A DNA stretch of 64,000 nucleotides from a virus. Its lineage: Duplodnaviria; Caudoviricetes. The translations under genes and the position numbers were made by a program. Below the pieces are notes generated by a model. It saw only the letters and a program-made list of their open reading frames with translations. It had not been told where the DNA came from and made no database searches. Positions 1 to 64,000 of this stretch are shown here, piece after piece (positions within the stretch are counted from its first letter, which is position 1; the number at the start of each line of letters is the position of its first letter). Where the stretch lies: positions 32,001 to 96,000 of the IMG/VR virus record IMGVR_UViG_3300028833_000101. The stretch is one strand, 5' to 3'.

Positions 1-309
1 CCAGATTTACCTTCTATTACCAGCAGAGCTAAATGAATTGCTCGTCGTAGAATTCTATTATATAAACAAAACGCGCAAGAAAAATTATTAGATAAAACAT
101 TAAAAAATAAATATAATTCTAATTTAGTTCAAATGTGTCTTCGTATCATCTCAAATGCTAAATTTATGACGAATACAACAGATACTTCTGAATTAGTAAT
201 TGTTATACCAGACAACTTTTTAGATAAAATTGCAAGTTTTATCACTTATGGAAATGGTAAAATTGCAGGAAGTAATATATTAAAAATTGCACTTGAAAAG
301 GAGGACTAA
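1..309 (+). CDS. Partial (5'-truncated) putative neck/head-tail joining protein, code 4
   Basis: Frame 1 is open from 1 to TAA at 307-309 with one in-frame TGA (34-36). It ends ITYGNGKIAGSNILKIALEKED, directly upstream of the tail genes. Confidence 0.55.
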
Positions 310-311
310 TT

Positions 312-1094
312 ATGGCCTGTAGATACTATGATGATCTAATTGTAGCAAAATTACAAAAATGATTGCCAACAAACACTCCATTAAGGGTGTTACGTCCAGA
401 TGAGTCTAAAAAACTTTTTGAGCTTACTGCAGATGACCTAAATGACAATCCATTTAAATTACCAATTATTGCTCTTTCCAGAAATAATGACATAGAATTA
501 CTTTCTACAGTAAAATCTCCAAAGTCATATGATGGACTACGATACTATAAAACTGCAGTTCCAAATACTGATCTTACAGGTTTAAAAGGAGAGGAACTAA
601 AACAAGCAGTTAAAGAAATACCTCAAGGAGCTTATCAATTTAATGTTTTGCCAATTAAACTTGTTTATCAATTAGATATTTTTACAAAAACAGATGAGGA
701 AAGCGATGAATATGTAAGAAATTTCCTCTTTAAATTGATCAATAACCCTGTTATTAAAATTATAATTCCTTATCAAGACTTAAATATTGAACATATTGCT
801 AATATTAGAGTCTTGAATACAGTGTCTGATACAAGTGCTATTAGTGAAAGAATATTTAGCGGACAATTTCATAGATGAACGATACAAATGGAATTACAAG
901 ATGCGTTCTTATTCAGTGTTCCATATAGAAAAAATTGGCGTCTATTTATTGATGGTGTTGATGAGATACCAGCCGGAGCTGATGGTTATCTTGAAATTTC
1001 AGAAAAAATTAGCAAATCTGGTGAAGTGGAAAAATTAGATGTTCCATTTGGTCGTATGGATGAACCAGTACCAGATATTGTAATTAAAAAATAG
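312..1094 (+). CDS. Putative tail completion/sheath terminator (T4 gp15-like), code 4
   Basis: ATG 312 follows GGAGG. Track ORFs 363-878 and 888-1094 share a frame and are joined by TGA at 360 and 876. Located just before the sheath gene. Confidence 0.6.
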
Positions 1095-1113
1095 CATAAT
1101 ATTATTAATTTAT

Positions 1114-1124
1114 TTGCTAAATTA
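1114..1124 (+). promoter_or_regulatory. Putative late promoter motif TTGCTAAATTA
   Basis: Intergenic and upstream of the sheath gene. The identical 11-mer recurs at 3496, 16737, 27508, 31989, 32071, 36411 and 52473. Confidence 0.75.
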
Positions 1125-1188
1125 AATGAAGTTCATGGAACTTACACTAAATTAATTAGTCACAAAATTAAAAGGAGACAACAAAAGT

Positions 1189-2787
1189 ATGCCAAAAATT
1201 ATTATTAGCGAATATGATAATACCAGAGCAGGTCGTACTCCATATACTAATTTTGCTGTCGTCGTCCCAGGTTTCGTCAAAGAACGTGCCAAAGGTGAAG
1301 ATGGTAAATATCACTATGGTGGCATGGTTGTTAGCGAAAGTGCAGAAGCTGAAAGTGTTTTTGACGAAAATGATGTATACGAATGTACTAGTCGTGAAGA
1401 ATTTATCAATGTAATTGGTAAAGTCCCAGCTACAAAAAGTATCGTTATAGCTAAAAAATTTGCACAACCTGAAGAAGCTCCAAAAGCATTAACGCAAGAA
1501 GAATTTAATGCTGCCATTGCAAGAACAGATGGAAAGCTCTATGAGGCAGTTCAAGTTACATCAGAAACAAAGCCTACTGATGATAAAGGTGAAAATTATG
1601 ATGAAGGATATGTACATCATTTTGTATTAGTTGATGAAAGAACCGTCTGAGATATTGAAAAACGTTATGCCTTTATCAAGTATGGTAATAATGGTCAAGA
1701 TTTAAAATTAGGCCACCAATATGGTAACCAAATTGCTTATGAATTATTAGGATTAGGTTATACTATTTTATACAAAAAACTTACAATTGCAGGTGATATG
1801 AATGAAGCAAGCTATTGGTCTTGCTTAAAAGACAAAGGCGTTTATGACTTCAGATATATTCTTACTGGTTTATTAGAAGATAATACTACAGCAAATAATT
1901 TAATTATTAGCTTAGCTACACATACTCCTAAAGCTACAGAAACTGGTCGTGGTGATTGTATTGCTCTTGTTGATTTACCGGCTGATTCTTATGAAACTAG
2001 TGGATCACCAATGAGTCAAGCAGATGCAATTACATCTATGACTACTGCCTTAAGTCAAATCGATGCCTCTCAATATGCAGCAATCTTTGCACCATATGTT
2101 AAATATGCAATGTCCAAAGAATATATTGCTACTTGGAAAGGCGAAGATGAAACAGATACACTTGGTTGTGGCTGTGTCTTCCCTGCATCCTTCCATTATT
2201 TAGCTTGTGCTGCTAAAGCTGCCGAAACTTATAATGAATGGTATGCTGTTGCTGGATTTACAAGAGGTATTAGTAATTATACTATTGAAAGTCTTGGTTG
2301 TAAATTAGGTGAAGCTGCTGTTGACATCTTAGAACCACGTTATGCTACTGCAAATATTACAAAAGCTATTAACTTAGTTGTTAAAATTAAAAATAGCTAT
2401 TATTTATGGGGCAATAGAACAGCTTATGCTTTAGGCGCCAAAGAAGGTAATGAAGGTGATTTAAGAGCAAGCCATTTCTTAAATATTAGACAATTATGCA
2501 CTACTATTAAGAAAGATGTTTATGTTGCTTGCAGACGATTCACATTTGATCCAAATAGCGATTTATTATGGGTTAACTTCTGTAATGCTATTAGACCTAC
2601 ATTAGAAAAAATGAAGTCAGATCAAGGTATCTCTGATTATAAATTTGTTAAGGTTAAGAGTTCTCAAAAAGCTCTATTAACTGCTAAGATTAGAATTGTT
2701 CCAATTGAAGCTGTTGAAGACTTTGATATTAAATTATACCTTGAAGATTCTATCGGTGGTATCACAACTGATATTGAAGAAGAATAA
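1189..2787 (+). CDS. Tail sheath protein (532 aa, code 4)
   Basis: ORFs 1189-1650 and 1798-2787 are in frame across a single TGA at 1648. C-terminal sheath motifs: YYLWGNRT, FLNIRQL, FTFDPNSDLLW, IRIVPIEAVEDFDI. Confidence 0.92.
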
Positions 2788-2805
2788 TAAAGGAGAATAT
2801 AGAAT

Positions 2806-3408
2806 ATGTCACAATTTGATGAAAGCTTAAATACTAGACACATTAGTTCTAACTTAGCAAATTATGAAGCAGCTAGAAATGCGTTCTTCACATTAATTGT
2901 TGATGACCTTTCTAACTTACTTAGCCCAGCCTATACTGGTGACCCTGAGGCTGCTGCTGAATCAGATAGACTTAATGATAGTCAAAATATTCTTAGATTA
3001 AACGTTACTAAAGCATTTGTTCCACACTTCAGTGTTGGTACAGAAGAATATAGACGTGGTAATGACGTTGTTAAATTTGCAACAGTTCCTACTTGGGATG
3101 GTGGAACTATTGAAGTTGATGACGTTGTTGGATTAGATACTAAATCTATCTTAATGTCTTGGTTATATCTTGCATATAATCCACATACACGTAAAGGTGG
3201 ACGTATGAAAGATTATAAGAAAACTTGTACTCTTTGTGAATATACACAAGATTATGAGTTAATTAGAACTTGGACTCTTGAAGGTGTATTTGTTACTAAA
3301 ATTACTGAAGCTGAATTTGACAGAGAAAATGACGGTAAACGTAAATTACAAGTTGAATTATCTTACGATAGAGCTTTAGTTGACCTTCCAGTTGTTGAAG
3401 AAAACTAA
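2806..3408 (+). CDS. Tail tube protein (T4 gp19-like)
   Basis: Follows the sheath gene. Motifs YRRGNDVVKFATVPTW, YKKTCTLCEY, RTWTLEGVF, VELSYD. Confidence 0.88.
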   Translation: MSQFDESLNTRHISSNLANYEAARNAFFTLIVDDLSNLLSPAYTGDPEAAAESDRLNDSQNILRLNVTKAFVPHFSVGTEEYRRGNDVVKFATVPTWDGGTIEVDDVVGLDTKSILMSWLYLAYNPHTRKGGRMKDYKKTCTLCEYTQDYELIRTWTLEGVFVTKITEAEFDRENDGKRKLQVELSYDRALVDLPVVEEN

Positions 3409-3430
3409 TTAAAAAATAATTAAAAATATT

Positions 3431-3461
3431 AAGCAAACTTCGGTTTGCTTTTTATTTTTTT
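3431..3461 (+). terminator. Rho-independent terminator
   Basis: AAGCAAAC-TTCG-GTTTGCTT followed by a T run. Confidence 0.85.
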
Positions 3462-3495
3462 AAAAATAAATTTATTAAATCTATTTTGTTTTTAT

Positions 3496-3506
3496 TTGCT
3501 AAATTA
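3496..3506 (+). promoter_or_regulatory. Putative late promoter TTGCTAAATTA
   Basis: Lies after the terminator, at the head of the chaperone/tape measure operon. Confidence 0.75.
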
Positions 3507-3548
3507 TATGAACGTTTGAGCAATGTTTTAAGAAAGGAATAGCTTAAA

Positions 3549-3710
3549 ATGGGAAGAAAGAAAGTTGATAGAAGTGACAAAATAATGCAAACCTTTGAGA
3601 CTACACGACCATTAAAGGCTCGTTTAGAGGCACAAGCTAAAAAAAGAAACATGACAGTCTCTGCTTTAATCAGGGAGATTTTGGAAAAACATTTTGAAGA
3701 AAGATTTTAG
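3549..3710 (+). CDS. Ribbon-helix-helix (CopG-like) DNA-binding protein, 53 aa
   Basis: Not in the ORF track. MGRKKVDRSDKIMQTFETTRPLKARLEAQAKKRNMTVSALIREILEKHF, with GAAAGGA as RBS. The sequence pattern fits RHH. Confidence 0.75.
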   Translation: MGRKKVDRSDKIMQTFETTRPLKARLEAQAKKRNMTVSALIREILEKHFEERF

Positions 3711-3725
3711 AAAGGGATATTTAAA

Positions 3726-4493
3726 ATGGAAGAAAGACAAACAAATTACACTATTGGAGAAGGAATGGAATTACCATCAAAAGGTCTTATTTATGGTAAA
3801 CAAGTAAATTCCCACGTAGAACTCCGCAGTATGACAGCTAGAGATGAGATGAAACGTTTATCTCCAAGCACCACGCAATTTAAGACTTTAGCAGATATTA
3901 TTGAAGGTTGTATGATTGAAAAACCAGCAATTCATGTCTATGATATGGCTTTAGGTGACTATGAATACTTACTTCATAGATTAAGAATTGTTACCTATGG
4001 TGATGAATATAAAATGCAACTCAGATGTCCATTCTGTGGTGAAGTATTTGAAACTATTGCACACTTAGAAGACCTTGTAGTTAAAGACTTTGATTATGAA
4101 GCTTTTGAGAAAGCTAGAACAATTGTTTTACCAAAAAGTGGTAATACTGTAGTTTTAAAATTTCAAACACCAAGAATGCTTGATGAGATGGAAAATAGAA
4201 CTAAAGAACTTAAAAGAAAATTTAAATCCGCAGACATTTCATTTGAAGTTATGGTATTATTAACTAGCGTTATTGATACTGTAGATGGTATGCCAATGGA
4301 TCAAACTAAACTAGAGGCTTTTATTGATAAGCTTCCAGCTCTTGATATGGCTAAAATTATTAATAGTATTGATGCTTTAAATGATATGGTAGGATTGGAC
4401 AACAAATTAATTGTTGACTGTACAAAGTGTGGAGGAGAGGTACCTACATCCTTTCGCTTTGGGACCGAATTTTTTAGACCCACAACTATCTAG
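3726..4493 (+). CDS. Baseplate hub/tail assembly chaperone (T4 gp26-like)
   Basis: LPSKG, VELRSMTARDE, GDYEYLLHRLRIVTYG, CPFCG and CTKCG zinc pairs. Ends FFRP and precedes the tape measure gene. Confidence 0.75.
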   Translation: MEERQTNYTIGEGMELPSKGLIYGKQVNSHVELRSMTARDEMKRLSPSTTQFKTLADIIEGCMIEKPAIHVYDMALGDYEYLLHRLRIVTYGDEYKMQLRCPFCGEVFETIAHLEDLVVKDFDYEAFEKARTIVLPKSGNTVVLKFQTPRMLDEMENRTKELKRKFKSADISFEVMVLLTSVIDTVDGMPMDQTKLEAFIDKLPALDMAKIINSIDALNDMVGLDNKLIVDCTKCGGEVPTSFRFGTEFFRPTTI

Positions 4494-4698
4494 TGATGGT
4501 AAGGCCTATGGACCAAAAAGATATAAAGAAATAGTTAAAGAATGTTGGTATATTAGTGATAACTTGCACACTAGCTATACTGACGTGTTAGATTTAAGCT
4601 TTCAGGAGAGATTTTATTTAATAGAATATATTAATGCTAAACAAGAGGCCACGAAACAAGCCATTGAGAAAGCAAAAACTAACAAAAATAATAAATAG
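4471..4698 (+). CDS. gp51-like C-terminal extension, probably reached by frameshift from the chaperone gene
   Basis: The +1 frame overlaps the chaperone end and has no good start or RBS. SYTDVLDLSFQERFYLIEYI resembles T4-like gp51. T6 run at 4470-4475. Confidence 0.6.
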   Translation, partial: FLDPQLSSDGKAYGPKRYKEIVKECWYISDNLHTSYTDVLDLSFQERFYLIEYINAKQEATKQAIEKAKTNKNNK

Positions 4699-4711
4699 GG
4701 AGTTATAAAGC

Positions 4712-6907
4712 ATGGCAGATGAAGTTTTTACCGAAGCACAGCTAAATAAAATGCTGGATAGAATTCGCTCCTTTTCAAAAGAGGAGTCTGAATTCGAGCA
4801 ACAAGAAGCTAATAGACTTTTAAGGCTACGCATTAATAATGCGGAGGAACTTTATGATTTGCAAGTAAAATTAGCTCAAAACGCTACTACTGAAAAGCTC
4901 AGACAAGAACAAGCGCTTAATAAGCGTTTAATTCAAATGGGCTATGATGCAGCTGCAGTTGTTGAACAACGCACTTTAGCAGAACGTCGAAAAGCAATCG
5001 ATGAAGAAGAAAAAATAGCCTTAAAAGGTAAAAGTGGCGCAGAAGCTGCTGCAATAAAAAATGAATATAATAAAAAGCGTGCTTATCAAACAGCTTTTCA
5101 AAAAGAAATTGATAAGGTGCAAGCAGCACGTTTAAAAGAAGAAGAAAAGCAAAATAAAAAGAAAATTAAAGATCTAAAAAATCTAGCTTCTAGTGAATTT
5201 AGTACCCTAGGTGATGTGCTCTTCAAAAATAAAGAAGAAGCTATTCAAAACTTAATGGCAGAAAAGGGCATCTCAAGAGATGAAGCCGAACAAGCTGTTA
5301 AGGGTCAAAGAATGCAAGTTGTTGCAGAGCAAGGTCAAAAACTTATTGAAGATTTTGCAAAGCAATTACAAGGACGTATCGATGAAATTGCCCAAGCACA
5401 AAGCACTATTGATACTCGTTTACAAGGACTAAAAGGACAAAGAACATTCTTAGGTTCCTACTGGAAAGCAATGAGCCAAGATATTATTTCATATGTTGGC
5501 ATGTCTCCAGTAGTTAAGCAAGCAGATGTTGTTAATAGCTTAAAAACATTAGTTGGAAAAGGTATTGCATTTAATGTTGAACAAAGAGCTTTCTTAGATA
5601 CAGTAAGTGCTAAAATCGCAAATACATTTGATGCTACAGATGCTACTTTGCTTAAATTAGTTCGTATTCAACAAGCAGATACTACAGCAGCTCGTTTAGG
5701 CATGGAATCTGCTTTAACAGCATTCTTAAACAACATGTATCAAACTACTGAATACATGACAGAAGCTGCATCTGAAATTAGACAAAATTTATATGAAGCA
5801 AGTGCTTTAATGGGCGCTAAAGATGCAACTGCATTTGAATATCAAGTTCAAAAATGGATGGGCTCATTATATTCAGTAGGTTTTTCTAATACTGGCGGTT
5901 TATCTAGCGCTCTTGGTAAGTTAGCTGCTGGTGATGTAAGCGCTATTACAGAAGGTGGTTATGGAAACTTACTAGTCATGGCTGCCAATAGAGCAAATCT
6001 TTCTATTGCAGAGATTTTAGCAGAAGGACTTGATGATTCAGAAACTAATCAATTAATGAGAGCAATGGTTGGTTATTTAGGAGATATCTATAAAGAAACT
6101 AAAAATAGTAAAATTGTTGCACAACAATTTGCAAATGTTTATGGATTAACTGCTTCTGATTTAAAAGCTGCGGCAAACCTTGCTTCTTCTGTAAATAACA
6201 TTTCTACTACAAACCTAAATTATAGTGGCATGATTACCCAACTACAAACAATGGCAGGAACAATGTATCAAAGAACAAGCTCAGGTGAATTAATGACTAA
6301 CCTATTTGATAACTTGAAATATGCTACGGCTAATACTATGGCAAATAGCCCAACTTTATATGCAATTTATACAATTGCTAGTATGCTAGATAGCACTGTT
6401 GGTGGTATTAATATTCCAGCATTTAGCGTCATGGGCAACATGGTTGACTTAGAAACAACTGTAGCTAACTTAATGCGTGTTGGAGCTTTAAGTGCTGGTA
6501 TTTTAGGTGGCATTGGAAATATGATGGCCGGACTTGGTAACGGCATTGGTAGTGGTGCAATGTTAAAAAACTTTGGTATTACATCTGGATTAAATACTGT
6601 TACAAGAGGCAATGGTTCTGGCTTGCTTACTACATCACTACAAGGAACATCTGAATCAGGCTATGTTGGTAATAGTGAAGGCAGTGATGTTCAAAGTAAA
6701 ACTATGGGCGATGCACAAAGTGAGGCTAATGATCAACTTGCCGAAGCTGTTGATGATAGCAATGAAACAAAATTAAGTGAAGTTGATGCTCACATCGTTG
6801 ATATTATTAATATTTTAACTGATGTTGTCAGTGGTGGTGAAAGCTTCCACGTTAAATTTGATTCATCATATGTGTTCCCAGGTGGATATGGTGGACTAGG
6901 TAACTAG
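4712..6907 (+). CDS. Tape measure protein
   Basis: 731 aa, helical and Ala/Gln/Gly-rich, with a hydrophobic C-terminal third. Canonical position after the chaperone. Confidence 0.8.
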   Translation: MADEVFTEAQLNKMLDRIRSFSKEESEFEQQEANRLLRLRINNAEELYDLQVKLAQNATTEKLRQEQALNKRLIQMGYDAAAVVEQRTLAERRKAIDEEEKIALKGKSGAEAAAIKNEYNKKRAYQTAFQKEIDKVQAARLKEEEKQNKKKIKDLKNLASSEFSTLGDVLFKNKEEAIQNLMAEKGISRDEAEQAVKGQRMQVVAEQGQKLIEDFAKQLQGRIDEIAQAQSTIDTRLQGLKGQRTFLGSYWKAMSQDIISYVGMSPVVKQADVVNSLKTLVGKGIAFNVEQRAFLDTVSAKIANTFDATDATLLKLVRIQQADTTAARLGMESALTAFLNNMYQTTEYMTEAASEIRQNLYEASALMGAKDATAFEYQVQKWMGSLYSVGFSNTGGLSSALGKLAAGDVSAITEGGYGNLLVMAANRANLSIAEILAEGLDDSETNQLMRAMVGYLGDIYKETKNSKIVAQQFANVYGLTASDLKAAANLASSVNNISTTNLNYSGMITQLQTMAGTMYQRTSSGELMTNLFDNLKYATANTMANSPTLYAIYTIASMLDSTVGGINIPAFSVMGNMVDLETTVANLMRVGALSAGILGGIGNMMAGLGNGIGSGAMLKNFGITSGLNTVTRGNGSGLLTTSLQGTSESGYVGNSEGSDVQSKTMGDAQSEANDQLAEAVDDSNETKLSEVDAHIVDIINILTDVVSGGESFHVKFDSSYVFPGGYGGLGN

Positions 6908-6922
6908 TTAGGAGGATAAATA

Positions 6923-8980
6923 ATGAAAAAGTTTAATAATACAGATATCTTTACTGGCTACTTAAAACAATTATTACATAATTTTAACTTACCAAAGCTT
7001 CGTATTTATACCTATGAACAACAAGAATATAAAGCTAAAACTGGCAGAGAACGTTATGATGTTTTAGAAACAGTTACTAGTTATAAAAATGCAGAAGATA
7101 ACTCAACTATTTATCCAGAACACTTAAGATATATTCCATACATTAAAGACAATAAGATTCAAGAATTTATTGATAATGCTTGAGTTGAAGTTGGTGATAG
7201 AAACACAAAAGTTGGAAGCCATATGCATGTTTACAATTATGGCAATAAACTTTTAAATTATACAAAAAATTTAAAAATTAAAGATAATATATATGATTCA
7301 TATACTCATGAGTATCTTGGTGATTATTTAAGATTCCAACGTGATTATTCTGGTTTAGATTTAATGCCTTTGTATAATTGCTTTAGTAATAGAGCTTGTA
7401 CTAGACTTAAATTATCTGCAAAATATGTAGCTAAACCGGCTGCATATATTCCGCTAAAAGACTTTGATAAAGCTGAAGTTTTTATGACCTTTATGAGCAC
7501 AAGTGATTATATTGGTTATTGGGTAATTCATGATTTTGACTATGTAGAAGTGACAGAAGAAAATCATGATAACCTTGGAATTATTGACTATCCACACTCT
7601 TCACGAGACGATAAGACAAAACCACAAACTGTTCCTTATAGATATTCTCCAGAAATTTCTGGAAAGTTTGCTTTTGATACAAGTGATAAGGACTATAAAA
7701 TATACATGGTCCCAGTCAAGTTATTTAAAACCTATACTATTGCTTTAGACTGTGATACACAAGTAGAAATGTGTTGTGGTATTTATGGAAACTATCAAGA
7801 TAGTCGTAAAAAATTTAATGATATATATGGGTTAACATATAAAAAATTATCTCACTGTGCTTTTGCTAGCCCAGTATTATATACAGAGTTACTAAATTTA
7901 AATCAATTTACTCTTGGAAATTCTTTAGTAGAGCTTGCACAGTCTGAATGTGATTTAAAATTATTTATTAAATTACCAGTAAATAATACCTCTACCATTG
8001 TTATTTTAGAGGGCGATTATTTAAATTGAACAAATTATACATATAAAAGACCTGAACTACAAATATTAAATATTGATGATTGAGGTGCTAATAGACCATC
8101 TTTGGACCCAGGCGGTGCTCCAATTCCACCAGCTGGAAAAGAGTATTTAATTTATTTAGATACTACACATTATAATATTTATAAAACATTTAAAGAAGCT
8201 GACAATAGCTATACATGAAAAAATCAAGGATTAATTTGAAAAGAAGCATGTATCGAAAATACTGATAAGAGTTTAAATACTCTTATTATTGATGATCAGC
8301 CGTACTATAGACAATATATTGCACAAGAAATAATAGATGAATACGAATATGATATAGAACATGGCATTGAGCCATCTGAAGAATTAAAAGCAAAAATATT
8401 TGTTGATTTAGATAAGTATTTTGAAGCTTATCGTGCAAATAAACCAAGCGTCTCAGTTGATAGTAAAACTGCTTATTTTAATACTTATATTAAAAAGTTA
8501 TTTATTAACTGTGTAAGCGATTGGGAAAAAAGAACAAATCATGCAGTAATTGATATTGAAAATGTTACAAATGAAAAGCATTTTGACTTAATCACTCCAT
8601 TACAATTATTAAGAATGAATACAAATGAGCAACACCCATTTGCAGACAGACTTATAGAATATTTACTCGAAAATAGTATTACTAATAGAGAAGATGAAAT
8701 TACAGATAATATTAAACGTGTGCAAAAAGCTCTTAGTTTAAATTATGATTCAAACAATTATTTTGCAAAGTATCCTGGTATTTGAGAGTATAGAATTAAT
8801 CAAATTATTTATGATTATATTAATTTGCACAAAAATACTTATGGCGTTAATCATGATATCTTAGGGTATGTTGATAAAGATGCTGAAAAATATTATGCAC
8901 ATATTGATACAGACAAGCGTACAGGCAAAAAGGTTGCTACCAGTATTGCTAATATTGAATTAACTGAGGAGGAAAAATAA
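6923..8980 (+). CDS. Virion/baseplate-associated protein with putative C-terminal peptidoglycan-binding-like module (685 aa, code 4)
   Basis: One frame open through 6 TGA to TAA at 8978. The C-terminus contains DNIKRVQKAL...PGI(W)E. Confidence 0.6.
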
Positions 8981-8982
8981 TT

Positions 8983-9579
8983 ATGGCAAAAATGGCAAAT
9001 AAATATATTCTTCCTGAAAATTATATTTATATCTCCCACTTAGATGAGGACTTTCAATTTTGAAGATTGCCAAGCTGTCCTGAGACAATTAATGACCAAA
9101 TGCAATCAACATTTGGTGAAACAAGTGCTCTTGGACGTTCTGCTCCTGTATATACTTATAGTAAGTCAGGTCCAAGAACCGTGCAAATTGAATTAAAGTT
9201 ACACAGAGATATGATGGATGACGTCAATCTCGGAGTAAGTAATTCTGTATTACAGGCTGGTGAAGACTATATTGATAATCTTATTAAAGCTTTACAAGCA
9301 ATATCATTACCAAAGTATAATCTATCAAATAAAGCTGTAGAACCACCAGTTGTTGCATTAAGACTTAGTAATCAAGTATTTATAAAAGGTATTGTAAATG
9401 GCCCAATTGCGCTTACATATAAGCTTCCATTATTGGCAAATGGTAAATATGCACAAGTAAGTTTAAGTATTACAGTAAGCGAAGTTGACCCATATGATGC
9501 AACAACGGTATTTAAAAATGGTTCATTCCGAGGTGTTGTACAAACACTTAAAAAGGGCATGAACATTGGTGACGATTAA
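8983..9579 (+). CDS. Tail tube initiator/baseplate protein (code 4)
   Basis: ATG 8983, TGA at 9061. Motifs PETINDQ..GRSAPVYTYSKSGPRTVQIEL and PPVVALRL, a tube-like fold pattern. Confidence 0.7.
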
Positions 9580-9595
9580 TTAGGAGGAGACTAGT

Positions 9596-9922
9596 GTGGA
9601 AAAATTAAAAAATAAAAGATATGCTAACTATAATTACACAAGCAGATATACTGGCGTTCCATATTATTATGACTCTAAAAAAGATCGTGATGTATACGGT
9701 ATTGGAGAGCAATTAAATAAAATTAATTCTTATATATCTCATAAAGTTAAACCAGATGATACTCTAGATGGTTTAGCATTAACTTATTATAATAATCCAA
9801 CTTATTGGTGGATTATTGCATATTTTAATAGAATTACAGATCCATTTATTCAATTAAGCACAAAATTTAGTGTGATTAAAATTCCAAGTTTATCAAGCAT
9901 TGAATTTAAAAACGAAAGATAA
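9596..9922 (+). CDS. LysM-domain baseplate protein (gp53/X-like)
   Basis: HKVKPDDTLDGLALTYYNNPTYWWIIAYFNRI..IKIP. Confidence 0.85.
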   Translation: MEKLKNKRYANYNYTSRYTGVPYYYDSKKDRDVYGIGEQLNKINSYISHKVKPDDTLDGLALTYYNNPTYWWIIAYFNRITDPFIQLSTKFSVIKIPSLSSIEFKNER

Positions 9923-9930
9923 GGTAAATT

Positions 9931-11214
9931 ATGGCCATAGTCCCAAAAGAAAAAAGAAGTTTATTATCTAGTCAAGCTAGAATACAAGCACCATGAATTA
10001 AAGTAACAATTGGTACATATACTTTTGGTGTTTTTTCAAAAACTCGTATTCAAGCTAAAGAGAAAACGAGTGACAATTTTTATTCTGCTTATGATGTTCA
10101 ATATCCAAGCTATGTTCAAAGATTAAATATTATAAAAATAAATGGCCAAGTTAACCAATACACACTGTCTATTTCTTATCCAATAAAACCAACAGATGAC
10201 CCAAACTTTTTTGAAAAAGTATTTAGTAGTGTATCTAAAACCCGTAAAATTATTTTTAGTTATGGTGATGCTTCTATGCCTACCTATGTCTATAAAGATG
10301 AAGAAGCAATTATTACTGGCATTACTCAACAGTTTGATCTAGAAAATTGTAGAATAAATTATACAGTTAAAGCTGTTTCTGGTTCTGTTGTAGGAAAAAC
10401 AGGCACGTTTACTTTTCCAAAATCTGGTTATGTAAAACCAAGTGATGAGATTAAATCAGTATTTAGAAACAAAAAATATGGTTTACAAAGCTTATTTACA
10501 GGAATGAATGAACGAAACTTAGCAAAGTTAATTGCAGGTGACGATAAAATTGTTCAAATTAAACCAAAAACAAATATCTCACCATTAGATTATATTATGT
10601 ATCTAACCAGCTGTATGATTCCTGCTGGCTCAACAAATAATAATTTAAGTAATGATATTTATATTTTAACAATTCATGATGATACTGTCTATGATAAACT
10701 ATATAGTGATACTGATTCATTGGGCGGACCTTACTTTAAAATAAGTAAAACTCCAACAAATGTTGAACAAGCTGACGCTTATGAAGTTGATATTGGGTTC
10801 AATACTTCAACAATTGTTCTTGGTTTTAGTGTAGACAAGGATGAAAATTATTCTATCTACTATGACTACAACTCACAGCTTAGCCCAGAAAAATACACTA
10901 GAAGAATTAATAATAAAGGCCAATGAGAAGATGTTTATTCACCTATGTTTACATCTGGAAATGATCGCTTTCAAACAAGACCAGAAGACATTACCTGATT
11001 TACTAAAATGACTAAATATCCAATTTCAGCAACACTAAAAATTCAAGGGTTATTGCGCCCAGCACAATTAATGCAATATTTAAGATTAAATGTTGTATTT
11101 CCAGGCGGACACAAACATATTAGTTCTGGACTGTATATTATAACGAAGCAAGTTGATGATATTAGTGAAAGTGGTTATGTTACTACACTTTCTTTAACAA
11201 GAATTTCAAATTAA
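9931..11214 (+). CDS. Baseplate hub protein (gpD/gp27-like, code 4)
   Basis: Open through TGA at 9994, 10924 and 10996. C-terminus ATLKIQG..SGLYIITKQVDDISESGYVTTLSL. Confidence 0.75.
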
Positions 11215-11225
11215 GGAGAATTTAA

Positions 11226-14200
11226 ATGATTACAAAAGGTATAATTAAATCTATTGACTTTACAACAAATACCTGTGTTGTTCGTATGCCTTTATTTGAA
11301 AATGCTGGCAATACTACAGAAATGGTTGCCGAAGCTACTTTTGCTATTCAACCAGGAATTTATAATGGATATAGAGAAGGCGATGTTGTTGAACTTGCCT
11401 TTGACAATAATGAACTTGATTCACCAGTTGTTATTGGAAAGTTATTTTTAGGAACAGCTGAAGAAAATAAAGACCAAAGAGGCACTATTAATTGCCAAGA
11501 TTTAACTGTAACTAAAACAGCAACATTACCATTAGATACAAAATTATCATATGGCAGTGAAGATAAATCTATTGCACAAGTTCAAGGTGGTTATAGTTCT
11601 TTTAAAACTCTTGGAAACGTTATCGAAGCAATTCAAGAAACTAATAAACAAATTACTGCACAAGAAATTAAAAATGGTGATTTCATATTAAAAGAGCAAG
11701 ATGCAAGAATGACTGGTCTTGGTTGGCAGGTTGATGAAAACGCCTGAAGAATTCAAGCATATGATAGCACACATACTTTATACCCTATTTTAGACTTATT
11801 TAGAGTAGATAGAAGTGGTGTCACAATTGCAGGAGAATTAAAGCTAGTAGGCTACCCAAAAGAGACAGTTGTAAGATATGCTAGAGTTTTAGCAGATAAT
11901 TATGAACCAGATAGTGAAGGTCACTATAATCCTACATGAGTTAAAGAAAATAATGGTGAATTAATTGCACTTCCACCAGCCTATGGAACAAAAGAAGAAA
12001 TAGATGCTAACTGAACATATTCAGAAAAACCTGCACATAATGATGATTACTATATATTTCAACTTACTTATAATGTTACTTATGTTTATAATAAAGATAA
12101 CGATCAACTAGATGAAACATATATGAGTCAAATCTGAGAGCTTGTTGATTGGCCAGAAGAAGAAACAACAGGAAATGCTCAGCCTGGAACAATAACTAGA
12201 AACCCAAACCATCGTCCTGGTGGTACCTCTGCGGCAAGCAGAGCCTTAGCAATAGCTCGTGGAAAATCAACTTGTTTTTATTCAGATAAAGAACCATATA
12301 AAAACGATATATTACCCGATGAAGATCTATATGTATATCAGCCAGAATTAAGTATTGGTGACACATGATTTAATACTAGTTATAAAGCTGACTCTATACC
12401 AACAAAATTAACTGATTATATTGGAAAATGAATTATGACAGCACCGGCTCCATTTGGCGGTTTTCCAACTTATGCTCAAGTAACACCAGATAATATCAGT
12501 ACACTCTCAATTAACCCCGGAGTTACTCAAGCATACACACATGGCGAATTATATCAATGCAAAGCCATTAATAATGATGGAAAAGCCACTTGGGAGCCAA
12601 TTGGCAGCGAGTTAGTTGCAAATAAAATTACTACTAATTATATTAATGCTTTAGATATTGTTGCTAAAAAAATTGAAATTTTTGATGCAAATAATAATAC
12701 ACTCTTTAAAGCAGATGGTTTAGCTGATGTCCACGAAGTTAAGATTGCTAATTTTACTGTTGCAAATAATAAAATCTACAGCGATAACAAATCATCATTA
12801 GATTCTAATGTTGATGGTGTTTATATTGGCAATGATGGCATTGCACTTGGTAAGGGAAACTTTGTCGTCACAAAAAATGGCCAAGTAACAATTAAAGGCT
12901 ATGTTAAATCTGTGCTAAAAAAATACAGAAAAATTGAGTATGATAACGAAGCTGAAGCAAGCGCACATTATGCTGATTGGAATAACTGGGAATCAGCTGC
13001 TTGAGGCAGTTCTGTCCCACCTAGAGAAGATGAAAAATATATCTGGGAATGAACACAAGAAGAGCAGGGCGATGGAACGCTTGTCGATAAGGGCAAAGTA
13101 TGTGTTACTGGAACAGCTGGTGATTCCGCACACACTCTTAAAATTAGTAATCCATTCGTTGGTGCCCCTTATAGTAGTGATGGAACAACATCTGAATGAA
13201 ATACTACAACTTTTAGATCGAAGACACTTCACAAATTAACAGCATATTATGGTAATTCTCAAATTACTGATACAATAGCTATTAGAACAACTTCACAAGG
13301 ACCAACAAATACTGGATATTCTATTGTTTATTCTGGCAATAGTGTTACAATAACGAGCGGAAAACCAAGTTATAATTCAACTGATAAACTAGTTGAATCT
13401 TCTATTGACAGTCTTAGCGCGGATAATGGTAGTATAGAATATATTTTATACTATAATGCCGCAGTAGTTGCTTATGCAACTTTTGAAGTAGTTAAAAATA
13501 AAGCTGGTGAAAATGCAGTATCTTATTGAATTGTTGCATCTCCAGATACTGTGACAGCAACTGTGAATGAAAGTGGAACAATTACAGCTAAGTCACCTAC
13601 ATCTGTTTCTGTTGAATTCGATAAACAAATTGGAACTGATGCTGCGGCAAAAATAGTAGCTGCAGACAACCTTTATTATACAACAAAATATGATAATGGT
13701 AATGAAAGTTCAAAAACTAAAATTTCTACAAATCCAATCAGTATTAACACAAGTAGTTTTGATAGTAGAGCAATTATTACTATCTATAGCAATAATACAA
13801 CTAGTGCAGTAAAATGTGCATCTAATACTATTCAAGTAATTAAAGATGGTAAACCAGGTGGTAAAGGCGCTGATGGTAATAGCGTTATAGAAAATAAAAC
13901 ATATTATTCTTTAAGTAATACATCATCTTCTACTGGACCAGCTACTGGAGACTCTAATATTGTTGCAACTCCAACAGTAGACAAATGAAGCACTGCCCCT
14001 CAAGCATTTAATAAAGATGTTCATACTGGTTACCAATATTGGACAGTTGAACGCATTGTTTATTCTGATGCCCCTACAGTTGGTGTTTGGGGTACACCAG
14101 TGCTAGCTTCTATGCTAAGTGTTGATTTTATTAATTCGCTTGCAATTCAAGCTAAAAAATTACTTGTTACAGATAGTAGCTCAAATACCCTATTAGATGC

Positions 14201-15791
14201 TGGCTGAACTAATGATCATGAAGTTACAATTGGCGGCTTTAAAGTAGCTAAAACTACCTTATCTGCTGGCACACAGGGCTCAAATAGTAGTATTTATATG
14301 TCTACTGAAATGCCAGCAAGTAGTGATACTCCAACAACTTTATTTAGTATTGGCTCAGCTTTTAAAATTGACAGCTCAGGTAGTGCAAAACTTAATGGTA
14401 CACTGGATGCCTATGCAGGAAATATTGGGGAGTTTAGTATACATGGTGGCACCCTTGCCAATAGTAATGTTAAGTTAGGATGAAGCGGCATTCAAATGAC
14501 CAATGGCGGCAAACTATCTATTTCAAATAGTAATGATAGTAACACATTTACTATGGGTCTTACAAGAAAGGAGCAACCAGCGCTTTTATCTGAAGGTGAT
14601 TTTTATCTAACTTCTAATAAGTATGATACTGGTTTTATGATATCCCCCACTGGAAGTGCTGGAAGTTCAACTATTGAATGCACAGTTAAAGTTACTGGTA
14701 CTGCTTGGGGAGGCGGGTCATCAAATAAGGTTAAAATTACTGCTAATAAACCGTTTTTAAAAACAAAAACATTTACTATTAGCTATACTGGTTATGATTT
14801 TGGAACAGTAACACGTACTACATATCTAACGATATATGCTAATGCAACTGAAGGTGAAGTTAGTTTTGGTGGTTTATGGTACCTAACTTCTGCTACAGTA
14901 AGTGGGTATACTAGCGCAATTAATCGTGATGGTACTGCTACTTTTAACTTAACTCAATCATTTGAAACTGGCGCAACATGTTATGCATTGGGCAGCATAA
15001 TTCCAAAGCCATACCCAAGACGTACTTTACATGTTTTTAAATCTGGAGAAGGTGAGATTCATATAACACCACCTGATTATGCAAGCCCAACATATGGCAC
15101 AGACTGTCATATGAGAGTTGGAAGATATGGTGAGGAGTTTGACGGATATTCTTGAGGCGATAGTAGCACTTGGGGCACCAACTCTATGTATATTACTAAA
15201 CTAGATTGGTTTGGTGATACATCTTGAGTAGGTGCAACTGTTTGGTTAGCCGATAAAGGCTCCGGTTGGGGAAGTGAATGAGGAAATGTTTCAGCTGTCA
15301 CAGAAGCTAATACTGTAACATATCTTGGTACATCTAGTAATAGATGAACATATATTTATGGAACAAATATAAACTGAACTAATGCTTATGGCACAAATGC
15401 TGCAACTATATCTGATCGTCGTGTAAAAACAAACATAGATTATGATATATCTAAGTATGATATACTTTTTGATAACTTAAAGCCAGTTAAATATAAATAC
15501 AAAGATGGCGATTCAAATAGAACTCATCTTGGTCTTATTGCTCAAGATGTTGAACAAAGTATGCTAGAAAATGGTATATCTAGAAAAGACTTTGCAGGAT
15601 TAATTATTAGAGATGATACTGGACTAGGATTTGATAGTAAAACTGATACTATTAAAGATGAAGATAAAATAGAATATGGTATACGCTATGGTGAGTTGCA
15701 TGCATTAGAAATTAGACAAATTCAAATGCTAAAACAAGAAATAGCTGAATTAAAAGCAGCATTAGCTGAATTACAAAATAAAAATGTATAA
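11226..15791 (+). CDS. Central spike (gpV/gp5 OB-fold) fused to a long fibre with C-terminal peptidase S74-type chaperone (1521 aa, code 4)
   Basis: Six track ORFs lie in one frame joined by about 18 TGA. N-terminus GDVVELAFDNNELDSPVVIGKL; C-terminus SDRRVKTNI..HLGLIAQDVE..YGIRYGEL plus a coiled coil. Confidence 0.85.
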
Positions 15792-15797
15792 TATAAT

Positions 15798-16682
15798 ATG
15801 AGATTAATCCATGCATTTACAATACAAAGAACCTATAAAGCTGATGGCGTTTCTGGTATTTTAGATTGACTATTAACACCTTATTATATAAAAAAAGCAT
15901 ATCCAAACAGCACTTTAGTGTTATATACAAATATGCAAAGTGCACAAATACTGGGAGAGCTGTGATCACATATTAAAAGTGCCTATGATGAAGTTTATGT
16001 TGATTTGCAGAAAAATAATAAAGAAATTTTTAGTTATCCAAAATTTGAAGCCATGTCAAAAGAGCTTTGGTCTCATGGTACCGATTTTATAATGTTAGAC
16101 AATGATTTATATATATTTCCAGGTTTTTTAGAAACAATTAAATCTAATTATTGTATCTATTATGCAGAACCGTCACATTATATTGCTTGGTATCATTCAA
16201 TTATTAATAATGAATACGCTTGCCTTCATGCCCCAGATTGATTTACATGAGATATTACCCCATATAACTGTGCAACAATTAGAATTAATGATAAAGCTTT
16301 ATTATTAGAATACTTAAAAGTTTATAATACTGTACAAGCAGAAAATTTAAGTGAATCTAAAGGACATAAAGCAATGATTAAAGAGCAATGGAGTCTTGGT
16401 GAACTACTAAATAAACATCAAATAACACCACAAAGTTTGTTTAATAAAAAATATTCTTTTCATAAAGGTTGTATAAAACCACTAAAAAAGCCAGTAGAGT
16501 TAATACAATTACAAGAATTATTGTTAGCAAAACTTCGTCCAAATACATTTAAAGTTTTTATTAAACTGTTTAATCATGATGACTATTTTAAGTCAGATCT
16601 TAGTGTAGATAATTGCTTTAAAAATATTGATCAAGAATATAAAGATGGATTGCTTGCCCCAATATTAGAGCAATCAAAATAA
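15798..16682 (+). CDS. GT-A-like putative glycosyltransferase (DUF6734-like, code 4)
   Basis: Open through 4 TGA. Motifs LVLYTN, AYDEVYV, YPKFEA, FIMLDND (DxD) and YNCA. Confidence 0.6.
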
Positions 16683-16688
16683 AAATTA

Positions 16689-16717
16689 AAAGAAGACAGT
16701 GGTCTTCTTTTTTATTT
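16689..16717 (+). terminator. Rho-independent terminator
   Basis: AAGAAGAC-AGTG-GTCTTCTT plus a T run. Confidence 0.8.
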
Positions 16718-16736
16718 AATAAATTTATTAAATTAA

Positions 16737-16747
16737 TTGCTAAATTA
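16737..16747 (+). promoter_or_regulatory. Putative late promoter TTGCTAAATTA
   Basis: Head of the baseplate wedge operon. Confidence 0.75.
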
Positions 16748-16766
16748 TATGATTGCGAGGCAAAAT

Positions 16767-17150
16767 ATGAGGTCTATTAAATTTCCAAAAATGTTTAATA
16801 CTAATAGCACAAATGTCTGAAAGTCTTCAGAGTATTTGGATGCTACCAAACAAAATACAATTCTTCTCTTACATACTGAAAGAGGTGAACTTTTTGGTGA
16901 TCCATATTTTGGCTTATTATTAAAACATTATTTATTTGATCAAAATAATTACATTTTACGTGATGCTATTATAGATATTATTTATACACAATTAGCAATC
17001 TTTATTCCTCAAGTTAAAGTTCGTAGAGAAGATATTTCTATTGTTCAAGATAAGCAAAAGGGAAAACTATACTGTGAATTTTCTGGAATAAATCAAATCG
17101 ATTATACACATAATACTTTTAATTTAGTATTATTAAATGAAAACGAGTAA
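16767..17150 (+). CDS. Baseplate wedge subunit (T4 gp25/GpW-like, code 4)
   Basis: ATG 16767, TGA 16818. Motif LLLHTERGELFGDPYFG..YLFD. Confidence 0.88.
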
Positions 17151-17165
17151 GGAGTATTATAAGCA

Positions 17166-20100
17166 ATGATTACACAACAAGAATTAACCGCTGTAGAATT
17201 ATCTCCAACTAAAAAAGATTTTTATCAAATCTGAAATGAGTTATTAGAAACAGCTGCAAAACTTAGCGAACGCTGAGATCCAGCCAGCACAAATGAATCT
17301 GATCCTGGTATAGTATTACTTAAAGTCTTAACTGCCGTTGCAGATAAGCTTAATTTTACTATTGATGCAAATACATTAGAAGCATTTATGCCAAGTGCTG
17401 CTCAAGAAGAGTCTATGCGTAAGCTTACAGAAATGCTTGGTTATGATATGAAATACTATCAATCAGCAACTGTTGATGTTAAAATTTCTTATAATGGCAC
17501 AAATAAAGATGCTATTCCTAATATGCTTTTAATTGATAAGTTTACTAATATTAAAGATATTGATGATAGCATTAATTATGTAACATTATCTGATGTATAT
17601 TTAAGCACACATGGTTCATCTAAGGTTGTTAGCTGTATAGAAGGTGAACTAGTTGAGTGCGAAACAGATGATAATAATATTATCTCTATGATGCAATTAG
17701 ATGACAACCACCGTTATTATCTTCCAGAAACACAAATTGCAGAGAATGGTATTTTTATTATTAATGTTACTGATGGCGTTGAAAGCGACCCATGGAAAAA
17801 AGTAACAAATTTAAATGTACAAAATATTGGGTCAAAAGTATATAAATTTGGCTATGATTCAAAAGAAGGCTTGCCATATATTCAATTTCCAGAAGATATT
17901 AGCACAATTATTGAAGATGGCTTAAAAATTAAATATCTCAGAACAAAGGGTATTAATGGTAATGTATCAGTCAATACCCTCTGTAAGATGGAACAACCAG
18001 CCAGCTGGTCTGCTGCTAAATCTGCTGAAGGCTCAGCTGAGAATGATAAAGACTATTATAATGTTGATAATTATACAGTTACCAACATCTCAGCAAGTTC
18101 TAATGGAACTGACATTGAATCTATTAATGATGCCTACAATAGTTATAAAAAAACGATCGGTACATTTGACACATTAATTACTTGCAGAGATTATATGAAC
18201 AAAATCTATCAGATGACTACTGATGATGTTTCTACTACCCCACTTGTTAGTAATGTTATTGTTTCAGACATTAGAGATGACATTAATAAAGCAATGACTC
18301 TTTGCACTTTTACTGAACGCGGCATTGAGTATAAAGCAATGGCTAAGCCAATTGACACACATGATGCAATAACTATTACTGAAAGCCGCTATAGCGAATT
18401 ACAACCAACTGAAGAGCTATTAGGCAATCTTTATAAGGTTGTTGATAATACAGATCTAACAAGAATTAGGTTCTATGCTCGTTGTATTTTTAACGGTAAC
18501 TTATTCATGCTGGTTAAAGTTAATGACACTGAGCTAACTCACTTTGATTTAGTTTTATATCCATTTAGAAATACTTATGGTTTAAATAGTCGTGTTGAAT
18601 ACGTTAAATCTTTTAAATACGATGATTCAAATTTATTAGAGATTAAGGATAACCTTGAAACTAATAAAACACTTTCACATAATTTTATTGATCCAAATCT
18701 TGATGATATTGCTTGTATTAAAAACTATTTAAAACTTAAAGCAAAAATTACTACTGTTAGAAAAGTTGGGGCTTTGGAACAAGCTGAAATTTTAGGTAAG
18801 GTTTACACTGAAGTTTATAAAAATTTTAATCTTAGAAAGCTAGACTTTGGAGAAGAAATCCCTTATGAAAGTATTTTAGATGTTATTACAAATGCAGACC
18901 CAAGAATTAAAAATGTCAGCTTAGAAGAACCAGAATTAGCTACTAAGTTCTGCACTGTTGGTGGTGGTGAATATGAAACATCAACTAATAGCAATAAGTC
19001 TGACCCAGCATCAATTGCTTTTGCAACTGCTGGTGATAAATACTTTAATAAATTAGTATTAAATAATGTTCTTGCTGGACGTGTGCCACTATTTAACTAT
19101 GATGAAAATTTTAAACCAGATTATAATGAAGTACAATATCCAGGTTGGCAAGAAGGCAGTGGTTCATCAGCAACTACAAAAACATACTCATTAATTTATC
19201 CAGCTGCTGAAGATAGCGGAAGAAGCGCTGCAGAACAAAGACCAATTTATAGTCTATCATCTGAATTTTTAATTAAAGCTGGTGCCAAAAATATTAAATT
19301 AAATGATAATGAAGTTGTTCAATTTAGATTACCAAATCTTAAAACAGTCAAAACATATCCAGCATATGTTAATTATTACATCAGTCTAAATGATAATGCC
19401 AAGAGCATTCCAGCAATTCCTGCTACTTTCCAAACATTATTACGTTTTATGGAAGATGGCTATCCAGATGATGACCACAAAAAAACAAGTTGGGAAAGAT
19501 ATATTAATTCTGGCTTGGGCTCTGTTATGACTGAATTTGCACCAGGTGAAATTACCTCTGACAACTTTGGTGATAAAAAGAGCAAATATCATGCTATCTT
19601 TACTTATAGTAATAATAGATATACTTATTTAAAAGAATTTACAACTGCTACTAAATATTATTATGCGAAACTTGATGCTACTACTGTGTTTACTTGGGAC
19701 AGCTGGATTAGAAGTTTAATAAATACTGAAACAGCAACTAATTTAGTTACTTCTGATGCTCTCGATACAAATGAATCTGGGGTAGCTACTCCACGTACTC
19801 CTTTAAATGGTATTTCAAGAAATGGCTTATATGTTAAAATTTCTACATCAAAGTCAAATAAATTTGGTGCATTAGTTGACAATCAACATACTAAATATAA
19901 GCTTTTTGATAGACCTCTTTCTGCTGCAAGTGATGTTGATTTATTTACCACTGGATATTATGTACAAAGACTTTGATCTGTAAGAAAATATGATTCAGCT
20001 GAAACTGAATTACCACCAGAAACTACTAACCATACAACTGACGGCTTGGGCCAAAATAGCGAATATGTTGGTATTACAGCAAATGAAGAATATACTCTTA

Positions 20101-22559
20101 AAGCTGGTGAGTATTTGTTAATCAACTATACACAATCATCAAATGAAGATGGCACCGAACAAAAAACAAAAATTAATAAATTCTATGGCCCAACAACTAT
20201 CATTAAACCAAATTTTGAGCTAATTGATAGTAAAAAATATAGTAAATCCCATAATTATACGAAAAAAGATGGCTACAGCTTCTTAGAGTACGACAAATCT
20301 CCAGATGGTTTATTTACATTAGGTGCAAATGAGCAAATTGAAATTAGAGATTTTGTGCAAGTAAACTTAGATGAAATAAGCACAAATATTTATTGGGAAA
20401 GAAATGATGAAATCCCAGACTATCGTAATAGAATTATCTTTGAATTTACTGAAGAGCCAGTTTATTTTACAGATAATACATATAAAACAAAATCTGATAC
20501 TCCTACAGAGTATGTTATATATACTGCCTATACATTAAAAGATGGTGAATATTTCTATTACACCGACCAAAATAAAAATGATATTGCATATTATGGCTCT
20601 GGAACCAAAATTAAGAAAACAGTATATACTCCAACTATTTATAAATTTGCTAGCGATAATGATATTAGCACCGATGAGATTGCTTCAAATGGCTTAAATG
20701 CAGCAATTCCTTGGAGAGCATTTGACTTCAGCAAATCTGGCACTCAAGATAAAAAATTAGTCATAACAGAATATCAATATATTAATTTAACAAAAGGAAA
20801 TATCTTAAATTCTATTACTGCATTAAATTCAACTTCTAATGAAGAAGAACAAATTGAACGTGCTCTTGATAATGAATTTAGAGATATTAAATCAGCCACT
20901 TATACTATTTTAACTGATCCAGAAGATGAAGACTCTGGCAAATCATCCTCTTTACCTGTTGTAAACTTTGATACTAATACTCACTGGCAAGTAAGAACAA
21001 AACTTGAATTCAATGCAAGCCAAACAACAGTTCAAACATTACACAGCACAGAAGATACTCAAGATAGTATTACACTTTGACACAAAAATGATACAGATCC
21101 TATCGTATTAACACCACATAATAATGTGCCTCTTTCAATTAAATTAAATAAGCTTATTCAGAGCTCTCGTGATAAAGTTGATGTTACAACCAAAAAGTTT
21201 GCAGAAGATGGACATTTAGAAGAAGAAATTCCAGATTTACAATTAAAAGTCTTGCAAATCGCAGATATTCGTGATGATAATGGAAATGCTGTAAGCTTAA
21301 ATAACTTTGGTGACTCCTTTACTAAATTATCATTCAATGATGTAATTAATAATGGCGATGCAGCTATGACTACTTTAAATGCGGTCATACCAAGCGACTG
21401 CTATGGTTTAGTAATGTTCTATAATGTTAAAGTAAATGCAAGTACTGATGCTGCAGCTATTAGATTCATTAAGAGCAACCCAGCTGATGCTACAATTCCT
21501 CAAGTTAAAATCTTTAATCACTGGAATCCTAATAACACAGTACCAAGCGGTGTTCCAGTCTCTGCAGACGCTGCAAAAGGCTGGTGGGGAACTGCTGATA
21601 CTGGAAAAATAAATCCAGATAACTATGGAAAAATTTATACTAAAAAGACATGAGCAGTTCGTGCACAACCATTTGCTCCAGTAACTGAAGACGAATATAA
21701 TAGAATGAAAAATGAAGGCAACTTATATCGTGAAACTGAAATTTCTGTTTCACCAACAGCTAAGCCTTTATATCGCTATGATTCAACAAATAAAAAATAT
21801 TACAAATATACTAAGGTTGAACAAGATACTGTTTGGTCAGAAAGCGCTATTTATGGTCATTTAACCAGTGCTACTGCTGCACCAGCCGTTGAAAGTGATG
21901 AATTTGAAATCTTAGATAAAGTTACCTTTGAAAGTTTGCGTAATACTGATTTATATCGTAGAGTAGAAGCAGATGTATCTGCTGATATTGAAATTCGTGC
22001 AGATGAACGTTATGACTATGATACTCACAGATTATATCAATATTCATCATATGTGAACACGGCTTGGAGTAGCAGCTTTAGTGATTATTCATTTGGTCAA
22101 TTATTAGACCATGGTGGAGATACTGTGCTTTACCAATTAAGAGAAGGTATTAATATTGTTCAATTAGATAGTTCTTGTAAAATTGAAATCTATCCAGACA
22201 ACTTAATTGCTGACACTGTTATTCTAAGCTCATTAGATATTATTAAAAAGGCTAATGCACTAACAGGCGTAAGTGCTATTAATAAAAAATTAGCTTATAA
22301 GAAAATTGATAAAGCAACTGTAGATGAACAAATTCTAAGTGATATTAATTATTTAGACATTTATCAACAATTCTATTATAATAATGTTATTTCTAATTCA
22401 TCTAGTATTGATATGAATATTAAAGATGATGAAGACACCATGGAGTATCCAATTAACTGGTACGACCGCAATAACATTAATAATAAATTTGTAGTCTCAG
22501 AAATTGATGCTGAAGAGATGATTAAAAATGTTGTTATTTCAAAAGCTTCAAGGAGTTAG
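17166..22559 (+). CDS. Large baseplate wedge protein (gp6/J-like, 1797 aa, code 4)
   Basis: One frame with 5 TGA. N-terminus KKDFYQI(W)..ER(W)DPASTNESDPGIVLL..AQEESMRKLTEMLGY. Also TLITCRDY. Confidence 0.85.
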
Positions 22560-22565
22560 TTTACA

Positions 22566-23312
22566 ATGATAAAACTACAAGACTATACACCAGACATTTA
22601 TTATAAGGAGTCAAGGGACTTCCAATTTATTGGACGTCTCTTTGACCTTGTTTTAAACTCAGTTAAAACAGAAGCAGATTTGCTTTATAATATTCCTGTT
22701 AGTGATAATTCAAATGATAAGCTTTTAGATTTACTTGCACTTACATTAGGATTTAAAGCAAACCATCATTATAATACAAATCAACTACGTGCAATCTGCA
22801 GAGTTTTTCCTGAAATTTTAAGAAACAAAGGAAGTATTCAAGCAGTAATTGTAGCTTGTAATGCACTATTTAGGGCTGAGGGTTTAGAGCAAGCCTTAGA
22901 TTATGATTTTACTAAAAATCCTAACAATGATAAAACTGAGCTAAATTTATATATCCCACAAGAATTTGGAGATATTACATTAATTAATGATTTACTTACT
23001 TATATATTACCGGCTGGAATGAGCTGTAATTTAGTTAAAGAGTTAAGAATTAATGAGCAATCTATGACTGAAATTGCTGTAGAACATATATTTAAAATTT
23101 ATAAACATACTGATCCTACAAGTTCAGAAGAACAAACAATTTTCTACGACAATAACTTGCTTGCTAAGATACCACGCCTTGTCAATGATCCATCTGATAT
23201 TGATGAATCAACCGGTATTGTTACTTTAAATACAGGTGAAGTTATTAGAAACTTAGTAAAAGATAATGTTGGCTTTATTGCTAATGGCATTATTTATAAA
23301 CCAAAACAATAG
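22566..23312 (+). CDS. Baseplate wedge protein (P2 gpI-like)
   Basis: LLDLLALTLG, ILRNKGSIQAV, YILPAG. Confidence 0.75.
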   Translation: MIKLQDYTPDIYYKESRDFQFIGRLFDLVLNSVKTEADLLYNIPVSDNSNDKLLDLLALTLGFKANHHYNTNQLRAICRVFPEILRNKGSIQAVIVACNALFRAEGLEQALDYDFTKNPNNDKTELNLYIPQEFGDITLINDLLTYILPAGMSCNLVKELRINEQSMTEIAVEHIFKIYKHTDPTSSEEQTIFYDNNLLAKIPRLVNDPSDIDESTGIVTLNTGEVIRNLVKDNVGFIANGIIYKPKQ

Positions 23313-23326
23313 GAGAATAGCTAGAT

Positions 23327-24010
23327 ATGGGAAGAAAGAAAAAAAGTACTATTGAGACACCCGTTATACCGCCTCAGCAAGATATAAAAGCTATTGGTAC
23401 TCAACCAATTGGTTATCAAGGAAAAGTCTCTATTAAAATTCAACATGGTAATAAAACTATTTCTACTAGAACTTATCATAACAGCGGAATGCCATTGTTA
23501 TTTAAGTTTTTATGTTCTGCCTTGTCTGGTGATTTTTTAGATGGCATTAGACCATGTAAAATTAAACTCTTCTATTATCCAGAGGCTGAAAAAGGAGTTA
23601 CTCCAGAAGAATTTAATTGGGCCTATGCCTTTGAAGCTGATGCTGAAAATAAACCTAAAGGAATTACTCCATTTATTACTTATGAAACTACGCCAATTGT
23701 AAAGCGCGTTGCAGATGTAGTAACAAAAAATAGTAATAATGGATTAACATATCATTATGAAACAACTTTCCACTTCAGGGTTCCATTTGCATTAATTTCT
23801 GATACTACCGTACATATGATTGGTATTTATCCAAATAATGCTTATTATGGTGCAGAGGAAGATGTTTCCGCCTATTATTTATTTGTTGATGAAGAAACTG
23901 GTAAATTATGGGAACCACTTGAATTAAAAGACGTTGCTGGTAATTTTAGTATTATTGTTGATTGAACAATGGCATTAATGAACAAGCCAGTCACAACTGT
24001 AGATGCTTAA
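23327..24010 (+). CDS. Baseplate/fibre attachment protein (code 4)
   Basis: The track ORF extends through TGA 23963 (IIVD-W-TM) to TAA at 24008. Confidence 0.6.
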
Positions 24011-24032
24011 TATAATATAAAGGAGTTAATTT

Positions 24033-27000
24033 ATGGCAGACTATTTAATTAAAAACCAATATGTTCCAAGTAAATATATTAAAGTATTTCCTTGTAGCTA
24101 TAGAGGTCTATATGAAAATGCACTAACAGGCCAAAAGTATGCATTCGACCCAGAATCAAGACTATTGTCTGAAGCTAACCTAAGAAATCTTCCTGGTAAT
24201 GTTGGTGGCAGAGATAGTTATATTATAGACTATACCTCAGATAAAACTTTAAAATGTGTTATTGGTGGATATTATTTTGAAATTTATCAGATTGAATTAA
24301 GTGATTTAGTTCAGGGCGATAATCCAAGATTTCTTTATATTAAGACTGTTAATGTTCCACTTAAAGAAAATGATGATGGTGCCATCAATATTGATAGTGA
24401 TAGAAAAACTACTAGATTAGCAAGCTTTTCTTCAGATAGTGCAGACTTAGATGATAATGATGGTGGTCAAAGTGACTATTACTTTACTGGATTAGTCTGT
24501 CGTTTAGCATCACAAGCTCCTGAATATACTGCAATGCTTCAACCAGTGATTATTAAAGATGGTGAACCAGTTTTAAATAAAGATGCCCGTTTACCAATTT
24601 TATACTCTGGTAACGGAACACCATCAGTAAGAATAAATAATACTGTCAGTGCTGATGGTCAATATAGCTTAGCTCAAGGCATTAGCACAAAAGCATCAGG
24701 AGTTGGCGCCCATGCTGAAGGCCAATTAGCTAATGCTAAAGCAGATTATTCTCACGCAGAAGGTTATGATACTACAGCAAATGGTAAATGGTCTCATACA
24801 GAAGGCCTTAATGCTACAACAACTGCTAATGGTGAATATGCTCATGCAGAAGGTGAAAAAACAGAGGCACAAAAGAAAGCCTCCCACGCTGAAGGTTATA
24901 TTACAAAAGCAAGAGGTGATTATGCGCACACTGAAGGTTTTAGAACAGAAGCTACTGCTGAAGCTGCTCATGCTGAAGGCCTAGGATTAGATGATGCTAC
25001 TAAAACAATTGCATCTGGCAGAGGCGCACATGCTGAAGGTGAAAGTACTCGTGCAAATGCTGTTGCTTCTCATACTGAGGGTAAGAATACTCAGGTTGAT
25101 GCAAATTATGCTCATACTGAAGGTATAGATACATTAGCTACTGGTGAAGGTGCTCATGCTGAAGGTCACTATACTGAAGCAAGAGGTGCATATTCTCATG
25201 CTGAAGGTGAAGGCACAAACCAAAATCCAAGAAAAAGAGTTATTGCATCTGGACATGGTGCACATGCTGAAGGTAAATGAACTGAGGCCAGTGGTGCAAA
25301 TTCACATGCTGAAGGTAATGGCACAACTGCTAGTAATGATGCTGCACACTCTGAAGGTTTAAATACAACTGCCTCTGGCAAATATTCACATGCTGAAGGT
25401 AAAGAAACAGTTGCTTCTGGTGATTATTCACATGCAGGTGGTATTGGCACAAAAGCAAGTAGAGAAGGTCAAACTACTGTTGGTAAATATAATAAAGAAG
25501 ACGATGGTGAATTTATTGTTGGTATTGGTACTGGCAATGCTGCAAATTCTAGAAAAAATGCAGTTGTTGTGAATGGGGCCACTACTAAAATTTGTAATAC
25601 ATTAGAAGTTAAGAATGATAGTGGAACTACTACATTTACTACAAGCCCAGATCAAACAAATATTACTACAGCAACCAACAATATTTCTGGTGCTACAAAT
25701 ACAATTGATGGAACTGCAAGCACATCAATTAATGTTAATAAAGTTGAGAAAGTAAAAGTAGAAGCAACTACAACTACTCTTAAAAATACTGCTTTAAATA
25801 CTTCTGCTACAACTACTTCTATTAAGTGTGGAGACACTGAAAAAATAGGCATTACTACGGATACAACAACAATTAGTGGCACAACAGTTGCAGTTAAGAA
25901 TTCTGAAGACCATAAAATTGAAATAAATAATACTGCAACTAATATTTATGGAAAGGTAAATATTTTGGGCAATGCTGTTACAACTGGAAGTATTACCAGC
26001 AGAGATGGTAATATTATTATCGGAGACGGCACAGGCAAAAATTGTGCAATCACTTATGCTGATAAATTTGAGTCAAAACAAGTATTAGCTCTCAGAACAT
26101 CTGCTCTAGACCCAGATGGAAATCCAGCAAATGGTGCAACAACCACTGCTAACTGAGGCTGTGGACTTATCCTTGGTGGAGATGGTACAACTGTAATTAA
26201 AGGGGGAGAAGCTGGTACTACTAATGATTATTTTACAAATACTATTACTAATTGAAATAATGAAAAAATTTATCTTGTTGCTGATGGTGGTATCGAGCTC
26301 AAATCTAATACTCAAGAAGGCGCAAGTAAGGCTAAAACTTGATATTTTAATAATGATGGAACATTAGTTTGCCCAGGCCCAATTAATGGTAGAATTGCTT
26401 ATACTGTTACTAATGGTGATGCCTCTGATGTTGTTAATATTACTATGGGTAATAATGATGTCTTTAGAATTAGAGGCTATGGCAAAGATGACGTATCATA
26501 TTTAGAAATTGCGACAGCAGACAATGGTAATGAAGCTATTCACTTCCGTCAATATCAATATAAAGAAAATGAAAGTCCTTGGGCAGTTGTTGCACATGAA
26601 TTTACTGCATTAGATACTGATGGTAAAACTAAGGCAAATGACTTAGTAGTTAATGAAAGCTTTAATTTTGCTAATAATAAAGTATACTTTAATAAAACAA
26701 ATACTAGTGCTAGTGGCACATTTAATGTTAATAATAAAATGTGTATTCATGATACTGGCTATATCTATACTCAAGATTCTATTAAAGCTGATGAAAACAT
26801 TGAAGCTTTAAAAACTATTAAAGCAAAAACATTTAATGCTACTTCTGATGCAAGATTAAAAGAAAATATTAAAAAGTTCGAACCATCTAAATCAATCTTA
26901 GACCTTCCAGTTTATAAATATGATTTTATTGATGGACCAAAAAATCAAATAGGATGTTTAGCTCAAGACCTTGAAGAAATCTGTCCTGAAATTGTTGATA

Positions 27001-27107
27001 AAGATAAAGATGGTTATCTAACAATTCAAGAAAGTAAGCTTGTTTATCTATTACTTGAAGAAGTTAAAGCTCTTAAAGCTGAAATTAAAGAATTAAAAAA
27101 TAAATAA
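24033..27107 (+). CDS. Tail fibre with HAEG (YadA/Hep-Hag-like) repeats and C-terminal S74 chaperone (1024 aa, code 4)
   Basis: One frame with 4 TGA. About 16 HAEG-type repeats, then SDARLKENI..IGCLAQDLE. Confidence 0.88.
24711..25440 (+). repeat. Degenerate ~42 bp coding tandem repeat (catgctgaaggt core; HAEGxxTxAxG)
   Basis: Visible in both DNA and protein. Confidence 0.85.
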
Positions 27108-27124
27108 ATCGTATAATATAATAT

Positions 27125-27469
27125 ATGAATTTTGATAAATTATTAGAAGATTTTTTACGCTTACCACAAACTTTAGAAGAAGCTATTGAATATGTAAAAA
27201 ATAATCCAGTAATGAATGCCACAATTGAAGACCTTGCTTTTAAACAAACTGTTATCAATGTGTTAATTCTTGCTGGGCTTGTTTCTGAAAATGATTTTAA
27301 TGCTTCTGTTGAGCATTTTAAAAATCAACTTTATGAAGACTTTGGAAAAGAACTATTACGTGAATCAGTTGAAGTCGAAGCAAAAGAAAAGCAACTTGAA
27401 GAAGAATCTGATATAGATACTGATTGGGATGATGAGCTTCCTCCTGGTAAAAAATACTACGATGCTTAA
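27125..27469 (+). CDS. Hypothetical acidic protein, probably leaderless
   Basis: Intact ORF. TATAAT at 27112-27117 lies 7 nt before ATG and there is no SD. Confidence 0.7.
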   Translation: MNFDKLLEDFLRLPQTLEEAIEYVKNNPVMNATIEDLAFKQTVINVLILAGLVSENDFNASVEHFKNQLYEDFGKELLRESVEVEAKEKQLEEESDIDTDWDDELPPGKKYYDA

Positions 27470-27492
27470 AGAACCTTATAGGTTCTTTTTTT
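27468..27492 (+). terminator. Rho-independent terminator
   Basis: AAAGAACC-TTATA-GGTTCTTT plus Ts. Confidence 0.8.
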
Positions 27493-27507
27493 ATTGCTTT
27501 ATTATAT

Positions 27508-27518
27508 TTGCTAAATTA
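27508..27518 (+). promoter_or_regulatory. Putative late promoter TTGCTAAATTA
   Basis: Upstream of the acidic polyprotein gene. Confidence 0.75.
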
Positions 27519-27551
27519 TTTGATGATCTGATTTAAAGGAGAATAAATCAA

Positions 27552-30404
27552 ATGACCGAATTTAAATATTGTGTATATTGTGAAGAAGAGCCAGCCATCT
27601 GTTTTGAAAGTGAGGCCGAAGCTATGAAATTTGCTCGTGAGGATACAAGTATGTATAATAGTGTTAGAGTTGAAAAATCTGAAATAGACGAAGATGGTGA
27701 TGTCTTAAATACTGAAGTTCTTTGAACTGCTAGTGGTAATAATGTTCCAGAAAAAGAAATAGTTCCTGAGAATGAATTTGAGACAGAATTTCCAGAATCT
27801 GATATTGCTAATATTGACACTTCAGATGATGTAGATTATGATGAACTTGCAAGACAGTATGCAGAAGACCCAGCTGATTGAATTGATGATAATAAATTAA
27901 TTAAAGAAGCTGTTGATGTTCTAGAAGAAAATGAAGATGAAGTTGAATGCAAAGTTTGTTTTGAGCTTGGTCCTAAAGCTGAAATGAAAAAATTAGATAT
28001 TGGTTATGTTTGTCCAAAATGTGCACAAGAATTACAATCACATCAAGGCACAAATTTAGATTTACTTGATAATGACCCATTTAGTCTAGATTATGAAGAC
28101 CCAAGAGACTTTGATGAACCTGAAGAGGAAGAAGTCAAAGAAGAACCTGTCAATGGCACTGAGATGAGAAAACATGAAAAAGCAATCGAAGAAGAGCTAA
28201 AAGTTATTATAGATTTTAGTGAATATAAACCTTGGTCTGGTGCTGTTGATACTTATGAATTAATAAAAGATGCTGATAAATTAGATGAACTTGAAGCTTA
28301 TCTTGAAGAATGTTACCCAGAGGGAGTTACCGCCGGAACAATTAATGATATTCTTTGGTTTGACAGTGAAGAAATTTTAAAATATCTTGGACTTGGCGAC
28401 GTTGAAGAAGATGAAGAAGAAGTTGATGAATCATTAAATGAAGAAGAAACTTTTAAGCAAGGTTTTGATTCTTATAATGCTTATGGAGAAAAAGTCGAAG
28501 AAAATTTAGAAGAAAAAGTTGACTTACCAGCATTTGATAGTGATGTAAAAGTTGGTGATAAAATTAGAATTATTCATTTAGAAGGTGAAGATAATTCTTA
28601 TGATGGAAAAGAAGGTGAAGTCACTAATATCGATTCTATTGGACAACTTCATGGAACTTGAGGCGGATTAGCTGTTATCCCAGGTGTTGATCAATTTGAA
28701 GCTGTTATTGAAGAGCATGTTAATGATAGACCAGCTGATATTGAAAGCGACCAAGTTTTACAAGGTGCTGATAATGCAGTAGTTGATTGCGATGTTGCAA
28801 AAGTAATTGCACATAGTGAAGATGAAAAACCATTAGACTGCAAAATGGAAAAGCCTGCTTTAGAAGAACCATTAGCTGGTGAAGAAGTTAAACCTGACCT
28901 AGTTGAAGCTAAAAAAGATGATGAGTTACCTGTTGACCCAGAAGCTGCTAAACTTGAAGTTCATACAATGTTAAATGATTTGGTGGCAGATGAAATCGAA
29001 GCTATCAATGGTTATGAAGAAGCTAAGAAAGAAATTCTTGATACTCCAATTGCTCATAAAGATAATATTTTAGATACTATCGACCACGTTGAAGATGAAG
29101 AAAAAGAACATGTTGATGAATTAATTAGCGCAACAACTGAAATTCCATTTGATAAAGAAGAAGCTCCAGCTCCAGTAGTTGAAGAACCTGTAGTTAAAGA
29201 AGAACCACTTGATCAAGAATTTCCAGAAGTTGATGAAAACTTAGAAGAAGAAGTATCGGAAGATAAATTTGCTGAGGTAGAAGCCTATTTAAAAAATGCA
29301 GATAGAGGCTCTATCGATTTTGAATGGGAGACCGATGAAGATATCTGTAATGGCTCAATTCTTTGAAATGAAAAGAAAGAAAGATTTGAAGCTGGCTTAA
29401 GCATTTATCATGCCAGTGAAGATAATAATGCAGAATACCCAGAAATGCACACTGATGAAGAAGATGCATCTGCTAAAACTATTAAAGAGCTATATAAATT
29501 ATTAGTCGATGATTATGGTGAAGAATTTAAAAACGCTTTTGAAGATGCAATAAATCATAAAGAGTTAACTGAAGAAAAAGCCAAACCAGAAGGCAACAAA
29601 GTTCTTAGCTATAATAAAGCATTGGCTATCGCAAATTCTGAAGGAAAACCTGTTATTTATGGTTATACAAACACTTCTTATAATGGAAAATACTTTGAAG
29701 TAGACCCAATTGTTTGTAATAGTGTAAGTGATGAAACTAAAAAATTTAAACAACAATATAAGAGCGCTGGAACAGTCTATGTAGCATACCCAGGCAAAAG
29801 CTTTATTGAAAGCTTAAGAGAAGCTGCCAATGTAGACTATGTTGAATATATGCATTCTTATTGCAATGCTCTTGAACCACATATGGACGAGCTTAAAAAA
29901 ATTGAAGATGTCGAAGAACTTAAAAAAGCAATCTTAGATATTGTCAATAAAGACCCAGATGTTAATACTACTGAAAAGAAAAATAAATTTGTCTGGCTAA
30001 TTAAGAATAAAAAATGGGGTTCTACTAAGAGTATTATGAAATACCTAGAAAAAGCAATGAATAAAGCTAAAGGTATTGAAGTTAAAGTTGATGACAATGG
30101 TGAGCTTATTAAAGAAGATATTGAAGAAGCTGACCCAAAAGAAACACAATTTGTTTTCACACCAGAAGAACAAGCAGAATATAATTGTGACGAAGATGGT
30201 AACTGTGAAGATGGCTATGACCAATTATGCCATTGTGGTTGGTGTGGTGAAGTATTCCCTACAAGTGAAATGCGCCATGAAGTTGACTTTGGCTGAATTT
30301 GTTCTAGATGTGAAGACGAATTAAAATCACATGGTGGTCCACTTACATTTATTGAAGAAGCAGTCGAAAAGAAAGACCCTAAAGATGCTACTAAAGAAGC
30401 TTAA
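27552..30404 (+). CDS. Acidic multi-domain protein (950 aa, code 4): Zn ribbons, DUF4314-like and ferritin-like modules; candidate internal head polyprotein
   Basis: One frame with 5 TGA. CxxC pairs; GDKIRII..GQLHGT(W)GGLAVIPG; DEIEAINGY..EEKEH; many L/I-x-E sites. Confidence 0.75.
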
Positions 30405-30415
30405 GGAGCTGTAAA

Positions 30416-31012
30416 ATGATTAAGACAGACTTTATTAATTTATATGAAGAATTAAATCAACTTAATGAAACATACTGCTTAGAACTTGATGGATATAAAG
30501 TTGGTGATTTAGTTGAATATAAACGTATTAATCCTGAGCACAAAATCGGAGAAGATGATTATAAATTAGCCCATGGTATGATATTAGATGTCTGGCCAGA
30601 AGATGAAAATCATAATCATACTATTGGCATATTTCAATTAGATAGTTGGGGTGCATATGACACTCCATCAAAAAATATTACTAAAAAAATAAGTATAACA
30701 GATTTAACATCTGAAGAAAAAAATATTTATAATAAAGCTAAAAAATTTGCAGATGATAGAATTAAAGAATTGGGCGGAAACAGCACTGCAGTAAAAGATG
30801 AAAATAAATCTGATACTAAACAAAAAGCTGCTCAGTTATCTAAAAAGATTATAAAAGCTTTTAAAGATGCTGGACTTGCAACCGATGAGCTAATTGTTAA
30901 AAATGGTGTTGGCAAAACTAAAGCTTCTGCAAAGCTAAAAAAATTAAAACAAAGTTTATTTGGTGAAAGCCTTGAAGAAGACTTTGAAGAAGAAATAGAT
31001 TTAGACGAATAA
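30416..31012 (+). CDS. Hypothetical protein, candidate internal head protein
   Basis: Starts FINLYEELNQLNE and ends SLEEDFEEE. SH3/KOW-like YKVGDLV segment. Confidence 0.65.
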   Translation: MIKTDFINLYEELNQLNETYCLELDGYKVGDLVEYKRINPEHKIGEDDYKLAHGMILDVWPEDENHNHTIGIFQLDSWGAYDTPSKNITKKISITDLTSEEKNIYNKAKKFADDRIKELGGNSTAVKDENKSDTKQKAAQLSKKIIKAFKDAGLATDELIVKNGVGKTKASAKLKKLKQSLFGESLEEDFEEEIDLDE

Positions 31013-31029
31013 ATATTGTATATTATAAC

Positions 31030-31140
31030 GAGCGAACATAAAGCATTAAGGAGATAAGCCCCAGCTTAATACCTAATGCGAACTCATTTTAATAGAAGTG
31101 CTCAAGAGCCTGATAGAACTGGTGGAGAGTGCTGAGCAAC
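31030..31140 (+). promoter_or_regulatory. Structured 5' leader (two compound hairpins)
   Basis: Pairings GCATTA/TAATGC, TAAGC/GCTTA and TGCTCA/TGAGCA, following a TTGTATATT -10-like box. Confidence 0.5.
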
Positions 31141-31165
31141 TAAATAGAATTAGGAGATATTAATA

Positions 31166-31642
31166 ATGAAGTATTACTCAGAAGTACTCGATAAAGTTTT
31201 CGAGACAGAAAAAGAATTAAAAGCTGCTGAAAAAGCAGATGCCGATGAAAAGGCAAAAAAAGAAGAAGCTAAAGCTTTAGTTAAGAAAGAATCAACAGAA
31301 GTTGAAGACTCCTTCAAAGCAAGAAATGCTGCAAGACATGCTTATAACGAAAAACTCGTTGAGGCAAGAAAAATCTACAATGAAGCTTTAAGAAAAGCTA
31401 AAGATGAATTTGAGGCTAGCTTAAAAGAATCAACAGAAGCTTTAGAAAAAGCTGAAGCTGATTATGACACTAGACTTAAAGCTTTCCAAAAAGCCCATCC
31501 AGAAGGTTATCACATTACGCTTAAAGATGGTGATAATGTTGTAACTTATACAAACAATCCAGGCGATTATCAAGTTAGAAATATAGAGAAAGAATTTGAC
31601 GATATGTTAAATATGTTCTCTAACTTACTTAGACGCTGGTAA
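31166..31642 (+). CDS. Coiled-coil hypothetical protein
   Basis: Intact ORF with AGGAG RBS; rich in K, E and A. Confidence 0.8.
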   Translation: MKYYSEVLDKVFETEKELKAAEKADADEKAKKEEAKALVKKESTEVEDSFKARNAARHAYNEKLVEARKIYNEALRKAKDEFEASLKESTEALEKAEADYDTRLKAFQKAHPEGYHITLKDGDNVVTYTNNPGDYQVRNIEKEFDDMLNMFSNLLRRW

Positions 31643-31680
31643 TTAGCTTCTAAATTCTGGGGCTTAACTAAATAAAATTA

Positions 31681-31853
31681 TTATTCGCCCGAGCAGTACG
31701 ACTTATTGCCAAAGTATCCGTGTTCGTAATGTTAACTAAAATAGCGCGAGAAACAGCAATAAGCAAAAAGGGTAGAAACTATACTTATTTCTAAAGACTT
31801 ATTTATTCTAAACAAAGAGAATAATTGGCTGCGCTATTAGTTAGTTCGAATAA
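31681..31853 (+). ncRNA. Putative pseudoknotted structured RNA
   Basis: Multiple nested stems plus 8-nt complementarity between a loop (31702-09) and a downstream segment (31756-63). No ORF. Confidence 0.6.
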
Positions 31854-31878
31854 ATATAAAAATATTGTATAATATTAT

Positions 31879-31990
31879 GTGAGCGTAATAGCTCATGAAG
31901 TTCATAGTAGCGCTAAGGTAAAACTTAGCATCCTCCCTTCAACAGCAGCTTATCACAATTCCTCCTGGTATGTTGCTGTTTTTCTTTTTT
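31879..31990 (+). ncRNA. Putative sRNA with anti-SD motifs
   Basis: TATAAT at 31868-73, three hairpins, TCCTCCCTTC linker, TTCCTCC loop and a terminator T run. Confidence 0.7.
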
Positions 31991-32002
31991 GCTAAATTAA
32001 AT

Positions 32003-32056
32003 GGTCGGTCAAATAGCGCCATCACCTTCGCCACAGCTAAGTTGACCGGCTTTTTT
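32003..32056 (+). ncRNA. Putative late-promoter mini hairpin RNA
   Basis: TTGCTAAATTA at 31989, then GGTCGGTCAA...TTGACCGGC plus T6. The loop contains GCCATCACCT. Confidence 0.55.
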
Positions 32057-32070
32057 ATTACTTAATTAAA

Positions 32071-32081
32071 TTGCTAAATTA
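32071..32081 (+). promoter_or_regulatory. Putative late promoter TTGCTAAATTA
   Basis: Head of the paralog array. Confidence 0.75.
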
Positions 32082-32098
32082 TACGATAGGCAAAAATT

Positions 32099-32485
32099 AT
32101 GTTAAGGTGAAAAGATATTCAAGTATATGCAGATGAGGCAATTACGCGCTTTACAAATATGTATAGAAACATTAGCCTTATTGGGGCCGGGCTTGCTCCG
32201 AATAGCCCAGATAAGTATTTAATTTATCTTGATGATAAAAAATTAGCTGGAACCTTTAAAGTAATTATTACTGAAGAATTTTTAAATGGCCAAACACAGA
32301 CAATTGATTTAGCTGCAAAGATTCCAAGTAGTTTTCCAGAAGAGAAAAAAGTTGTATTAAGAATTGCTTATGCTATTTTAGTTGCTTGACAACGACACTT
32401 TATTGAAGCCTATAAACAAGTTGCACCAAATAAGTATGATGTAACTTTTGCTAATGCTAAAAATTGATATGATGGTTTAAAATAA
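32099..32485 (+). CDS. LRxAY-family paralog 1 (code 4)
   Basis: 3 TGA, the first at codon 4. KKVVLRIAYAIL. Confidence 0.75.
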
Positions 32486-32486
32486 T

Positions 32487-32828
32487 ATGGCAAGATATAG
32501 TTTACAAGATGCACGTAGATATATAGTTCAAGCTTTTATGAGACTTAATAAAGCTCGTGGCTTAAATTTAGCTTTACTTGACTTAGAATATGCAGACTTA
32601 ATGGGTTGGGATTTTATTAAAGCTCATATGTATGATAAGACAACACAAACTAAATTTGATAGTATGCTTAATGAATTTATATTTACCAGAGAAGATACTA
32701 TGACAAATTTAGATACACAAGCTAAAATACTTGGAAAAAATCTAAATGAAAGAGAAAGAATTATTTTAAGAGTTGCTTACACTATTTGAAGAGATTGGAA
32801 GGAAACTAGAAATGTTGACGTGGACTAG
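32487..32828 (+). CDS. LRxAY-family paralog 2 (code 4)
   Basis: YIVQAFMRLNKARGLNL...ERIILRVAYTI(W). Extends through TGA 32787 to TAG. Confidence 0.75.
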
Positions 32829-33141
32829 CCAAGACTTAGATGATTTCTGTGAACAAGCCATTAAGCTTTTAAATAAGAAAAAACAATTACAATTAGAATT
32901 AAGAAATTGTTGGCTTTATTCAAATAGCTCTGGCAGTAATTTTCATATTATCTATCATAATAACTTTTTAGATAAAGATTTTCATTTATGTAGAAATGGT
33001 AAAATTTTGCAAGAATTATCACCAGACACCGATAGAGCAGCTGGCTTAAAAGAAGTAGATGATATTAAGTTAAAAATAGTTTTACGTATTGCATATTTTA
33101 TTTATAAAGACTGTCAAAGAGAAATGAAAGAGGATAAATAA
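32812..33141 (+). CDS. LRxAY-family paralog 3
   Basis: FCEQAIKLLNKKKQLQL...KIVLRIAYFIY. ATG 32812 follows GGAAGGA. Confidence 0.75.
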   Translation: MLTWTSQDLDDFCEQAIKLLNKKKQLQLELRNCWLYSNSSGSNFHIIYHNNFLDKDFHLCRNGKILQELSPDTDRAAGLKEVDDIKLKIVLRIAYFIYKDCQREMKEDK

Positions 33142-33668
33142 TGGCTAGAGAAGCATCATTTATGTTTAAAGACCTTGAAGAGCTTGCTCAAATTAAAGCT
33201 GGTGTTTTAAGCTACCTTCAAAGAGATATTGACAAACTATTGAAGACAAAAGACTTAGATGCTGAATTTGTAAATATTGCGACACCTGGAAAATCATGAG
33301 GAAGAACTTGATTACTCTTTAAAGTTTATTATACTAAATTCAAAGATGCAGATGACATGTTAGGAAACTATGAACATGTTTTCTTTGCTTACCCTATTCA
33401 ACAAAACTTATTTACAAGAGATCCCGATTTAATGGACATCTTAGATAGACAAGCTAACATTGCAGGCAGACAAGATAAGTTAAGCGATATTGATTTAGTT
33501 AAAGTTAGAATTCTTTATCATCTATTTTATATTATTAAATGTATTCAAGAAGACAATTTACCTGCAACTATTAAACTTCCTACTAAAAAATATATTGTTG
33601 TTGAATATGCAGATGCTGGAAATTTATTCTATGAGCTAAAAGACCATTTACCTGGAGGCTTTAATTAA
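33141..33668 (+). CDS. LRxAY-family paralog 4 (divergent, code 4)
   Basis: 2 TGA. RDIDKLLKTKDL...LVKVRILYHLFY. Most similar to the 52490 protein. Confidence 0.65.
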
Positions 33669-33669
33669 A

Positions 33670-34014
33670 ATGACAATAACTGAAATTAAAGACCTGTGAC
33701 CAGAATGACGAATTGAATTTGTCTGTGACTATGCTTGTGAAAAACTAAGAAATATTAAAGGTATTAATTTTGTATATCTTAGAAATGAAGGCTGACAAGA
33801 GTGAGTAGATGGGACTGAGTTCTATATACCAATTATTTTTGAGTATAAAACAAATGGTACATTCTTAAAACTTGAAATTCATCAAGATTTATTTGTAGAA
33901 GAATTTTTAGACTTTGATAAAAAAACTGGTGCTAATAGATTACCAGACATTAGAGATAAAGTAATAGTAAGACTTGCTTGACACTTAAAAGAACGTTTTG
34001 AAGGAAGAAGCTAA
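33670..34014 (+). CDS. LRxAY-family paralog 5 (code 4, 5 TGA; absent from the track)
   Basis: VCDYACEKLRNIKGINF...DKVIVRLA(W)HL. Confidence 0.75.
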
Positions 34015-34015
34015 T

Positions 34016-34765
34016 ATGGGATTGCAACTTGGAATAAATGAATCTTCTAATATTATTCTACAAGCTATTAAAGCAACAGGTGAAAACTTTAATAGAGATT
34101 TTCATCATGTCTATTCTACCCCTGGACATCAAGGCTTTTATACTGAAATAGATGATTTTACTTTAGAGATGAAGCTTCATACAATTTCTAAAGACTATAA
34201 CAAAGATGATCATGTTTTTAATTTAAATATTCCATATGAGTATTTTAATGATGATCAACTCCCTGGTGATACTCAGCTTGGAATAAAACTTACAGATCAT
34301 ACTGAAGTAAAAGCTGAAATAAGATGTATGGGTCTAATCGCAAAAACATATGAAGCTTGGATTAAAGACCATGAAGTTTTTACTATAAATGATTTAAGAA
34401 AAATTATTAATGATGCTTTAGATAGACTAAGAAAAATTAAAAAGTTAGATTTAATGGTTCGTGGAGATAAAGGTGAATTAGCTGAAAAGTATATTCAAAT
34501 CTACTTGACAGAAAATCATATTCCAGCAACTGAAGGAAGTGCTCTTGATAGATTTTTTCCAGTTGAATTACATATCTATGACTACTATACTGATGTAGGA
34601 AATCATATAGTTGATGGCTCAATTGGTGAAGCTAATCTTCGTGGAAAAGATAGAAAAGAAATTTGTCTACTAAGAGTTGCATATACTATTTATTCAGAGT
34701 GTATGGGCTGGCTTCATAATAAGTGACCAAAAGTTTATAATAATTATTTAAATGGTAAATTCTAA
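34016..34765 (+). CDS. LRxAY-family paralog 6 (two tandem domains, code 4)
   Basis: IILQAIKA..KAEIRCMG and IINDALDRLRKIKKLDL..ICLLRVAYTIY. TGA at 34724. Confidence 0.72.
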
Positions 34766-35076
34766 TGACTAAAAATGAAAAAGAACAAGTTGTATTAGAG
34801 GCAATTCAACTACTTATAAAAAATAAAGGCCTTAAAATAAAAGTAAATAAGATGTGAGTTGACACTGGCTATTTTAATGTTGAGCTAGAATATACTATTC
34901 ATAATATAACTAAGCTGCAAGACTTTGGTTTTGTTGCTCAATGATTTGATCCAAATTATTTTGAAATATCTTGAGTTAGAGGTTTACAGGTTCCAGCAAA
35001 TGCAACTGATTATCAAAAAGTATTATTAAAACTTGCATATTATTTTTATAAATGATATAAGGAGAAGTGTCAATAA
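34765..35076 (+). CDS. LRxAY-family paralog 7 (code 4, 4 TGA; absent from the track)
   Basis: VVLEAIQLLIKNKGLKI...KVLLKLAYYFY. TAATG coupling at both ends. Confidence 0.75.
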
Positions 35077-35414
35077 TGGATCAAGTAGAAATTGATGGAA
35101 TGCTCCAAGGAGCAAAAGAGTATGATGCCGAAAAATATTTAGCAGAAGCAGCTAAATTACTTTCACGTAATAAAAAATTAAATGTTGAAATAGATGACTG
35201 TGAGTGATACGTTAGTGATATAACTAATCGACTTGTATTAAAAATTTGATATTCAGTTAATAGTCATGATGTATTGCTAAAGGTTGTTGAGTCTCTGTTT
35301 AAAGACTACCAAAGACCTGCTGATGCTGAAATTGGGATTAAACCAGGAATGGAAATGAAACACAAAATTATCCTAAGACTTGCCTATGTATTGTATAAAC
35401 ACAGAGAAGACTAA
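35076..35414 (+). CDS. LRxAY-family paralog 8 (code 4; absent from the track)
   Basis: YLAEAAKLLSRNKKLNV...KIILRLAYVLY. Followed by a terminator at 35405-35429. Confidence 0.75.
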
Positions 35415-35458
35415 AAATCTTCTTTTTTTATCTTCAATAGTTGTATAATATAATAGGT

Positions 35459-35989
35459 ATGACTACAACAGAACTAATTGAAAAAGCAGTAGAAAACTTA
35501 AATAGAGTTAAGCAATTAAACCTAAGCATAACAAGCATATTATCGCAACTTGGTAATGATAATAATTTTTCTGTATCAATATTAGATAATGAAAGCGACT
35601 GCACATTTGATACTATTATTGATGAAAATATATCTACTCAACAACTATTGCCAGATGACCATACAAAGCTATCCCCAGATAATATTATAATGTTAAGAAT
35701 AGCTAAGCATATATTTGAAGCATATAAAAAGTTTAAAAACAATGTTGTCAATGCTAGCCTAACACTAAATAATAATCCAACTATTAGTTCAGTAAAAATT
35801 GGTCAAGCTACTTATGACATAGGTGTTAATGGTAGAAGCTTAACTGCAACGTTTGATGAAGTAGATGAGTTAAAAAATAAGCTTGATAATTTACAAATTG
35901 AAAAAGATCACTTAGAACAAGAATTACAGAGCACAAAAGCAATAGTTGATTTACTGTTTCAACGATGTCAAGATAAAGGGATTTTATAA
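35459..35989 (+). CDS. LRxAY-family paralog 9 with C-terminal coiled coil
   Basis: LIEKAVENLNRVKQLNL...IIMLRIAKHIF. Own TTGTATAAT box at 35441. Confidence 0.72.
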   Translation: MTTTELIEKAVENLNRVKQLNLSITSILSQLGNDNNFSVSILDNESDCTFDTIIDENISTQQLLPDDHTKLSPDNIIMLRIAKHIFEAYKKFKNNVVNASLTLNNNPTISSVKIGQATYDIGVNGRSLTATFDEVDELKNKLDNLQIEKDHLEQELQSTKAIVDLLFQRCQDKGIL

Positions 35990-35993
35990 ATAA

Positions 35994-36194
35994 ATGATTG
36001 AACCTTATATTATTTTAACTCTTTGGCTCATTAATCTTGCTGTCAGCAGTTTACTTATATTGTATTTTCAAAAAAATAAACGAAGACCAACTGACTTTTC
36101 TGGCTGGACATTTGGAATTATTATTTGGAATATATTTATTACAATACTGTGTATAGCATTGATGTCATGTTATTTTACTGGGGTGCTTGGTTAG
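35994..36194 (+). CDS. Small two-TM membrane protein
   Basis: Two hydrophobic stretches separated by KNKRR. Confidence 0.7.
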   Translation: MIEPYIILTLWLINLAVSSLLILYFQKNKRRPTDFSGWTFGIIIWNIFITILCIALMSCYFTGVLG

Positions 36195-36410
36195 AAATTT
36201 GTAAAAACTATTTACAAGTTTTTATGATATAATATAATTATAAGGTAAAGTTATATTTAGAAAAGCAACTAAAGATGAGTTCAAAAATAAACAAAGTTGA
36301 CACTTATAAAGCTGCATTGACCTTAAAATCTTATAAAGTAATTATCATTCTCCAATTAGAAAAATGGCTTAATGCCATTTTTTATTTACTAGCCAATTAA
36401 GCGATTTTTT

Positions 36411-36421
36411 TTGCTAAATTA
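36411..36421 (+). promoter_or_regulatory. Putative late promoter TTGCTAAATTA
   Basis: Head of the collagen/LRR operon. Confidence 0.75.
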
Positions 36422-36467
36422 ATTGATAATAATTAATTGATAATATTTTATTATAGGAGGAGAGCTG

Positions 36468-37340
36468 ATGGCAACCAAAGAACAAAAGAAACATGGTTTT
36501 ACGGTTATGTATGAAAAAGATGGCTACTATTGGGGCAGCTATGACCCATGGCCATCTAAGGATGATACTAAGCTTATTAAAGTTGCTGTTTGACGTGGTT
36601 ATCAAGAGCCAGATCCAACTGGAGAAACTGAATATATTGGTATTGTAGGACCACAGGGGCCAAAGGGCGACAAAGGTGACAAAGGTGATACTGGTCCTCG
36701 AGGTCCAAAAGGGGATAAGGGCGATAAAGGTGACCAAGGTGAAATTGGCCCACAAGGTGAACAAGGCGAACCCGGAGAAAATGGCCAAGATGGTGCACAA
36801 GGTCCTAAAGGTGATACCGGTGCTAATGGTATTACTCCTCATATTGGTGATAATGGAAACTGATTTATTGGAGAAACTGATACAGGTGTTCATGCACAAG
36901 GCCCTAAGGGCGAAGATGGAGCGGGTGGTGAAGGCGGAAGCTCACTATCAAGAGAAGAAGTTATTACCATTGTAAACGAAGCGATTGAAAGTGGTGAAAT
37001 TGATCTTAAGAAAGAAGAATACATTGTAGAAGACGTAGATGAATTAGACCTCTTAAGATTGTTTAGAACTGAATATGCAATTAATATTATACCAGTAGAC
37101 CCTGAACTTAATACCGATCGTATTGTGATCGAGCCTAACACTGCTTGAACTGAAGAAACAACAAAAGTGGTTATTAAACCAGCTGATGGTGTTATTGGCA
37201 GCATCAATAGTATTATCTCTGTAGAAAATGCAGATTATGTAGTAATTGATGACCCAGAAGCCCCAGAAGGAGCTTTAGTTATAGTTTTAAATAATCCAAC
37301 TGCTGATGTTAATATTTCAGTAGAAGAAAGCTTTAAATAA
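36468..37340 (+). CDS. Collagen-like (Gly-X-Y) virion protein (code 4; absent from the track in this frame)
   Basis: About 20 GXY triplets and TPHIGDNGN(W)FIGETDTGV. 3 TGA; AGGAGG RBS. Confidence 0.85.
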
Positions 37341-37355
37341 TGGAGGAACTGAATA

Positions 37356-38483
37356 ATGGCAACTGCAAATATTAAAAAATTTGTTACTATTGATAACTTA
37401 AAAACAGTTATTGAAGAATTTAAAAAACATAATAGAACTATTATTGATGTAACAGAACTTCCATTATCTAATATTGACAGCACTAAAATTTATCGTTTAA
37501 TTACAGATGTTCCAGGAAAAACTGAAATTAGTCATGAATATAAATTATTTATAGCTAATATTGTAGATAACCAAAAATCACCTGGTATAGCTGGAATTTT
37601 AGATACTCTTAATCAAAATGGATTTATTGAAAATATAGATTATTTTACATATCCATTAGCAGACGTGCCTGATTATGGTAGTGATTATACTTTATTATAT
37701 ATAGATTATATAAAATTTCAAACCATTAGACAGAAGAGCCAATCATCTACCTTTAAAGCAAATTTTTATGATTTTCATGTTGTTGAAAATGCAGATGAAT
37801 TTGAAGCTTTATATAACACTCTTATAAATAAGCCTTTTGATGAAACACAAGAATATAAAGATTGGCTTAGTGAACAAGGTTTAAATAAATATTGTTATTG
37901 CTATGTTTATATTAAGAATACAGATGGCTTAGAAAATAAAGACTTTATAGATGCAAGTAATTTTGAAGATTTATCGTGGAATAATAATCAAATACCAAAT
38001 TTTTGGGAAATTGATTATTATGCTACTCCAGATGCTGATAATTATACAAATGATGGTGTTTGGTATATTGACGCAGTTGATCCTATAGTTTCTACTACCA
38101 ATATTACAGATTTATTTTCGAGTTTGGTTTCTTCTGATCTATCTAATCTAAAGGATAACCCAGAACTTTATAAGGTAGTAGATTTAGTCACAGAAAATAT
38201 TACTGAACCGGTGCACACAGAAGCTTTATATACACATAATATTACTGGCTGAGAAAAAATTGAAATCGGTGGAACAAGTAGTATAGTTTATGCTACAAAT
38301 GCTGATGTTGACCTTGGCTTTGGAATTCTAACTTTTGCAGATAATATTTCAATTGAAGATACATCTTTAGTAGCAGATGATACAACTACTATTGATGAAG
38401 AAAACCATCTTTTAGATTTAGATGGTGATGAATATAATAATGGAACTAATCCAGAGGATAACTCCGGAGAAGATAAAGAATAA
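37356..38483 (+). CDS. Putative virion accessory protein (code 4)
   Basis: Extends through TGA 38250 (TG-W-EKI) to TAA at 38481. Confidence 0.65.
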
Positions 38484-38509
38484 TGTTAATTTAATTAAAG
38501 GAGAGAAAA

Positions 38510-39430
38510 ATGAGTAATTACATTGACAAAATTAAAAAAGACGGAGTTATCTATAATATCCGTAGTATTGGAGCATATCTTGTTGAGCAAGAACCCGTTG
38601 CAGCTCCAAGTGGAATTAGTGGAAATTTAAACTATGAGCCTGATGAAGAAAAAGGTTATCAAGTATTAGACACCATTTATTCTGCTGGACAAATTAATAC
38701 TATTACTTATGGTAAGGTTGTTTGCCACTTACTAACGCTCGATACAACTTATAATACAGCTTATTATATTAGTGCTTTTGAACCAACTACAGTCATTGTT
38801 CCAGAAGAAAGCGGTGGTGAAGAAGTAGGTGGTGGTGAAGTAGAAAGTGGTGGAGGACTTAAAAAGGCTGCTCTTAAATCCAGCGGCACACTTAACCCAG
38901 GTGATGAAGTAGATGGCGCTGAAGCTATATTAATTGCTTTAATTGGCGGTAAATTTATTACACATCAAATTATTACAGCTGCTTCAGTGCCAAATGATAT
39001 TTTTGTTGATACTTCTAATGAATGGAAACCAGATGAGCTTTTATTAGAAGATAAATATTATAATTACCAAGATTGATTTAGTGCTAATATGGGTGCATAT
39101 TTAGAACGCAAACAAACTGCTTGGGAAGAAGAAAATGGCATTTCCGGCGGCGAACAAGAAGAAAGCGGTGGAAAAAGACGCCCTGATAGACTTCCTGAAA
39201 TTGATGAAAATTTTGAACCAACAATTAAAGACTTGATCTGAGCAAGAACCTTAAGCAGCAATGATGAAAATGGCGGGAATGAATTTATGATAAAAACTGC
39301 TGATATCTTACTTAATAGTTTTGTCCACAACACACAAGCTCGTATATTTTTAACTGGCCTTATGCCAATGTACACTGGAGAAGAACTTGATCCTATCAAG
39401 CCTAATCCAGGAGAAATGCTAGAAGAATAA
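38510..39430 (+). CDS. Putative virion accessory/fibre protein (code 4)
   Basis: Starts YIDKIKKDGVIYNI. 2 TGA; TAA at 39428. Confidence 0.65.
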
Positions 39431-39458
39431 AGCATAAAATAATTGGAGGTAGCTAAAT

Positions 39459-39971
39459 ATGGCTGAAGAAAAGAAAGTCTTAACGACTGAAAATTTAGCT
39501 GCAATTAAAGAGCTTAATGATGCTTGATATCAAGAAAAACTTGAAAGCGGCGTAAATATAAAAACTATTAATGGTATCTCTATTTTAGGAAATGGGGATA
39601 TAGTTATTAAAGCAAGTGACGGTGGCGATGCTAGTGTTGAACTTTTAGCTACTGCTTGAAGAAAAAATAATTGATATGATTGCAATACTCTTGTAACATA
39701 TAATAAAAAAATTTATCGCTGTGTAAACTCTAACTCAGATTCAAGCTTTAATACTCGTAACTGAGAACAAACAACTATTGCAGATGGTATTTTAGATATA
39801 ATGTATAATCAAAATTATGTTAACTGAAGTGATGCCTATAATGCTGCAAATAGCTGCTTAAATGATAATTTTGCTTCTAAATTTGATACAAGATTAAATA
39901 GTCAATTTAATGATAAATTTGATGCAAGATTTGATGCTAAAATGGATGAATTGCTAAATACGGAGATGTAA
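39459..39971 (+). CDS. Fibre-associated protein with CBM5/12-like module (code 4, 5 TGA; absent from the track)
   Basis: QEKLESGVNIKTINGISILGNGDI and A(W)RKNN(W)Y..VTYNKKIYRC..N(W)E. Confidence 0.7.
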
Positions 39972-39975
39972 TATT

Positions 39976-42507
39976 ATGGCCAGTAGTAAATATAATATAG
40001 CTACATTATTTCATGATATTGCAGATAGTATTAGAGATAAGCTTGAGTACCCAAAAGAAGCTTATACTATAAAACCAAAAGAGTTTGCAGATGAAATTTT
40101 AAATTTACCTCAAACTATTACTGGTGGTGCGACATATGCTGACCCTGCATTATTAGTAGAGGGAACTATTACAGACATAACTAATGATGCTGCATATATT
40201 AAACCTTATACTTTTGCTTATTGTTCAAATCTTACTAGTGCTGAATTTCCAAAATGTTCAAAAATTGGCTCTAATACTTTTTTACAGGCTGTTAATTTAA
40301 ATTCTATCAGTTTTCCAGTTGTTGAACAAATTGAGCCTTGGGCATTTAGTAGCTGTGCTGGTTTAGTTACAGTTAGTTTTCCAGAATGTATTAGAATTAA
40401 TACAGGAGCATTTTGTAATTGCTCCTCTTTGCAATCTGTTACTTTGAGTAAATGCTCTTATATTGGTGATCGTGCTTTTTATAGTAATAATGAGTTAATA
40501 AGCTTAAATTTAGAACAGGTTGAATATATTGGGCCTTCAGCTTTTCAATATTGTACTAAACTTTCTAATATTTCACTGCCAAATGTCACTTCTATTGGAA
40601 TGTATGCTTTTAATGGAACCGCTACTGATAGTCTATTTAGAAACTTATCACTATCAAAATGTAGAAGAATTGAAAGTTATGCATTTGCAAATGGCTTTGA
40701 TACTATTTCATTACCAGAGTGTACTTATATTGGTTCACAAAATTATGGAGGCGGGTCAAACTATACCTATAGTTTAAGCTACTTAGAACTTCCAAAAGCT
40801 CGTATGTTAGATAGAGTTTTTTGTAACTACTGGAATTTACAGGCGGTTAGTTTACCAGAAGTAACTATATTAGCGGCAACGTTTTCAAACTGTCGTTATT
40901 TAAGCAATGTATATGCACCAAAAGTTACTTCAATTTACTCTGATACTTTTAACAGCTGCTATTCATTGTCATCCGCTGTGTTTTCTAAAGTTACGTATCT
41001 AGGCAGTGAAGCTTTTGCTAATTGTTCAAATCTTAGTACAATATCTTTTGGTAAATTAACTACCATTTGTTCATTTGCTTTTTATGGTTGCTCCAAATTA
41101 ACAGATATAAATTGTGGCTATGGGACAAATGTATTACCAGTAACTACAATTTCAGATGGAGCATTTAATCGTTGCTCTATGTTGCCAAGCATAACATTTT
41201 TATATTGCAGTAATTTTAGTTCTGTAAATATTTTTAGTGACTGCTCTAATTTAACAACGTTAATCTTTTTACCAAGTAGTGCTACTTTTTCTAGTAAATT
41301 TAATCTGCCAGCAATACAAAGTATTTATGTTAGGTCAAGTTATATTAGTGTATGAAAAAATACTAAAAATTTATCTCATTACTCTAACATTATTCAATCT
41401 TTGCCAGCAGATATTGAATCATTATATACATTTGAGAAAGAATTTTATAGTTCAAATATATCTGAAATACCATTATCAAAAATAAATACTAAATATATAT
41501 TAAGTAGTGCTTTTTGGCGTTGCCAAAATTTAAGCACTGCTTTATTGCCAGAGGCAGTAATTATAGATGGCTCTGCATTTTATTCATGTAAAAATTTAGT
41601 TGAAGTCTCATTACCAAATGCTATTAAATTAGGCAATTATTGCTTTTACTCTGATAATAAAATTTCAAATATCTATTTACCAAACTTAATATCAGCTGGT
41701 GCTTATTGTTTTACCTCTTGTACTGCATTTTCAAAGATGAGCTGTATTGACTTACCAAATGTTATTGAACTTGGTGCACAATGTTTCGCATGACTTAACA
41801 TATCTAAAATTTTTGTTCCTAAATTACAAACTGCCGGTCCGGGATGTTTTTCTGTTAATAGATGACTACAAACTATAGATTTACCAAATTGTACAACACT
41901 TGGTGAAAGTTGTTTCTGAGCATGTGAACAATTAAGTAGTATAAATATTCCATTAATAACAAGTATTCCAAAAGGAGCTTTTTATGCTTGTTATAGTTTA
42001 TCTGCTATTCCTAATAACTCTACACTTACTGCTATTGGTTCAGACGCTTTTGCAAACTGTCATAATTTACAAGGTGATATATTTTTGCCAAAAGCTAGTA
42101 TTATTGGTTCAAACGCTTTTTATGGACTTATGAATTCAAATATAAATAAAATAATTTTAGGAAATGTAAGTATAGGAACAAATGCCTTTACATCAATTTA
42201 TAATCTCTCTGCTGTGCATCTTGCTGGTGGTACTATTAGTTGTTATGCATTTAGAAGCTGTAGAACAATACCAAGTATTTATTTTTATAGTTCTAAGTTA
42301 ATTTCTATGGAATTAGCAAATCGATCCCCAGTAGTCCTATTTGGTGGTACTGATATTGGAACGATATATGTAAGACAATCATTGTTTAATAATTATTTAA
42401 AAGATTCAAATTGAAAATATTATTCAAGTCATTTTAGTAGTCTTACAGATGAAGAAATGAATATATTATATCAAGAAAATTATGGATTACCCTATAATCA
42501 AGATTAA
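39976..42507 (+). CDS. BspA-type leucine-rich repeat (LRR_5) protein 1 (843 aa, code 4)
   Basis: IGxxAFxxCxxL repeats and IYVR..N(W) caps. 5 TGA. Confidence 0.88.
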
Positions 42508-42522
42508 TTTGGAGGCAACTAA

Positions 42523-45405
42523 ATGGCAAATTCTGTAAATACTACTTTAAAAAACATAGCAGATGCAATTAGATATAAATTAGAAACTGATGAACTAATT
42601 TCACCAATAGATTTTCCAAGTAAAATTTCTGAAATTCCTGTTGCAGTAGGTGGTTTTGATGACCCAACACCTATTATTACTGGAACTGTTAGGCTTGTTA
42701 GTAATAGTGCTTCATTTATTCGTGCTTATGCTTTTTATGATTGTTCACAGTTAGCAGCTGTAAGTTTTCCAAATTGCACAAGTATTAATAATGGGGTATT
42801 TGCTAATTGTAGTGCTTTAAAAACAGTTAATTTTGCTACCTGTACTTCTATTGGAAGTAGCGCATTTTATCAATGTTCAAATTTATCAACATTTTCTTTT
42901 CCGAACTGTGAATATATTGGTAATAGTGCTTTTTATAATTGTTCAAAGCTATCTAATATAGATTTACCAAATTGTAGCTTTATTGGAAATAACGCTTTTA
43001 CTAATTGCTATAATATTTCAAGTATTAATTTACCTAATGTTAAAGTTTTAGGGGGAGCAGCATTTTGTGCTTGTAGAAATATTACTGGGCCGGTAAGTTT
43101 ACCTGTTATTAGTAGCTTATATGATAGTGTATTTTATGACTGTAGAAATATTACCTCAGTCTATCTACCAGAACTAACATCTTTATATGGCAGTGTATTT
43201 GAAAACTGTTCACAATTATCTAGTTTTTATTTACCAAAGATAAAGACTATTTATGGCAACGCTTTTTATAATACTGCCTTGACAGGAAGTATTGAGTTAT
43301 CTACGCTTGAAGGGATTGGTAGTTCGGTTTTTGGCAAAACATCTATAACTAATTTTAGTGCTCAAAATTGCTCTCGAATAGAAAATGGTAATTCGCCATT
43401 CCCATCCAGTATTTTAAGTATTTATATGCCAAACTTAACTAAGATTTATGGATGTGGATTTCAAAATTGCTCCAATTTACAAACCTTAGACATTCCATAC
43501 TCGAAAATTGATTATATTAATGCATATGCTTTTGCAAATACTCCATTTTCAACCCTTACATTAACTGGCATTTCCAGTATTTTATATGGAACATTTATAG
43601 ATTGTTCAAATTTAGTTAGTATCTATGTGCCATATGCAGTTAATATTGATGCATGATCTGGCTATTCTCAAGCAGGCATTTTTGCAAATTGTTATAATTT
43701 AACAACCATAAATAATCCACAAAATATTGTTAACTTTAGAGACATTAAATGGGATACTTTTAAAAACTGCAGCGCATTAACACATATTACACTGACTGAG
43801 GCAAGTAAGATCTATACTGGAGCATTCGCTGGGTGTAAAAATTTACATACACTAATTTTATTAGGTGATTCCCTTTTTAATAGCTATCCAGCAAATGCTT
43901 TTACAGATACTCCAATCTTAACTTCCAGTTATTTAGGTACTTATGGAAGCATCTATGTACCAGCAGTATATTTAAGTTCTTATAAAGCTAACTGACCGGA
44001 AGTTTCAGAGAGAATCGTAGCGCTAGATTCGTCAGATTATATTGCACCATTTGAATTTGCAGAATCAAATATTTCAGAAATTCCACTCTCTAAATTAAAT
44101 GCTTATTATATAGGAAAAAATGCATTTGTCTCATGTAATAACTTAGAGTCAGTAACATTATCTAATTGTTTAGCTATGGCTGTAGATGCTTTTGAGTACT
44201 GTTCACAATTAGTATCTGTAAATTTACCAAATTGCTTAACTATCAATAAAAATTATACTGACATGAATTGCTTTTCTGGTTGTGAGAATCTTAAAATAAT
44301 AAATCTTCCTAAAGTAAAAAGACTTGATAATACAAATTTTCCAAGTAGTCTTGAAAGTATTAATTTAGCAAATTGCTCAGATATTACTGGCTATGATACT
44401 TTTTCTGGTTGTAATATTAGTATGATAGATCTTCCAGAATGCGTGAACGTAGGCCCTGCTACTTTTTCTGGTTGTAGCTTATTAACTTCAGCAAATTTAC
44501 CAAAAGTTAAGTACATTTCTAACAATTGCTTTATAAGCTGCACTAATTTAACAGAAGTCACTATTGGACCTGCTACAAGTGTTATTGGTTATTGTGCATT
44601 TCAAGGATGCACAAATCTAAGTAGCTTTAATTTTTCTCAAATACAAGTCATAGAAGGAAGTGCTTTTGCGGATTGTTCAAATTTAAGTGGCACCTTACAT
44701 TTAGAAAATGTTTCATCATTTGGACTATATGCTTTTAGAAATTGTCAAAATATCTCAAGTGTTATCTTATCTTTTGATAAAATAACTACTTTTGGTCAAG
44801 GTGTATTTAATGGTTGCTCCAATATAATGTCAAGTTTTATAGGTGGAAACTATATATGTGACTCTCTCGGAAATCCAGTTTGGTATCAAGGACCATACTC
44901 TACAGATATAACAACTTTAGCTTTTCCAAATACTTATAGACTTGGAATATTTGGTAATCAACTTGGTAATTGTTGGAGTATTCAAACTATTGTTTTTCCA
45001 TCTACAATAACAAGTATTCCTGCCGAATTTTATTGCAGTAGAACTATTCAACTAGATAACCATCAATACCCATTAAATACTGTTTATATTTTAGGAAATC
45101 CGTTCATTGGTAATGATGCCTTTATGTATAAAACACACTTAAGTTCTGTTTATATCCTTGGCAGTGAAATGGCTTCATTTGGCGGTAGAGGTTGAGGCGA
45201 CTATACTTTAATTAATGGTTGAAGTGGCTGGGGTTCACGATCTGCATCTGGTAAAATTTATGTAAGAGCATCATTAGCTGATGCTTATAGAAATCAAGTT
45301 GCAAGCTTATCAAGTTTAAAAAATGCGACAATTGAAGGATTATCTGATGAGGAAATAGATAATTTATTAATAGAATTAAATCAAACTTATCCTAATGTTA
45401 TATAA
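42523..45405 (+). CDS. BspA-type leucine-rich repeat (LRR_5) protein 2 (960 aa, code 4)
   Basis: Same repeats. Shares the IADAIR N-terminus and SNISEIPLSK linker with protein 1. 4 TGA. Confidence 0.88.
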
Positions 45406-45455
45406 TAATTTTTATTGTATAATATAAATATAAAAGAAGAAAAGGAATTTTTAAT

Positions 45456-46433
45456 ATGACTTTAGATATTTTAGTCCCACAATATAAAGAAACTGATGAA
45501 GTTATTAAGCCATTATTAGATAGTATTGCACTACAACAAGGTATTGACTTAAACGATGTTGGAGTTATTATTGTAAATGATGGTTCAGATGTATTTTTAA
45601 CAGATGAATTCTTAAATAGCTACCCATTTAAAATTCAATACATTAAATCAAAACATGATGGAGTAAGTGCAACAAGACAAAAAGCATTTGATGCTTCAAA
45701 AGCTGATTACGTTATGTTTTGTGATGCTGATGATATGTTCTGCAATATGTGTGGAATGTGGATTATCTTTAGAGAAATGGGAATTGGATTTGATAGCTTG
45801 GTATCTGTATTCCATGAACAAACTAAACTACCGGGCACTAATGAATTAACATTTATTAATAGAGAGCAAGACAGCACATTTGTCCACGGTAAAGTTCATA
45901 GAAGAAAATACTTAATTGAACAACAAATCAAATGGAACCCAAGTCTGACAATTCATGAAGATAGCTACTTCAACATTCTTTGTCAAAGATGTTCTCCAAA
46001 TGTAAAATACTGTCCAACCCCATTCTATTTATGGAAATGGCGTGATGATAGTATTTGTAGAAGTGACTTCAAGTATATCTTAAAAACTTATAATAATATG
46101 CTTGATAGCAGCACAGCTCTCGTAAAAGAATTCTTACGTAGAAATAGATATCAAGAAGCTCAATTCTATGCAGCTTCAATGGTATATGATGCTTACTTCA
46201 CAATGAATAAAGATGAGTGGATTAACCAAGAGAATAAAGAATATAGAGATAATACTGAAAAACGTTTTGCTCAATATTATAAAACATTCAAATATATGGT
46301 TGATACTATTCCCCAAGAAAGTAAGACTGTTATTCTAGCCGGGTTAAGAAATCGCTTCTATATGGAAGGTTTACAATTTGAAACAATAACCTTTGATGCT
46401 TGGATTAAACATATTGAAGAGTTAGCTGACTAA
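45456..46433 (+). CDS. Family 2 glycosyltransferase
   Basis: ILVPQY, IIVNDGS, GVSATRQ, YVMFCDADD, HEDSYF. Confidence 0.9.
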   Translation: MTLDILVPQYKETDEVIKPLLDSIALQQGIDLNDVGVIIVNDGSDVFLTDEFLNSYPFKIQYIKSKHDGVSATRQKAFDASKADYVMFCDADDMFCNMCGMWIIFREMGIGFDSLVSVFHEQTKLPGTNELTFINREQDSTFVHGKVHRRKYLIEQQIKWNPSLTIHEDSYFNILCQRCSPNVKYCPTPFYLWKWRDDSICRSDFKYILKTYNNMLDSSTALVKEFLRRNRYQEAQFYAASMVYDAYFTMNKDEWINQENKEYRDNTEKRFAQYYKTFKYMVDTIPQESKTVILAGLRNRFYMEGLQFETITFDAWIKHIEELAD

Positions 46434-46479
46434 TTAATAAAAATTATAAAAAGACAACTTAAAAAGTTGTTTTTTTTTA

Positions 46480-46508
46480 TTTACAAACTTCTTATTTAGT
46501 TGTATAAT
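46480..46508 (+). promoter_or_regulatory. SigmaA-type early promoter TTTACA-17-TATAAT (first in this cluster; series of about 16)
   Basis: The same architecture has -35 boxes at 47033, 48203, 48780, 49896, 50714, 54345, 56561, 59189, 60049, 60854, 61109, 61550, 62316 and 62923, and at 36211 with 16 nt spacing. Several have TTTACT and 50714 has GATAAT. Confidence 0.85.
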
Positions 46509-46527
46509 ATAAATAAAGGATTAAAAT

Positions 46528-47001
46528 ATGAACATTTATATTGCTGCAAGCTTTGCATATGAAGATAAAGCTAAAACCAGTCAAAAGAAAGACTTAATTG
46601 AAAAAACTGTCAAGAGAATTAAGAAGTTTTTAAAAGGCAATTATTACTTACCACATCAATTAAAAATTCCAAATGCTTGGGATATGAGTTTAGAAGAATG
46701 GTCAAAAGCTGTTTATGAGCATGACATGGAAGTACTAGAAAAAGCAGAAGTTGTAATTTTTCTAAGCTTTGGTAAAGAGAACAATGCCGGGTCGGCTTGG
46801 GAAATGGGGTATGTTCATGGGTTTAATCTACATGAACAAGTTCACTTTCAAAAAACAGTTATAGTAATAAAGATGACTGATGAGCCAGAAAGTCTTATGA
46901 TTAGTAATTCAGTAGATAGAATTATTATGAGTAATGAAATTGAAACTTATGACTGGAAGACATTTCCAAAATATAAAACAGTTTTAAACAAACTAAGTTA
47001 A
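46528..47001 (+). CDS. Nucleoside 2-deoxyribosyltransferase family protein
   Basis: IYIAASF, D..LEKAEVVI, GSAWEMGY. Confidence 0.85.
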   Translation: MNIYIAASFAYEDKAKTSQKKDLIEKTVKRIKKFLKGNYYLPHQLKIPNAWDMSLEEWSKAVYEHDMEVLEKAEVVIFLSFGKENNAGSAWEMGYVHGFNLHEQVHFQKTVIVIKMTDEPESLMISNSVDRIIMSNEIETYDWKTFPKYKTVLNKLS

Positions 47002-47080
47002 GATAATTAAATAAAGAAACTTGTAAAAACTATTTACAAGTTTCTTTTTTTGTGGTATAATATAAATGTGAGGTAAAAGT

Positions 47081-47518
47081 ATGGAAACTATTGTTAGAGA
47101 AAAAACAACTTATGGATTTGTTTTATTTGATAAATATATTTTATGTGATATTAAAACATATCCAGCAAATGATGTCAATTTTAGACGCTTAGATGAAATT
47201 GATAAGAAAAAAGCTAAAATCAGACAATACAATAGTTTAAAAGTTTTAAGAAAAGAAGTACCTGGACATTTACAACAATGGCGTTATTGGTTACCTAAAC
47301 ATAAAGAAAGTGAATGGCTTAAAGATAAAGTTGAACCTTGGTGGGACGAAATTTATACTTTAGAATCATTACTAAAAGAAGCTGGCTTTGGTGAAGCCGG
47401 TTTTGGTGGAATTGGTGCTTTAAGCAGCTGGCATGATACTGGCGCTTGGGAGTATTGTATTAAGCACAAGTATTTTAAAATTATTAAGATTAAAGAAAGA
47501 TTAATTTTTGAAGAATAA
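47081..47518 (+). CDS. Hypothetical early protein (paralog of 47823)
   Basis: Shares DKYILC and IRxYxSLKxL with 47823. Confidence 0.75.
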   Translation: METIVREKTTYGFVLFDKYILCDIKTYPANDVNFRRLDEIDKKKAKIRQYNSLKVLRKEVPGHLQQWRYWLPKHKESEWLKDKVEPWWDEIYTLESLLKEAGFGEAGFGGIGALSSWHDTGAWEYCIKHKYFKIIKIKERLIFEE

Positions 47519-47555
47519 GTATTTACAGACAAAAATATTTAGAAAGTAGATTAAT

Positions 47556-47819
47556 ATGAAAATTGAAATAGAAGTTAAATTTAATATTGATGATAAGGTG
47601 TTAGTTAAAAAGCCGCATAGTGGAAGCTATCAAAAACCAGAACCATTTATTGCAGTAATTGGTGGCTATACAATTACTAAAAATAAAAGATCAACTACAG
47701 TTAGATATACCCTGGAGCCACTTATTAATGATGGTTATTATCATTTTAATGCTGGTATCTCTGACTGGAACCGTAAAAAGAAATATAGTGTCAATGAATT
47801 AGAAAAAATTGAGGAATAA
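47556..47819 (+). CDS. Small SH3/KOW-like hypothetical protein
   Basis: KFNIDDKVLV...ELEK. Confidence 0.7.
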   Translation: MKIEIEVKFNIDDKVLVKKPHSGSYQKPEPFIAVIGGYTITKNKRSTTVRYTLEPLINDGYYHFNAGISDWNRKKKYSVNELEKIEE

Positions 47820-47822
47820 ATT

Positions 47823-48194
47823 ATGAAACATTTGCATAGAGAAGTTATTGGCTATACTGTTATCATTTTAGATAAATATATTTTATGTGGAACTGCTAAT
47901 AATTTACAATGGAAAGATTTAGAAAATTTAGGAAGAGTTAATATTAGGCACTATAAAAGTTTAAAAATTTTACTAAATAATTTATGGTATCATATGACTG
48001 ATTATGGTAGCAACAATTTTAAGTCTATACTAGATGCTGAGTTATCTAAAGCAGGATATTTAAGATACACAGGCTATTATGAAGTTACAGATTATCGTAA
48101 AAAAGAAGCACTTAATTATCTTATTGATGCCGGCTTACTTAAAGTTGTAGAATTACAAGAAAGTATTGACATTGAAAAAGAAGTTAAATTTTAA
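47823..48194 (+). CDS. Hypothetical early protein (paralog of 47081)
   Basis: DKYILC, IRHYKSLKIL. Confidence 0.75.
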   Translation: MKHLHREVIGYTVIILDKYILCGTANNLQWKDLENLGRVNIRHYKSLKILLNNLWYHMTDYGSNNFKSILDAELSKAGYLRYTGYYEVTDYRKKEALNYLIDAGLLKVVELQESIDIEKEVKF

Positions 48195-48252
48195 TAAAGC
48201 TATTTACAAATAAAGTAGTTTATGTTATAATAATAATGCGAGGTAAATTAAA

Positions 48253-48771
48253 ATGGAAATTAAACAAATTGATTGGTCAAGAATTAAACCTAGAATTGGC
48301 AGATGGGTAAGAACAGAAGCCCATGCTGGTCAAGTTAAATACGATTTAGAATCAGACTTAGCTGACCCTTATACTATTACACAATTTACAGTTGACTTTG
48401 AAGATGAAACTGTTTCTACTGGCTGGAGAGAAGAACTTAGTGGACATCAAGAAGAAGTACCATTAACTCCAGAAGAAAACTACGAAGCCAGACAAATGAT
48501 TTCTGATTGCAGAATTATTACTGTTAGCTTTACTATTAGACCAGGGTATGAAGACCTCGCTAAAAGACAATCTGAATATATGCTTGATGGCTATGATCTT
48601 ATTAAAGTTACTATGCAGGGCAATACTATTACATTTGAAGGCAATCATCTAAACTTAAGTGATGCTGTAGCTGATGGTCATATTTCAGAATGGGCTAATG
48701 AAGACCCTGAAGTAGAGATTGATGTTGCCTGTGGTATTGATAGAGCTAACGCAGGAAACTGGGATTATTAA
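48253..48771 (+). CDS. Hypothetical acidic early protein
   Basis: Intact ORF with its own promoter and GAGGT RBS. Confidence 0.75.
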   Translation: MEIKQIDWSRIKPRIGRWVRTEAHAGQVKYDLESDLADPYTITQFTVDFEDETVSTGWREELSGHQEEVPLTPEENYEARQMISDCRIITVSFTIRPGYEDLAKRQSEYMLDGYDLIKVTMQGNTITFEGNHLNLSDAVADGHISEWANEDPEVEIDVACGIDRANAGNWDY

Positions 48772-48836
48772 AAAAACTATTTACAAATAAAAATATTTGT
48801 GATATAATATATTTAGAAAGTTGAAGTAAATAAAAT

Positions 48837-49055
48837 ATGAAAAAAATTATTATTGTTTTGGCGAATGACTGCCTTCAAAGAGTCTACTCTGATGAAAAGG
48901 TCGAAATAGAAGTCATTGATCTTGGAGATGTAGATGAAGAGCACCCAACAAGAGTTCAAAAGAAGCAGCTTAAACAACTAGAAAAATTAGAAGAAGACGC
49001 TAGTTTAACTACCAAGTGTTGGTTCTATGATAACAAACCACTTTCTTATAAATAA
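48837..49055 (+). CDS. Hypothetical early protein (similar to 63307)
   Basis: Pattern IIIVL..CLQRVYSD..IEVIDL. Confidence 0.7.
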   Translation: MKKIIIVLANDCLQRVYSDEKVEIEVIDLGDVDEEHPTRVQKKQLKQLEKLEEDASLTTKCWFYDNKPLSYK

Positions 49056-49070
49056 CGCGAGGAAATAATT

Positions 49071-49736
49071 ATGGAAAAAGAATATCAAAAAATTGGAAAT
49101 GTATTTAAGTTCGACGAAAAGTTTAGAACTATTGTTGGGCTTAATGAACCATATGAAACATTAAAGAATATTATCTGGCAAGGTACTGAAAAGATTGACG
49201 GAACTAATATTCGTGTTCATTGGGATGGTCATGACATTGAGTTCGCTGGCCACACTGATAAAGCACAAATCCCACCAAAGCTTCAAGCTTATTTAGAGTC
49301 CGTGTTCAAAGTCCCAGAAATGGAATATATTTTTGAACAAGTCTTTGGTGAACCTGAAGCGTATATCTTTGGTGAAGGTTTTGGTGCTGGAATTCAAAAG
49401 TCTGGCGGAGACTATGTAGAAAACGGAACCGATGTTTCTTTCATTGTCTTTGATGTTCAAATCGATGGTTGGGACCTTGATAGAAAGAACACTACTGATG
49501 TTGCTACTAAACTTGGTTTACCTTCTGTCCCTGTCTGCTTTGAAGGAACTCTTGATGAAGCTAAAGCTTATGTTGCTGAACATCACATGTCTACACTTAA
49601 TGGTGGCAAGCATGAAATGGAAGGCTTGGTCTTAGTGCCTCGTGATATTCAACTCTATGACAAGAAACACCATCTTATTAAGTGCAAGTGCAAATACAGA
49701 GACATGGTTAGAGCTGGTCTTGTAGAGGAAAAATAG
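49071..49736 (+). CDS. RNA ligase (Rnl2-like nucleotidyltransferase domain)
   Basis: Motif I TEKIDGTN, FGEGFG, FIVFDV, EGLVL, KCK. Confidence 0.88.
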   Translation: MEKEYQKIGNVFKFDEKFRTIVGLNEPYETLKNIIWQGTEKIDGTNIRVHWDGHDIEFAGHTDKAQIPPKLQAYLESVFKVPEMEYIFEQVFGEPEAYIFGEGFGAGIQKSGGDYVENGTDVSFIVFDVQIDGWDLDRKNTTDVATKLGLPSVPVCFEGTLDEAKAYVAEHHMSTLNGGKHEMEGLVLVPRDIQLYDKKHHLIKCKCKYRDMVRAGLVEEK

Positions 49737-49738
49737 CT

Positions 49739-49867
49739 ATGATAGTTGGAATTATTGCAACTATACTTTTGTTTCTCTTAATTTCTGGTTGTATTATTAT
49801 TGGCTTTGCCGATGCTTGTGGAGAAGCAGCTGGTGAAGAAAGTATTTATTCTGGTGGCAAAGAATAA
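49739..49867 (+). CDS. Small membrane peptide (42 aa; absent from the track)
   Basis: MIVGIIATILLFLLISGCIIIG, directly after the ligase gene. Confidence 0.55.
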   Translation: MIVGIIATILLFLLISGCIIIGFADACGEAAGEESIYSGGKE

Positions 49868-49947
49868 AAAACTTTAAGAAATTTGTAAAAAAGTATTTAC
49901 AAGTTTCTTTTTTTATGTTATAATAATTATAGAAAGTTGGTAAGCTT

Positions 49948-50703
49948 ATGAATAAAGAAACATTTGAAACTATTAAAACAAATCTTGAAGCACGAGTAAA
50001 TGAATGTAAAGCACATTTAGACCATATCATCACAACTGATGATTTAAAAACTATTACAGTAGGTGAAGCACAAGAATTAAAAGCTTGGGCAAGTAAAGAA
50101 AGTGCTATTATGACTGAAATAGTTATGGTCGATTTTTATCATATCATTGGTATGGGTGAATTAACAGTTTTACAAACTAATACTTTTATAAAACTTATTA
50201 AAGAATACATGAGTTATCGCTCAGACCTTAAAACTATTGGTGCTCATTTCTCATTAGACAACTTACCAAATCTTCCAAGTATCAGTGAGTTTACATTAAA
50301 GCAACTTGGTAATATTACGCTCACTTCTAAAGTCCGTGGTAGAAATAAAGCTGCCTCTACTTTTATTGAAACAAATACAGTAGGTGACTATGCTAAAGCT
50401 TGCCAAGACCTTGCTAGTAGTATTACTGCTGATGGAGAATGTGGACCATTCAAAATTGAAGACAATACTATTACTTTACCAACTACTTCATTAAATGATT
50501 TTATTAAAGCTATTAATCCAAATCTTAGCCGAGGCAAAATTACTTCAGCTGCTTCTTATCAAAATAATACTGGAAAAGATTATGCTGATATTTTTTGGCA
50601 ATATACAAATGAAGAACATAATGAAATTAAAGCTGTTGTCTCACGAAAGAATGGATACTTTACTGGAATTAAAAATAAATTAAAAAATATTTTTGTAAAA
50701 TAA
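49948..50703 (+). CDS. Hypothetical early protein
   Basis: Intact 251 aa ORF behind an early promoter. Confidence 0.75.
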   Translation: MNKETFETIKTNLEARVNECKAHLDHIITTDDLKTITVGEAQELKAWASKESAIMTEIVMVDFYHIIGMGELTVLQTNTFIKLIKEYMSYRSDLKTIGAHFSLDNLPNLPSISEFTLKQLGNITLTSKVRGRNKAASTFIETNTVGDYAKACQDLASSITADGECGPFKIEDNTITLPTTSLNDFIKAINPNLSRGKITSAASYQNNTGKDYADIFWQYTNEEHNEIKAVVSRKNGYFTGIKNKLKNIFVK

Positions 50704-50762
50704 TTAATAATTGTTTACAAATATAATTTTATATGAGATAATATTAATGTGAGGTAAAAAAT

Positions 50763-51023
50763 ATGACTGTAAAAGAATACTTAGAAGTTCATAGTAGTAA
50801 AGATATTGAATCAATCGGTATTTATTCAGCTACTAAAATTAAGGATGCTTGTGATAGAGATACTGATGTTATTGATACTGATGTTCAACCTGTTGATTTA
50901 GTTAAATATTTAGAAAGAGAAGTTGACCATGTTAGCTTAGGTATCTTTGATGAAACAAGAAAAGCTATTGATGGAACAGACTACAATGCCAAGTTCATTA
51001 GAGCTTGTATTTATGTGAGGTAA
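50763..51023 (+). CDS. Hypothetical early protein
   Basis: MTVKEYL start, with promoter and GAGGT RBS. Confidence 0.75.
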   Translation: MTVKEYLEVHSSKDIESIGIYSATKIKDACDRDTDVIDTDVQPVDLVKYLEREVDHVSLGIFDETRKAIDGTDYNAKFIRACIYVR

Positions 51024-51028
51024 TAATT

Positions 51029-51517
51029 ATGTTTCCAGATTTATTAGATGCTCTTAGTGAATATAGTAGTTATTATACTAGTGATGTTGATCCAGAAGTT
51101 GAAGATGCTTTTAAAAGTATTCTTAAAAAAGTTTGGCATGAACACGCCACGAAATATATAGATAATACTGGAGATATTACTGGAGAAGCTCGTTCAATCT
51201 TAGAAAAAGCTTTACAATTACTTCACAAAAATAAAAACATTCATCTCAGATTCGATTTGAACTCTGAGAAGTGTAAAATGTATCAAATACAAGACCCAAG
51301 AAAGTTAAGCCCACAAACAATTTTACAATTAGAAGTAAAAGAAGGCTTAGATAAACAGTATATCAAAGCTACTATTAGTAATGAAGCTTTCACCGCTAAT
51401 TGGTTACCAACTGATGACTATGCTGGTATTTCAAAAAGAATTAAAGATTTAGATACCATAACTTATCGTGGTATTAGACTTGCTTATATTATTTATCAAG
51501 CAATTAAAGATAATTAG
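51029..51517 (+). CDS. LRxAY-family paralog 10 (early, TGG only)
   Basis: ILEKALQLLHKNKNIHL...YRGIRLAYIIY. Confidence 0.75.
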   Translation: MFPDLLDALSEYSSYYTSDVDPEVEDAFKSILKKVWHEHATKYIDNTGDITGEARSILEKALQLLHKNKNIHLRFDLNSEKCKMYQIQDPRKLSPQTILQLEVKEGLDKQYIKATISNEAFTANWLPTDDYAGISKRIKDLDTITYRGIRLAYIIYQAIKDN

Positions 51518-51521
51518 GAGT

Positions 51522-51860
51522 ATGAATATGTATAAAGTAAAATGTATCGCTGATGGAATGATTGTCTGGAAGGGCACTACTGTCATAGGAATTAAAGGTT
51601 TGACTTTGCCTGAGATGTTTAATGAATGTGATTGTGTAAAACTTCCAGGAAACGCTTTCGATTATTCACTTTCACCCTCTAATAAATATACAGAAGAACA
51701 ACTTGCTTTTATTAATAAAGCAGAAGCTGAGTGGGCTGAAGATGGTGGTGAAGAAATCGATCATGAGCCTGAGTATGGAATTAAGTATGGCGAAGATGAT
51801 GACGTCCCACTAATGGATTTATTTGGCCAAAGCATTCCAGACGATGACTTGCCGTTTTAG
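51522..51860 (+). CDS. Hypothetical protein with SSB-like acidic tail (DDDLPF)
   Basis: AGGAG precedes ATG 51522/51528. C-terminus IPDDDLPF. Confidence 0.65.
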   Translation: MNMYKVKCIADGMIVWKGTTVIGIKGLTLPEMFNECDCVKLPGNAFDYSLSPSNKYTEEQLAFINKAEAEWAEDGGEEIDHEPEYGIKYGEDDDVPLMDLFGQSIPDDDLPF

Positions 51861-51877
51861 CTTCAAAAGGTGAGAGA

Positions 51878-52105
51878 ATGAAAATAACAACTAATGAACA
51901 ACCTTTAATCATAGACTTAGAAAAAAATGAAACATTAACTATATCAAGTACAATAGTAATGATAAAGCATGTTTTTGATTTATCTTTGTACAAAACCGTC
52001 AGACTAAAAGTTTACAATAATATATTTATAGTTGAAGCTGAGAACAAAAATAATGGCAGTAAATTAATCAGGGCTTTTTCTGATACTTGGGGGTTTTCTA
52101 TTTAA
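51878..52105 (+). CDS. Hypothetical protein
   Basis: Intact ORF with AGGTG RBS. Confidence 0.6.
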   Translation: MKITTNEQPLIIDLEKNETLTISSTIVMIKHVFDLSLYKTVRLKVYNNIFIVEAENKNNGSKLIRAFSDTWGFSI

Positions 52106-52305
52106 TGAAAAATAAAGAAATAGTAAAAGCATTAAAGGGAAGTTGGAAAGACAAACCAGTAGAAGTTCTCGTTAAAATTGAGGGCGGACTATACTATCCA
52201 ATTAAAGAAATAGTCAAAAACAAGGATGGTACTTTTACTATTATAGGCAGAAACTTAACTGAGCATTCCGTCATAGGGCCTGCCAAATGGTATAAGAATA
52301 AATAG
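52105..52305 (+). CDS. Hypothetical protein
   Basis: TAATG-coupled to the previous gene. Confidence 0.6.
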   Translation: MKNKEIVKALKGSWKDKPVEVLVKIEGGLYYPIKEIVKNKDGTFTIIGRNLTEHSVIGPAKWYKNK

Positions 52306-52472
52306 AGCTTCTGCCAAAATACACTCATAGTAGGACAAAAAGTTTAAGACTTCTGTCAAAAGCAGAAGTTTTTTATTTCTTTGTTTGTAAATCTTTGTCA
52401 CTTTTGTCACTCAAATGTCACTCAAATAAAAGACTTGACAAAAAGTTGAAATTCAATTTTTTGGCAAATAAT

Positions 52473-52483
52473 TTGCTAAATTA
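52473..52483 (+). promoter_or_regulatory. Putative late promoter TTGCTAAATTA
   Basis: Head of the second paralog array. Confidence 0.75.
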
Positions 52484-52489
52484 TACAGA

Positions 52490-52918
52490 ATGAACAAAGA
52501 TTACAACCAAGAAAGATTTGACTTATTAGAAACTTTGAAGACAGATGTTGCCAGAATGATCAGACTTAAAGACCTGCCGGCAACCTGCCATTCTTTAACT
52601 GCAATTAGTGGAAGAGATGGTAGAACGGAGCTAGTATTGGAACTATTCGTCGACATATTAAATACAGAGAAAATCGCCCGAGTTTACTTATACATTACAG
52701 AGGACATTTTTGACCCAGATGGCTTTGAGTTTATAAATAGTGACATAGGTCTTGGAAATAAAAAAGTAGACACAAAAACCTTCATTAAACTTAGAGCCCT
52801 CAGAACAGTATACAATGTAATAAAAAACGTAAGCACTGGATATGCAAATGCAGTCGACCCAAATAAAATAATATATGTCAGAACACAAAAAACAGGTGTC
52901 TGTGATTATAGGAATTAA
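52490..52918 (+). CDS. LRxAY-family paralog 11 (divergent, near-leaderless)
   Basis: TDVARMIRLKDL...TFIKLRALRTVY. Confidence 0.68.
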   Translation: MNKDYNQERFDLLETLKTDVARMIRLKDLPATCHSLTAISGRDGRTELVLELFVDILNTEKIARVYLYITEDIFDPDGFEFINSDIGLGNKKVDTKTFIKLRALRTVYNVIKNVSTGYANAVDPNKIIYVRTQKTGVCDYRN

Positions 52919-52922
52919 TAGT

Positions 52923-53303
52923 ATGAGTTACCCATATAGACCACAAAAAGAATGAGACATAATAAATATAGTCAAGAAAGCAATCAGGACCTTAAATAAG
53001 AAAAAAGGGACTACTTTAAAGATGGCCAATATTAGCTTTGGTCAAGGTGTGGACAGCAAGTATGGTTCAGGACAATTAGATACCACAATAAGTTTAGTAG
53101 TGCAGGAAACAATAAGTAAAAGAATAATGAAGCTATTCTGATATGAAAGCTTCTTTAATCCTGACTTGCCTGATGATAAAGACGAAGTTTCAGGAGTAAA
53201 TAAAGTAAGTAATCCAGGAGACAAAGTATTGCTTAGAGTTGCTTACTGCATTTGGTTTGGCAGACACTGGATGTCAGCGCCACAAAAGAAAAATAAAAAA
53301 TAA
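52923..53303 (+). CDS. LRxAY-family paralog 12 (code 4; absent from the track)
   Basis: IVKKAIRTLNKKKGTTL...KVLLRVAYCIW. 2 TGA. Confidence 0.75.
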
Positions 53304-53313
53304 TGGTGATAAT

Positions 53314-53679
53314 ATGGAAATAAATAGTAAATATTCTACACTTATTACTTCAGCTTGTGAAAGGGTACAAAGAGTTAAAGGAATTAATGTTTTTCTTTCT
53401 AGTATAGAATTTTATGGTGTTCATAAATACTCGCATGACAATGTATATAAGATAAATCTTATAACCGATAATGGACTCCTTACTATCTATCAAGAAGAAG
53501 AAAACTTTAAGTATTGGGCTGATGTCCCATGGTCTGGCTTGGAAGAGTTTAGACCAGCAGACTTTGATAGCTGATCAGAATATAAGAAGTTAATGCTTGC
53601 TTGGTGCTGGGCAATTTATAAATACTGTAAAGACTGGGGAGACTACCAAAATACAACGCCACCACCAATTGAAGAATAA
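53314..53679 (+). CDS. LRxAY-family paralog 13 (divergent, code 4)
   Basis: LITSACERVQRVKGINV...KKLMLAWCWAIY. TGA at 53572. Confidence 0.65.
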
Positions 53680-53743
53680 ATTAAAAGGTATCTTAGAGAT
53701 ATCTTTTTTATAACTCTTAAAAAATAATCTGCTAAATTATACT

Positions 53744-53870
53744 GAGAAAAAGCTAAGGCAATTGCTATTGGCTTCTTTTTTAATAATTTAATAAAAAACA
53801 TTTGCTATAATTAATTGAAGGTTGTTAAAAAGGCCGAAATAGGTTTTTGGTCAAATATCCTTCTTTTTTT
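53744..53870 (+). ncRNA. Two putative late-promoter mini hairpin RNAs (53744-53781 and 53817-53870)
   Basis: CTGCTAAATTA at 53729 and TTGCTATAATTA at 53802 are each followed by a hairpin and T run, with no ORF. Confidence 0.45.
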
Positions 53871-53899
53871 ATACTCTTTTGCGCCGTATAATATAATGT

Positions 53900-54325
53900 A
53901 TGAATTTTAATATTATAGACCAAGCAATAAAATTAGTAAGAGATAAATTCAAGATAGATTTTACAGTCAGCCAGTATACAATACAGACGGACCCAGAAGA
54001 CATAACAATTGGCGGAGTTGCCCATCACATCTATAGAGAGCCAGAGCTTAGGATGAGTATCACTGTAGTAAAAGGTCGTAATTCTTGGACCAGCTATACA
54101 GACTTAGATTATGTGATATTCGGAAGCGACCTACGAGATGGAAGCTTGATAGATGAAATCATCGGTGGAAATATCAAAGGTTATGAATTAGACATGAGAC
54201 AAGCTCTGAGACTCGCCTTCATCATATATAATGGAATCCAGTATGGCGTAAGCGGAGAGATGAAAAAAGATTATATAGACAAAGGCTGGCATCCAAGAGT
54301 AGTAAGTTCAAGAATGAGGTATTAA
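53900..54325 (+). CDS. LRxAY-family paralog 14 (leaderless)
   Basis: IIDQAIKLVRDKFKIDF...QALRLAFIIY. TATAAT lies 7 nt before ATG. Confidence 0.72.
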   Translation: MNFNIIDQAIKLVRDKFKIDFTVSQYTIQTDPEDITIGGVAHHIYREPELRMSITVVKGRNSWTSYTDLDYVIFGSDLRDGSLIDEIIGGNIKGYELDMRQALRLAFIIYNGIQYGVSGEMKKDYIDKGWHPRVVSSRMRY

Positions 54326-54381
54326 AAAATATCTCATTTTTTTATTTACTTTTAAAGGCAACTATGGTATAATATAAATGT

Positions 54382-55536
54382 ATGAGTAAGATTATCGGAA
54401 CTTGTTTAGGAGAATATGTAAAAGAGGGAGATGTTTTATATGACCCTCAAACAGATACATATAAGATAAAGGCCGGAGATAGACTAGTGGAAATTGATGG
54501 CCACGTTTTGCAATCTGAAAGTCTAAGAACTTTACAGGAAGCCTTAAGCAATGTAGACGACGAAAACATTAAGATAGATATGTTAGGTAGTTGGGCTAAA
54601 GACCTCGACGCAAAATATAGAAGAACTTACTTAGGCGACTGGGGACCGGACAGAACAGATGAAGCTAAGACAGCAGTAGAGGCAGCGGCTGAGGCAGAAG
54701 CAGAGGCGAGAGCGAAAGCAAGGTTCGCAGAGGCGAGAGCGAGGATGTCAGAAGCGAAAGCAATGAGTAGCAAAACAGCGGCTGCGGCAGGTCCTGCAGG
54801 AGCGCCTTTTGACAGTCAGAGCTTCGACCCCTTGCGTGCGCGCGTTGAAGCCGAAACAGACTCTGGAGCCTGGAAGATAGATGGCCTCGGAGCCCGCATC
54901 AGACCAGTGGACACCGGAGACTGGAACGTCCGCTTCACCGATAAAGCCGCTGAGAAGCTTAGGGAGAACAGCGTCTACGGTAGTGGCGTCGGAACGGCAA
55001 GCCACACCTCCGCGCCCTGGGACGATCCTCTAAAGGACCAGATAGACAAAGCTAGTAATACTGTAGCTTGCTGCGACTTACCTGAACTAAAGCCTGACTA
55101 TAATCCTAATGATAAGGTGAAAGTATATTACCATGATAGATTTCCTTCTATACCTATTCGTTCTATAATAGATGACGCGATTGAATTACTAAATAATAAG
55201 AAAAATTTACATATATCTAAAATTTCTTTACACAATGAAAAATTCAGCGACAAAGACTATAGACTTGCGATATCCTCTAGAATTCCCGAAAGACCAGGAT
55301 ATATAAAGACTTTAGAAGTAGCAATTAATCATACGGCGTTCGACAGAGCCTACAAGACAGAGCTGGACGGATATGCCAAACTTAAAGCCAGACTTGATAC
55401 AAATACTTATATTAAACTTAGAATTGCTTTCTTACTATACCAGGCCTTGAAGCTGCGAGATGAAGACGCCAGAAAGATAAGCTTGGACATCTTTAGAATT
55501 ATAGGCAGCGATACAAGACCAGGATTTCACTTTTAA
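54382..55536 (+). CDS. LRxAY-family paralog 15 with long N-terminal extension and GC-rich Ala-rich linker
   Basis: C-terminal IIDDAIELLNNKKNLHI...YIKLRIAFLLY. Early promoter at 54345. Confidence 0.75.
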   Translation: MSKIIGTCLGEYVKEGDVLYDPQTDTYKIKAGDRLVEIDGHVLQSESLRTLQEALSNVDDENIKIDMLGSWAKDLDAKYRRTYLGDWGPDRTDEAKTAVEAAAEAEAEARAKARFAEARARMSEAKAMSSKTAAAAGPAGAPFDSQSFDPLRARVEAETDSGAWKIDGLGARIRPVDTGDWNVRFTDKAAEKLRENSVYGSGVGTASHTSAPWDDPLKDQIDKASNTVACCDLPELKPDYNPNDKVKVYYHDRFPSIPIRSIIDDAIELLNNKKNLHISKISLHNEKFSDKDYRLAISSRIPERPGYIKTLEVAINHTAFDRAYKTELDGYAKLKARLDTNTYIKLRIAFLLYQALKLRDEDARKISLDIFRIIGSDTRPGFHF

Positions 55537-55574
55537 AACTTAGTTAAAGGCTGCTTAGACAAACGAAACACAAT

Positions 55575-55606
55575 AAGCCAGGATAAATTTATATCTTGGC
55601 TTTTTT
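55575..55606 (+). terminator. Rho-independent terminator
   Basis: AAGCCAGGATA-AATTTA-TATCTTGGCTT plus Ts. Confidence 0.75.
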
Positions 55607-55961
55607 CGTGCCCCAAAACGCCCCGTTTTGCTTTTTGCCCGAAATTGGTACATTTTCGTTTTTTAGCTTTTCCGAATTTGCCCCGTTTTCGTTACTGGCC
55701 AGATCCGCGATCCAGGGCGTCCGAAATTAGTACGTTTTCAAAAAACGAAATCACCCCAGTTTCATATTTGAGCCATTATTCATATAAAGCCGAAATCACC
55801 TCGTTTTCAAAAATGGCCAATTTGGAGCAATTTCATTTCAGGGTAGATAAAATACCTCGGAATATAAAAAAACGTCACAGAATGCGATTGTGACACATCT
55901 GTGACTATTCTAAGCTTTCGCCATATTATGCAGATGAAACCAAGACAATTTCAATAGCTAT

Positions 55962-56250
55962 AAAATAAAAGCGACGACTCAGAGCCTGGAAAAGAGAGAG
56001 GTGATGGCTCGTTGTGTGTCGTCGCCGGGACCGAAGCCCCTGAAAGGAGGTAATTGTCATATAAGGAGATTTGACTCATTAAACTGCCCGAAACCTTACT
56101 GACTTAGTTTTATCATGCGGTTTAAGTACGTATCGTTAGTTAGTCTTTTTGACACTCTATTGATTACCTATCGTCTATTGATTATCTATCGTTATACGTA
56201 TCGTTCTGAGGCGGTCCTTTACATTATCGGCAGTTTTTCGGTCGCCTCAT
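55962..56250 (-). ncRNA. Putative ~290 nt sRNA with three anti-SD elements
   Basis: Minus-strand TTGTATAAT (-10 at 56256-61), 5' hairpin, cUUCGg tetraloop, and a terminator stem GCGACGAC/GTCGTCGC followed by a U run. Confidence 0.7.
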
Positions 56251-56309
56251 ACTATATTATACAATTCAAATCTAAATTTTAACAACTTTTTTTAAATTTT
56301 TGTAATTTC

Positions 56310-56960
56310 AACTTCGTGCGTGTGCATACGTGGCGGCGCGCCAGTATTCTTAATCCTTAGAAGAATACCGTGCGTGGCCATGTGCGTGCGTATATACTAA
56401 AGCTTTCAAATCAGGGCGATTTCAAATGCTATGAAACTCAGGCAATTTCAAGTGCAGGTTAATAACAACTTATATATGATCTATCTATCTAACGATAGAT
56501 CATATATAAGCTATTTTGAAGCAGCTGTAGGTTAGCCCTGTAAAAAAGTTAAAAAAACTATTTACAACTGTTTACTTTTGTGCTATAATATTGTTATAAT
56601 GGGGGGTGTTTTTTTAAAAAAAATAAAAAACCCTGAAATCGGGATATTTTAGACTGTATAATATAATAGGGAATAAAATGAAATTGGAACAATTTCATTT
56701 ATGTGTGCGCAAGCACACACGTGTAATACTAAAAAAATTCAACCTAAATAAAATTCCAAATCAGGGTGTTTTTAATAATTTAATAAATTAATAATTTAAT
56801 GATTTAATGTTTTAATAAATTATTAACACATAAATTATATGTACATGAATTATCTATATTAATTCTTAGCTAATATTTTATAGCTATAGTAGCATAGCTT
56901 ATAATATATAGCTTATATATAAGCTTTTGGCGCCCGCACACATATGTACACGTGTACAGT
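56310..56960. other. Origin- or terminus-like non-coding region
   Basis: 17-bp perfect inverted repeat at 56469-56510, alternating purine-pyrimidine tracts, AT-rich 9-mer repeats, an orphan promoter and TTCAAATCAGGG-type repeats. Confidence 0.5.
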
Positions 56961-57003
56961 AAGTACAGAATTAGAGCAAGTTCAAATCAAGGAGATTTCA
57001 GAT

Positions 57004-57309
57004 ATGGCAAATCCAGAACAAAAGAAGTGACCAGTCATCACTTGCCCACATTGTGGTTATCAGTATGCTCCAGCAGAGATATTCATGCCAGGAGATCTGA
57101 TTGGCAACCCAGAACAAGTTGTTAGAGATGCACTTGGCAAAATCATCTACCAAGAATATGATGAAGATAGTGAACCAGCACAAGTTGGGCACTACATCTG
57201 TGACGAGTGTGGAAAACCATTCATCGTGGAGCCAGTGATCACATATAAAGTCAAGAAAGAAGATGAGGCAAAAGATTTCAGTGATCTTTCCGCCAGCTTA
57301 CTAGACTAA
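57004..57309 (+). CDS. Zinc-ribbon protein (code 4)
   Basis: ATG 57004 follows AAGGAG. TGA at 57028. CPHCG and CDECG pairs. Confidence 0.75.
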
Positions 57310-57335
57310 TTTCAAATCAGGGAGATTTCGTTTAG

Positions 57336-59051
57336 ATGATCTACGTCAGAGAGATCGTTCCAAGAAAATTTTCCGGGCTAAGTTCATTCTTAGTCTCTTT
57401 TCAGTATGACCCAAAGATAGTAGAAGCGATCAAAACAGTTCCGGCCTACTACTATCACAAGAAAGATTTGTGCTGAGAGATTCCAAGTGACTATCTTGCC
57501 ACTCTTTTAGATACACTTACTTTCTTAGATAATATACAGTTGATAATGCTTCCTGAAACTGAGGTGATTCTAAACCAGGATGATTTCAGTTTGACCCAGG
57601 CGGAAATAGACCAACTTCATTTCAAACCATTTCCACATCAAGTAGATGCGATCAACTATGGCTTAAATCCGAAACACACTAAGTGGCTCTTACTAGACAG
57701 CATGGGCCTTGGCAAAACGTTAGAGATCATCGGATATGCAGAAACTCTAAAATCCAGAGGTCTTATCGATCACTGTCTCATTATTTGCGGAGTAGATTCA
57801 CTAAGACAGAACTGGAAATCCGAAATCGAGAAGTTTTCAAACTATGGTGTTAGAGTCTTAGGCGAATACATCACTAAGAATGGAACCATCAGATACAGAA
57901 CGATCCCAGAGAGAGCTGCGGAGTTAAAAGAACCAATCTCAGAATTCTTCGTAGTAATTAACGCAGCCACACTAAGACATGATGAAGTGATCGATGCATT
58001 TAAAAAATCTAAGAACAAGTTTGGTTTGATTGCAGTAGATGAAGTGCATCGCTTTGCATCATCAACATCGCAACAAGGCGACAACCTACTAAAACTAAAA
58101 TCTGATTACAAGGTTGCAGCTACAGGTACACTTTTACTAAATTCACCGATCAGCTGTTATGTACCTCTAGTGTGGACTGAGAACGATCATAGCATCTTAA
58201 CAAACTTCAAAGCTCAGTACTGTAAATTCGGCGGTTTTGGTGATAAACAGATCGTTGGATATAAGAATTTAGAGACACTGAGAGAAGAAATAAATTCTTG
58301 TATGATCCGAAGAACGTTGGATCAAGTGCGTGATGACATGCCACTAAAGAACATTACTTACCAGATAGTAGAAATGTCTGATCAACATCGTAAGTTTTAT
58401 GATGCTATAGTGGACGGTGTAAAATCAGAAGCTGATAAGATCAAGCTCAATACATCGAACTTACTTGCGTTAACCACTAGACTTCGCCAGGCTACAGCAT
58501 GTCCTAGTGTGCTTACCACTCAGAACATCGTAAGCTCTAAGGTCGAAAGAGCTGCGGAAATAGCTACAGATCTACTAGAGTCAGGCGAGAAAGTCGTAGT
58601 GTTCAGTATGTTCAAGGAATCTGTACAGGCTTTAGCTACGATGCTAGCACAGTACAAGCCGCTAATCTGTACAGGCGATTACACTGAACAGCAGATCAAA
58701 TCTAGTGTGGAAGCTTTCCAAAACGATCCAAATTCGAAATTACTGATCGGTACGCATCAGAAGATGGGTACTGGATTTACACTAAATTCAGCATCGTACT
58801 TGATCTGCATCGACACACCATGGACTGATGCTTCACTAAGCCAGTCTACAGATCGTATCTGGCGAATCACTAACAAGTATCCAGCATATGTTACCGTGCT
58901 TACTTGCGCTGATACTATTGATGAACGTGTTAGAGAGATCGTCGAAACTAAGAAGGATCTATCTGACTACATGATCGACGGTGTAGAGAATGAGCTCGCA
59001 GTTAGTGAACAGCTTTCGAATGAGATGCGCAGAATCATTCAGAACCTTTAG
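57336..59051 (+). CDS. SNF2/SMARCAL1-like helicase with N-terminal HARP-like domain (code 4)
   Basis: DSMGLGKT, DEVH, ATGT, GTGFTL, QSTDRIWR. N-terminal FQYDPKIVEAIK..C(W)EI reads through TGA 57474. Confidence 0.9.
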
Positions 59052-59109
59052 TGAATCTATGCGCGCGATGGAGAACGCGTATGCATATGTACGTGTGCGC
59101 GTTTCTATT

Positions 59110-59181
59110 TTAATAAATTAATAAATTATTAAATCATTAAATTAATAAATTATTAAATTAATAAATTATTAAATCATTAAA
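59110..59181. repeat. AT-only 9-mer-like tandem repeat (ttaataaat/attaaatca)
   Basis: Approximate inverted counterpart of 56770-56826. Confidence 0.7.
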
Positions 59182-59243
59182 AATCTTATTTACTTTATGT
59201 CCAAAATATGTTATAATATTGTTAGAATATAGAGAGGCTTAAT

Positions 59244-59462
59244 ATGACAGCAAAAGAAGAATTAAAAGAATATTTAAATTCAGCTGACCCACAAGATTTG
59301 GTTGACTGTTTGAAAGAACATTTAGAAAAAGATGCTACTGATAAAAAGCATTTCGAAATGATTTCGATACTATATTGGAATGAAAAAAATACTTTTAATA
59401 CTTTAAGTGCTGGATGTAAAGCCTCAATACTAATTTACCTAGCAATGAGAAACAGAGGATAG
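59244..59462 (+). CDS. Hypothetical early protein
   Basis: Promoter at 59189 and AGAGAGG RBS. Confidence 0.7.
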   Translation: MTAKEELKEYLNSADPQDLVDCLKEHLEKDATDKKHFEMISILYWNEKNTFNTLSAGCKASILIYLAMRNRG

Positions 59463-59466
59463 TAAT

Positions 59467-60045
59467 ATGGGAAAAGATACATTAAAAGTTATTGGTGCTT
59501 CAAATCACTGTGATGAAGAACGTTCCAAGTTAGACTATTACGGAACTGACCCGCGTTCAACTAAAGCATTATTAAGCGTAGAGAAATTCGACCACGAAAT
59601 TTGGGAACCATGTGCTGGACACCACTTAATGGTCAATACACTTATCGAAGCTGGATATCATGTGCTGGCTACTGATATCGCTGAGTACGAAGGCGTTCAA
59701 CATGCTAAGATGAACTTCCTAGATATAGAAGGTTCCTGGGATGGAGATATCATTACAAACCCACCATATGGACTATCAACTGACTTCGCTGTTAAAGCAC
59801 TTGAATTGGTAAAGCCTGGACACAAAGTTGCGATGTTTCTGAGAACTTTGTTCTTAGAAGGCACCAAGAGATATGAGAAACTCTTCAGTGTCAACCCACC
59901 AAAAACTGTTTATGTCTTCACGAACCGCCAAGTCTCAGACAAAAATGATGATTTCAACAAAGGCTCTGCAGTATCATACAGCTGGTTCGTCTGGGAAAAA
60001 GGATATCAAGGTCCAACTGAAATTAAGTGGATTTCAAGCAAATAA
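59467..60045 (+). CDS. Putative N6-adenine DNA methyltransferase
   Basis: DYYGT, IWEPCAG (motif I), IITNPPY (motif IV), YSWFVW. Confidence 0.85.
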   Translation: MGKDTLKVIGASNHCDEERSKLDYYGTDPRSTKALLSVEKFDHEIWEPCAGHHLMVNTLIEAGYHVLATDIAEYEGVQHAKMNFLDIEGSWDGDIITNPPYGLSTDFAVKALELVKPGHKVAMFLRTLFLEGTKRYEKLFSVNPPKTVYVFTNRQVSDKNDDFNKGSAVSYSWFVWEKGYQGPTEIKWISSK

Positions 60046-60083
60046 GGGTTTACAAAACCCTTTTTTTGTGCTATAATATAATT

Positions 60084-60260
60084 ATGAAACAGAAGATTAA
60101 GATTATTGACAAAACTACTGGCAAGGTTCTTGAGAAAGAAGTGGAAATTCGAAATCAAGATCATTTCGAAGTGCAACTTAGAACTCGTGCACATATTTTT
60201 CGTAATCGCAAAGCGTATAATAGAAAGAAGAAGCACAAACATGCAAACGAAGAAGATTAG
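60084..60260 (+). CDS. Small basic protein with ArfA-like C-terminal motif (leaderless)
   Basis: RAHIFRNRKAYNRKKKHK. ATG lies 6 nt after TATAAT. Confidence 0.65.
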   Translation: MKQKIKIIDKTTGKVLEKEVEIRNQDHFEVQLRTRAHIFRNRKAYNRKKKHKHANEED

Positions 60261-60435
60261 TATTGAACTTACAGAAGATGAAGCTAAAGTAGTGTCGGAT
60301 TACCTATTCAGAAAAGCTTGCAAGCTAGAAGATGCAAATTTGACTGACTCTTACTGTTATCCAAGACTATATTCTGCTTATCATAAGATTAACAGAGCAA
60401 TGGGAGATGACAAGGATGGAAATGGAACAAATTGA
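60241..60435 (+). CDS. Hypothetical protein (ends at TGA; in code 4 it would run to TAG at 60462)
   Basis: MQTKKISIELTEDEAK start. Confidence 0.65.
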   Translation: MQTKKISIELTEDEAKVVSDYLFRKACKLEDANLTDSYCYPRLYSAYHKINRAMGDDKDGNGTN

Positions 60436-60847
60436 TTTATCAGATCCAAAAAAGTTTTTTAGCGAACTAGTAAAGAAAGCATTAGAAGGAAAACAATCTA
60501 ATTTCGAATTTATCCGAGATCTTGAAATGCTTAAAGTAGCAAGGCTCTACAAAATCGGAACAAGAAAAGTATTTAGAGTGTTTAAGAGTTTGCATAAAGC
60601 TTTAATAAAAGTGTACGCTAAAGATGTTCTGACAGATGAACAAAAACTAGAAATGATCATGTCAATAAAGCAATTTGAAATCTGCTGCGAATATTATAAA
60701 AAAGAATGTGCAATCGCGAAAGACATGATTTCAGAATATAAAACTTATGTGTTTAGCGGACATATCTTAGCACAGTTATTCTTCAACGGTGTGCGACCAG
60801 ACAATGAATGTGTAGACTATAGAAAATTACCTTGGAAATTATTTTAA
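60407..60847 (+). CDS. Hypothetical helical protein (start may be 60422)
   Basis: Intact ORF. AAGGA lies before ATG 60422. Confidence 0.7.
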   Translation: MTRMEMEQIDLSDPKKFFSELVKKALEGKQSNFEFIRDLEMLKVARLYKIGTRKVFRVFKSLHKALIKVYAKDVLTDEQKLEMIMSIKQFEICCEYYKKECAIAKDMISEYKTYVFSGHILAQLFFNGVRPDNECVDYRKLPWKLF

Positions 60848-60902
60848 AAAGCATTTACAAACATGCACTAACGCGTTATAATATTATTAGGAGAAAAGAA
60901 TA

Positions 60903-61100
60903 ATGAAAGTTCAAAGTTCGACAATTTCAGAAATTAATTACGACGGAAACCTTCTTACTATCTCGTTCACGAATGGTAGAGAATATGTCTATGAAGGTGT
61001 GCCAGCCAGTATCTATGAGGCTTTCACTCAAGCGGACAGCAAAGGAAAGTATTTCCACGAGAACATTAATTATCGATACAATTATTCGAGAATTAAATAA
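60903..61100 (+). CDS. KTSC domain protein
   Basis: VQSSTISEINYD..L.I.F.NGREYVYEGVP..SKGKYF. Confidence 0.9.
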   Translation: MKVQSSTISEINYDGNLLTISFTNGREYVYEGVPASIYEAFTQADSKGKYFHENINYRYNYSRIK

Positions 61101-61191
61101 AAAAACTATTTACAAATAATTAAAAACGTGTTATAATAATAATGTAAAGAGTGAATGGCGACACTCTTAAATAAAACGGAGGTAAACAAAA

Positions 61192-61503
61192 ATGGCTAAA
61201 ACTTACATGACTGGTTGGGGAATGCGTGGAGAACGCACCGCAAGAGGTGGACGCGATGGTGTCCAATGTGCTGCACAATCTTATGATGGCAGCGTGATCG
61301 TTAGCAACAGATATGTTGAAGATGAGAATGGAAAAGAACACTTAGAGATTCGTGTTGGAACAAACGACGGTTCGAGTTGTTATTCTGACTGGAGCTCAAA
61401 CGATTTCAATGGAACATTTGAAGAGTTCAAAGCATTACTCAAACTCAATAAAGAAATTAAAGAAGGCAAAGTTTCTGTGGTAAGACACAGAATCAAGCGA
61501 TAG
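61192..61503 (+). CDS. Hypothetical early protein
   Basis: Promoter at 61109 and GGAGGT RBS. Confidence 0.75.
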   Translation: MAKTYMTGWGMRGERTARGGRDGVQCAAQSYDGSVIVSNRYVEDENGKEHLEIRVGTNDGSSCYSDWSSNDFNGTFEEFKALLKLNKEIKEGKVSVVRHRIKR

Positions 61504-61600
61504 ATTCCTCTCTTTCTGAAAAGTTGGTCTGTAAAAGATCGACTTTTTATTTACTTTTTTTCTAAAGCGTGTTATAATATTATTAGAGAGGTAAAGAGAT

Positions 61601-62017
61601 ATGAAAAATAAAAACTTAGCAAAACAAGAATATCTTGAAATGATTAAACAGTCCTGGACTTGGGCTAAACTTACAGAAGAGGAAAGAAAAAAGTTTTCGG
61701 AGTTATTAGAACATCCTTGTTCTGCAGTAGTTATTAAAGGAAACTACGATCAACGTTGGGAAGCTTGTGAAGCTTTATACCATACTTATTTAGAAGGACT
61801 TGGATATGACCCACTTCATTGGCGTGAAGGTATGGAAGAGCCTAGCGAAACAACTTATTATGAAATTGACTATAAATGCCACGGTGTAGAACAAAAACCG
61901 TTGACACTTACTGATGTCATGCAGGCTAGACGTTTGCATTCAGCTTTGAAAACTGACAGTAGAAATACAGATGTGAAGTTAATGAGAATTAAGATTATCT
62001 CGAGTGAGGTAAAGTAA
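61601..62017 (+). CDS. Hypothetical early protein
   Basis: Promoter at 61550. SWTWAKLTEEE motif. Confidence 0.75.
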   Translation: MKNKNLAKQEYLEMIKQSWTWAKLTEEERKKFSELLEHPCSAVVIKGNYDQRWEACEALYHTYLEGLGYDPLHWREGMEEPSETTYYEIDYKCHGVEQKPLTLTDVMQARRLHSALKTDSRNTDVKLMRIKIISSEVK

Positions 62018-62018
62018 G

Positions 62019-62306
62019 ATGAGCTATTATAAAGTTAAAACTACATCCGTTGATTACTGTGTTGAAGAAGAAGATATTTGTGACACTTTTGAAGAGCAAC
62101 ACCCTGAAGTAGAAGTAGACAGTGATGAATATTGTGAAGCTATCGATGCTGAAGTTACTAGACTTAAAAATAGTTTGCCACAGACGCTGGAACTTGAAAT
62201 AGAGTGCGATCCAGAAGACCTTGACGATATGGTTTGCGATGCTATCAGTGAGGAAACTGGTTGGCTTGTCAATAGCTTCACCTATGACATTCTTGAACAA
62301 AAATAA
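62019..62306 (+). CDS. Hypothetical acidic protein
   Basis: C-terminal DAISEETGWLV, a motif common in small phage proteins. Confidence 0.75.
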   Translation: MSYYKVKTTSVDYCVEEEDICDTFEEQHPEVEVDSDEYCEAIDAEVTRLKNSLPQTLELEIECDPEDLDDMVCDAISEETGWLVNSFTYDILEQK

Positions 62307-62370
62307 ATTAAAGGGTTTACAAAACCCTTTTTTCGTGATATAATAATAGTATAAGAGAGGTAATTAAAAT

Positions 62371-62886
62371 ATGGAATTAAATGGAAAAACATTAGAAGAA
62401 GTATTAAACACTGAATTAGTTGGTAAAGACGTTGGTTATTCACATTGGAACTTTACTGGTGCATTGTTAAAGGTTCTTCGTATCTTAGCGAAAGAGGCTG
62501 GTCTAAATGAAAATAATTTCAGTTATAAAACCCAAGGCACAAACTCAGTGTATCTTACTTATAAAAATATAAGTTTTGGTGATGCTACATTTCAAAAGCA
62601 AAAAGGCAAATATAAATACGGAAGTTATGAATGGACTTTTAAGAAAGTTTTCGTTAATCTTTGGAATGAAGACGGTTATTCAAGTTATAAGGGTTTAACT
62701 TTCTTAGACATGATTGCTAAGATCAATGAAGAGTTAGATGTTAAGAAAACTAGAGAACAAGCCAAACTTGAACAAGCGAAGAAAGTATTTCAAAAGATTA
62801 AAGAAGAGATTGGTGCCAAAGACGATTATGAGGTTACAAACTTCATTGAATATATGAATAAAAACAGATATTCACTTCGTCAATAA
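62371..62886 (+). CDS. Hypothetical early protein
   Basis: Promoter at 62316 and GAGAGGT RBS. Confidence 0.75.
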   Translation: MELNGKTLEEVLNTELVGKDVGYSHWNFTGALLKVLRILAKEAGLNENNFSYKTQGTNSVYLTYKNISFGDATFQKQKGKYKYGSYEWTFKKVFVNLWNEDGYSSYKGLTFLDMIAKINEELDVKKTREQAKLEQAKKVFQKIKEEIGAKDDYEVTNFIEYMNKNRYSLRQ

Positions 62887-62977
62887 TTCTTGCAAAAATT
62901 AAGTAAATTGTGTAAAAAACAGTTTACTTTTTTATTAAAACGTGATATAATTATAATAGAGAGAGGTTAAGAGAACT

Positions 62978-63307
62978 ATGAAAAAATACTTAATTCATTT
63001 TATGAGTGTTGACACCCCAAGCGTTGAGGACGATGGTATTAGTGCTGGCACAGGGTTTGGAATTCACCCACAAGCATTTGACTCAAAAGAAGATGCACAA
63101 AAATACTTGGAAGAAACTTTAATTCCAGAAGACCAAGCCAACTTAGAAGATTGCTACGGAATTACTGATGATCCTGAACTTGCTGACAATTATGAGTTTT
63201 CAGTTGAAGACGGTAGTTATGATAGAAAGCAATTAGTTGTTTATGACGCGTTCGACGGAAATGAACTTAATACAACTATCTATGAAGTCGTGGAGGTTGA
63301 ATTCTAA
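62978..63307 (+). CDS. Hypothetical acidic early protein
   Basis: Promoter at 62923. Confidence 0.75.
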   Translation: MKKYLIHFMSVDTPSVEDDGISAGTGFGIHPQAFDSKEDAQKYLEETLIPEDQANLEDCYGITDDPELADNYEFSVEDGSYDRKQLVVYDAFDGNELNTTIYEVVEVEF

Positions 63308-63480
63308 TGAGAACAGTTTATGTTGTCATCAAAGACGGAATTATTCAAGATGCTTATGCAGATCATCTTACTGATTTAGTGGTATTAGATTACGATACTC
63401 AAGATGAAGAAATGATTAAGCAACTTGATAAAGAACTTGCTAAGATTAAAGAAAGCAATGATTGTATTGAAATTCTTTAA
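63307..63480 (+). CDS. Hypothetical protein (57 aa, similar to 48837; absent from the track)
   Basis: TAATG coupling. MRTVYVVIKDGIIQDAYAD..VVLDYD. Confidence 0.7.
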   Translation: MRTVYVVIKDGIIQDAYADHLTDLVVLDYDTQDEEMIKQLDKELAKIKESNDCIEIL

Positions 63481-63493
63481 GAGGTAAGAAAAA

Positions 63494-63736
63494 ATGGAAC
63501 AAAGCATTTTAGATCAAGAAGAATTAAACAAAAGAGCCGATGAAGTATTTGACTTAAGTATCGGCGATTATGTCTACGATGTGTTTGTAGAAGATAATGG
63601 CACTGTCAGAATCCCAATGCGAGAACTTAGTGATTTAGACGGCGACTATGTTGACTTCGATTATAAACCTGATATGACAGAAAGACCAGAAGCATTAGAT
63701 TATCTAATGGGAAAGAGAGACGATTTCAATGACTAA
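63494..63736 (+). CDS. Hypothetical acidic protein
   Basis: GAGGT RBS and intact ORF. Confidence 0.7.
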   Translation: MEQSILDQEELNKRADEVFDLSIGDYVYDVFVEDNGTVRIPMRELSDLDGDYVDFDYKPDMTERPEALDYLMGKRDDFND

Positions 63737-63992
63737 GATTTATATTGTAGTAGATGCTTGTAGCGGTGAAGATTATAGCACTGATGATCCAACCATTCTT
63801 TGTGTGGATACTAATGAAGAACGTGCAAAAGATTTCTTTGAGGAAGAAATTGAAAACTGGGAAGACGGAATGACTAACTTCGATTCCAATACCACAGAGC
63901 ATTATGGTGAAACCAAGTTAGTTTATGAATGCACTGACTATGAAGGTGACTCACATAGAGTAATGAAATTAGTTGAAAAAGAAATTCAATAA
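63729..63992 (+). CDS. Hypothetical acidic protein
   Basis: Small phage protein pattern KIYIV...EERAK...EKEI. Confidence 0.7.
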   Translation: MTKIYIVVDACSGEDYSTDDPTILCVDTNEERAKDFFEEEIENWEDGMTNFDSNTTEHYGETKLVYECTDYEGDSHRVMKLVEKEIQ

Positions 63993-64000
63993 AAATTAAA

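Follow-up and report, generated by a model that had tools for sequence, protein, structure and literature searches.

The 64,000-nt stretch analysed here (the window) belongs to a 104.7-kb fragment, recovered from a sheep gut metagenome, of a jumbo myovirus with a full genome of roughly 220 kb; CheckV estimates the completeness of the contig at about 46%, and the contig aligns collinearly with positions 3.9–58 kb of a relative whose complete 232-kb genome carries a 222-bp terminal repeat. The phage is a contractile-tailed myovirus encoding a T4-like portal and a gp23-like capsid protein, and the genome GC content is 0.30–0.37. A megablast comparison of GenBank phages with 10 kb from the window and an exact look-up of the contig's first large protein returned no match, capsid identity to cultured relatives reaches at most 22–30%, and the 1521-aa fibre is already present at full length in a public protein collection. 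The features of the locus are listed in Table 1.

Table 1. Features discussed in the text (window coordinates unless another sequence is named)
Feature	Position	Strand	Details
TGA-dense late block	1..45405	+	90 in-frame TGAs; tail, baseplate, fibre, LRR and small paralogous genes; extends upstream to contig position 1947
Tail sheath	1189..2787	+	phrog_23; 1 TGA, 5 TGG
Tail-tube-like gene adjoining sheath	2806..3408	+	named by position only; 0 TGA, 3 TGG
Tail fibre, 1521 aa	11226..15791	+	C-terminal Peptidase_S74 chaperone (precomputed Pfam hit), phrog_1980; 18 TGAs, two of them at 12366 and 15345
Conserved baseplate or tail protein, 1797 aa	17166..22559	+	5 TGAs
Fibre, 1024 aa	24033..27107	+	Peptidase_S74; 4 TGAs
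DUF4314 protein, 950 aa	27552..30404	+	5 TGAs; TGA 28659 within the domain
Eight-gene run of small genes	32099..35414	+	18 TGAs, 6 TGG; highest TGA density; several invisible under code 11
Collagen-repeat tail fibre	36468..37340	+	3 TGAs; 36861 in PxIGxNGNW motif
Two BspA-type LRR_5 proteins, 843 and 960 aa	39976..45405	+	5 and 4 TGAs, respectively
TGA-sparse zone	45456..59051	+	GT2 glycosyltransferase, RNA ligase, small genes; 6 nominal TGAs
SNF2-type helicase	57336..59051	+	one sense TGA, 57474; in relatives TGA in four, TGG in two
Early-type region	46480..64000, on to contig end	+	about 26 sigma-70-like promoters 5-70 nt upstream of small TGG-using genes
Late-promoter-like motif TTTGCTAAATTA	1116..36421	+	pre-gene copies at 1116, 3498, 27510, 31991, 32073, 36413
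TerL candidate	L001:14538-16628		phrog_2, E = 1.8e-6

Under code 11 the plus-strand open reading frames are short and broken, whereas under code 4 they become long frames that end at TAA or TAG and abut the next gene. Plus-strand coverage of window positions 1–59051 by ORFs of at least 100 aa, the coding-density check proposed in the initial annotation, rises from 0.68 with code 11 to 0.91 when TGA is sense, compared with 0.72 when TAG is sense. Longest-ORF calls with code 4 give 96 in-frame TGAs in 32 genes over the same positions, in line with an earlier manual count of 90–95; the summed per-gene table places 90 of them in 1–45405 and 6 in 45456–59051. At least six genes had been reported as invisible under code 11, and we find seven in the window whose longest code-11 piece is shorter than 60 aa; for the 1521-aa fibre, the longest such piece covers 14% of the gene. 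With code 11, most of the contig's genes for tail, baseplate and fibre proteins are lost or cut short, and functional annotation of the window requires code 4.

The genes of the TGA-rich block are tightly packed, with a median intergenic gap of 15 nt (58 genes). In the other two frames of the same genes, TAA or TAG make up 5.5% and 8.9% of codons, whereas the 1521-codon fibre frame holds 18 TGAs and not a single TAA or TAG, so the restriction of the interruptions to TGA is not a matter of chance. Over the whole contig, 146 TGAs and no TAA or TAG interrupt 114 such frames, and no gene of the contig has an unambiguous TGA end. Two TGAs in early genes are ambiguous candidates for true stops: one (L003:5043) lies five codons upstream of a TAA and is also TGA in six relatives, and the other (window 60433) overlaps the start of the next gene.

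In-frame TGA encodes tryptophan

Codon-level comparison with about 65 related contigs yielded 675 aligned cells in 69 covered TGA columns. Opposite the TGAs of this phage, the relatives have TGG in 54% of cells, TGA in 16%, Asp in 8% and Tyr in 8%, and Trp-type codons form the majority in 42 of the 69 columns. The initial annotation had named Gly or random residues at these columns as the outcome that would speak against Trp; Gly occurs as single cells in only two of them. True TGG columns, used as a control, look alike (70% TGG and 7% TGA in relatives). In the reverse direction, TGAs of the relatives lie opposite TGA (44%), TGG (31%) or Tyr (15%) in this phage, and among the relatives themselves TGG and TGA interchange at the same columns. 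Because the TGA columns hold TGG or TGA in relatives and almost never Gly, TGA is to be read as Trp.

Six motifs had been quoted as family Trp positions, and all were found. Homologues carry Trp at the five for which covering sequences exist. In the 1797-aa protein, the TGA at 17274 (ER(TGA)DPASTNESDPG) is TGG in 17 of 19 relatives and TGA in the remaining 2, and it and the TGA at 17232 are TGG or TGA in 19/19. The fibre motif LGTSSNR(TGA)TYIY (15345) has W in 12 of 14 homologues. For TPHIGDNGN(TGA)FIG of the collagen fibre (36861), all 281 motif instances in 65 homologues have W, a motif tally being the sole test here since the representative search with this fibre was swamped by collagen repeats. 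The TGA at 42412 (DSN(TGA)KYY) corresponds to the conserved Trp of the LRR C-terminal cap, with W in 3/3 aligned caps, and that at 28659 (GQLHGT(TGA)GGL) is TGG in the sole covering relative, a thin sample of one. No covering homologue was found for GDT(TGA)FN (12366), as the fibre homologues found share the C-terminal domain only. At the level of aligned codons, these comparisons show that in-frame TGA of the structural block encodes Trp, and not Gly, selenocysteine or a gene break.

TGA usage and promoter classes

TGA codons are not spread evenly over the contig. The TGA:TGG ratio is 134:139 in contig positions 1944–77405 and 12:122 elsewhere (Fisher p = 5e-17), so that half of the Trp codons of the late genes are TGA, and most of the 12 nominal TGAs outside the late block precede alternative starts. 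The early genes are TGA-free in relatives too. From window position 46480 onwards, about 26 sigma-70-like promoters with an extended -10 element (TTTACA-N17-(TG)nTATAAT) precede genes that have no confirmed sense TGA, and a different, late-promoter-like motif, TTTGCTAAATTA, precedes late genes, with 18 plus-strand copies and 1 minus-strand copy in the contig. The partition of TGA coincides with these two promoter classes, supporting the view that TGA use follows promoter class.

The description of TGA as Trp "in structural and other late genes", over window positions 1–59051, thus stands in its outline and needs amending in two respects. First, recoding is present over this extent, but it starts about 30 kb upstream of the window and its dense use stops at 45405; among the 6 nominal TGAs of 45456–59051, TGG in relatives supports just two, 57028 and 57474, and the one at 47069 is codon 2 of its frame, upstream of an alternative start. 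Second, the partition is sharp, but the genes for the major capsid protein, the prohead protease and the tail tube contain zero TGA, and a genuine sense TGA occurs in the SNF2 helicase, so that the division does not strictly follow structural versus non-structural genes. In the major capsid gene of 11 recoded relatives, none of the 39 Trp codons is TGA, and the tail tube gene of recoded relatives likewise has TGA at 0 of 7. These are the most abundant virion proteins, and the lack of TGA in their genes probably reflects a lower efficiency of suppression relative to normal decoding. A more speculative reading of the TGA-free capsid gene is that suppression capacity is limiting and shapes which late genes can use TGA.

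Code-change genes of relatives and a probable two-stage code

The initial annotation suggested a search for tRNA-Trp(UCA), RF1 or TrpRS, and this came back empty for the contig, which is about 46% of the genome, as well as for the 8 kb past its 3' end; no tRNA of any kind was found there or in the contig. No Rfam family reached its gathering score in the contig. Aragorn with lowered thresholds gave hundreds of calls, which amount to noise. Three relatives (L122, L123 and L124) share the gene order tRNA(UCA), a 189-aa gene, TrpRS and RF1. Their tRNA(UCA), with CUUCAAA as its anticodon loop, matches the Rfam tRNA model at 35 bits, and its anticodon stem shows two fully compensatory pair changes; a covariance model of this type of suppressor tRNA had no match in the contig or in G005, a complete recoded genome with 485 in-frame TGAs and a 222-bp terminal repeat. 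In G005, trpS is followed directly by prfA, both TGA-free, and prfA reaches 467 bits (cut-off 423), with the PET and GGQ motifs present; no tRNA(UCA) is detectable in this genome. Together, the tRNA(UCA), TrpRS and RF1 of recoded relatives correspond to the "code change module" of Borges et al., the paper that the initial annotation had cited for stop-codon recoding in gut phages. A search of IMG/VR for RF1-bearing relatives, using the G005 RF1 and a two-sequence RF1 alignment, retrieved only G005, G003 and one partial match, and neither RF1 nor a tRNA turned up in the recoded clade fragments G006–G010, a result of little weight at their completeness of 11–41%. The nearest named bacterial RF1 to the phage RF1 of recoded kin is that of Intestinibacter (Clostridia), at 57% identity. 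The recoded relatives with the module share only about 50–55% protein identity with this phage.

We suggest that the phage most probably runs a two-stage genetic code, standard early in infection and with TGA read as Trp late, by means of a module such as that of its relatives, the steps for this phage being modelled on them and not on its own sequence. Early in infection, host ribosomes using the standard code would cut off late genes at TGA. A module readable in the standard code would then act through three components, a UCA suppressor tRNA of tRNA-Trp origin, a TrpRS and RF1: the suppressor tRNA would compete with host RF2 at UGA and insert Trp there, while the extra RF1 would maintain termination at UAA and UAG. 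The outcome would be to open translation of the tail, baseplate, fibre, portal and terminase genes, and the module of this phage should sit in the unsampled half of its genome. Indirect evidence points to a standard-code host, namely the codon partition, the module in relatives, the Clostridia-like RF1 and the extended -10 sigma-70 promoters. As the complete recoded G005 has no detectable tRNA(UCA), a phage-encoded suppressor is either not universal or goes undetected; it is conceivable, if rather unlikely, that TGA decoding in the clade does not always need one and proceeds, in G005 and perhaps in this phage, through host tRNA-Trp(CCA) made to read UGA by phage enzymes, or through an unrecognised RNA.

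Alternatively, the host itself could use code 4, as in a Mycoplasma-like lineage, with the phage mirroring its host and driving no switch. This would fit the low GC (0.30–0.37), a contig without a suppressor tRNA and the lack of unambiguous TGA ends in it. A phage of a code-4 host should use TGA in all gene classes, and the counts given above differ between early (12:122) and late (134:139) genes; at about 33% GC, nothing in such a host would keep TGG in one gene class. A code-4 host would also make the RF1, TrpRS and tRNA(UCA) of recoded relatives needless, and is at odds with the standard code of sister phages in the clade and with a phage RF1 closest to those of Clostridia. We consider it improbable.

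That the TGAs are real stops, in pseudogenes or through assembly errors, or are rescued by selenocysteine insertion, low-level readthrough or UGA-to-UGG editing, is more improbable still. The packed frames are interrupted by 146 TGAs and zero TAA or TAG, and the same columns hold TGG or TGA in dozens of independent assemblies. The twelve residues found most often at TGA columns do not include Cys, and the Rfam search brought up no RNA family at its gathering score in the contig. At natural leak rates, a gene needing eighteen readthrough events would yield no product. At 11 TGA sites, contigs from the RNA libraries of another study have the same sequence as the DNA; given possible DNA carry-over, these contigs on late genes show only that no edited form was seen, and do not show transcription. 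Finally, TGA as Gly (code 25), as in phages of Absconditabacteria/Gracilibacteria, yields frames identical to those of code 4, so that ORF length cannot discriminate, but it is scarcely credible given single Gly cells in 2 of 69 columns where 70% of cells hold TGG or TGA, the Gly found opposite 76% of true Gly codons, and motif checks that all gave Trp.

The two-stage reading has a close precedent in the TGA-recoded "Jade" phages of animal and human guts, for which the same module and the same model have been described (10.1101/2021.08.26.457843; Nat Microbiol 2022), so both the phenomenon and the proposed role in late-gene timing are already published, and the contig is a further member of an already described type of phage stop-codon recoding. 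The Jade phages have genomes of about 200 kb, TGA as Trp concentrated in structural and late genes, early genes compatible with the standard code, standard-code clade-mates, a module of tRNA, TrpRS and RF1 written in the standard code (here seen in L122–L124 and partly in G005), and an inferred Firmicutes-type host, comparable with the Clostridia-like RF1 here; this likeness is drawn from code use, size and the relatives' module. The differences are that the module is absent from our contig, that a 189-aa gene lies between tRNA and TrpRS in the relatives studied here, and that a promoter-class partition and a TGA-free capsid gene do not appear in the consulted parts of the preprint. The present case is nevertheless a clean ruminant-gut example of a split-code phage, with the split matching two promoter classes.

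CrAss-like and Lak phages likewise show phage-specific stop reassignment with a standard-code host and a late-gene bias, and some crAss-like phages are predicted to read TGA as Trp (cited in PMC11210395 and the Borges preprint). They are unrelated lineages with Bacteroidetes hosts and mostly TAG as Gln, the crAss-like phages being podovirus-like and the Lak genomes about 550 kb. Much closer are the sisters G002 and G004 (IMG/VR, 220–221 kb), which are of the same jumbo size, have a portal 59–65% identical and share the structural module, but use the standard code, with no in-frame TGA. Neither has a TrpRS, and RF1 was not found in G002, the sister searched for it; both genomes encode some 30 tRNAs, Trp(CCA) among them, and a weak tRNA(UCA)-like match occurs in G004. 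A clade with both standard-code and recoded members is a good place to study the origin and limits of recoding, for instance what keeps TGA out of the capsid gene and why a suppressor tRNA is not visible in some genomes. A 146.5-kb JGI contig (L118) overlaps the 3' end of the phage with about 85% nucleotide identity.

The contig and its reading frames

The window covers bases 32001–96000 of a single viral contig of 104,702 bp in IMG/VR (linear class, CheckV completeness 46%), with sheep gut metagenomes as the source of the phage DNA, and every credible gene of the contig is encoded on the plus strand. Family searches identify the phage as contractile-tailed, its head genes being of T4 type. 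Cultured phages are remote, with a best capsid identity of 30% and no nucleotide-level match found. The first 59 kb of the contig are collinear with positions 3.9–58 kb of G005, a complete recoded relative with a genome of 232,051 bp and a terminal repeat of 222 bp.

Features of the contig and of related phages (L001–L003 are stretches of the contig; L053, L060, L063 and L071 are loci in relatives)
Feature	Location	Match or description	In-frame TGA
Portal, T4-like		PF07230, E = 1e-32	
Major capsid protein, gp23-like	L002:3192-4520	PF07068, E = 7e-31	0
Prohead protease	L002:1352-3151	PF03420	0
Large terminase		weak match	
Tail sheath		phrog_23	
Fibres		Peptidase_S74 chaperone domains	
Fibre		collagen-repeat	
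LRR proteins (n = 2)		BspA-type	
Tail-tube-like gene	window 2806-3408		0
GT2-Stealth fusion glycosyltransferase	L002:5324-7168	615 aa, between capsid and neck genes	6
Second GT2	window 45456-46433		0
TTTGCTAAATTA copies	window 1116, 3498, 27510, 31991, 32073, 36413; more in L001, L002		
192-aa gene	window 59467-60045		
Early gene with TGA near its end	L003:4146-5063 (contig 99146-100063)		
G004 suppressor-like match	L060:375-445 (-)		
G003 tRNA with 6-nt anticodon loop	L053:774-849 (-)		
G005 tRNA-like gene	L071:1501-1561		
G005 riboswitch match	L071:1620-1694		
G005 tmRNA	L063:1091-1496		

Under the standard code (code 11), the plus strand presents a chain of short ORFs. As the initial annotation had proposed, reading TGA as sense joins these into continuous frames, each terminated by TAA or TAG with the next gene adjoining: plus-strand ORFs (minimum length 100 aa) cover 0.68 of window 1–59051 under code 11 and 0.91 with TGA as sense, and 0.72 when TAG is taken as sense by the same measure. 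Greedy longest-ORF calls under code 4 (TGA as Trp) yielded a set of 114 genes that occupies 93% of the contig and holds 146 in-frame TGAs and 261 TGGs. Since TAA and TAG together make up 5.5% of codons in one off-frame of these genes and 8.9% in the other, frames free of them for up to 1797 codons are not due to chance. The window genes of 1–59051 contain 96 in-frame TGAs (90 in 1–45405 and 6 in 45456–59051, summed from the per-gene table), close to the earlier manual count of about 90–95, and seven window genes fall apart under code 11 into pieces that are all shorter than 60 aa, where at least six had been described as invisible. The six motifs quoted by that annotation were all found at the positions its descriptions implied, and its overall observation of in-frame TGA use is confirmed.

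The amino acid encoded by TGA

The comparison set, drawn from IMG/VR, comprised 44 portal-anchored, 17 baseplate-anchored and 4 helicase-anchored loci together with the complete 232-kb relative; proteins of the contig were aligned with TGA masked as X, and the codon in the relative's DNA was then read. Over 675 aligned cells, TGA in the contig met TGG in 54%, TGA in 16%, Asp in 8% and Tyr in 8%, with a Trp-type majority in 42 of the 69 covered columns. As controls, TGG columns of the contig held 70% TGG and 7% TGA in the relatives, and its Gly codons aligned with Gly in 76%; in the reverse test, TGAs of the relatives aligned with TGA (44%), TGG (31%) and Tyr (15%) in the contig. Among the sites previously cited for tryptophan (asterisk, TGA), relatives have TGG 17 times and TGA twice at 17274 (ER*DPASTNESDPG), while W stands in 12 of 14 homologues at 15345 (LGTSSNR*TYIY), in all 281 motif instances at 36861 (TPHIGDNGN*FIG) and in 3 of 3 at 42412 (DSN*KYY), and the sole relative covering 28659 (GQLHGT*GGL) has TGG. 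The homologues of the fibre do not extend over 12366 (GDT*FN). On the evidence of aligned codons, in-frame TGA is shown to stand for tryptophan; the original interpretation is supported, with its boundaries corrected.

There is no sign of TGA editing in the RNA at 11 sites, where RNA libraries from another study, which may hold DNA, gave contigs letter-identical to this one. Selenocysteine and a pseudogene reading of the TGA-split frames are both excluded by the codon and motif comparison. Code 25, in which TGA is Gly, is excluded as well, Gly appearing only as single cells in 2 of the 69 covered columns.

Partition of TGA between late and early genes

Use of TGA as tryptophan is partitioned by gene class, with 134 TGAs vs 139 TGGs in contig 1944–77405 (window to 45405) and 12 vs 122 in the remainder (Fisher p = 5e-17). 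Of the extent 1–59051 first assigned to it, only 1–45405 has dense use; sparse use does continue to 59051, and the dense zone extends 30 kb upstream of the window. Five of the 12 TGAs outside this late block are among the first six codons of their genes, ahead of an alternative start, one lies five codons ahead of TAA, and only those at 57028 and 57474 are TGG in relatives. The bias towards structural and other late genes holds, but as 57474 sits in an SNF2 helicase, TGA is not strictly limited to virion genes. The TGA near the end of an early gene in L003, five codons ahead of its TAA, is conserved across two diverged lineages, six relatives in all, and could be either a true stop backed by TAA or a sense codon.

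About 26 near-identical copies of TTTACA-N17-(TG)nTATAAT occur only from window 46480 to the contig end (in L003), each 5–70 nt ahead of a small gene, and form a very regular early-gene array of predicted promoters whose extended -10 is Gram-positive in type. A few of the genes behind them have a nominal TGA that precedes an alternative start; the one exception is a 121-aa gene at 56944, with the relative-backed TGA at 57028. The motif TTTGCTAAATTA has 18 plus-strand copies and a single minus-strand one, most of them in intergenic DNA ahead of structural-block genes; it is likely a late promoter and differs from the T4 late promoter, TATAAATA. Judging from these distributions, the code partition coincides with an early host-sigma-type promoter class vs a late class.

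Twenty late-block genes (32 TGGs) lack TGA. The capsid, protease and tube-like genes are TGA-free both here, among neighbours that do carry TGA, and in the heavily recoded G005; across 11 recoded relatives, TGA supplies 0 of 39 Trp codons in the capsid gene, 43% in terminase and 24% in portal. The products of these three genes are described as the most abundant virion proteins.

The code-change module and unusual RNAs of relatives

Recoding of this kind is already known. In the account of Borges et al., the TGA-recoded Jade phages carry a 'code change module' of suppressor tRNA, TrpRS and RF1, early standard-code expression of which is modelled to open translation of late TGA-bearing genes, and TGA-to-Trp recoding in phages favours late genes and arises in clades with standard-code members (10.1101/2021.08.26.457843); recoding in crAss-like phages has been reviewed (PMC11210395). 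The link initially drawn to stop-codon recoding in gut phages fits, the same module being present in recoded relatives. As the resemblance lies in genome size and, for the module, in relatives, we call the contig's phage only Jade-like. A public protein collection already holds its 1521-aa fibre at full length (P0001), so at least one pipeline had called it under code 4. For specialists, the alignment of promoter class with code and the consistently TGA-free capsid gene may perhaps be of interest.

The portal clade is mixed, many members having no in-frame TGA and others being recoded. Its standard-code sisters G002 and G004 (220–221 kb) have no in-frame TGA and 32–33 tRNAs including Trp(CCA); TrpRS was found in neither, nor RF1 in G002, the one sister searched for it. 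In G005, trpS is followed directly by prfA, both without TGA, and the next gene has 9; prfA scores above the NCBIfam equivalog cut-off and has PET and GGQ motifs. The same pair occurs in three ENA contigs of recoded relatives (L122–L124), with coverage of 0.65–0.73 under code 11 vs 0.89–0.93 under code 4. Upstream of it, alignment of the intergenic DNA reveals a tRNA of 72 nt whose anticodon loop is CUUCAAA (anticodon UCA), missed by Aragorn and scoring 35 bits with the Rfam tRNA model (cut-off 29); the three copies show only four differences, all in the anticodon stem, where they form two pairs of fully compensatory changes, and the anticodon arm is similar to that of the clade's tRNA-Trp(CCA).

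A module of suppressor tRNA, TrpRS and RF1, made early in the standard code, would render the late TGA-bearing genes translatable. The phage RF1 is closest to that of Clostridia (57% identity), as would fit a Firmicute host that uses the standard code. With only half a genome on the contig, we infer the module in its phage, the host code and the timing from relatives at ~50–55% protein identity; the contig and 8 kb past its 3' end, covering about half of the genome, gave no tRNA, RF1, TrpRS or Rfam family at gathering score. Public contigs that overlap this one are an ENA scaffold (L117) with 96% nt identity, which reaches those 8 kb past the 3' end, and a JGI contig of 146.5 kb (L118). The 192-aa gene of the window is a homologue (49–55% identity) of the gene between tRNA(UCA) and TrpRS in relatives, and as no TrpRS and RF1 follow it, gene order differs in this lineage.

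In the complete G005, no tRNA(UCA) was found by Aragorn (with or without introns), by Rfam at E <= 5 or with a model of the L122-type suppressor; in the data of Borges et al., likewise, only 35% of code-4 genomes had a suppressor (10.1101/2021.08.26.457843). Either the tRNAs of such phages are non-canonical, or some phages lean on host components. A weak match to the suppressor model in G004 (22 bits, E = 0.003) shares its D-arm with the suppressor and has the loop AUUCAAA, with anticodon UCA; this standard-code sister may already have a TGA suppressor, as described for Agate phages (Borges et al., 10.1101/2021.08.26.457843). G003, a partly recoded relative of 49% GC that encodes RF1, has a tRNA with the loop CUCAAC, called SeC or Leu by Aragorn. 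The 61-nt tRNA-like gene of G005 lacks an anticodon arm and adjoins a sub-threshold c-di-GMP-I-GGC riboswitch match (45 bits, cut-off 59), and both G005 and G003 encode a tmRNA.

Follow-up and report, generated by a model that had tools for sequence, protein, structure and literature searches.

Several described systems resemble parts of the locus analysed here. In Firmicutes, sRNAs with C-rich seeds, such as RsaE/RoxS and S. aureus RNAIII, pair with Shine–Dalgarno (SD) regions. Phage T4 RegB is an endoribonuclease that cleaves GGAG in the SD sequences of early mRNAs and so ends early translation. The lambda cI message from PRM is a leaderless phage mRNA: the -10 element makes the A of the ATG the first transcribed base, and an SD is lacking. 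ArfA (PF03889), chiefly a protein of beta- and gamma-proteobacteria, rescues ribosomes that have stalled on non-stop mRNA. Its tail threads into the empty mRNA channel and it acts through RF2, the release factor that reads UGA.

That recoded gut phages have in-frame TGA in late/structural genes and not in early/replication genes is already published (10.1101/2021.08.26.457843). The code-4 phages of that study came from cattle/rumen samples and have predicted Firmicutes hosts; a suppressor tRNA was detectable in only 35% of them (10.1101/2021.08.26.457843).

We analysed a stretch of 64,000 nt (the window), and within it the span 31030–60260. The contig (G000) probably represents part of a large rumen phage whose full size is probably at least 168 kb. 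It was judged a fragment because it has few links to G005, a 221-kb relative with the standard code (only 31 tblastx segments are shared, all at 80–166 kb of G005), because contigs of 167.7 kb encode proteins at least 90% identical to those of the window, and because CheckV puts the completeness of a sister contig at 46%. Relatives were gathered with the SNF2 helicase gene as anchor. The host is most likely a low-GC member of the Bacilli, an assignment drawn from a single piece of weak evidence, the binning of one related phage contig into a Bacilli MAG. This MAG encodes both RF1 (PTT) and RF2 (SPF).

A previous sequence-only reading joined recoding, sRNAs, leaderless genes, an ArfA-like peptide and a putative RNA-binding family into one translation-control programme. 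Most of these parts proved real. We favour, on balance, a looser reading: a phage fragment in which TGA is recoded to Trp and which also carries separate translation-related modules, with no demonstrated single programme or dependence on recoding. The candidate modules in the span are two sRNAs, an ArfA-like protein, predicted leaderless genes and a 14-member paralog family. The features are as follows.

31866–31990, + strand: sRNA1, a TGTATAAT promoter (31866–31873) followed by an RNA of ~110 nt (31880–31990)
31991–32060, + strand: unit 2, read from sequence as GCTAAATTA (a late-type promoter motif) and then a hairpin-terminator with loop AUCACCU
32099–35989, + strand: paralog array 1, ten tandem family domains in nine genes, most with in-frame TGA
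35459–35989, + strand: possible leaderless paralog gene with overlapping TATAATATAAT upstream
36468–45405, + strand: late genes with TGA as Trp (a collagen-like tail fibre, three unknown genes, two BspA-type LRR proteins)
45456–55536, + strand: block nearly without in-frame TGA, with TGnTATAAT promoters, encoding a GT2 glycosyltransferase, a nucleoside 2-deoxyribosyltransferase, an RNA ligase, small unknown genes and paralog array 2
51005–51517, 52490–52918, 53239–53679, 53900–54325 and 54382–55536, + strand: paralog array 2
53731–53795, + strand: GCTAAATTA, then a mini hairpin and T-run
53900–54325 and 54382–55536, + strand: leaderless candidate genes, TATAAT-to-ATG gaps of 7 and 8 nt, no SD
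55955–56262, - strand: minus-strand sRNA of ~290 nt with a TGTATAAT promoter and its own terminator
57004–59051, + strand: Zn-ribbon gene and SNF2 helicase gene, one in-frame TGA each
60072–60260, + strand: ArfA-like gene of 58 aa (ORF 60084–60260), TATAAT at 60072–60077, 6 nt, ATG at 60084

The proposal that late genes are gated by TGA was borne out. Translation with code 4 merges fragmented frames into long genes (e.g. 39976–42507 and 42523–45405), and TGA is concentrated in the late block. The in-frame TGA:TGG count is 134:143 at genome positions 1–77450 (late) versus 9:103 beyond (early; Fisher p = 1.3e-15), with an equal out-of-frame TGA density in the two blocks (27.9 and 25.4 per kb). 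The terminase and portal genes hold six and three in-frame TGA codons, respectively. In-frame TGA is rare in G005, whose portal is 70% identical and has no internal stop; with TGA masked as X, W was aligned at 13 of 20 positions in G005. Orthologs in a close relative show TGA-to-TGG swaps (13 + 21) versus one GGC. TGA is Trp in this phage. It is read as such in the majority of virion, tail-fibre and array-1 genes, and the early block stays legible in the standard code. In both respects, TGA as Trp and TGA piled up in structural/late genes, the contig is like the TGA-recoded (code 4) phages such as the Agate clade (Borges et al., 10.1101/2021.08.26.457843), a likeness of recoding pattern.

A tRNA search of G000 and G001 returned no tRNA, and the Rfam search of the contig, itself a fragment, gave no tRNA-like match. 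Amongst the genes of this incomplete contig there is likewise no tRNA, RF1 or TrpRS gene. Because the contig is incomplete, the absence of a suppressor tRNA proves nothing. The pattern bears on the hypothesis that stop-codon recoding is a timer for late phage genes, and on the question of how UGA is read by a phage that encodes no suppressor tRNA.

Of the proposed anti-SD sRNAs, those at 31880–31990 (+) and 55955–56262 (-) stood up, both being conserved with covarying stems; unit 2, behind the late-type promoter motif, did not. In sRNA1, hairpin 1 is followed by GUUCAUAGUA, hairpin 2, the linker AUCCUCCCUUCA and a terminator with UUCCUCCUG in its loop. Its fold has a z-score of -3.95, and its identity to G001 is 94%, against 75–88% in the flanks. 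Six covarying variants share this architecture and one common fold despite differing stem sequences, with AUCCUCCCUU and UUCCUCCUG exposed; the terminator has compensatory changes at five pairs. The loop motif UUCCUCCUG is invariant in all six, and the linker motif UCCUCCCUU occurs in five, L010 having UCCUUCCUU. An Rfam search with sRNA1 gave no match. Unit 2 is identical in G001, but its hairpin is absent from the L010 relative.

The minus-strand RNA has a hairpin at its 5' end, AAACUGCC and GGCAGUUU paired over a long range, a ACCUCCUUUC core inside UUACCUCCUUUC, and a terminator with CACCUCUCUCUU in its loop. The core is identical to the 3' tail of 16S rRNA and was found in each of the 10 variants examined; whilst this 10-nt copy is conserved throughout, 12 nt (UUACCUCCUUU) are kept in nine of them. 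Covariation is seen in the stems of the 5' hairpin and the terminator, and ACCUCUCU-type motifs are repeated in most variants. A promoter and terminator were found solely on the minus strand of this region. Coding on the plus strand was ruled out by a 20-nt insertion in G001. The RNA is the sole clear minus-strand unit of the contig, and lies in a 1.8-kb, GC-richer non-coding stretch with inverted repeats, directly upstream of the Zn-ribbon and helicase genes.

Both RNAs thus have what marks a trans-acting base-pairing sRNA: their own promoter, an intrinsic terminator and a conserved structure supported by covariation. As two structured sRNAs, one per strand, they display unpaired CCUCC-type sequences, and we infer that both are most likely base-pairing repressors at the ribosome-binding sites of phage or host mRNAs. 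Like the Firmicutes C-rich seed sRNAs, they are short and terminator-ended with C-rich motifs exposed in loops or linkers; they differ in being phage-encoded, in having no Rfam match and, for the minus-strand RNA, in carrying a literal 10–12-nt copy of the 16S 3' tail. RNAduplex against phage ribosome-binding sites gave best energies of -17 to -24 kcal/mol, which fall inside the tail for random windows and point to no specific target. Competition of these sRNAs with 16S rRNA for SDs, if it takes place, would be a new viral route to redirect initiation; otherwise the RNAs still count as new phage sRNA families whose seeds are clear.

The leaderless arrangement previously described is real at 53900, 54382 and 60084, the candidates counted within the span. 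On the plus strand, five ORFs of at least 50 aa have an ATG that follows TATAAT at a distance of 5–8 nt; the minus strand has no such case. The arrangement at 53900 and 54382 is retained in G001, and the 53900 ortholog in L054 has a 24-nt leader. Two other genes did not enter the count. The arrangement at 35459 is retained in G001, but its overlapping TATAATs leave gaps of 9 and 4 nt, outside the 5–8 nt window, and it was excluded for that reason; 47066 was rejected, since it reads ATG-TGA and then an SD. The ends of the transcripts, the strand in use and the leaderless starts are all predicted from motifs alone. Judged by promoter–ATG spacing, a few genes, including the ArfA-like one, would start at the first base of the transcript, so that an SD would be unnecessary. 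The -10 element is positioned for a start at the ATG as in lambda cI, with the difference that several genes of this phage are predicted to share the TATAATATAAT-type start.

These observations could be combined into a two-part switch that stands apart from recoding, in which the 16S-tail-like sRNAs titrate SDs, including early phage sites of the GAGAGG type, and leaderless genes escape. It would be an RNA counterpart of the T4 RegB shut-off of early mRNAs: like RegB, a phage device directed at early-mRNA SDs, but a candidate RNA of inferred action where RegB is a protein. SD types are not the same in the two gene classes: GAGAGG precedes 7 of 53 early genes and 0 of 59 late ones, AAGGAG 1 of 53 early genes and 21 of 59 late ones. 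The loop motif CACCUCUCUCUU also does relatively better than the 16S tail at early sites (Mann-Whitney p = 2e-5), the ACCUCUCU-type motifs recur across variants, and the leaderless spacing is conserved. However, the energy differences are small (medians -0.5 versus +1.3 kcal/mol), anti-SD sequences all pair with SDs by construction, and leaderless genes are few, with only one clear candidate in G005. We therefore regard such a switch as unlikely.

We find it very unlikely that the minus-strand RNA is instead a replication-origin element (a primer or an activating transcript), with the CCUCC-type motifs put to another use, for example as a decoy for a 16S 3'-end-recognising protein. Its GC-richer, repeat-bearing non-coding setting beside the Zn-ribbon and helicase genes would fit an origin, as would its being the contig's one clear minus-strand unit; but the motif is retained while the neighbouring sequence diverges past blastn detection, and the same kind of motif is present in sRNA1, far from this region.

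The ArfA-like assignment holds through the orthologs and not through the window copy itself, which has no match to Pfam ArfA at E <= 10. The canonical tail KKGKGS[YF]xRKxKH is present in eight orthologs, and eight orthologs match PF03889 (L077 at 28.1 bits versus a cutoff of 25.5, the other seven at 17–24 bits). The window protein has the tail RNRKAYNRKKKHKH and lacks the KGKGS residues; in it and in the G001, L043 and L044 copies, a three-residue deletion has left only KxYxRKxKH. A search of the PDB sequence set with the family profile returned ArfA chains only, aligned over no more than residues 25–48, and the ortholog tails align to residues 26–45 of E. coli ArfA. The RF2-binding N-terminal half of ArfA was matched in no ortholog (profile positions 23–44 of 44 only). 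The phage protein, also small, basic and (in orthologs) with the tail motif, thus resembles ArfA, but its N-terminal 34 residues are unrelated to the RF2-binding half. E. coli arfA is regulated via RNase III cleavage; the phage gene instead has a normal stop and is predicted to be leaderless. Its orthologs look leaderless because most start TATAAT-N6-ATG without an SD (10 of 14, with a variable spacer); three are SD-led. On tail homology, the protein probably binds stalled ribosomes: made early, it would do so on truncated mRNAs in the infected cell.

The family described as diversified and RNA-binding does have 14 copies by alignment, each array-1 domain having an LRIAYxIY helix at its C terminus, but RNA binding found no support: no significant fold match emerged. 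None of 368 unnamed metagenome homologs has a Pfam domain. The AF2 model of a domain (pLDDT 92.8) has the topology a-a-b-b-b-a, where dsRBD has a-b-b-b-a. Foldseek returned no significant PDB match (best E 0.07; dsRBD and HPF rows at E 0.16–0.37), and the best VIA-align Z, 4.5, is under the usual noise level. Hairpin RNAs do lie beside the arrays, at 31991 and 53731, but are poorly conserved; the 53731 unit lies within a 479-bp stretch that G001 is without.

The integrated programme, in which recoding, anti-SD sRNAs, leaderless genes, ArfA-like peptide and paralogs would jointly switch initiation and termination modes during infection, is by this comparison highly improbable. A single genome holds all the parts, and they are common to the closest recoded relatives (G001 carries sRNA1, the minus-strand RNA, the ArfA-like gene and 13 paralogs). 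That ArfA acts via the reader of UGA, and that the contig has no suppressor tRNA, would also fit. However, the parts are distributed differently amongst relatives, leaving their linkage unsupported. Standard-code G005 has sRNA1 and a second, 16S-tail-like CACCUCCUUUCU sRNA, with both the ArfA-like gene and the paralog family absent; these two are also absent from G003, G004 and G006. Furthermore, the paralogs gave no significant match to an RNA-binding fold, an SD precedes some of the ArfA-like orthologs, the late-promoter hairpins are poorly conserved, and no phage ribosome-binding site emerged as a specific sRNA target. The missing tRNA is uninformative in an incomplete contig, and would be so anyway given the low rate of detection in code-4 phages (10.1101/2021.08.26.457843).

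Because they are present in G005, anti-SD RNAs occur without recoding, a negative result that matters: such RNAs are no corollary of recoding. The co-occurrence comparison suggested with the programme shows independence for the sRNAs in G005, and by the refuting condition set for it the programme fails in part. The close recoded relatives have the minus-strand RNA, the ArfA-like gene and the expanded paralogs in common, so there may be a looser clade-level association of modules with recoding, confounded by kinship. The lineage supplies testable parts: two conserved anti-SD sRNA families, the abundant ArfA-tail proteins, and both recoded and standard-code relatives. It is extremely unlikely that the sRNAs with 16S-tail copies titrate SDs globally in favour of leaderless or selected messages whilst, in the recoded branch, the leaderless ArfA-like protein engages ribosomal RF2 and so lowers UGA termination far enough for tRNA-Trp to read UGA with no dedicated suppressor.

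The ArfA-tail phage family has 787 database members, some of which carry PF03889 and one of which is named ArfA by JGI; ArfA was annotated in a phage earlier, as g10 of Citromicrobium phage RXM (PMC8953757).

The sequence-only reading had tentatively joined TGA recoding, small RNAs with anti-Shine-Dalgarno (anti-SD) sequence, leaderless genes, an ArfA-like peptide and a paralog family into one translation-control programme. For the most part the components are real. Their integration into a programme centred on recoding is not supported, and its sRNA part is contradicted: anti-SD RNAs also occur in G005, a relative from IMG/VR that has the standard code, as seen from a 70%-identical portal free of internal stops and from the rarity of in-frame TGA. 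Two such units are present in G005, sRNA1 and another with CACCUCCUUUCU between promoter and terminator; searches there gave one clear leaderless candidate but neither an ArfA-like gene nor a paralog. Three further relatives (G003, G004 and G006) likewise had neither of the latter two. Across 80 metagenome loci collected around the SNF2 helicase, mostly early genes, the minus-strand RNA was present only at ≥68% helicase identity and always with local signs of recoding; the ArfA-like gene extended down to 59% identity and included loci without a local recoding sign. This distribution is confounded by kinship. The 16S-tail-like sRNA families and the leaderless protein with an ArfA tail deserve attention in their own right. 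The RNA units are as follows (window positions, except for G005):

31866-31990, plus strand: sRNA1, comprising TGTATAAT promoter, hairpin 1, GUUCAUAGUA, hairpin 2, linker AUCCUCCCUUCA and terminator
31991-32060, plus strand: unit 2, comprising GCTAAATTA motif and a hairpin with AUCACCU
55955-56262, minus strand: minus-strand RNA, with an extended -10 box and an intrinsic terminator, both found on the minus strand only
G005, 144.7 kb, plus strand: second 16S-tail-like sRNA, comprising TGTATAAT promoter, some 85 nt in which UUUUUCACCUCCUUUCUUUUU is unpaired, and a hairpin terminator

When TGA is read as sense, broken frames join into long genes, as at 11226-15791 (18 TGA) and 39976-42507 (5 TGA). 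Reading TAG as Gln left ORF length unimproved and gave nothing comparable. In orthologs from G001, a close recoded sister contig (~86% nucleotide identity), TGA is exchanged with TGG (13 + 21 cases), with Tyr or Phe codons (a few) and once with a Gly codon; when TGA was masked as X, 13 of 20 positions faced W in the ORFs of G005. By both comparisons TGA is a Trp codon, and the codon substitutions rule out code 25 (TGA = Gly). The ratio of in-frame TGA to TGG is 134:143 in genome positions 1-77450 vs 9:103 beyond 77450 (Fisher p = 1.3e-15), with equal out-of-frame TGA density in the two parts. Several of the nine 'early' in-frame TGAs are ORF-calling artefacts (e.g. 47066 and 60332); genuine ones lie in the Zn-ribbon and helicase genes. 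Frame fusion, the Trp exchanges and this partition bear out the proposal that late genes are TGA-gated. The same pattern has been described for TGA-recoded gut phages, in which a suppressor tRNA was detectable in only 35% (10.1101/2021.08.26.457843), so this component is confirmed but already known.

The promoters fall into classes that can reasonably be labelled putative early, middle and late. TGnTATAAT occurs 31 times on the plus strand and 6 times on the minus strand, most densely within the TGA-free block. Of GCTAAATTA there are 18 plus-strand copies and a single minus-strand copy, nearly always in intergenic positions after a terminator and before TGA-containing genes. The variant TTGTATAATAT is the promoter of both sRNA1 and the minus-strand RNA. 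The SD sequences also divide, with GAGAGG upstream of 7/53 early and 0/59 late genes, and AAGGAG upstream of 1/53 early and 21/59 late genes; GAGAGGTAA-type sites are mostly in early genes (45456-64000) and TAAGGAGA/AGGAGG types in late genes (1-45405). A repeated TTCAAATCA(A/G)GGAGATTTC element overlaps the RBSs of the Zn-ribbon and helicase genes (56975-57000 and 57310-57335), with related copies at about 56405 and 56753 in a non-coding, origin-like region. AT-rich tandem TAAATTAATAAATTAT-type repeats lie on either side of the helicase operon (59100-59180 and 56770-56830).

The plus strand of the whole contig holds 10 copies of CCTCC, two of which lie within sRNA1, 29 nt apart. This RNA folds with z = -3.95, has a 10-nt terminator loop containing UUCCUCCUG, and is 94% identical in G001, where the flanking genes are 88% and 75% identical. 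A two-motif scan of IMG/VR gave 86 matches, of which 8 were true loci after filtering and inspection. The scan yielded six distinct variants: those of the window, G001, the contig L010, G007 and L184, and a G005 type that recurs in three other contigs. Folded singly, all six adopt one three-hairpin architecture although their stems differ in sequence; the loop motif never varies, 5/6 have an identical linker motif (L010 has UCCUUCCUU), and five pairs of the terminator have compensatory changes. Unit 2 is identical in G001 and is not in L010. A candidate 175-nt pseudoknotted RNA at 31681-31853 was rejected as an indel absent from G001; in that contig 31852 follows directly on 31683, and the sequence of L010 at this position is unrelated.

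The minus-strand RNA contains AAAUCUCCUUAU, UUACCUCCUUUC and the terminator-loop motif CACCUCUCUCUU. Homologs were found upstream of the helicase by nhmmer (G001, L003, L043, L060, L063, L096, L078 and L056) and further ones by motif (L046/L047, L050 and L054). ACCUCCUUUC is present in 10/10 variants examined and UUACCUCCUUU in 9/10, and both are kept even where the remaining sequence no longer aligns by blastn. These 10-12 nt match the 3' tail of Firmicutes 16S rRNA exactly. The sequence of the first motif varies, with other CCUC-rich stretches in its place (e.g. CACCUCCGCCUCCUU in L043), and ACCUCUCU-type motifs recur among the variants. The 5' hairpin and terminator stems covary. Coding on the plus strand (56001-56282) is excluded: G001 has 20 nt inserted, the variants share no start codon, and the SD directly adjoins the start codon. 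A scan of IMG/VR with the 17-nt motif returned mostly ordinary RBSs of unrelated phages.

Conservation and covarying stems thus uphold the existence of anti-SD sRNAs for both RNAs. ARAGORN detected no tRNA anywhere on the contig, the window included. Rfam gave no match at its gathering thresholds, and a search of 31000-64000 relaxed to E ≤ 5 yielded nothing credible, with neither a tRNA nor a known RNA family among the intergenic RNAs. Because neither has an Rfam match, sRNA1 and the minus-strand RNA are new families. RNAduplex comparison of the exposed segments with all phage start regions gave medians slightly stronger than random windows, with no outlier and no convincing target. Compared with the 16S tail, the loop motif CACCUCUCUCUU prefers early sites (p = 2e-5), by a difference of <2 kcal/mol, which we regard as a lead rather than a result.

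At five places on the plus strand, and at none on the minus strand, a TATAAT stands 5-8 nt before the ATG of an ORF that is ≥50 aa long. The promoter-ATG arrangement of the putative leaderless genes is real; 47066 is not leaderless. The arrangements at 35459, 53900 and 54382 are also in G001; 35459 is outside the 5-8 nt count, being 9 and 4 nt from two overlapping TATAAT boxes, and in L054 the ortholog of 53900 is preceded by a leader. In 10/14 orthologs of the ArfA-like gene, TATAAT and ATG are exactly 6 nt apart, with varying spacers and no SD; in the L059, L107 and L097 orthologs the leader is longer and contains a normal SD. Such a swap is as expected if both designs are functional.

The window peptide itself (60084-60260) had no ArfA/BrfA match in Pfam, NCBIfam or PDB sequences, its sole match being a sub-threshold DUF7230; its ArfA likeness is therefore seen only via orthologs, which were taken near the helicase of 14 relatives. 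Eight of these end in KKGKGS[YF]xR[KR]xKH, and all eight match PF03889, one at 28.1 bits (gathering cutoff 25.5) and seven at 17-24 bits. A family profile gave six matches in the PDB sequence set, all to ArfA residues 25-48 (E about 0.007). The likeness covers the channel-binding tail, whereas the RF2-contacting half of ArfA is unmatched; three tail residues are lost in the window, G001, L043 and L044 copies. The family has 787 database homologs, some with a precomputed PF03889 domain and one named by JGI 'stalled ribosome alternative rescue factor ArfA'; its PHROGs entry is phrog_37108 (function unknown). A tblastn search of cultured phages with an ortholog (a short query, low-complexity filter on) gave no match. 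An ArfA annotation in a phage is already in the literature (PMC8953757).

The supposed diversified RNA-binding family survives as a family: 14 domains at 32099-35989 and 51005-55536, with 14-25% identity, have in common a helix at the N-terminus and an LRIAYxIY helix at the C-terminus. It is visible by alignment only, blastp at 1e-3 giving just five paralog pairs contig-wide, two of them in this family. There are 13 copies in G001, one in G007 and 368 unnamed metagenome homologs, none with a Pfam domain. RNA binding is unsupported: an AF2 model (pLDDT 92.8, a-a-b-b-b-a topology) had no convincing PDB match (Foldseek best E 0.07, VIA-align best Z 4.5), with dsRBD and hibernation-factor rows at noise level, and neither a dsRBD nor any other solved fold was retained. 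The sole in-frame TGA of the early paralog gene 53239-53679, at 53572-53574, sits where other members end, after the LRIAYxIY helix; it may be a real stop in the standard code, and its translation as Trp would lengthen the protein by 35 residues.

The window covers bases 32001-96000 of a 104,702-bp contig (GC 0.33) with essentially all genes on the plus strand. The annotation is that of a tailed phage, with genes for terminase, portal and major head protein upstream of the window; inside it are genes for two BspA-type LRR proteins, a collagen-like fibre and tail fibres that have the endosialidase chaperone domain. The early-looking block encodes the SNF2 helicase, RNA ligase, DNA methyltransferase, glycosyltransferase and nucleoside deoxyribosyltransferase. 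The best cultured relatives of the helicase are from the Firmicutes phages Flasso, Dp-1 and phiCTP1. The identical start and end points of this contig and G001 first suggested complete genomes. Against this, G005 is 221 kb (95% complete by CheckV, with one cluster of 31 tRNAs) and homology to it is in scattered segments only, all inside its 80-166 kb; 167.7-kb contigs encode proteins ≥90% identical to those of the window; and G001 is rated 46% complete. We conclude that the contig is, as judged by these comparisons, a fragment, and the missing suppressor tRNA is therefore uninformative. The two contigs, ~100 kb each and from different samples, have the same end points, yet both look about half complete; something there, for instance a repeat or hypervariable stretch, seems to break assemblies. 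The G005 tRNA cluster, at one end (196-221 kb), includes Trp(CCA) and no UCA suppressor, and the contig has no counterpart of this region. A related contig of phage sequence only, also TGA-recoded and with a helicase 62% identical, was binned in a 'Bacilli bacterium' MAG encoding RF1 (PTT motif) and RF2 (SPF motif), which hints at a host using the standard code. The acidic multi-module protein at 27552-30404 (950 aa) is related to a 1011-aa protein of the MAG-binned contig C113; several of the modules align separately.

Follow-up and report, generated by a model that had tools for sequence, protein, structure and literature searches.

A putative phage-encoded small RNA with two conserved, unpaired anti-Shine-Dalgarno tracts in a TGA-recoded genome

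Introduction

Does the spacer between two genes of a TGA-recoded phage encode a small RNA (sRNA), and does this RNA act on translation by pairing with Shine-Dalgarno (SD) sequences? The spacer is located in the window, the 64,000-nt stretch of DNA analysed here, which represents bases 32001-96000 of the 104.7-kb IMG/VR record IMGVR_UViG_3300028833_000101. A preliminary description of this DNA had proposed that the spacer contains a stand-alone sRNA with two motifs complementary to SD sequences and that this sRNA is a translational repressor. In this report, the structure and conservation of the locus are analysed in related phages, its possible targets are searched for, and the proposed function is weighed against alternatives.

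Results

Genome setting of the window

The completeness of the 104.7-kb record is estimated to be 46% by CheckV, which gives a full genome size of ~220-230 kb. The GC content is ~31%, and nearly all long open reading frames (ORFs) are located on the + strand. TGA is a sense codon across much of the genome, as fragments join into abutting genes when genetic code table 4 is used. Five fragments at 27552-30404 of the window form a single 950-codon frame with five TGA codons under this table, and a 42-nt AHAEG repeat at 24033-25441 stays in frame through the TGA near 25278. In the gene set prepared for this analysis, the mean number of in-frame TGA codons per gene is 2.13 to the left of ~45.4 kb and only 0.16 to the right. 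This distribution agrees with that of the TGA-recoded 'Jade'-type phages, which have a genome of ~201 kb, recoded late genes and predicted Firmicutes hosts (bioRxiv 10.1101/2021.08.26.457843); the two are likened by their recoding pattern only. Three proteins with BspA-type leucine-rich repeats (LRR_5, E about 1e-50) are encoded at 39976-45195, and repeated DNA segments are located between them.

An early-type promoter, TTTACA(A)-N17-TGnTATAAT, is present in ~25 copies at 36225-64000 of the window and beyond it (to position 104702 of the record), and each copy precedes a TGA-free gene. Another recurrent motif, TTTGCTAAATTAtA, is found 15 times, mostly directly 3' of a terminator and 5' of TGA-containing genes, and probably represents a middle or late promoter specific to the phage. 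TGCTAAATT is present in 15 copies in the record, mostly between a terminator and the next gene. The TTTACA-N17-TGnTATAAT promoters are SigA-like with an extended -10 element, and therefore suggest a host of Bacillota type. SD pairing dominates translation initiation in Bacillota, and the phage genes have strong AGGAGG-type ribosome-binding sites (AAGGAG, AGGAGGA). GGAGG is found 28 times on the + strand of the 104.7-kb record, as compared with 10 times for CCTCC.

Organization of the sRNA gene

The sequence features of the spacer identify 31879-31990 as a predicted stand-alone non-coding RNA gene of ~110 nt on the + strand. The features of this locus and of two other candidate RNAs of the phage are as follows (window coordinates).

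31166-31642: upstream gene P0002 (table 4; no TGA)
31866-31873, + strand: promoter -10 element TGTATAAT, with TATAAT at 31868-31873, inside TTGTATAAT
31879-31896, + strand: hairpin 1 (GUGAGC / GUAAUA / GCUCAU), arms 31879-31884 with 31891-31896 (GTGAGC/GCTCAT in DNA)
31901-31908, + strand: invariant single-stranded block UUCAUAGU; its complement, ACUAUGAA, contains AUG
31912-31929, + strand: hairpin 2 (GCUAAG / GUAAAA / CUUAGC), arms 31912-31917 with 31924-31929 (GCTAAG/CTTAGC in DNA)
31931-31940, + strand: CU-rich motif 1, UCCUCCCUUC (TCCTCCCTTC in DNA), single-stranded; complement GAAGGGAGGA
31941-31980, + strand: hairpin 3, intrinsic terminator stem, with the 10-nt loop CAATTCCTCC at 31956-31965
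31959-31965, + strand: CU-rich motif 2, UUCCUCC (TTCCTCC in DNA), inside the loop of hairpin 3
31981-31990, + strand: terminator U-tract (T-tract in DNA); a T-run follows hairpin 3 in all versions
31989-31999, + strand: promoter-like recurrent motif TTGCTAAATTA, late-type
31989-32057, + strand: linked second unit, of lower confidence, consisting of the TTGCTAAATTA motif, a hairpin and a U-tract
32003-32051, + strand: 14-bp hairpin of the second unit, the 18-nt loop of which holds CAUCACCUUC
32099-32485: downstream gene P0001 (table 4; three TGA)
55965-56245, - strand: candidate ~280-nt RNA with a -10-only TTGTATAAT-type promoter, ending in a GC hairpin and U-tract

The -10 box, hairpins 1 and 2, the single-stranded motif 1 and the terminator loop with TTCCTCC are all located exactly where the preliminary description had placed them. 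It did not include the third invariant block UUCAUAGU, the setting in a TGA-recoded, jumbo-type phage or the nearby RNAs with anti-SD-like tracts. TATAAT is present in 10 of 10 versions of the sRNA (see below), 5-6 nt 5' of hairpin 1, with no conserved -35 element, and the DNA upstream of it is unrelated between lineages. Because of this fixed distance, the transcript should begin at the foot of hairpin 1. A TTGTATAAT-type box without a TTTACA -35 element recurs at other intergenic sites of the phage.

The + strand RNA of 31876-31992 folds into three hairpins with an energy of -32.4 kcal/mol (z = -3.83), and none of 200 shuffled sequences folds as well. The - strand of this region folds worse (z = -2.21). 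The probability of being unpaired is 0.69 for motif 1 and 0.97 for motif 2 in the window RNA, and ranges across independent folds from 0.69 to 0.99 and from 0.97 to 1.00, respectively. Hairpin 3 is overlooked as a terminator by a simple terminator scan, because its loop is longer than 8 nt. Two of the ten + strand CCTCC copies of the record are 29 nt apart, and both are located in the sRNA; a pair within 30 nt has ~p = 0.05 genome-wide by a Poisson estimate and is only modestly unusual by itself.

Related sRNAs in other phages

Ten distinct versions of the sRNA, including that of the window, are found in related phage contigs. A covariance-model search detects one copy per record and no paralogues. 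The syntenic loci L004 and L005 are obtained by an IMG/VR search with the upstream protein P0002, and L012, L015 and L016 are added by a degenerate DNA pattern in metagenome contigs. P0002 has 414 database relatives, and a protein profile built from 16 diverse ones among these matches reaches L025 and L026/L027, in which the upstream protein is 45-49% identical. The covariance model R1 locates the sRNA at the same place in L025 and L026/L027, with E-values of 4e-10 and 3e-5, which are rough owing to quick calibration. The pattern of the three conserved single-stranded blocks alone leads to L031 and to L033, L034, L036 and L037, which share one identical sRNA sequence. One of the contigs found by this pattern is 221 kb long and 95% complete.

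Other matches are rejected. L014, L028, L035, L038 and L039 are chance pattern matches, four of the six matches of a hairpin-2 18-mer pattern alone are chance matches in coding sequences, and a pattern scan of genome contigs gives only two matches, which are due to chance and located in coding sequence of a Mucilaginibacter MAG.

The sRNA has no match in the INPHARED phage collection (blastn, distant mode). Rfam 15 gives no match at gathering score for the whole window, in which tRNA and tmRNA scans are also empty, and a permissive Rfam scan of 31400-32300 gives only four chance-level matches to snoRNA or Y-RNA (E 0.78-6.8). No Rfam family, including RsaE, LhrC, csRNA and cuckoo, matches at gathering score, and none related to these is found at E up to 10. 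The sRNA therefore represents a new RNA family.

The 221-kb relative, record IMGVR_UViG_3300031555_004739 (G003; L040-L051), is near-complete (95%), with a size of 221361 bp and 38% GC. Its 31 tRNA genes are clustered at 196-221 kb; ARAGORN calls a tRNA-Trp(CCA) among its tRNAs and no tRNA with the anticodon UCA.

Covariation of the stems and conservation of the single-stranded blocks

In the alignment A5, 96.9% of the cells are paired and 22 of the 27 pairs are changed on both sides, counts which depend on the fit of A5 to the structure of the model. This covariation is reached by none of 500 column shuffles, and only 31-53% of the cells are paired when the partners are slid by 1-3 columns. 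When the ten versions are folded singly, all of them form the same three hairpins with the CU motifs open. The pair table of A5 contains 24 G-U cells; these are A-C mismatches on the other strand, and the polarity is therefore fixed as + strand RNA.

All three stems change in sequence and retain their structure. All seven pairs of hairpin 1 are altered on both sides across the ten versions. In hairpin 2, this applies to five of six pairs, 100% of the cells are paired, and the stem is swapped in distant versions for GCGGA/UCCGC, GCUGC/GCAGC, GGAUGC/GCAUCC or ACACAC/GUGUGU. Ten of the 14 pairs of hairpin 3 are altered on both sides, with 98-100% of the cells paired. In total, 49 of the 54 stem columns vary, and variation is likewise free in loops 1 and 2 and in the remaining linkers.

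Invariant columns are distributed in the opposite manner, being five of 54 among paired columns versus 26 of 55 among well-occupied unpaired columns. These 26 columns make up three blocks, UU-AUAGU (31901-31908), UCCU-CC-UU (31931-31939) and UUCCUCC (31959-31965), in addition to the U-tail. Conservation of the CU-rich motifs had been set beforehand as a test of the sRNA proposal. UUCCUCC is identical in 10 of 10 versions despite varying loop length, and UCCUCCC is present in nine of ten; L005 has UCCUUCC, in which the C-to-U change still permits a G-U wobble with GGAGG. That these motifs are free of base pairing, as had been described for the window, is borne out in every independently folded homologue. 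UUCAUAGU is conserved as strongly as the CU motifs, being identical in nine of ten versions (UUAAUAGU in L005), and is unpaired both in the consensus structure and in independent folds.

The 3' two-thirds of the sRNA are 87-99% identical to those of closer relatives, as compared with 66-87% for the flanking genes. The spacer around the sRNA is only 16-49% identical or is replaced. These results indicate, at the sequence level, that the motifs are exposed and under strong purifying selection. Conservation and covariation in the nine other versions are the decisive evidence that the predicted sRNA gene is a real RNA gene.

Neighbouring genes

The sRNA gene is located in a spacer of 456 nt between P0002 and P0001. 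It is located downstream of a P0002-type gene in nine of ten versions, 50-230 nt past the stop codon, at protein identities down to 40%. In L031, it is preceded by a different gene (L031:2300-2746), which, judged from its C-terminus, apparently encodes a Dam-like methylase. This suggests that the sRNA is an independent module. The downstream region also differs, because an early-type TTTACA-N17-TATAAT promoter is located 3' of the sRNA in L025, L026 and L031, and the late-type TTGCTAAATTA motif in the window. Given these differing up- and downstream neighbours, the sRNA travels as a separate unit that includes both promoter and terminator. Transcripts reading through from the upstream gene probably also stop at hairpin 3, as a further terminator is not evident between this hairpin and the P0002-type gene in L004, L015 and L016.

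P0002 belongs to no Pfam or PHROG family. It is predicted to form a single ~95-residue helix flanked by small beta elements (pLDDT 83), and the labels 'seryl-tRNA synthetase' and 'FliH' given in the source appear to be artefacts of a coiled coil. P0002 was considered as an RNA-binding partner of the sRNA and rejected, since it has one long predicted helix, no family and no sign of an RNA-binding fold.

The spacers show several other features. The 25 nt past the stop codon of P0002 (TTAGCTTCTAAATTCTGGGGCTTAA, 31643-31667) are conserved across lineages, in frame after TAA, and L025 retains CTTCTACTCCTGGGGCTTAA after the stop codon although its P0002-type protein is only 49% identical. A structured insert of ~175 nt with a long-range stem, AACTAAAATAGCGC / GCGCTATTAGTT, is located between P0002 and the sRNA promoter (31681-31853); it is present only in the window and the near-identical L012, absent in L004, L015 and L016, and different in L005. 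In L031, the start of the next gene, UACUAUGAAAC, shows complementarity to the invariant UUCAUAGU(A) block.

Complementarity to ribosome-binding sites

Both CU tracts are complementary to the SD sequences GGAGG, AGGAGGAA and AAGGGAGGA. The preliminary description had pointed to the ribosome-binding sites of the phage as possible targets. The strong SD sites of the phage are indeed complementary to the sRNA, but duplex scans reveal nothing specific beyond generic SD sites: across the whole 104.7-kb record and 117 predicted start regions, no target is complementary beyond the SD core. The best-scoring duplex sites are the strongest SD sequences, such as those at the starts at 9596, 36468 and 6923 and at positions 26075 and 99146 of the record. 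AAGGGAGG, which is perfectly complementary to motif 1, is not found on the + strand of the 104.7-kb record but is present at three gene starts in the 221-kb relative.

Two further candidates are rejected. Specific repression of late genes is not supported, as early and late start regions are equal in complementarity (Mann-Whitney p 0.4-0.9). The best non-SD duplex match is a 10-mer within a coding region, which involves an sRNA segment partly located in the terminator stem; ~10 such matches are expected by chance.

UUCAUAGU is located 5' of the anti-SD tract and has the right polarity to span a start region together with this tract, with hairpin 2 bulged out. A strict anti-AUG role of this block is nevertheless argued against by L005, in which the C of CAU is altered. 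A single early gene, at record position 96766, has a perfect 10-mer match, UACUAUGAAC, at its start; ACTATGAA is found nine times, and the match is compatible with chance.

At 56581-56620, GGGGGGTG and a T run are located 3' of two overlapping TGnTATAAT boxes and represent a very short G-rich start with an immediate U-tract. This G-rich leader could in principle pair with the CCUCCC tract of the sRNA.

Other candidate RNAs of the phage

The second unit, downstream of the sRNA, has a fold z of -3.14. It is identical in L004 and L012, has the loop GCCUCCCCUG in L016, and is absent or degenerate in L015, L005, L025, L026, L031 and L033. Its loop sequence in the window, CAUCACCUUC, copies the 3' tail of 16S rRNA more closely than the sRNA motifs do. 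The same is true of UUACCUCCUUUC and CAUCACCUCUC, which are carried by the minus-strand RNA at 55965-56245.

Discussion

Proposed mechanism

Transcription of the sRNA gene would proceed rightward from the -10-only TATAAT promoter and end at its own intrinsic terminator. Hairpin 1, located at the predicted 5' end, is probably a protective stem-loop, as such 5' stem-loops are known in Bacillota; hairpin 2 would serve as a structural spacer and hairpin 3 as the terminator. The three tracts that are both invariant and unpaired would be the working parts, namely UUCAUAGU, UCCUCCCUU in the linker 5' of the terminator, and UUCCUCC in the terminator loop. Because the CU tracts are complementary to SD sequences, action in trans is most likely. 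By pairing with ribosome-binding sites on messages of the host or the phage, the sRNA would prevent binding of the 30S subunit, and its two CU tracts may be redundant seeds, as in LhrC. Repression of translation in trans by SD pairing is, with moderate confidence, the most likely action of the sRNA, because of its SD complementarity, the SD sites of the phage, the Bacillota-type promoters and the precedent of the LhrC layout. We infer transcription, SD pairing, repression and target identity alike from sequence. The invariant UUCAUAGU block is unaccounted for by a pure anti-SD model.

Comparison with known sRNAs

LhrC of Listeria monocytogenes has redundant CU-rich (CUCCC) sites, each of which can pair with the SD region of a target, and acts without Hfq (PMC4132741). 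The sRNA resembles it in its size of ~100 nt, in its origin from a low-GC organism and in having one CU site in the terminator loop and one in the unpaired segment that precedes the terminator. The third CU site of LhrC is located in loop A, whereas the third tract of the sRNA is UUCAUAGU, with loops 1 and 2 variable. LhrC is also chromosomal, multicopy and induced by envelope stress (PMC4132741), unlike the phage-borne, single-copy sRNA, and the two share no sequence or Rfam homology. Unpaired C-rich motifs in loops or linkers of RsaE/RoxS, the RNAIII hairpins and SprD pair with SD sequences and block initiation (PMC2790875; PMC4132741). The sRNA likewise has unpaired, conserved C/CU-rich motifs (probability of being unpaired 0.69-1.00), but its UCCUCCC and UUCCUCC are fuller anti-SD copies than the UCCC or CCCC of those sRNAs.

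The csRNAs of Streptococcus contain both an anti-SD and an anti-start-codon (CAU) sequence in an unpaired region (PMC3091779). CAU is also present inside the invariant UUCAUAGU, 5' of the anti-SD tract. However, the two tracts are contiguous in one linker in csRNAs, whereas CAU (31903-31905) and CCUCC (31932-31936) are separated here by hairpin 2, and CAU is changed to AAU in L005. In the cuckoo RNAs of alphaproteobacteria (CcsR1-4 / alpha-r14 / NfeR1), stem mutations are compensatory and an anti-SD-like pyrimidine motif, CCUCCUCCC, is the sole conserved sequence, present in every loop of 2-4 adjacent hairpins (PMC4615179). The sRNA has the same signature of free stems and a frozen pyrimidine motif. 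It differs from the cuckoo RNAs in that one motif is located in one of three loops and the other in a linker, loops 1 and 2 being variable and lacking the motif, in that its motifs are 7-9 nt long and unlike CCUCCUCCC, and in that it is encoded by a phage and belongs to another phylum.

As in the anti-SD sRNA class, the sRNA has, by sequence, its own promoter and Rho-independent terminator in ten versions, no conserved ORF, and a conserved CU-rich motif in an unpaired loop or linker. The best-supported placement, by analogy, is functionally with the CU/C-rich anti-SD sRNAs LhrC, RsaE/RoxS, RNAIII and SprD, of which SprD is carried on a mobile pathogenicity island. The sRNA is thus a new RNA family within a known mechanistic kind.

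Alternative explanations

It is very improbable that the conserved element is a small protein gene or a DNA-level signal, such as an origin, a packaging site or a protein-binding site, instead of an RNA. The preliminary description had noted no ORF in this region. This is correct in that no frame is conserved, but the element is spanned by an open frame of 37-38 codons on the + strand, and a 22-codon mini-ORF preceded by AAGGGAGGA is present on the - strand. In the homologues, these frames are broken or unrelated, with lengths of 5 to 59 codons and indels that shift the frame. A 2-nt indel is present in the loop of L016, L005 and others, L005 has lost the ATG, the peptides are unrelated, and the substitutions track base pairing instead of codon position. 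The many G-U pairs, which fit + strand RNA alone, and the presence of a single copy per genome with the anatomy of a promoter and terminator also argue against a protein gene or DNA site. With its own conserved -10 box and terminator and no conserved ORF, the locus retains the character first proposed for it, that of a putative stand-alone, phage-encoded non-coding RNA gene. The element might instead act in cis, mainly as the 3' UTR and terminator of the P0002 message, which it would stabilise or on the ribosome-binding site of which it would fold back. The icaR 3' UTR folds back in this manner on its own ribosome-binding site. The occurrence of the sRNA behind the same gene in nine of ten versions, at 50-230 nt from its stop codon, and the probable end of read-through transcripts at hairpin 3, with no other terminator evident in L004, L015 and L016, are consistent with a role in cis, as are the P0002 ribosome-binding site, UAGGAGAU, and a TTGTATATT box resembling the sRNA promoter in front of P0002. 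This role is still rather improbable, because every version retains TATAAT at a constant spacing whereas the DNA separating the sRNA from the upstream gene is replaced, because the upstream gene of L031 is a different one, apparently a methylase gene, and because complementarity to the P0002 ribosome-binding site is only 5 nt, at a site outside the 20 best-scoring ones.

The canonical 3' tail of bacterial 16S rRNA is GAUCACCUCCUUUCU, and the tracts of the sRNA resemble it. The sRNA may instead be a decoy for a protein that recognises or cuts this tail. It would titrate this protein, for example a defence rRNase or toxin of the host, a nuclease involved in maturation or an initiation factor, and would not pair with messages. 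The presence of several tail-like RNAs in one phage suits titration, since the adjacent hairpin loop carries CAUCACCUUC and a separate minus-strand RNA with a promoter of the TTGTATAAT type carries UUACCUCCUUUC and CAUCACCUCUC; moreover, a specific mRNA target is not found in the 104.7-kb record or the 117 start regions. However, motifs 1 and 2 read UCCUCC, without the A that precedes the ACCUCC core, and are poorer copies of the tail than those of the other two RNAs. A candidate protein partner is lacking, and protein titration leaves it unexplained why the linker and loop tracts have differing flanks and why each tract is invariant. A decoy function is improbable. A more extended reading is doubtful, in which the sRNA, the tandem mini-hairpin RNA at 31994-32057 and the minus-strand RNA at 55965-56245, all with anti-SD or 16S-tail-like tracts, form a programme directed against SD-dependent initiation, re-tuning the choice of messages loaded by the host ribosome during the switch from the standard code to one in which TGA is read as Trp. 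If true, such a programme could, for example, silence host messages with strong SD sequences, or delay late messages that contain TGA until the suppressor machinery is in place.

Significance

To our knowledge, few base-pairing sRNAs have been published from lytic or jumbo phages that have hosts of Gram-positive type, and we know of none described in stop-codon-recoded phages. A literature search combining phage-encoded, small RNA and anti-Shine-Dalgarno gave nothing relevant. The sRNA is a compact and testable gene, in which the stems vary freely and the single-stranded seeds are fixed. Its phage lineage is uncultured and widespread, as the neighbouring protein has 414 database relatives. The covariance model could be used for a new family in RNA databases and for the annotation of related phages. 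If the seeds bind ribosome-binding sites, the phage would gain a direct RNA handle on the translation of its host or its own, and this control would act where TGA recoding already re-engineers translation.

Follow-up and report, generated by a model that had tools for sequence, protein, structure and literature searches.

T4-type late promoters (TATAAATA) are read by gp55 and have no -35 element. Under native code 4 (Mycoplasmatales, Entomoplasmatales), TGA means Trp genome-wide via a tRNA with a UCA anticodon, and RF2 is absent. A model in which phages recode their late genes has already been published (Borges et al., bioRxiv 10.1101/2021.08.26.457843, later Nat Microbiol 2022); the preprint never mentions promoters. 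The Jade clade, going by its description there, resembles the phage family analysed here: genomes of ~200 kb in which TGA means Trp and the recoded structural modules are dispersed, a clade that mixes standard-code with recoded members, and proposed Firmicutes hosts. A Jade module of TrpRS, RF1 and suppressor tRNA, itself in standard code, lies directly upstream of a recoded cassette, and a similar arrangement is seen in one relative of our phage (G001); our contig, however, lacks the module and that of G001 has no detectable tRNA. The TGA-recoded ‘Agate’ phages and the crAss-like phages, whose late genes are recoded at TAG or TGA (Borges et al.; Yutin et al. 2021, PMC7886860), are alike in that recoded stop codons are largely restricted to late genes for structure and lysis, the standard code suffices for early and replication genes, and suppressor tRNAs are phage-encoded, but these are other phage lineages with other genome sizes. 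The crAss-like phages have Bacteroidota hosts and a virion RNA polymerase, whereas our phage has sigma-A-like promoters and strong Shine-Dalgarno ribosome-binding sites.

The window analysed here, the whole stretch of 64,000 nucleotides (positions 32,001 to 96,000 of IMG/VR record IMGVR_UViG_3300028833_000101), belongs to a 104.7-kb contig with a GC content of 31%, which represents ~46% of a low-GC jumbo myovirus with a full genome of roughly 220 kb. It is a phage of the gut or rumen type, with a T4-like capsid and sheath. The contig (G000) was compared with two complete recoded relatives, G001 (rated 100% complete) and G005 (which has direct terminal repeats), and with the standard-code relatives G002, G003 and G004. 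The relatives' genomes measure 201–233 kb, and both recoded and standard-code members are present among loci with 57–93% MCP identity. Gene order in G001 is collinear with the contig from 3.9 to ~93 kb, and the succession of a late block and an early block with an SNF2 gene is common to the contig, G001 and G005. The coding density of the contig is 0.93 with code 4 vs 0.81 with code 11.

Two motif classes precede the genes of the window. For TTTACA-N17-TATAAT there are 11 matches where 0.13 would be expected; ten lie on the + strand, all within 46.5–62.3 kb. Most have an extended -10 element (TGnTATAAT); lying ahead of genes on the coding strand, they are predicted promoters of the sigma-70/sigma-A type. 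The second motif, TTGCTAAATTA, has nine matches (0.22 expected), eight of them on the + strand: seven at 1.1–36.4 kb and one at 52473. Its extended consensus, tttTATTTGCTAAATTAtatGA (46 sites in three genomes), shows an A+T-rich tract upstream and no -35 element. It thus shares with T4 late promoters a single A+T-rich element of ~15 nt, without a -35, before virion-gene operons; the sequence differs (TATTTGCTAAATTA here), and the resemblance is functional only. The standard-code relatives already carry both motifs. The elements of the window listed below are all on the + strand.

1..46433, + strand: late (virion) block; TGA makes up about half of its Trp codons
1189, 2806, 3726, + strand: tail sheath, tube and baseplate hub, in the late block
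11226 and 24033, + strand: tail fibres, in the late block
1114..1124, + strand: late motif, the first of the seven late-block sites, by motif count
3496, 16737, 27508, 31989, 32071 and 36411, + strand: the other late motifs of the late block
32099-35989, + strand: LRxAY paralogue cluster, in the late block
36211 (unit 36211..36400), + strand: early-type promoter with an N16 spacer, the sole early-type site in the late block
46480..46508, + strand: early-type promoter TTTACA-N17-TATAAT, first of ten, by motif count and position before genes
47033, 48203, 48780, 49896, 56561, 60049, 60854, 61109 and 62316, + strand: further early-type sites
46528..52305, + strand: early gene block 1; 32 TGG, 0 sense TGA, stops TAA or TAG
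46528, 49071 and 51005, + strand: nucleoside 2-deoxyribosyltransferase, RNA ligase and LRxAY paralogue, in early block 1 with small ORFans
52473..52483, + strand: late motif TTGCTAAATTA within the early block, right behind a terminator
52490..53679, + strand: ‘late island’ of three genes that follow the motif at 52473
52490-52918, + strand: island gene without a Trp codon
52875-53303, + strand: island LRxAY paralogue; 2 TGA, 2 TGG
53314-53679, + strand: island gene; 1 TGA, 5 TGG
53868..55536, + strand: two genes with a -10 element just 8–9 nt ahead of the ATG; together 7 TGG, 0 TGA
53900-54325 and 54382-55536, + strand: the genes of this pair, the second with a C-terminal LRxAY domain
57004-57309, + strand: Zn-ribbon gene with one sense TGA (codon 9)
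57336-59051, + strand: SNF2-family helicase; 1 TGA (codon 47), 5 TGG
59244..63992 in the window, + strand: early gene block 2, continuing to the contig end (genome 104.7 kb)
59467, + strand: DNA-methyltransferase-like gene, in early block 2

The genes of the whole contig were classed by the nearest upstream motif. The late class (59 genes) contains 133 TGA and 143 TGG codons, bearing out the claim of the sequence-only reading that TGA is abundant in late-promoter operons, while 101 TGG and 7 raw TGA were counted in the 45 genes of the early class. Real early TGA codons number at most 2–3; the raw ones include codon 2 of 47066 and codon 4 of 60332, both upstream of likely true starts. Fisher's test of TGA vs TGG by promoter class across the contig gives p = 2.4e-16. 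Restricting the count to the promoter-proximal gene leaves TGA/TGG at 1/45 (early) vs 18/28 (late), and the split recurs in G001 (4/31 vs 45/14) and G005 (0/10 vs 86/18). TGA triplets out of frame occur just as often in one class as in the other (frame +2: 65 vs 74 per 1000 codons); the depletion is therefore specific to the reading frame.

For the genes that the sequence-only reading had listed as early (46.5–52.3 kb, 54382 and 59.2–64 kb), its description as TGG-only with TAA or TAG stops stands: they contain ~56 TGG and 0 sense TGA, early block 2 contributing 19 TGG, and every stop is TAA or TAG. It does not extend to two genes that were skipped, at 57004-57309 and 57336-59051, which have one sense TGA each. 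In the Zn-ribbon gene, no alternative start separates the TGA from the conserved CPHC motif; codon 47 of the SNF2 helicase aligns with Trp both in recoded G005 and in standard-code relatives. The paralogue comparison held as well. The LRxAY family numbers 12 genes (jackhmmer); its early copies at 51005 and 54382 have 7 TGG and 0 TGA, and the late copy at 33670 has 5 TGA and 0 TGG in 114 codons. Since the TGA-bearing late island sits in the early block, TGA tracks promoter type and not map position. On a smaller scale, the 36211 promoter is followed by a 41-codon ORF (36275-36400) that uses TGG, a terminator-like hairpin and the late motif at 36411.

The sense reading of TGA was examined by alignment to the standard-code relatives. 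The residue aligned most often is Trp at 21 of 32 TGA sites, compared with 55 of 70 TGG sites, and Trp accounts for 79 of the 111 residues aligned to TGA; Gly is never aligned with TGA in these alignments. Counting TGA as Trp raises the Trp content of late genes from 0.6% to 1.2%, that of early genes being 1.5%. At the level of aligned sequence, this shows TGA to be a Trp codon in the late genes of this phage, as had been claimed.

No tRNA, TrpRS or RF1 gene was found on the contig. Their absence is attributable to the contig being only 46% complete, and the phage's own code-change genes probably lie in the missing half of the genome. Each of four near-complete recoded relatives carries tRNA(UCA), TrpRS and/or RF1, and all three are missing in G002, G003 and G004. 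In standard-code relatives, TGA serves as the stop in 8 of 142 genes. In G005, a 75-nt tRNA(UCA) forms its own unit with a terminator and a host-type promoter (TTGACG-N18-TGTATAAT), and a TrpRS-family synthetase (PF00579) is 59% identical to the TrpRS of G001. G011 carries tRNA(UCA) and G010 carries RF1. In G001, TrpRS (TIGR00233, 324 bits) adjoins RF1 (prfA, 467 bits); both are free of TGA and sit in a TGA-poor stretch, and downstream of the pair come a terminator, TTGCTAAATTA and two genes containing 9 and 3 TGA. A relaxed ARAGORN search of G001 and a permissive Rfam scan of this module found no tRNA(UCA); because G001 is recoded and rated complete, a suppressor tRNA is not guaranteed for our phage. 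Among bacterial sequences, the phage TrpRS is closest (47–54% identity) to those of MAGs from Bacilli, Anaeroplasmataceae and Erysipelotrichaceae. The phage itself seems to drive the recoding, in a standard-code host, which we infer to be one of the Bacillota.

We consider it likely (probability roughly 0.78) that the capture of TGA as a Trp codon is confined to genes whose translation falls at a time when a decoding system supplied by the phage is already available. The TTTACA-N17-TGnTATAAT promoters would be read by the host RNA polymerase carrying its main sigma factor, and the early mRNAs, since they contain no in-frame TGA, would be translated correctly in a standard-code cell. The phage would provide an opal suppressor tRNA(UCA), to which some lineages would add TrpRS and/or RF1; this toolkit would be kept in standard code and, to judge from the relatives, placed behind host-type promoters or beside late cassettes. 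Transcription may then be diverted by a phage factor to late promoters with a single element (TATTTGCTAAATTA); a sigma-like protein encoded at genome 99146-100045 is a candidate for this factor. With TGA at ~48% of Trp positions in late mRNAs, the portal, terminase, sheath, fibres and most other late proteins would be finished only when suppression outcompetes RF2. In contrast with native code 4, TGA is kept out of one temporal gene class. The sequence-only reading was thus right that TGA encodes Trp and that its usage follows promoter class, but it had also proposed that suppression is switched on mid-infection, with late genes locked in transcription as well as in translation. A discrete switch is argued against by the suppressor tRNA of G005, which lies behind a host-type promoter, and is weakened further by G001, whose TGA-free TrpRS-RF1 pair lies in a TGA-poor stretch and has its end shortly before a late promoter. 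Suppression more likely accumulates from early in infection. The lock is only partial: TGA is present in essential late genes (terminase 6, portal 3, sheath 1, fibres 18 and 5), but 21 of the 59 late-class genes have none, and comparison of relative positions with TGG reveals no 5′ bias of TGA in late genes (mean 0.51 vs 0.57, p = 0.11).

The last two observations also speak for a passive origin of the partition, in which A+T mutation pressure turns TGG into TGA wherever this is tolerated and purifying selection clears TGA from pre-suppressor genes as well as from those late genes that undergo the heaviest translation, with no timer or lock being selected. The decoding mechanism would be unchanged, the adaptive reading alone being different, and we regard such an origin as quite possible, if short of probable. 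MCP contains 0 TGA and 4 TGG in each of G000, G001 and G005, so that the most abundant virion protein resists recoding; on the contig, the protease, tube, adaptor and hub are likewise without TGA. The adaptor has a TGA/TGG count of 0/5 here vs 4/1 and 3/0 in the relatives, and the TGA share of promoter-proximal late genes is 39% on the contig vs 76% and 83%; because the same orthologues are recoded to different degrees, the process has the look of a progressive ratchet. Standard-code relatives, moreover, have both promoter classes already. Against passivity, the TGA codons in essential late genes amount to a functional block however they arose, and the position of the G001 code-change pair directly upstream of a heavily recoded cassette suggests organisation. 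G001 also lends itself to a different proposal, namely that the phage recodes without a suppressor tRNA of its own, through weakened RF2 termination and near-cognate tRNA-Trp(CCA), aided by phage TrpRS and RF1. Low-level UGA-to-Trp readthrough is reportedly natural in Bacillus subtilis, and G001 is complete and strongly recoded, with TrpRS and RF1 and no detectable tRNA(UCA). Suppressor tRNAs are found in just 35–40% of recoded phages (Borges et al., bioRxiv 10.1101/2021.08.26.457843). We nevertheless hold this to be improbable, as two other recoded relatives encode tRNA(UCA), unusual or intron-split tRNAs are easily missed and an anti-RF2 factor was not identified. If the tRNA-less state of G001 is true, TGA could be reassigned in these phages by manipulation of termination and charging alone.

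A host in which TGA is natively a Trp codon (code 4, as in a Mycoplasma-like lineage of Bacilli) would need no switch and would fit both the bacterial affinities of the phage TrpRS and the lack of a suppressor on the contig. It would give no reason, however, for ~100 early Trp codons to shun TGA at 31% GC, nor for tRNA(UCA), TrpRS or RF1 to occur in recoded relatives and in none of the standard-code sisters; these sisters employ TGA stops, and one early gene, at genome 99146-100063 (outside the window), has TGA exactly at the stop position of its orthologues. Such a host is thus very unlikely. The abrupt change in codon usage near window position 46.4 kb could in principle mark an assembly chimera of a recoded phage (0–78 kb) and a standard-code phage (78–105 kb), but gene order is the same in G001 and G005, LRxAY paralogues lie on either side of the boundary, a TGA-bearing island with a late motif is found inside the early block, and G005, with its direct terminal repeats, has the same partition; the chance of a chimera is negligible. 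A bolder extension of the preferred reading, that each gene's code is bound to the identity of its promoter, with this link kept across 73–76% MCP identity while the toolkit is interchangeable (tRNA only, tRNA with TrpRS, or TrpRS with RF1 and no suppressor tRNA), seems doubtful to us.

No new principle is revealed by these findings; they add promoter-level resolution to the published model of a ‘code switch as a timer’. New here are the association of code usage with explicit promoter motifs, found also in two complete relatives, the TGA-free state of 21 of 59 late-class genes and the suppressor tRNA of a relative behind a host-type promoter. The TGA-free capsid gene in all three recoded genomes is likewise an observation of the present analysis. 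Natural controls are provided by the TGA-bearing late island among early genes, the class-split paralogues and the sisters with and without recoding, which make this phage family a good test bed for recoding as regulation vs a mutational ratchet.

The candidate late transcription factor is a divergent, sigma-like early protein encoded outside the window (genome 99146-100045). A gp55 homologue was not found in this phage; the candidate has no Pfam or PHROG match, and sequence searches across its family gave no Sigma70_r2 domain. Its AF2 model (pLDDT 79.6) nevertheless returns sigma factors as 49 of 50 Foldseek hits, at E-values of 8e-3 or weaker, with VIA Z-scores of 7–8.4, which are moderate for a helical protein. 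In this model, residues 25-135 superpose on sigma region 2 at 2.6–3.5 Å.

When the genes of the phage record (G000) were classed by the nearest upstream motif, as early (TTTACA-N17-TATAAT) or late (TTGCTAAATTA), the two classes differed sharply in their use of in-frame TGA: the 45 early genes contain 7 raw TGA and 101 TGG codons, and the 59 late genes 133 TGA and 143 TGG. The Fisher test of TGA versus TGG by promoter class, a check proposed in the sequence-only reading, gives p = 2.4e-16 over the classed genes; the partition is sound and statistically strong. Out of frame, TGA is equally common in early and late genes, and thus its depletion is not compositional. The early motif occurs 11 times in the window (0.13 expected) and the late motif 9 times (0.22 expected); both lie almost exclusively in intergenic DNA on the coding strand and often have a terminator hairpin just upstream. 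In its extended form the late element is tttTATTTGCTAAATTAtatGA, with an A+T-rich tract upstream and no -35 element (46 sites, three genomes).

The description of early genes as code-neutral and TGG-only holds for the genes on which it was based (about 56 TGG, 0 sense TGA), but two genes omitted there, the Zn-ribbon gene (57004-57309) and the SNF2 helicase gene (57336-59051), contain genuine sense TGA codons, which account for two of the seven raw early TGAs. The SNF2 codon lies opposite Trp in G005, a recoded relative, and in standard-code relatives. Four others are located 5' of an evident start codon. The last coincides with the exact termination site of the orthologues in G005 and in G001, also recoded, and of almost all checked database homologues (mostly 299 aa); the most likely reading of this codon, number 300 of the gene at genome 99146-100063, is as a stop, backed up by a TAA five codons on. 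The scarcity of TGA stops was considered as a sign of code-neutral early genes and set aside: 0-1 of 45 is indistinguishable from the low use family-wide, TGA being the stop in 8 of 142 genes of the standard-code relatives.

Three internal controls separate promoter from position. In the 12-member LRxAY family, the paralogue comparison stands as originally described: the two early copies have 7 TGG and 0 TGA, and in late copies there are as many as 5 TGA with 0 TGG. Within the early block, a late motif at 52473 is followed by three genes, and TGA occurs in two of them; within the late block, an early-type promoter at 36211 precedes a 41-codon ORF in which Trp is written TGG. In all three controls, TGA goes with the promoter rather than with the map position. 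The relatives were compared by the first gene after each motif only.

TGA/TGG codons in the first genes after each motif
G000: early 1/45, late 18/28
G001: early 4/31, late 45/14
G005: early 0/10, late 86/18

In 5-kb bins, both complete genomes (G001 and G005) show TGA-rich and TGA-poor blocks in a mosaic, the same arrangement as in the Jade, Sapphire and Agate phages (Borges et al.).

The phage family includes standard-code members, and alignment with these identifies the residue opposite G000 TGA as Trp in 79 of 111 cases. Trp is the commonest aligned residue at 21/32 TGA sites, compared with 55/70 TGG sites. Code 25 was ruled out because Gly never appears opposite TGA. With TGA counted as Trp, the Trp content of late genes is 1.2%, and that of early genes 1.5%. 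Since the standard-code relatives already possess both promoter motifs, the temporal programme is older than the recoding.

The proposed locking of late genes by TGA is partial: 21 of the 59 late-class genes have no TGA, including those for the protease/scaffold, major capsid protein (MCP), adaptor, tube and hub. In the recoded genomes G000, G001 and G005 alike, the MCP gene has 0 TGA and 4 TGG, which suggests that suppression carries a cost for translation in the most heavily expressed gene. Two observations are accounted for by a mutational ratchet no less well than by a designed gate: TGA is not concentrated toward the 5' ends of late genes, and the same orthologues are recoded more extensively in G001 and G005 than in G000.

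The window covers bases 32001-96000 of a virus record of 104,702 bp, and nearly all of its genes are on the + strand. Genes identified in two regions of the record are as follows.

Genome 14 kb to window 27 kb: terminase, portal, prohead protease, MCP, adaptor, tail sheath, tube, baseplate hub and tail fibres (PHROG and Pfam)
Window 46.5 kb to contig end: small ORFans, with a nucleoside deoxyribosyltransferase, RNA ligase, methyltransferase-like protein and SNF2 helicase

None of ten additional late proteins was recognisable as a lysis protein. A 66-aa protein encoded at window 35994-36194, where the LRxAY cluster ends, has two predicted hydrophobic helices and resembles a holin by eye; its gene has 3 TGG and 0 TGA despite its late-block location. 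The MCP shares 30% identity with its counterparts in Bacillus and Listeria myoviruses, and 66 IMG/VR loci encode an MCP 57-93% identical to it. The complete members measure 201-233 kb, and the G000 record, collinear with G001 between 3.9 and about 93 kb, is rated 46% complete (CheckV), so that over half of the genome is missing from it. In the relatives, this missing part contains the tRNA clusters and translation genes. An exact search of viral contigs for the anticodon arm of the G005 suppressor matched unrelated tRNA-Sec-like genes and G005 itself only, and searches with RF1 and a TrpRS alignment returned G001 and G005 as sole matches, so that the missing half was not recovered. The 46%-complete contig itself has no release factor or TrpRS gene, and over its whole length ARAGORN and Rfam found no tRNA or known RNA.

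Decoding genes in the relatives
G005, recoded, 223 kb with terminal repeats: ordinary 75-nt tRNA(UCA) and TrpRS-family synthetase
G001, recoded, 232 kb: TrpRS (TIGR00233, 324 bits) adjoining RF1 (prfA, 467 bits)
G011, recoded, 230 kb: 96-nt tRNA(UCA)
G010, apparently partly recoded, 201 kb: RF1
G002, G003 and G004, standard code, 220-233 kb: 17-33 tRNAs each; tRNA(UCA), TrpRS and RF1 all absent

At least one code-change component is thus present in 4/4 recoded and 0/3 standard-code relatives (one-sided Fisher p = 0.03), a distribution that is predicted if the phage imposes the change on a standard-code host, and not if the host natively uses code 4. The TrpRS and RF1 genes of G001 both lack TGA; downstream of them lie a terminator, TTGCTAAATTA and genes containing 9 and 3 TGA. 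A tRNA(UCA) was not found in G001: ARAGORN in relaxed and intron-aware modes produced spurious calls only, in one of which the 5' half is coding sequence, and nothing resembling a tRNA emerged at the TrpRS-RF1 locus from a permissive Rfam scan. A Bacillota host is suggested by sigma-A-like extended -10 promoters, strong Shine-Dalgarno sequences, capsid affinities and TrpRS ancestry, the best bacterial matches of the phage TrpRS being MAGs of Bacilli, Anaeroplasmataceae and Erysipelotrichaceae (47-54% identity). The TrpRS genes of these MAGs have too few Trp codons for the code of the MAGs to be read. In G005 the tRNA(UCA) forms its own unit, directly after TTGACG-N18-TGTATAAT and before a terminator. 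Because this promoter is of host type, suppression probably builds from the start of infection, and the mid-infection switch envisaged in the sequence-only reading is doubtful.

The concept that early genes can be read in the standard code, late genes are recoded and the suppressor is phage-made was published by Borges et al., who also reported TrpRS and RF1 in 'Jade' phages, and by Yutin et al. (PMC7886860) for crAss-like phages. Jade shares with the present family its size, TGA-to-Trp recoding, a mixed-code clade and, as seen in G001 and there with no tRNA detected, the TrpRS-RF1 module, and judged by these features the family is very probably Jade or a close neighbour. The interpretation is largely this accepted model, which the comparative evidence supports, without amounting to proof for the G000 contig. 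What is new is the explicit motif-to-code correspondence (the word 'promoter' is absent from Borges et al.), its conservation across genomes and the TGA-free capsid gene.

No Sigma70_r2 domain was detected by sequence in four genomes. One conserved early protein was modelled.

Genome 99146-100045 (outside the window): 299-aa protein, behind an early promoter at genome 98779

In Foldseek, 49 of the best 50 matches of its AF2 model (pLDDT 79.6) are sigma factors, with E values of 8e-3 or weaker, and model residues 25-135 superpose on region 2 of sigma-E, sigma-W, sigma-K and sigma-A (2.6-3.5 Å, Z 7-8.2). This sigma-like protein is a candidate factor for the late element TATTTGCTAAATTA, as a lead and not a demonstration. 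At the TGA codon 300 of its gene (99146-100063; L003:4146-5063), homologue P0011 has Trp and runs six residues further.

Several units may produce leaderless mRNAs: they lack a Shine-Dalgarno sequence, and only 6-9 nt separate the end of the -10 or late motif from the ATG.

Possible leaderless units, by motif-to-ATG spacing
Window 52473-52492
Window 53886-53902
Window 54368-54384
Genome 22609-22628

A gene-poor stretch of 1.4 kb (window 55560-56940) has a higher GC content (0.36-0.41); beyond short promoter-like stretches, the non-coding region at 55.5-56.9 kb is not conserved in G001 or G005. It contains a minus-strand unit with a putative promoter TTGTATAATATAG near 56250-56262 and a terminator near 55960-55990, whose predicted RNA carries ACCUCCUUUC (complement of 56043-56052), resembling the 16S rRNA 3' tail. 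Palindromes and four copies of TTCAAATCA(G/A)GGnG(A/T)TTT (56405, 56755, 56981 and 57311) also occur, the last two copies supplying the Zn-ribbon and SNF2 genes with their ribosome-binding regions.

Unusual RNA genes are present in several relatives. The long variable arm of the G011 tRNA(UCA) (L154:2900-2995, minus strand) is a GGCCG/CGGCC hairpin whose loop, AGUCCAAAC, duplicates a tRNA-Trp-like CCA anticodon loop. G010 has a tRNA-like gene (L130:10230-10305, minus strand) with a 6-nt anticodon loop, CUCAAC, which one extra U would convert to CUUCAAC, with a UCA anticodon. A 61-nt tRNA-like element of G001 (L099:1501-1561; 206885-206945) has acceptor, D and T arms and no anticodon arm; it matches Rfam tRNA at E = 4e-8, and ARAGORN finds nothing. 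Two recoded relatives carry phage genes for tmRNA, which acts on stalled ribosomes (L089:1091-1496 in G001; L155:3756-4129 in G011). Several phage tRNA genes of the standard-code relatives (L135 in G002, L132 in G003, L131 in G004) have predicted anticodon-loop introns of 60-120 nt. At about 155-170 kb (reverse-complement coordinates), G005 contains one giant gene of several thousand codons, with about 100 in-frame TGA and 39 TGG.

Follow-up and report, generated by a model that had tools for sequence, protein, structure and literature searches.

Sequence comparison confirms that positions 55962-56250 of the window (a stretch of 64,000 nucleotides, bases 32001-96000 of a 104.7-kb IMG/VR virus record with a completeness of 46% by CheckV) correspond, on the minus strand, to a stand-alone structured RNA gene placed in the control region between the late and the early blocks of a phage genome. 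The predicted RNA, of about 289 nt, appears to define a covariation-supported family specific to one clade of recoded phages. The role that we tentatively favour for it, with a likelihood somewhat short of even, is that of a trans-acting repressor of translation initiation, whose best-fitting targets would be the early-class messages of the phage.

Judged by its sequence, the RNA gene is an independent transcription unit, with its own promoter and intrinsic terminator and without any conserved ORF. The 5′ end of the RNA is indicated by the -10 box of a sigma-A-type promoter (TTGTTA-18-TATAAT plus an upstream A-tract, 56256-56285, minus strand, not scored as an extended -10), and its 3′ end by the U-tail UUUUAUUU (55962-55969). 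All the elements that follow are on the minus strand and are given from 5′ to 3′. The RNA starts with the stem-loop P1 (56207-56249), in which UGAGGCG (56249-56243) pairs with CGCCUCA (56213-56207) and whose loop contains AAACUGCC (56229-56236), the 5′ strand of a long-range, pseudoknot-like pairing with GGCAGUUU, about 140 nt downstream (56081-56088). A variable A-rich middle domain (56091-56206) carries six copies of N-GAUA-S, a tandem direct repeat of 18 nt (two copies, 56156-56191) and a dispersed direct repeat of 11 nt (two copies, 56127-56137 and 56195-56205). It is followed by a GUCA..UGAC hairpin (56056-56075) carrying AAAUCUCCUU (56072-56063), which is the element 1 of a previous sequence-only reading of this DNA, and by a mostly single-stranded anti-Shine-Dalgarno (anti-SD) sequence similar to the 16S tail, ACAAUUACCUCCUUUC (motif 2, 56042-56057), with a 13-nt core, AUUACCUCCUUUC. 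Then come hairpin H (GGGGC-UUCG-GUCCC, 56027-56040), with a G.U pair that favours the minus strand, and a two-tier intrinsic terminator (55970-56026) composed of T1 (GGCGACGAC/GUCGUCGCU) and T2 (GAGCC/GGCUC), whose 19-nt loop AUCACCUCUCUCUUUUCCA (55987-56005) includes motif 3, CACCUCUCU (56003-55995). Each of the elements listed by that earlier reading was found on the minus strand at the position it had given. When folded as a single sequence, the RNA is modestly more stable than its shuffled versions (z = -1.96).

The promoter, the U-tail and the G.U pairs together indicate that the transcribed strand is the minus one, since all three fit it and disfavour an RNA from the plus strand; in particular, the seven G.U cells of the homologue alignment would become A.C on the opposite strand. 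A small protein product was also discarded, as the minus-strand ATGs are not conserved: in an alignment with the relative L003, the ATG at 56079 is missing and the one at 56060 runs into a stop after 8 codons.

Seven distinct homologous sequences were found in related phages from rumen metagenomes, always in the same syntenic slot, which follows the order 384-aa gene, RNA (on the opposite strand), Zn-ribbon gene and SNF2 helicase. Four of them were reached through the helicase protein alone, without the use of RNA motifs: L003 (helicase 99% identical, intergenic DNA ~81%) and L004 (helicase 82%) from IMG/VR, and L032 (helicase 78%) and L036 (helicase 72%, in a phage of 52-55% GC) from a protein database and contig look-ups. 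The homologues L017/L018 and L020 were retrieved from JGI metagenomes with a composite DNA pattern and are thus ascertained by the motifs themselves. The RNA is single-copy in each genome; the -10 hexamer is common to the seven homologues, and the -35 box and upstream A-tract are kept in the AT-rich ones. A covariance model of the 3′ module recovers all seven sequences and nothing else in the 170 kb searched, and it finds no RNA in relatives with a helicase 64-73% identical (L027, L028 and L031, plus L039 with partial coverage) as far as their sequence spans the region; in L033, the upstream sequence is too short to judge. In the same intergenic region of three of these relatives, a CCUCC is seen beside or inside the loop of a minus-strand terminator (L028 ~4100-4190, L031 ~4190-4240 and L039 ~300-377), and these elements may be diverged analogues of the RNA family. 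Wider searches gave no further members: an exact 18-mer scan of IMG/VR returned mostly reverse complements of ordinary ribosome-binding sites (RBSs), two composite patterns gave only chance matches in IMG/VR, and a scan of genome contigs gave one unrelated Nitrospinota match. Among the 4227 models of Rfam, which include RsaE, RNAIII, 6S and tmRNA, none matched at the gathering threshold, and none hit 55962-56262 even at E<=10.

A structured minus-strand RNA exposing CU-rich anti-SD elements had been proposed from the sequence, with covariation named as one way of checking it, and the helices do covary strongly and are kept by compensatory changes in the seven homologues. In the alignment of the 3′ module, 97.7% of the cells pair and double changes are seen in 13 of 19 pairs, figures that are somewhat inflated by the fit of the alignment to the model, with compensatory changes visible in the raw sequences as well. 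None of 500 shuffles paired as well, and sliding one partner lowered the paired fraction to 28-53%. Hairpin H occurs in all seven homologues with six different stem sequences. The terminator shows every cell paired and 9 of its 14 pairs changed on both sides, with six versions of the outer stem, inner stems such as GAGCC, CCGCC, AGACC and GGCCCG, and a loop that ranges from 19 to 34 nt across the family. Covariation extends to the 5′ half, where P1 appears as UGAGGCG/CGCCUCA, as UGAGGCA/UGCCUCA (L003), as UGUGAGG/CCUCACA (L004) and as GUGAGG/CCUCAC (L032), and where the long-range pairing AAACUGCC/GGCAGUUU becomes AAGCUGUUA/UGACAGCUU in L032.

On the other hand, the 5′ half is unrelated in L020 and short and GC-rich in L036, both of them without the middle domain, and this replacement points to the 3′ module as the conserved core of the RNA. 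GAUA is enriched in all five P1-type homologues, with 3-6 copies against ~0.8-1.0 expected, and the 18-mer is present in a single copy in L003. Two known types of repeat-bearing RNA were compared with this domain and set aside: a TRAP-like (G/U)AG array, in view of a spacing of 12-15 nt, and a type III (ToxI-like) antitoxin, as there is just one 18-nt tandem duplication and one 11-nt dispersed duplication and not an array of ~34-36-nt units. The neighbouring 384-aa and Zn-ribbon proteins gave no nuclease match in Pfam or PHROGs.

The core of motif 2, AUUACCUCCUUUC, is invariant in the seven homologues, which belong to phages of 33-55% GC, and the full motif ACAAUUACCUCCUUUC is invariant in five, including every member ascertained through the protein. 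When six homologues were folded (L036 was left out), motif 2 had a mean probability of being unpaired of 0.47-0.77, and the terminator loop of 0.94-1.00. Motif 3, CACCUCUCU, is kept in six of the seven sequences, and the terminator loop of L036 carries UUUCCUCCUUUCC instead; this homologue has two copies of the canonical CCUCCUUUC. The canonical Firmicute 16S tail is AUCACCUCCUUUC, and AUUACCUCCUUUC matches it at 12 of 13 positions, although the tail of the host may differ from the canonical one. The early GAGGUAA is complemented without mismatch by UUACCUC, whereas the canonical UCACCUC would form a mismatch with it. The sequence-only reading had counted three anti-SD elements, a number of functional elements that the comparison does not support: AAATCTCCTT is kept only in the closest relative, L003 (in the form AAAUCCCCUU), and the five others have unrelated sequence in its place. 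Its proposed target, the RBS at 57004, is conserved in every relative, and AAATCTCCTT shows no compensating change and does not covary with it. The two complements quoted in that reading are exact: AAGGAGATTT occurs only at 56989-98 and in the RNA gene's own complement (0.22 expected), and AGAGAGAGGT only at 62958-67 and in that same complement (0.05 expected).

The genome in which this RNA is found has a GC content of 32.6% (over the whole 104.7-kb record), with every called gene on the plus strand and no DNA match among GenBank phages. Neither the window nor the 104.7 kb as a whole contains a tRNA or tmRNA gene, and no suppressor tRNA is present there. The SNF2 helicase encoded just downstream of the RNA gene shows ~36% identity to helicases of Bacillus and Streptococcus phages and has thousands of metagenomic relatives, some of them on contigs of 217-224 kb, so that the clade is probably one of jumbo phages. 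Of the late promoter box TTGCTAAATTA, the plus strand has 18 copies and the opposite strand one. The late and structural genes (window 1-45405) employ TGA as a sense codon, which is nearly missing from the early and replication block (window 45456-64000), where TGG is used, a pattern that matches the one reported for recoded gut phages (10.1101/2021.08.26.457843). Reading TGA as sense raises the ORF coverage of the plus strand from 82% to 93%, and one ORF of 1521 aa contains 18 TGAs. The Zn-ribbon gene (57004-57309) starts at the ATG at 57004 and has an in-frame TGA at 57028-30, which is kept in L003, L004, L017, L020 and L036 but is TGG in L002, so that it encodes Trp; L039 and L033 likewise show a TGA early in this gene. 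Moreover, a 46-aa ORF (57336-57476) reads via TGA into the helicase (57336-59051), giving a form of 570-571 aa as in most relatives. Both genes therefore require TGA read-through despite their location in the so-called early block.

Several other elements surround the RNA gene. A box CAAATC-ARGGN-GATTTC, which is a 5-bp inverted repeat around an SD, is present at 56407-56423, 56983-56999 and 57313-57329; in all relatives it serves as RBS for both the Zn-ribbon gene and the helicase gene, with a gene-less copy near the RNA promoter, and could act either as a protein operator or as an RNA hairpin that presents the SD. Related TGAAATYGCC boxes lie on both sides of the RNA gene in every homologue. 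Several GAAAAC-N6-9-ATTTC(GG) repeats occupy 55641-55830 of the minus strand, and larger GAAAAC..GTTTTC palindrome arrays, which may be iterons, are found in the same region of the relatives; an 82-aa plus-strand ORF (55645-55893) that overlaps the repeats is probably not a gene. Finally, the AT-rich spacer contains a perfect AT-rich palindrome of 17 bp and GC islands of alternating purines and pyrimidines (CGCACGCACA..., ACGTGTGCGC...), at 56469-56510, 56330-56400, 56700-56725 and 56925-56960, positions that are conserved among relatives.

The phage uses two dialects of RBS, early (AGA)GAGGTAA (45456-64000) and late AAGGAG(G) (1-45405). All nine plus-strand copies of AGAGAGG precede called starts of the early region (one of them belongs to the complement of the RNA gene) and the late region has none, while 16 of 17 GAGGTAA are early and 32 of 36 AAGGAG are late. 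Relative to the 16S tail, motif 3 prefers the early translation initiation regions (TIRs) over the late ones (p=0.0002), its mean pairing being, however, not better than that of flank-shuffled CU-rich controls. When the better of motifs 2 and 3 was compared with the 16S tail, 26 early TIRs paired better and 7 worse (p=0.002), with a gain of ~1.0 kcal/mol, against 12 and 15 and no gain among late TIRs, a comparison in which choosing the best of two seeds favours the RNA and for which the late set is the sole control. Motif 2 by itself roughly equals the 16S tail, without surpassing it, in its pairing with RBSs of either class. Its strongest pairing is predicted at the RBS of a gene encoding 305 aa past the window end (genome 99146-100063, L034:3146-4063; -19.9 kcal/mol), which has the strongest SD of the genome, GAAAGGAGGAAGTTGC, kept in G001, the one relative in which it could be checked; the protein has no match in Pfam or PHROGs. 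The full invariant 13-mer has no RBS match in the 104.7 kb, and a host or phage RBS matching GAAAGGAGGUAAUUGU would account for an invariance of 13-16 nt. The earlier proposal of a translational silencer of early mRNAs thus stands in part: the loop element does complement an early-only motif and the early fit does exceed that of the 16S tail, but motif 2 is unselective. Pairing at the level of a generic anti-SD, which that reading had regarded as speaking against it, is nearly what motif 2 displays, and the early gain for the better of the two seeds speaks in its favour.

Two features of the early region bear on the targets. Many AGAGAGG boxes directly follow a -10 hexamer, so that part of the complement may precede the 5′ end of the mRNA and not be transcribed, and in many early genes the -10 box and the ATG are only ~20 nt apart, so that their leaders would be very short. 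In L036, where motif 3 is replaced by a canonical anti-SD, the RBS downstream of the helicase is still AGAGAGGTAA, and there is consequently no clean covariation between seed and target. Blocking of the prfB frameshift site was considered as well and set aside, its internal SD being inside the ribosome when it acts.

With two sequences similar to the 16S tail exposed, the RNA probably silences messages by covering their RBSs, and for its expression, timing, targets and repressive effect we infer the following pathway. The host RNA polymerase would transcribe the RNA from the sigma-A-type promoter located between the late and early blocks. The 3′ module would be the working part, in which ACAAUUACCUCCUUUC is single-stranded and the large terminator loop displays CACCUCUCU (or, in one relative, CCUCCUUUC), and both seeds would base-pair with the SD regions of mRNAs and block the binding of the 30S subunit. 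The best-fitting targets would be the phage's own early messages that use (AGA)GAGGUAA, and accumulation of the RNA would shut down early translation. The 5′ stem, the pseudoknot and the GAUA middle domain would be accessory, because they are replaced or missing in two relatives.

The same seeds could serve a less selective purpose. As a generic SD sponge, which we consider rather unlikely, the RNA would be a bulk look-alike of the 16S tail competing for all strong SDs, those of host messages first, and helping to shut off the host or to shift the balance of initiation globally, perhaps in concert with the bS21 that the phage encodes. The single mismatch in 13 between motif 2 and the canonical tail agrees with such a role, as do the ability of motif 2 to pair with every RBS class just as well as that tail, the two canonical CCUCCUUUC copies of L036, the 13-nt invariance that no single phage RBS explains and a bS21 gene placed behind a late promoter in the same genome. 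However, the phage genes themselves rely on strong SDs and would also be harmed by a non-selective sponge, ribosomes far outnumber any plausible pool of sRNA, and the U of UUACC and the CUCUCU of the loop fit the early RBSs better than a generic mimic needs.

Quite unlikely, in turn, is that the tail-like elements, and perhaps the GAUA array, act as a decoy for a protein that reads the 16S 3′ end or CU sites, such as phage or host bS21, Era, a 3′-end maturation nuclease or an anti-SD-cleaving defence toxin, in which case the RNA would titrate the protein instead of pairing with messages. A 13-nt invariance exceeds what SD pairing needs, each RNA has two tail-like copies, the repeated N-GAUA-S resembles a protein-binding array, and the phage encodes bS21, which neighbours the anti-SD in the 30S subunit. 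But Era recognises GAUCA, which is AAUUA here, and the GAUA array is missing in two of the seven homologues. Moreover, any anti-SD complement of RBSs necessarily resembles the 16S tail, so that the mimicry needs no separate explanation.

The bS21 homologue (PF01165, 51.7 bits, E=8e-15) maps to the plus strand past the window end (genome 104107-104295, L034:8107-8295), near the end of the record, where a late-type promoter box, TTGGCTAAATTA, immediately precedes it; it is free of TGA and has no close relative found in IMG/VR. Its presence in the same genome as a look-alike of the 16S tail leaves room for a more unusual joint role, which we regard as improbable. RNA and protein would form a phage kit that rewires initiation at the switch from early to late genes and from the standard code to TGA=Trp: the RNA, as a stable copy of the 16S 3′ tail, would occupy the SDs of early and host messages or compete for them, while bS21, expressed from the late promoter, retunes ribosomes to AAGGAG, or else the RNA would bind bS21 as a mimic of the tail. 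If the RNA does work with bS21, it would represent a new viral way to redirect ribosomes.

Highly improbable, finally, is a transcript whose role is transcription itself (priming, R-loop formation or origin activation) or antisense read-through control, with incidental CU motifs, as the 1.4-kb ORF-free region with its iteron-like repeats, 17-bp AT-rich palindrome and divergent early promoters might suggest, but the RNA helices are preserved by covariation, the motifs stay invariant while GC shifts by 22 points, the 3′ module is kept even where the 5′ half is replaced, and plus-strand terminators lie upstream at 55575-55630.

Coming back to the repression of early messages, phages with recoded stop codons are thought to switch the translation programme of the cell in the middle of the infection, no tools having been proposed for this beyond suppressor tRNAs, release factors and one tRNA synthetase, in a work whose authors expected "novel types of RNA molecules" (10.1101/2021.08.26.457843). 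Whether it represses early RBSs or works with bS21, the RNA described here is a short element that lends itself to tests of how translation is controlled in uncultured rumen phages. Among phage-borne RNAs, P1/P7 c4 and the prophage DicF occlude an RBS by pairing, c4 through two short seeds. In contrast to the present RNA, which has a gene of its own and generic anti-SD seeds, c4 is processed from its own operon transcript, has one linked target and belongs to a temperate phage. In bacteria, the 3′ domain of S. aureus RNAIII holds pyrimidine-rich seeds in loops that pair with the SD regions of many mRNAs. In Firmicutes, RsaE and RoxS use C-rich seeds to bind SD regions; like the phage RNA, they are stand-alone sRNAs that expose several pyrimidine-rich seeds in single strands and in hairpin and terminator loops (PMC6158497, PMC5419742). 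The phage RNA has neither sequence nor covariance-model similarity to them, and its CCUCC/CCUCU seeds are copies of the 16S tail, whereas theirs are CCCC/UCCC; unlike them, it is encoded by a phage with a lytic-type genome, measures ~290 nt and has a pseudoknotted 5′ domain. Transcriptomics has also revealed ncRNAs in the jumbo phages PA5oct, phiKZ and 201phi2-1 (PMC7318152, PMC8244752, PMC11512511). These are Pseudomonas phages, and their ncRNAs have no assigned anti-SD role and are unrelated to the family described here. A protein, the early repressor RegA of T4, binds A/U-rich start regions across many early messages, which are thereby turned off. The logic proposed here would be the same, with an RNA that recognises the SD as the effector in place of a protein, and if the RNA does repress early RBSs, it would be the RNA counterpart of RegA.
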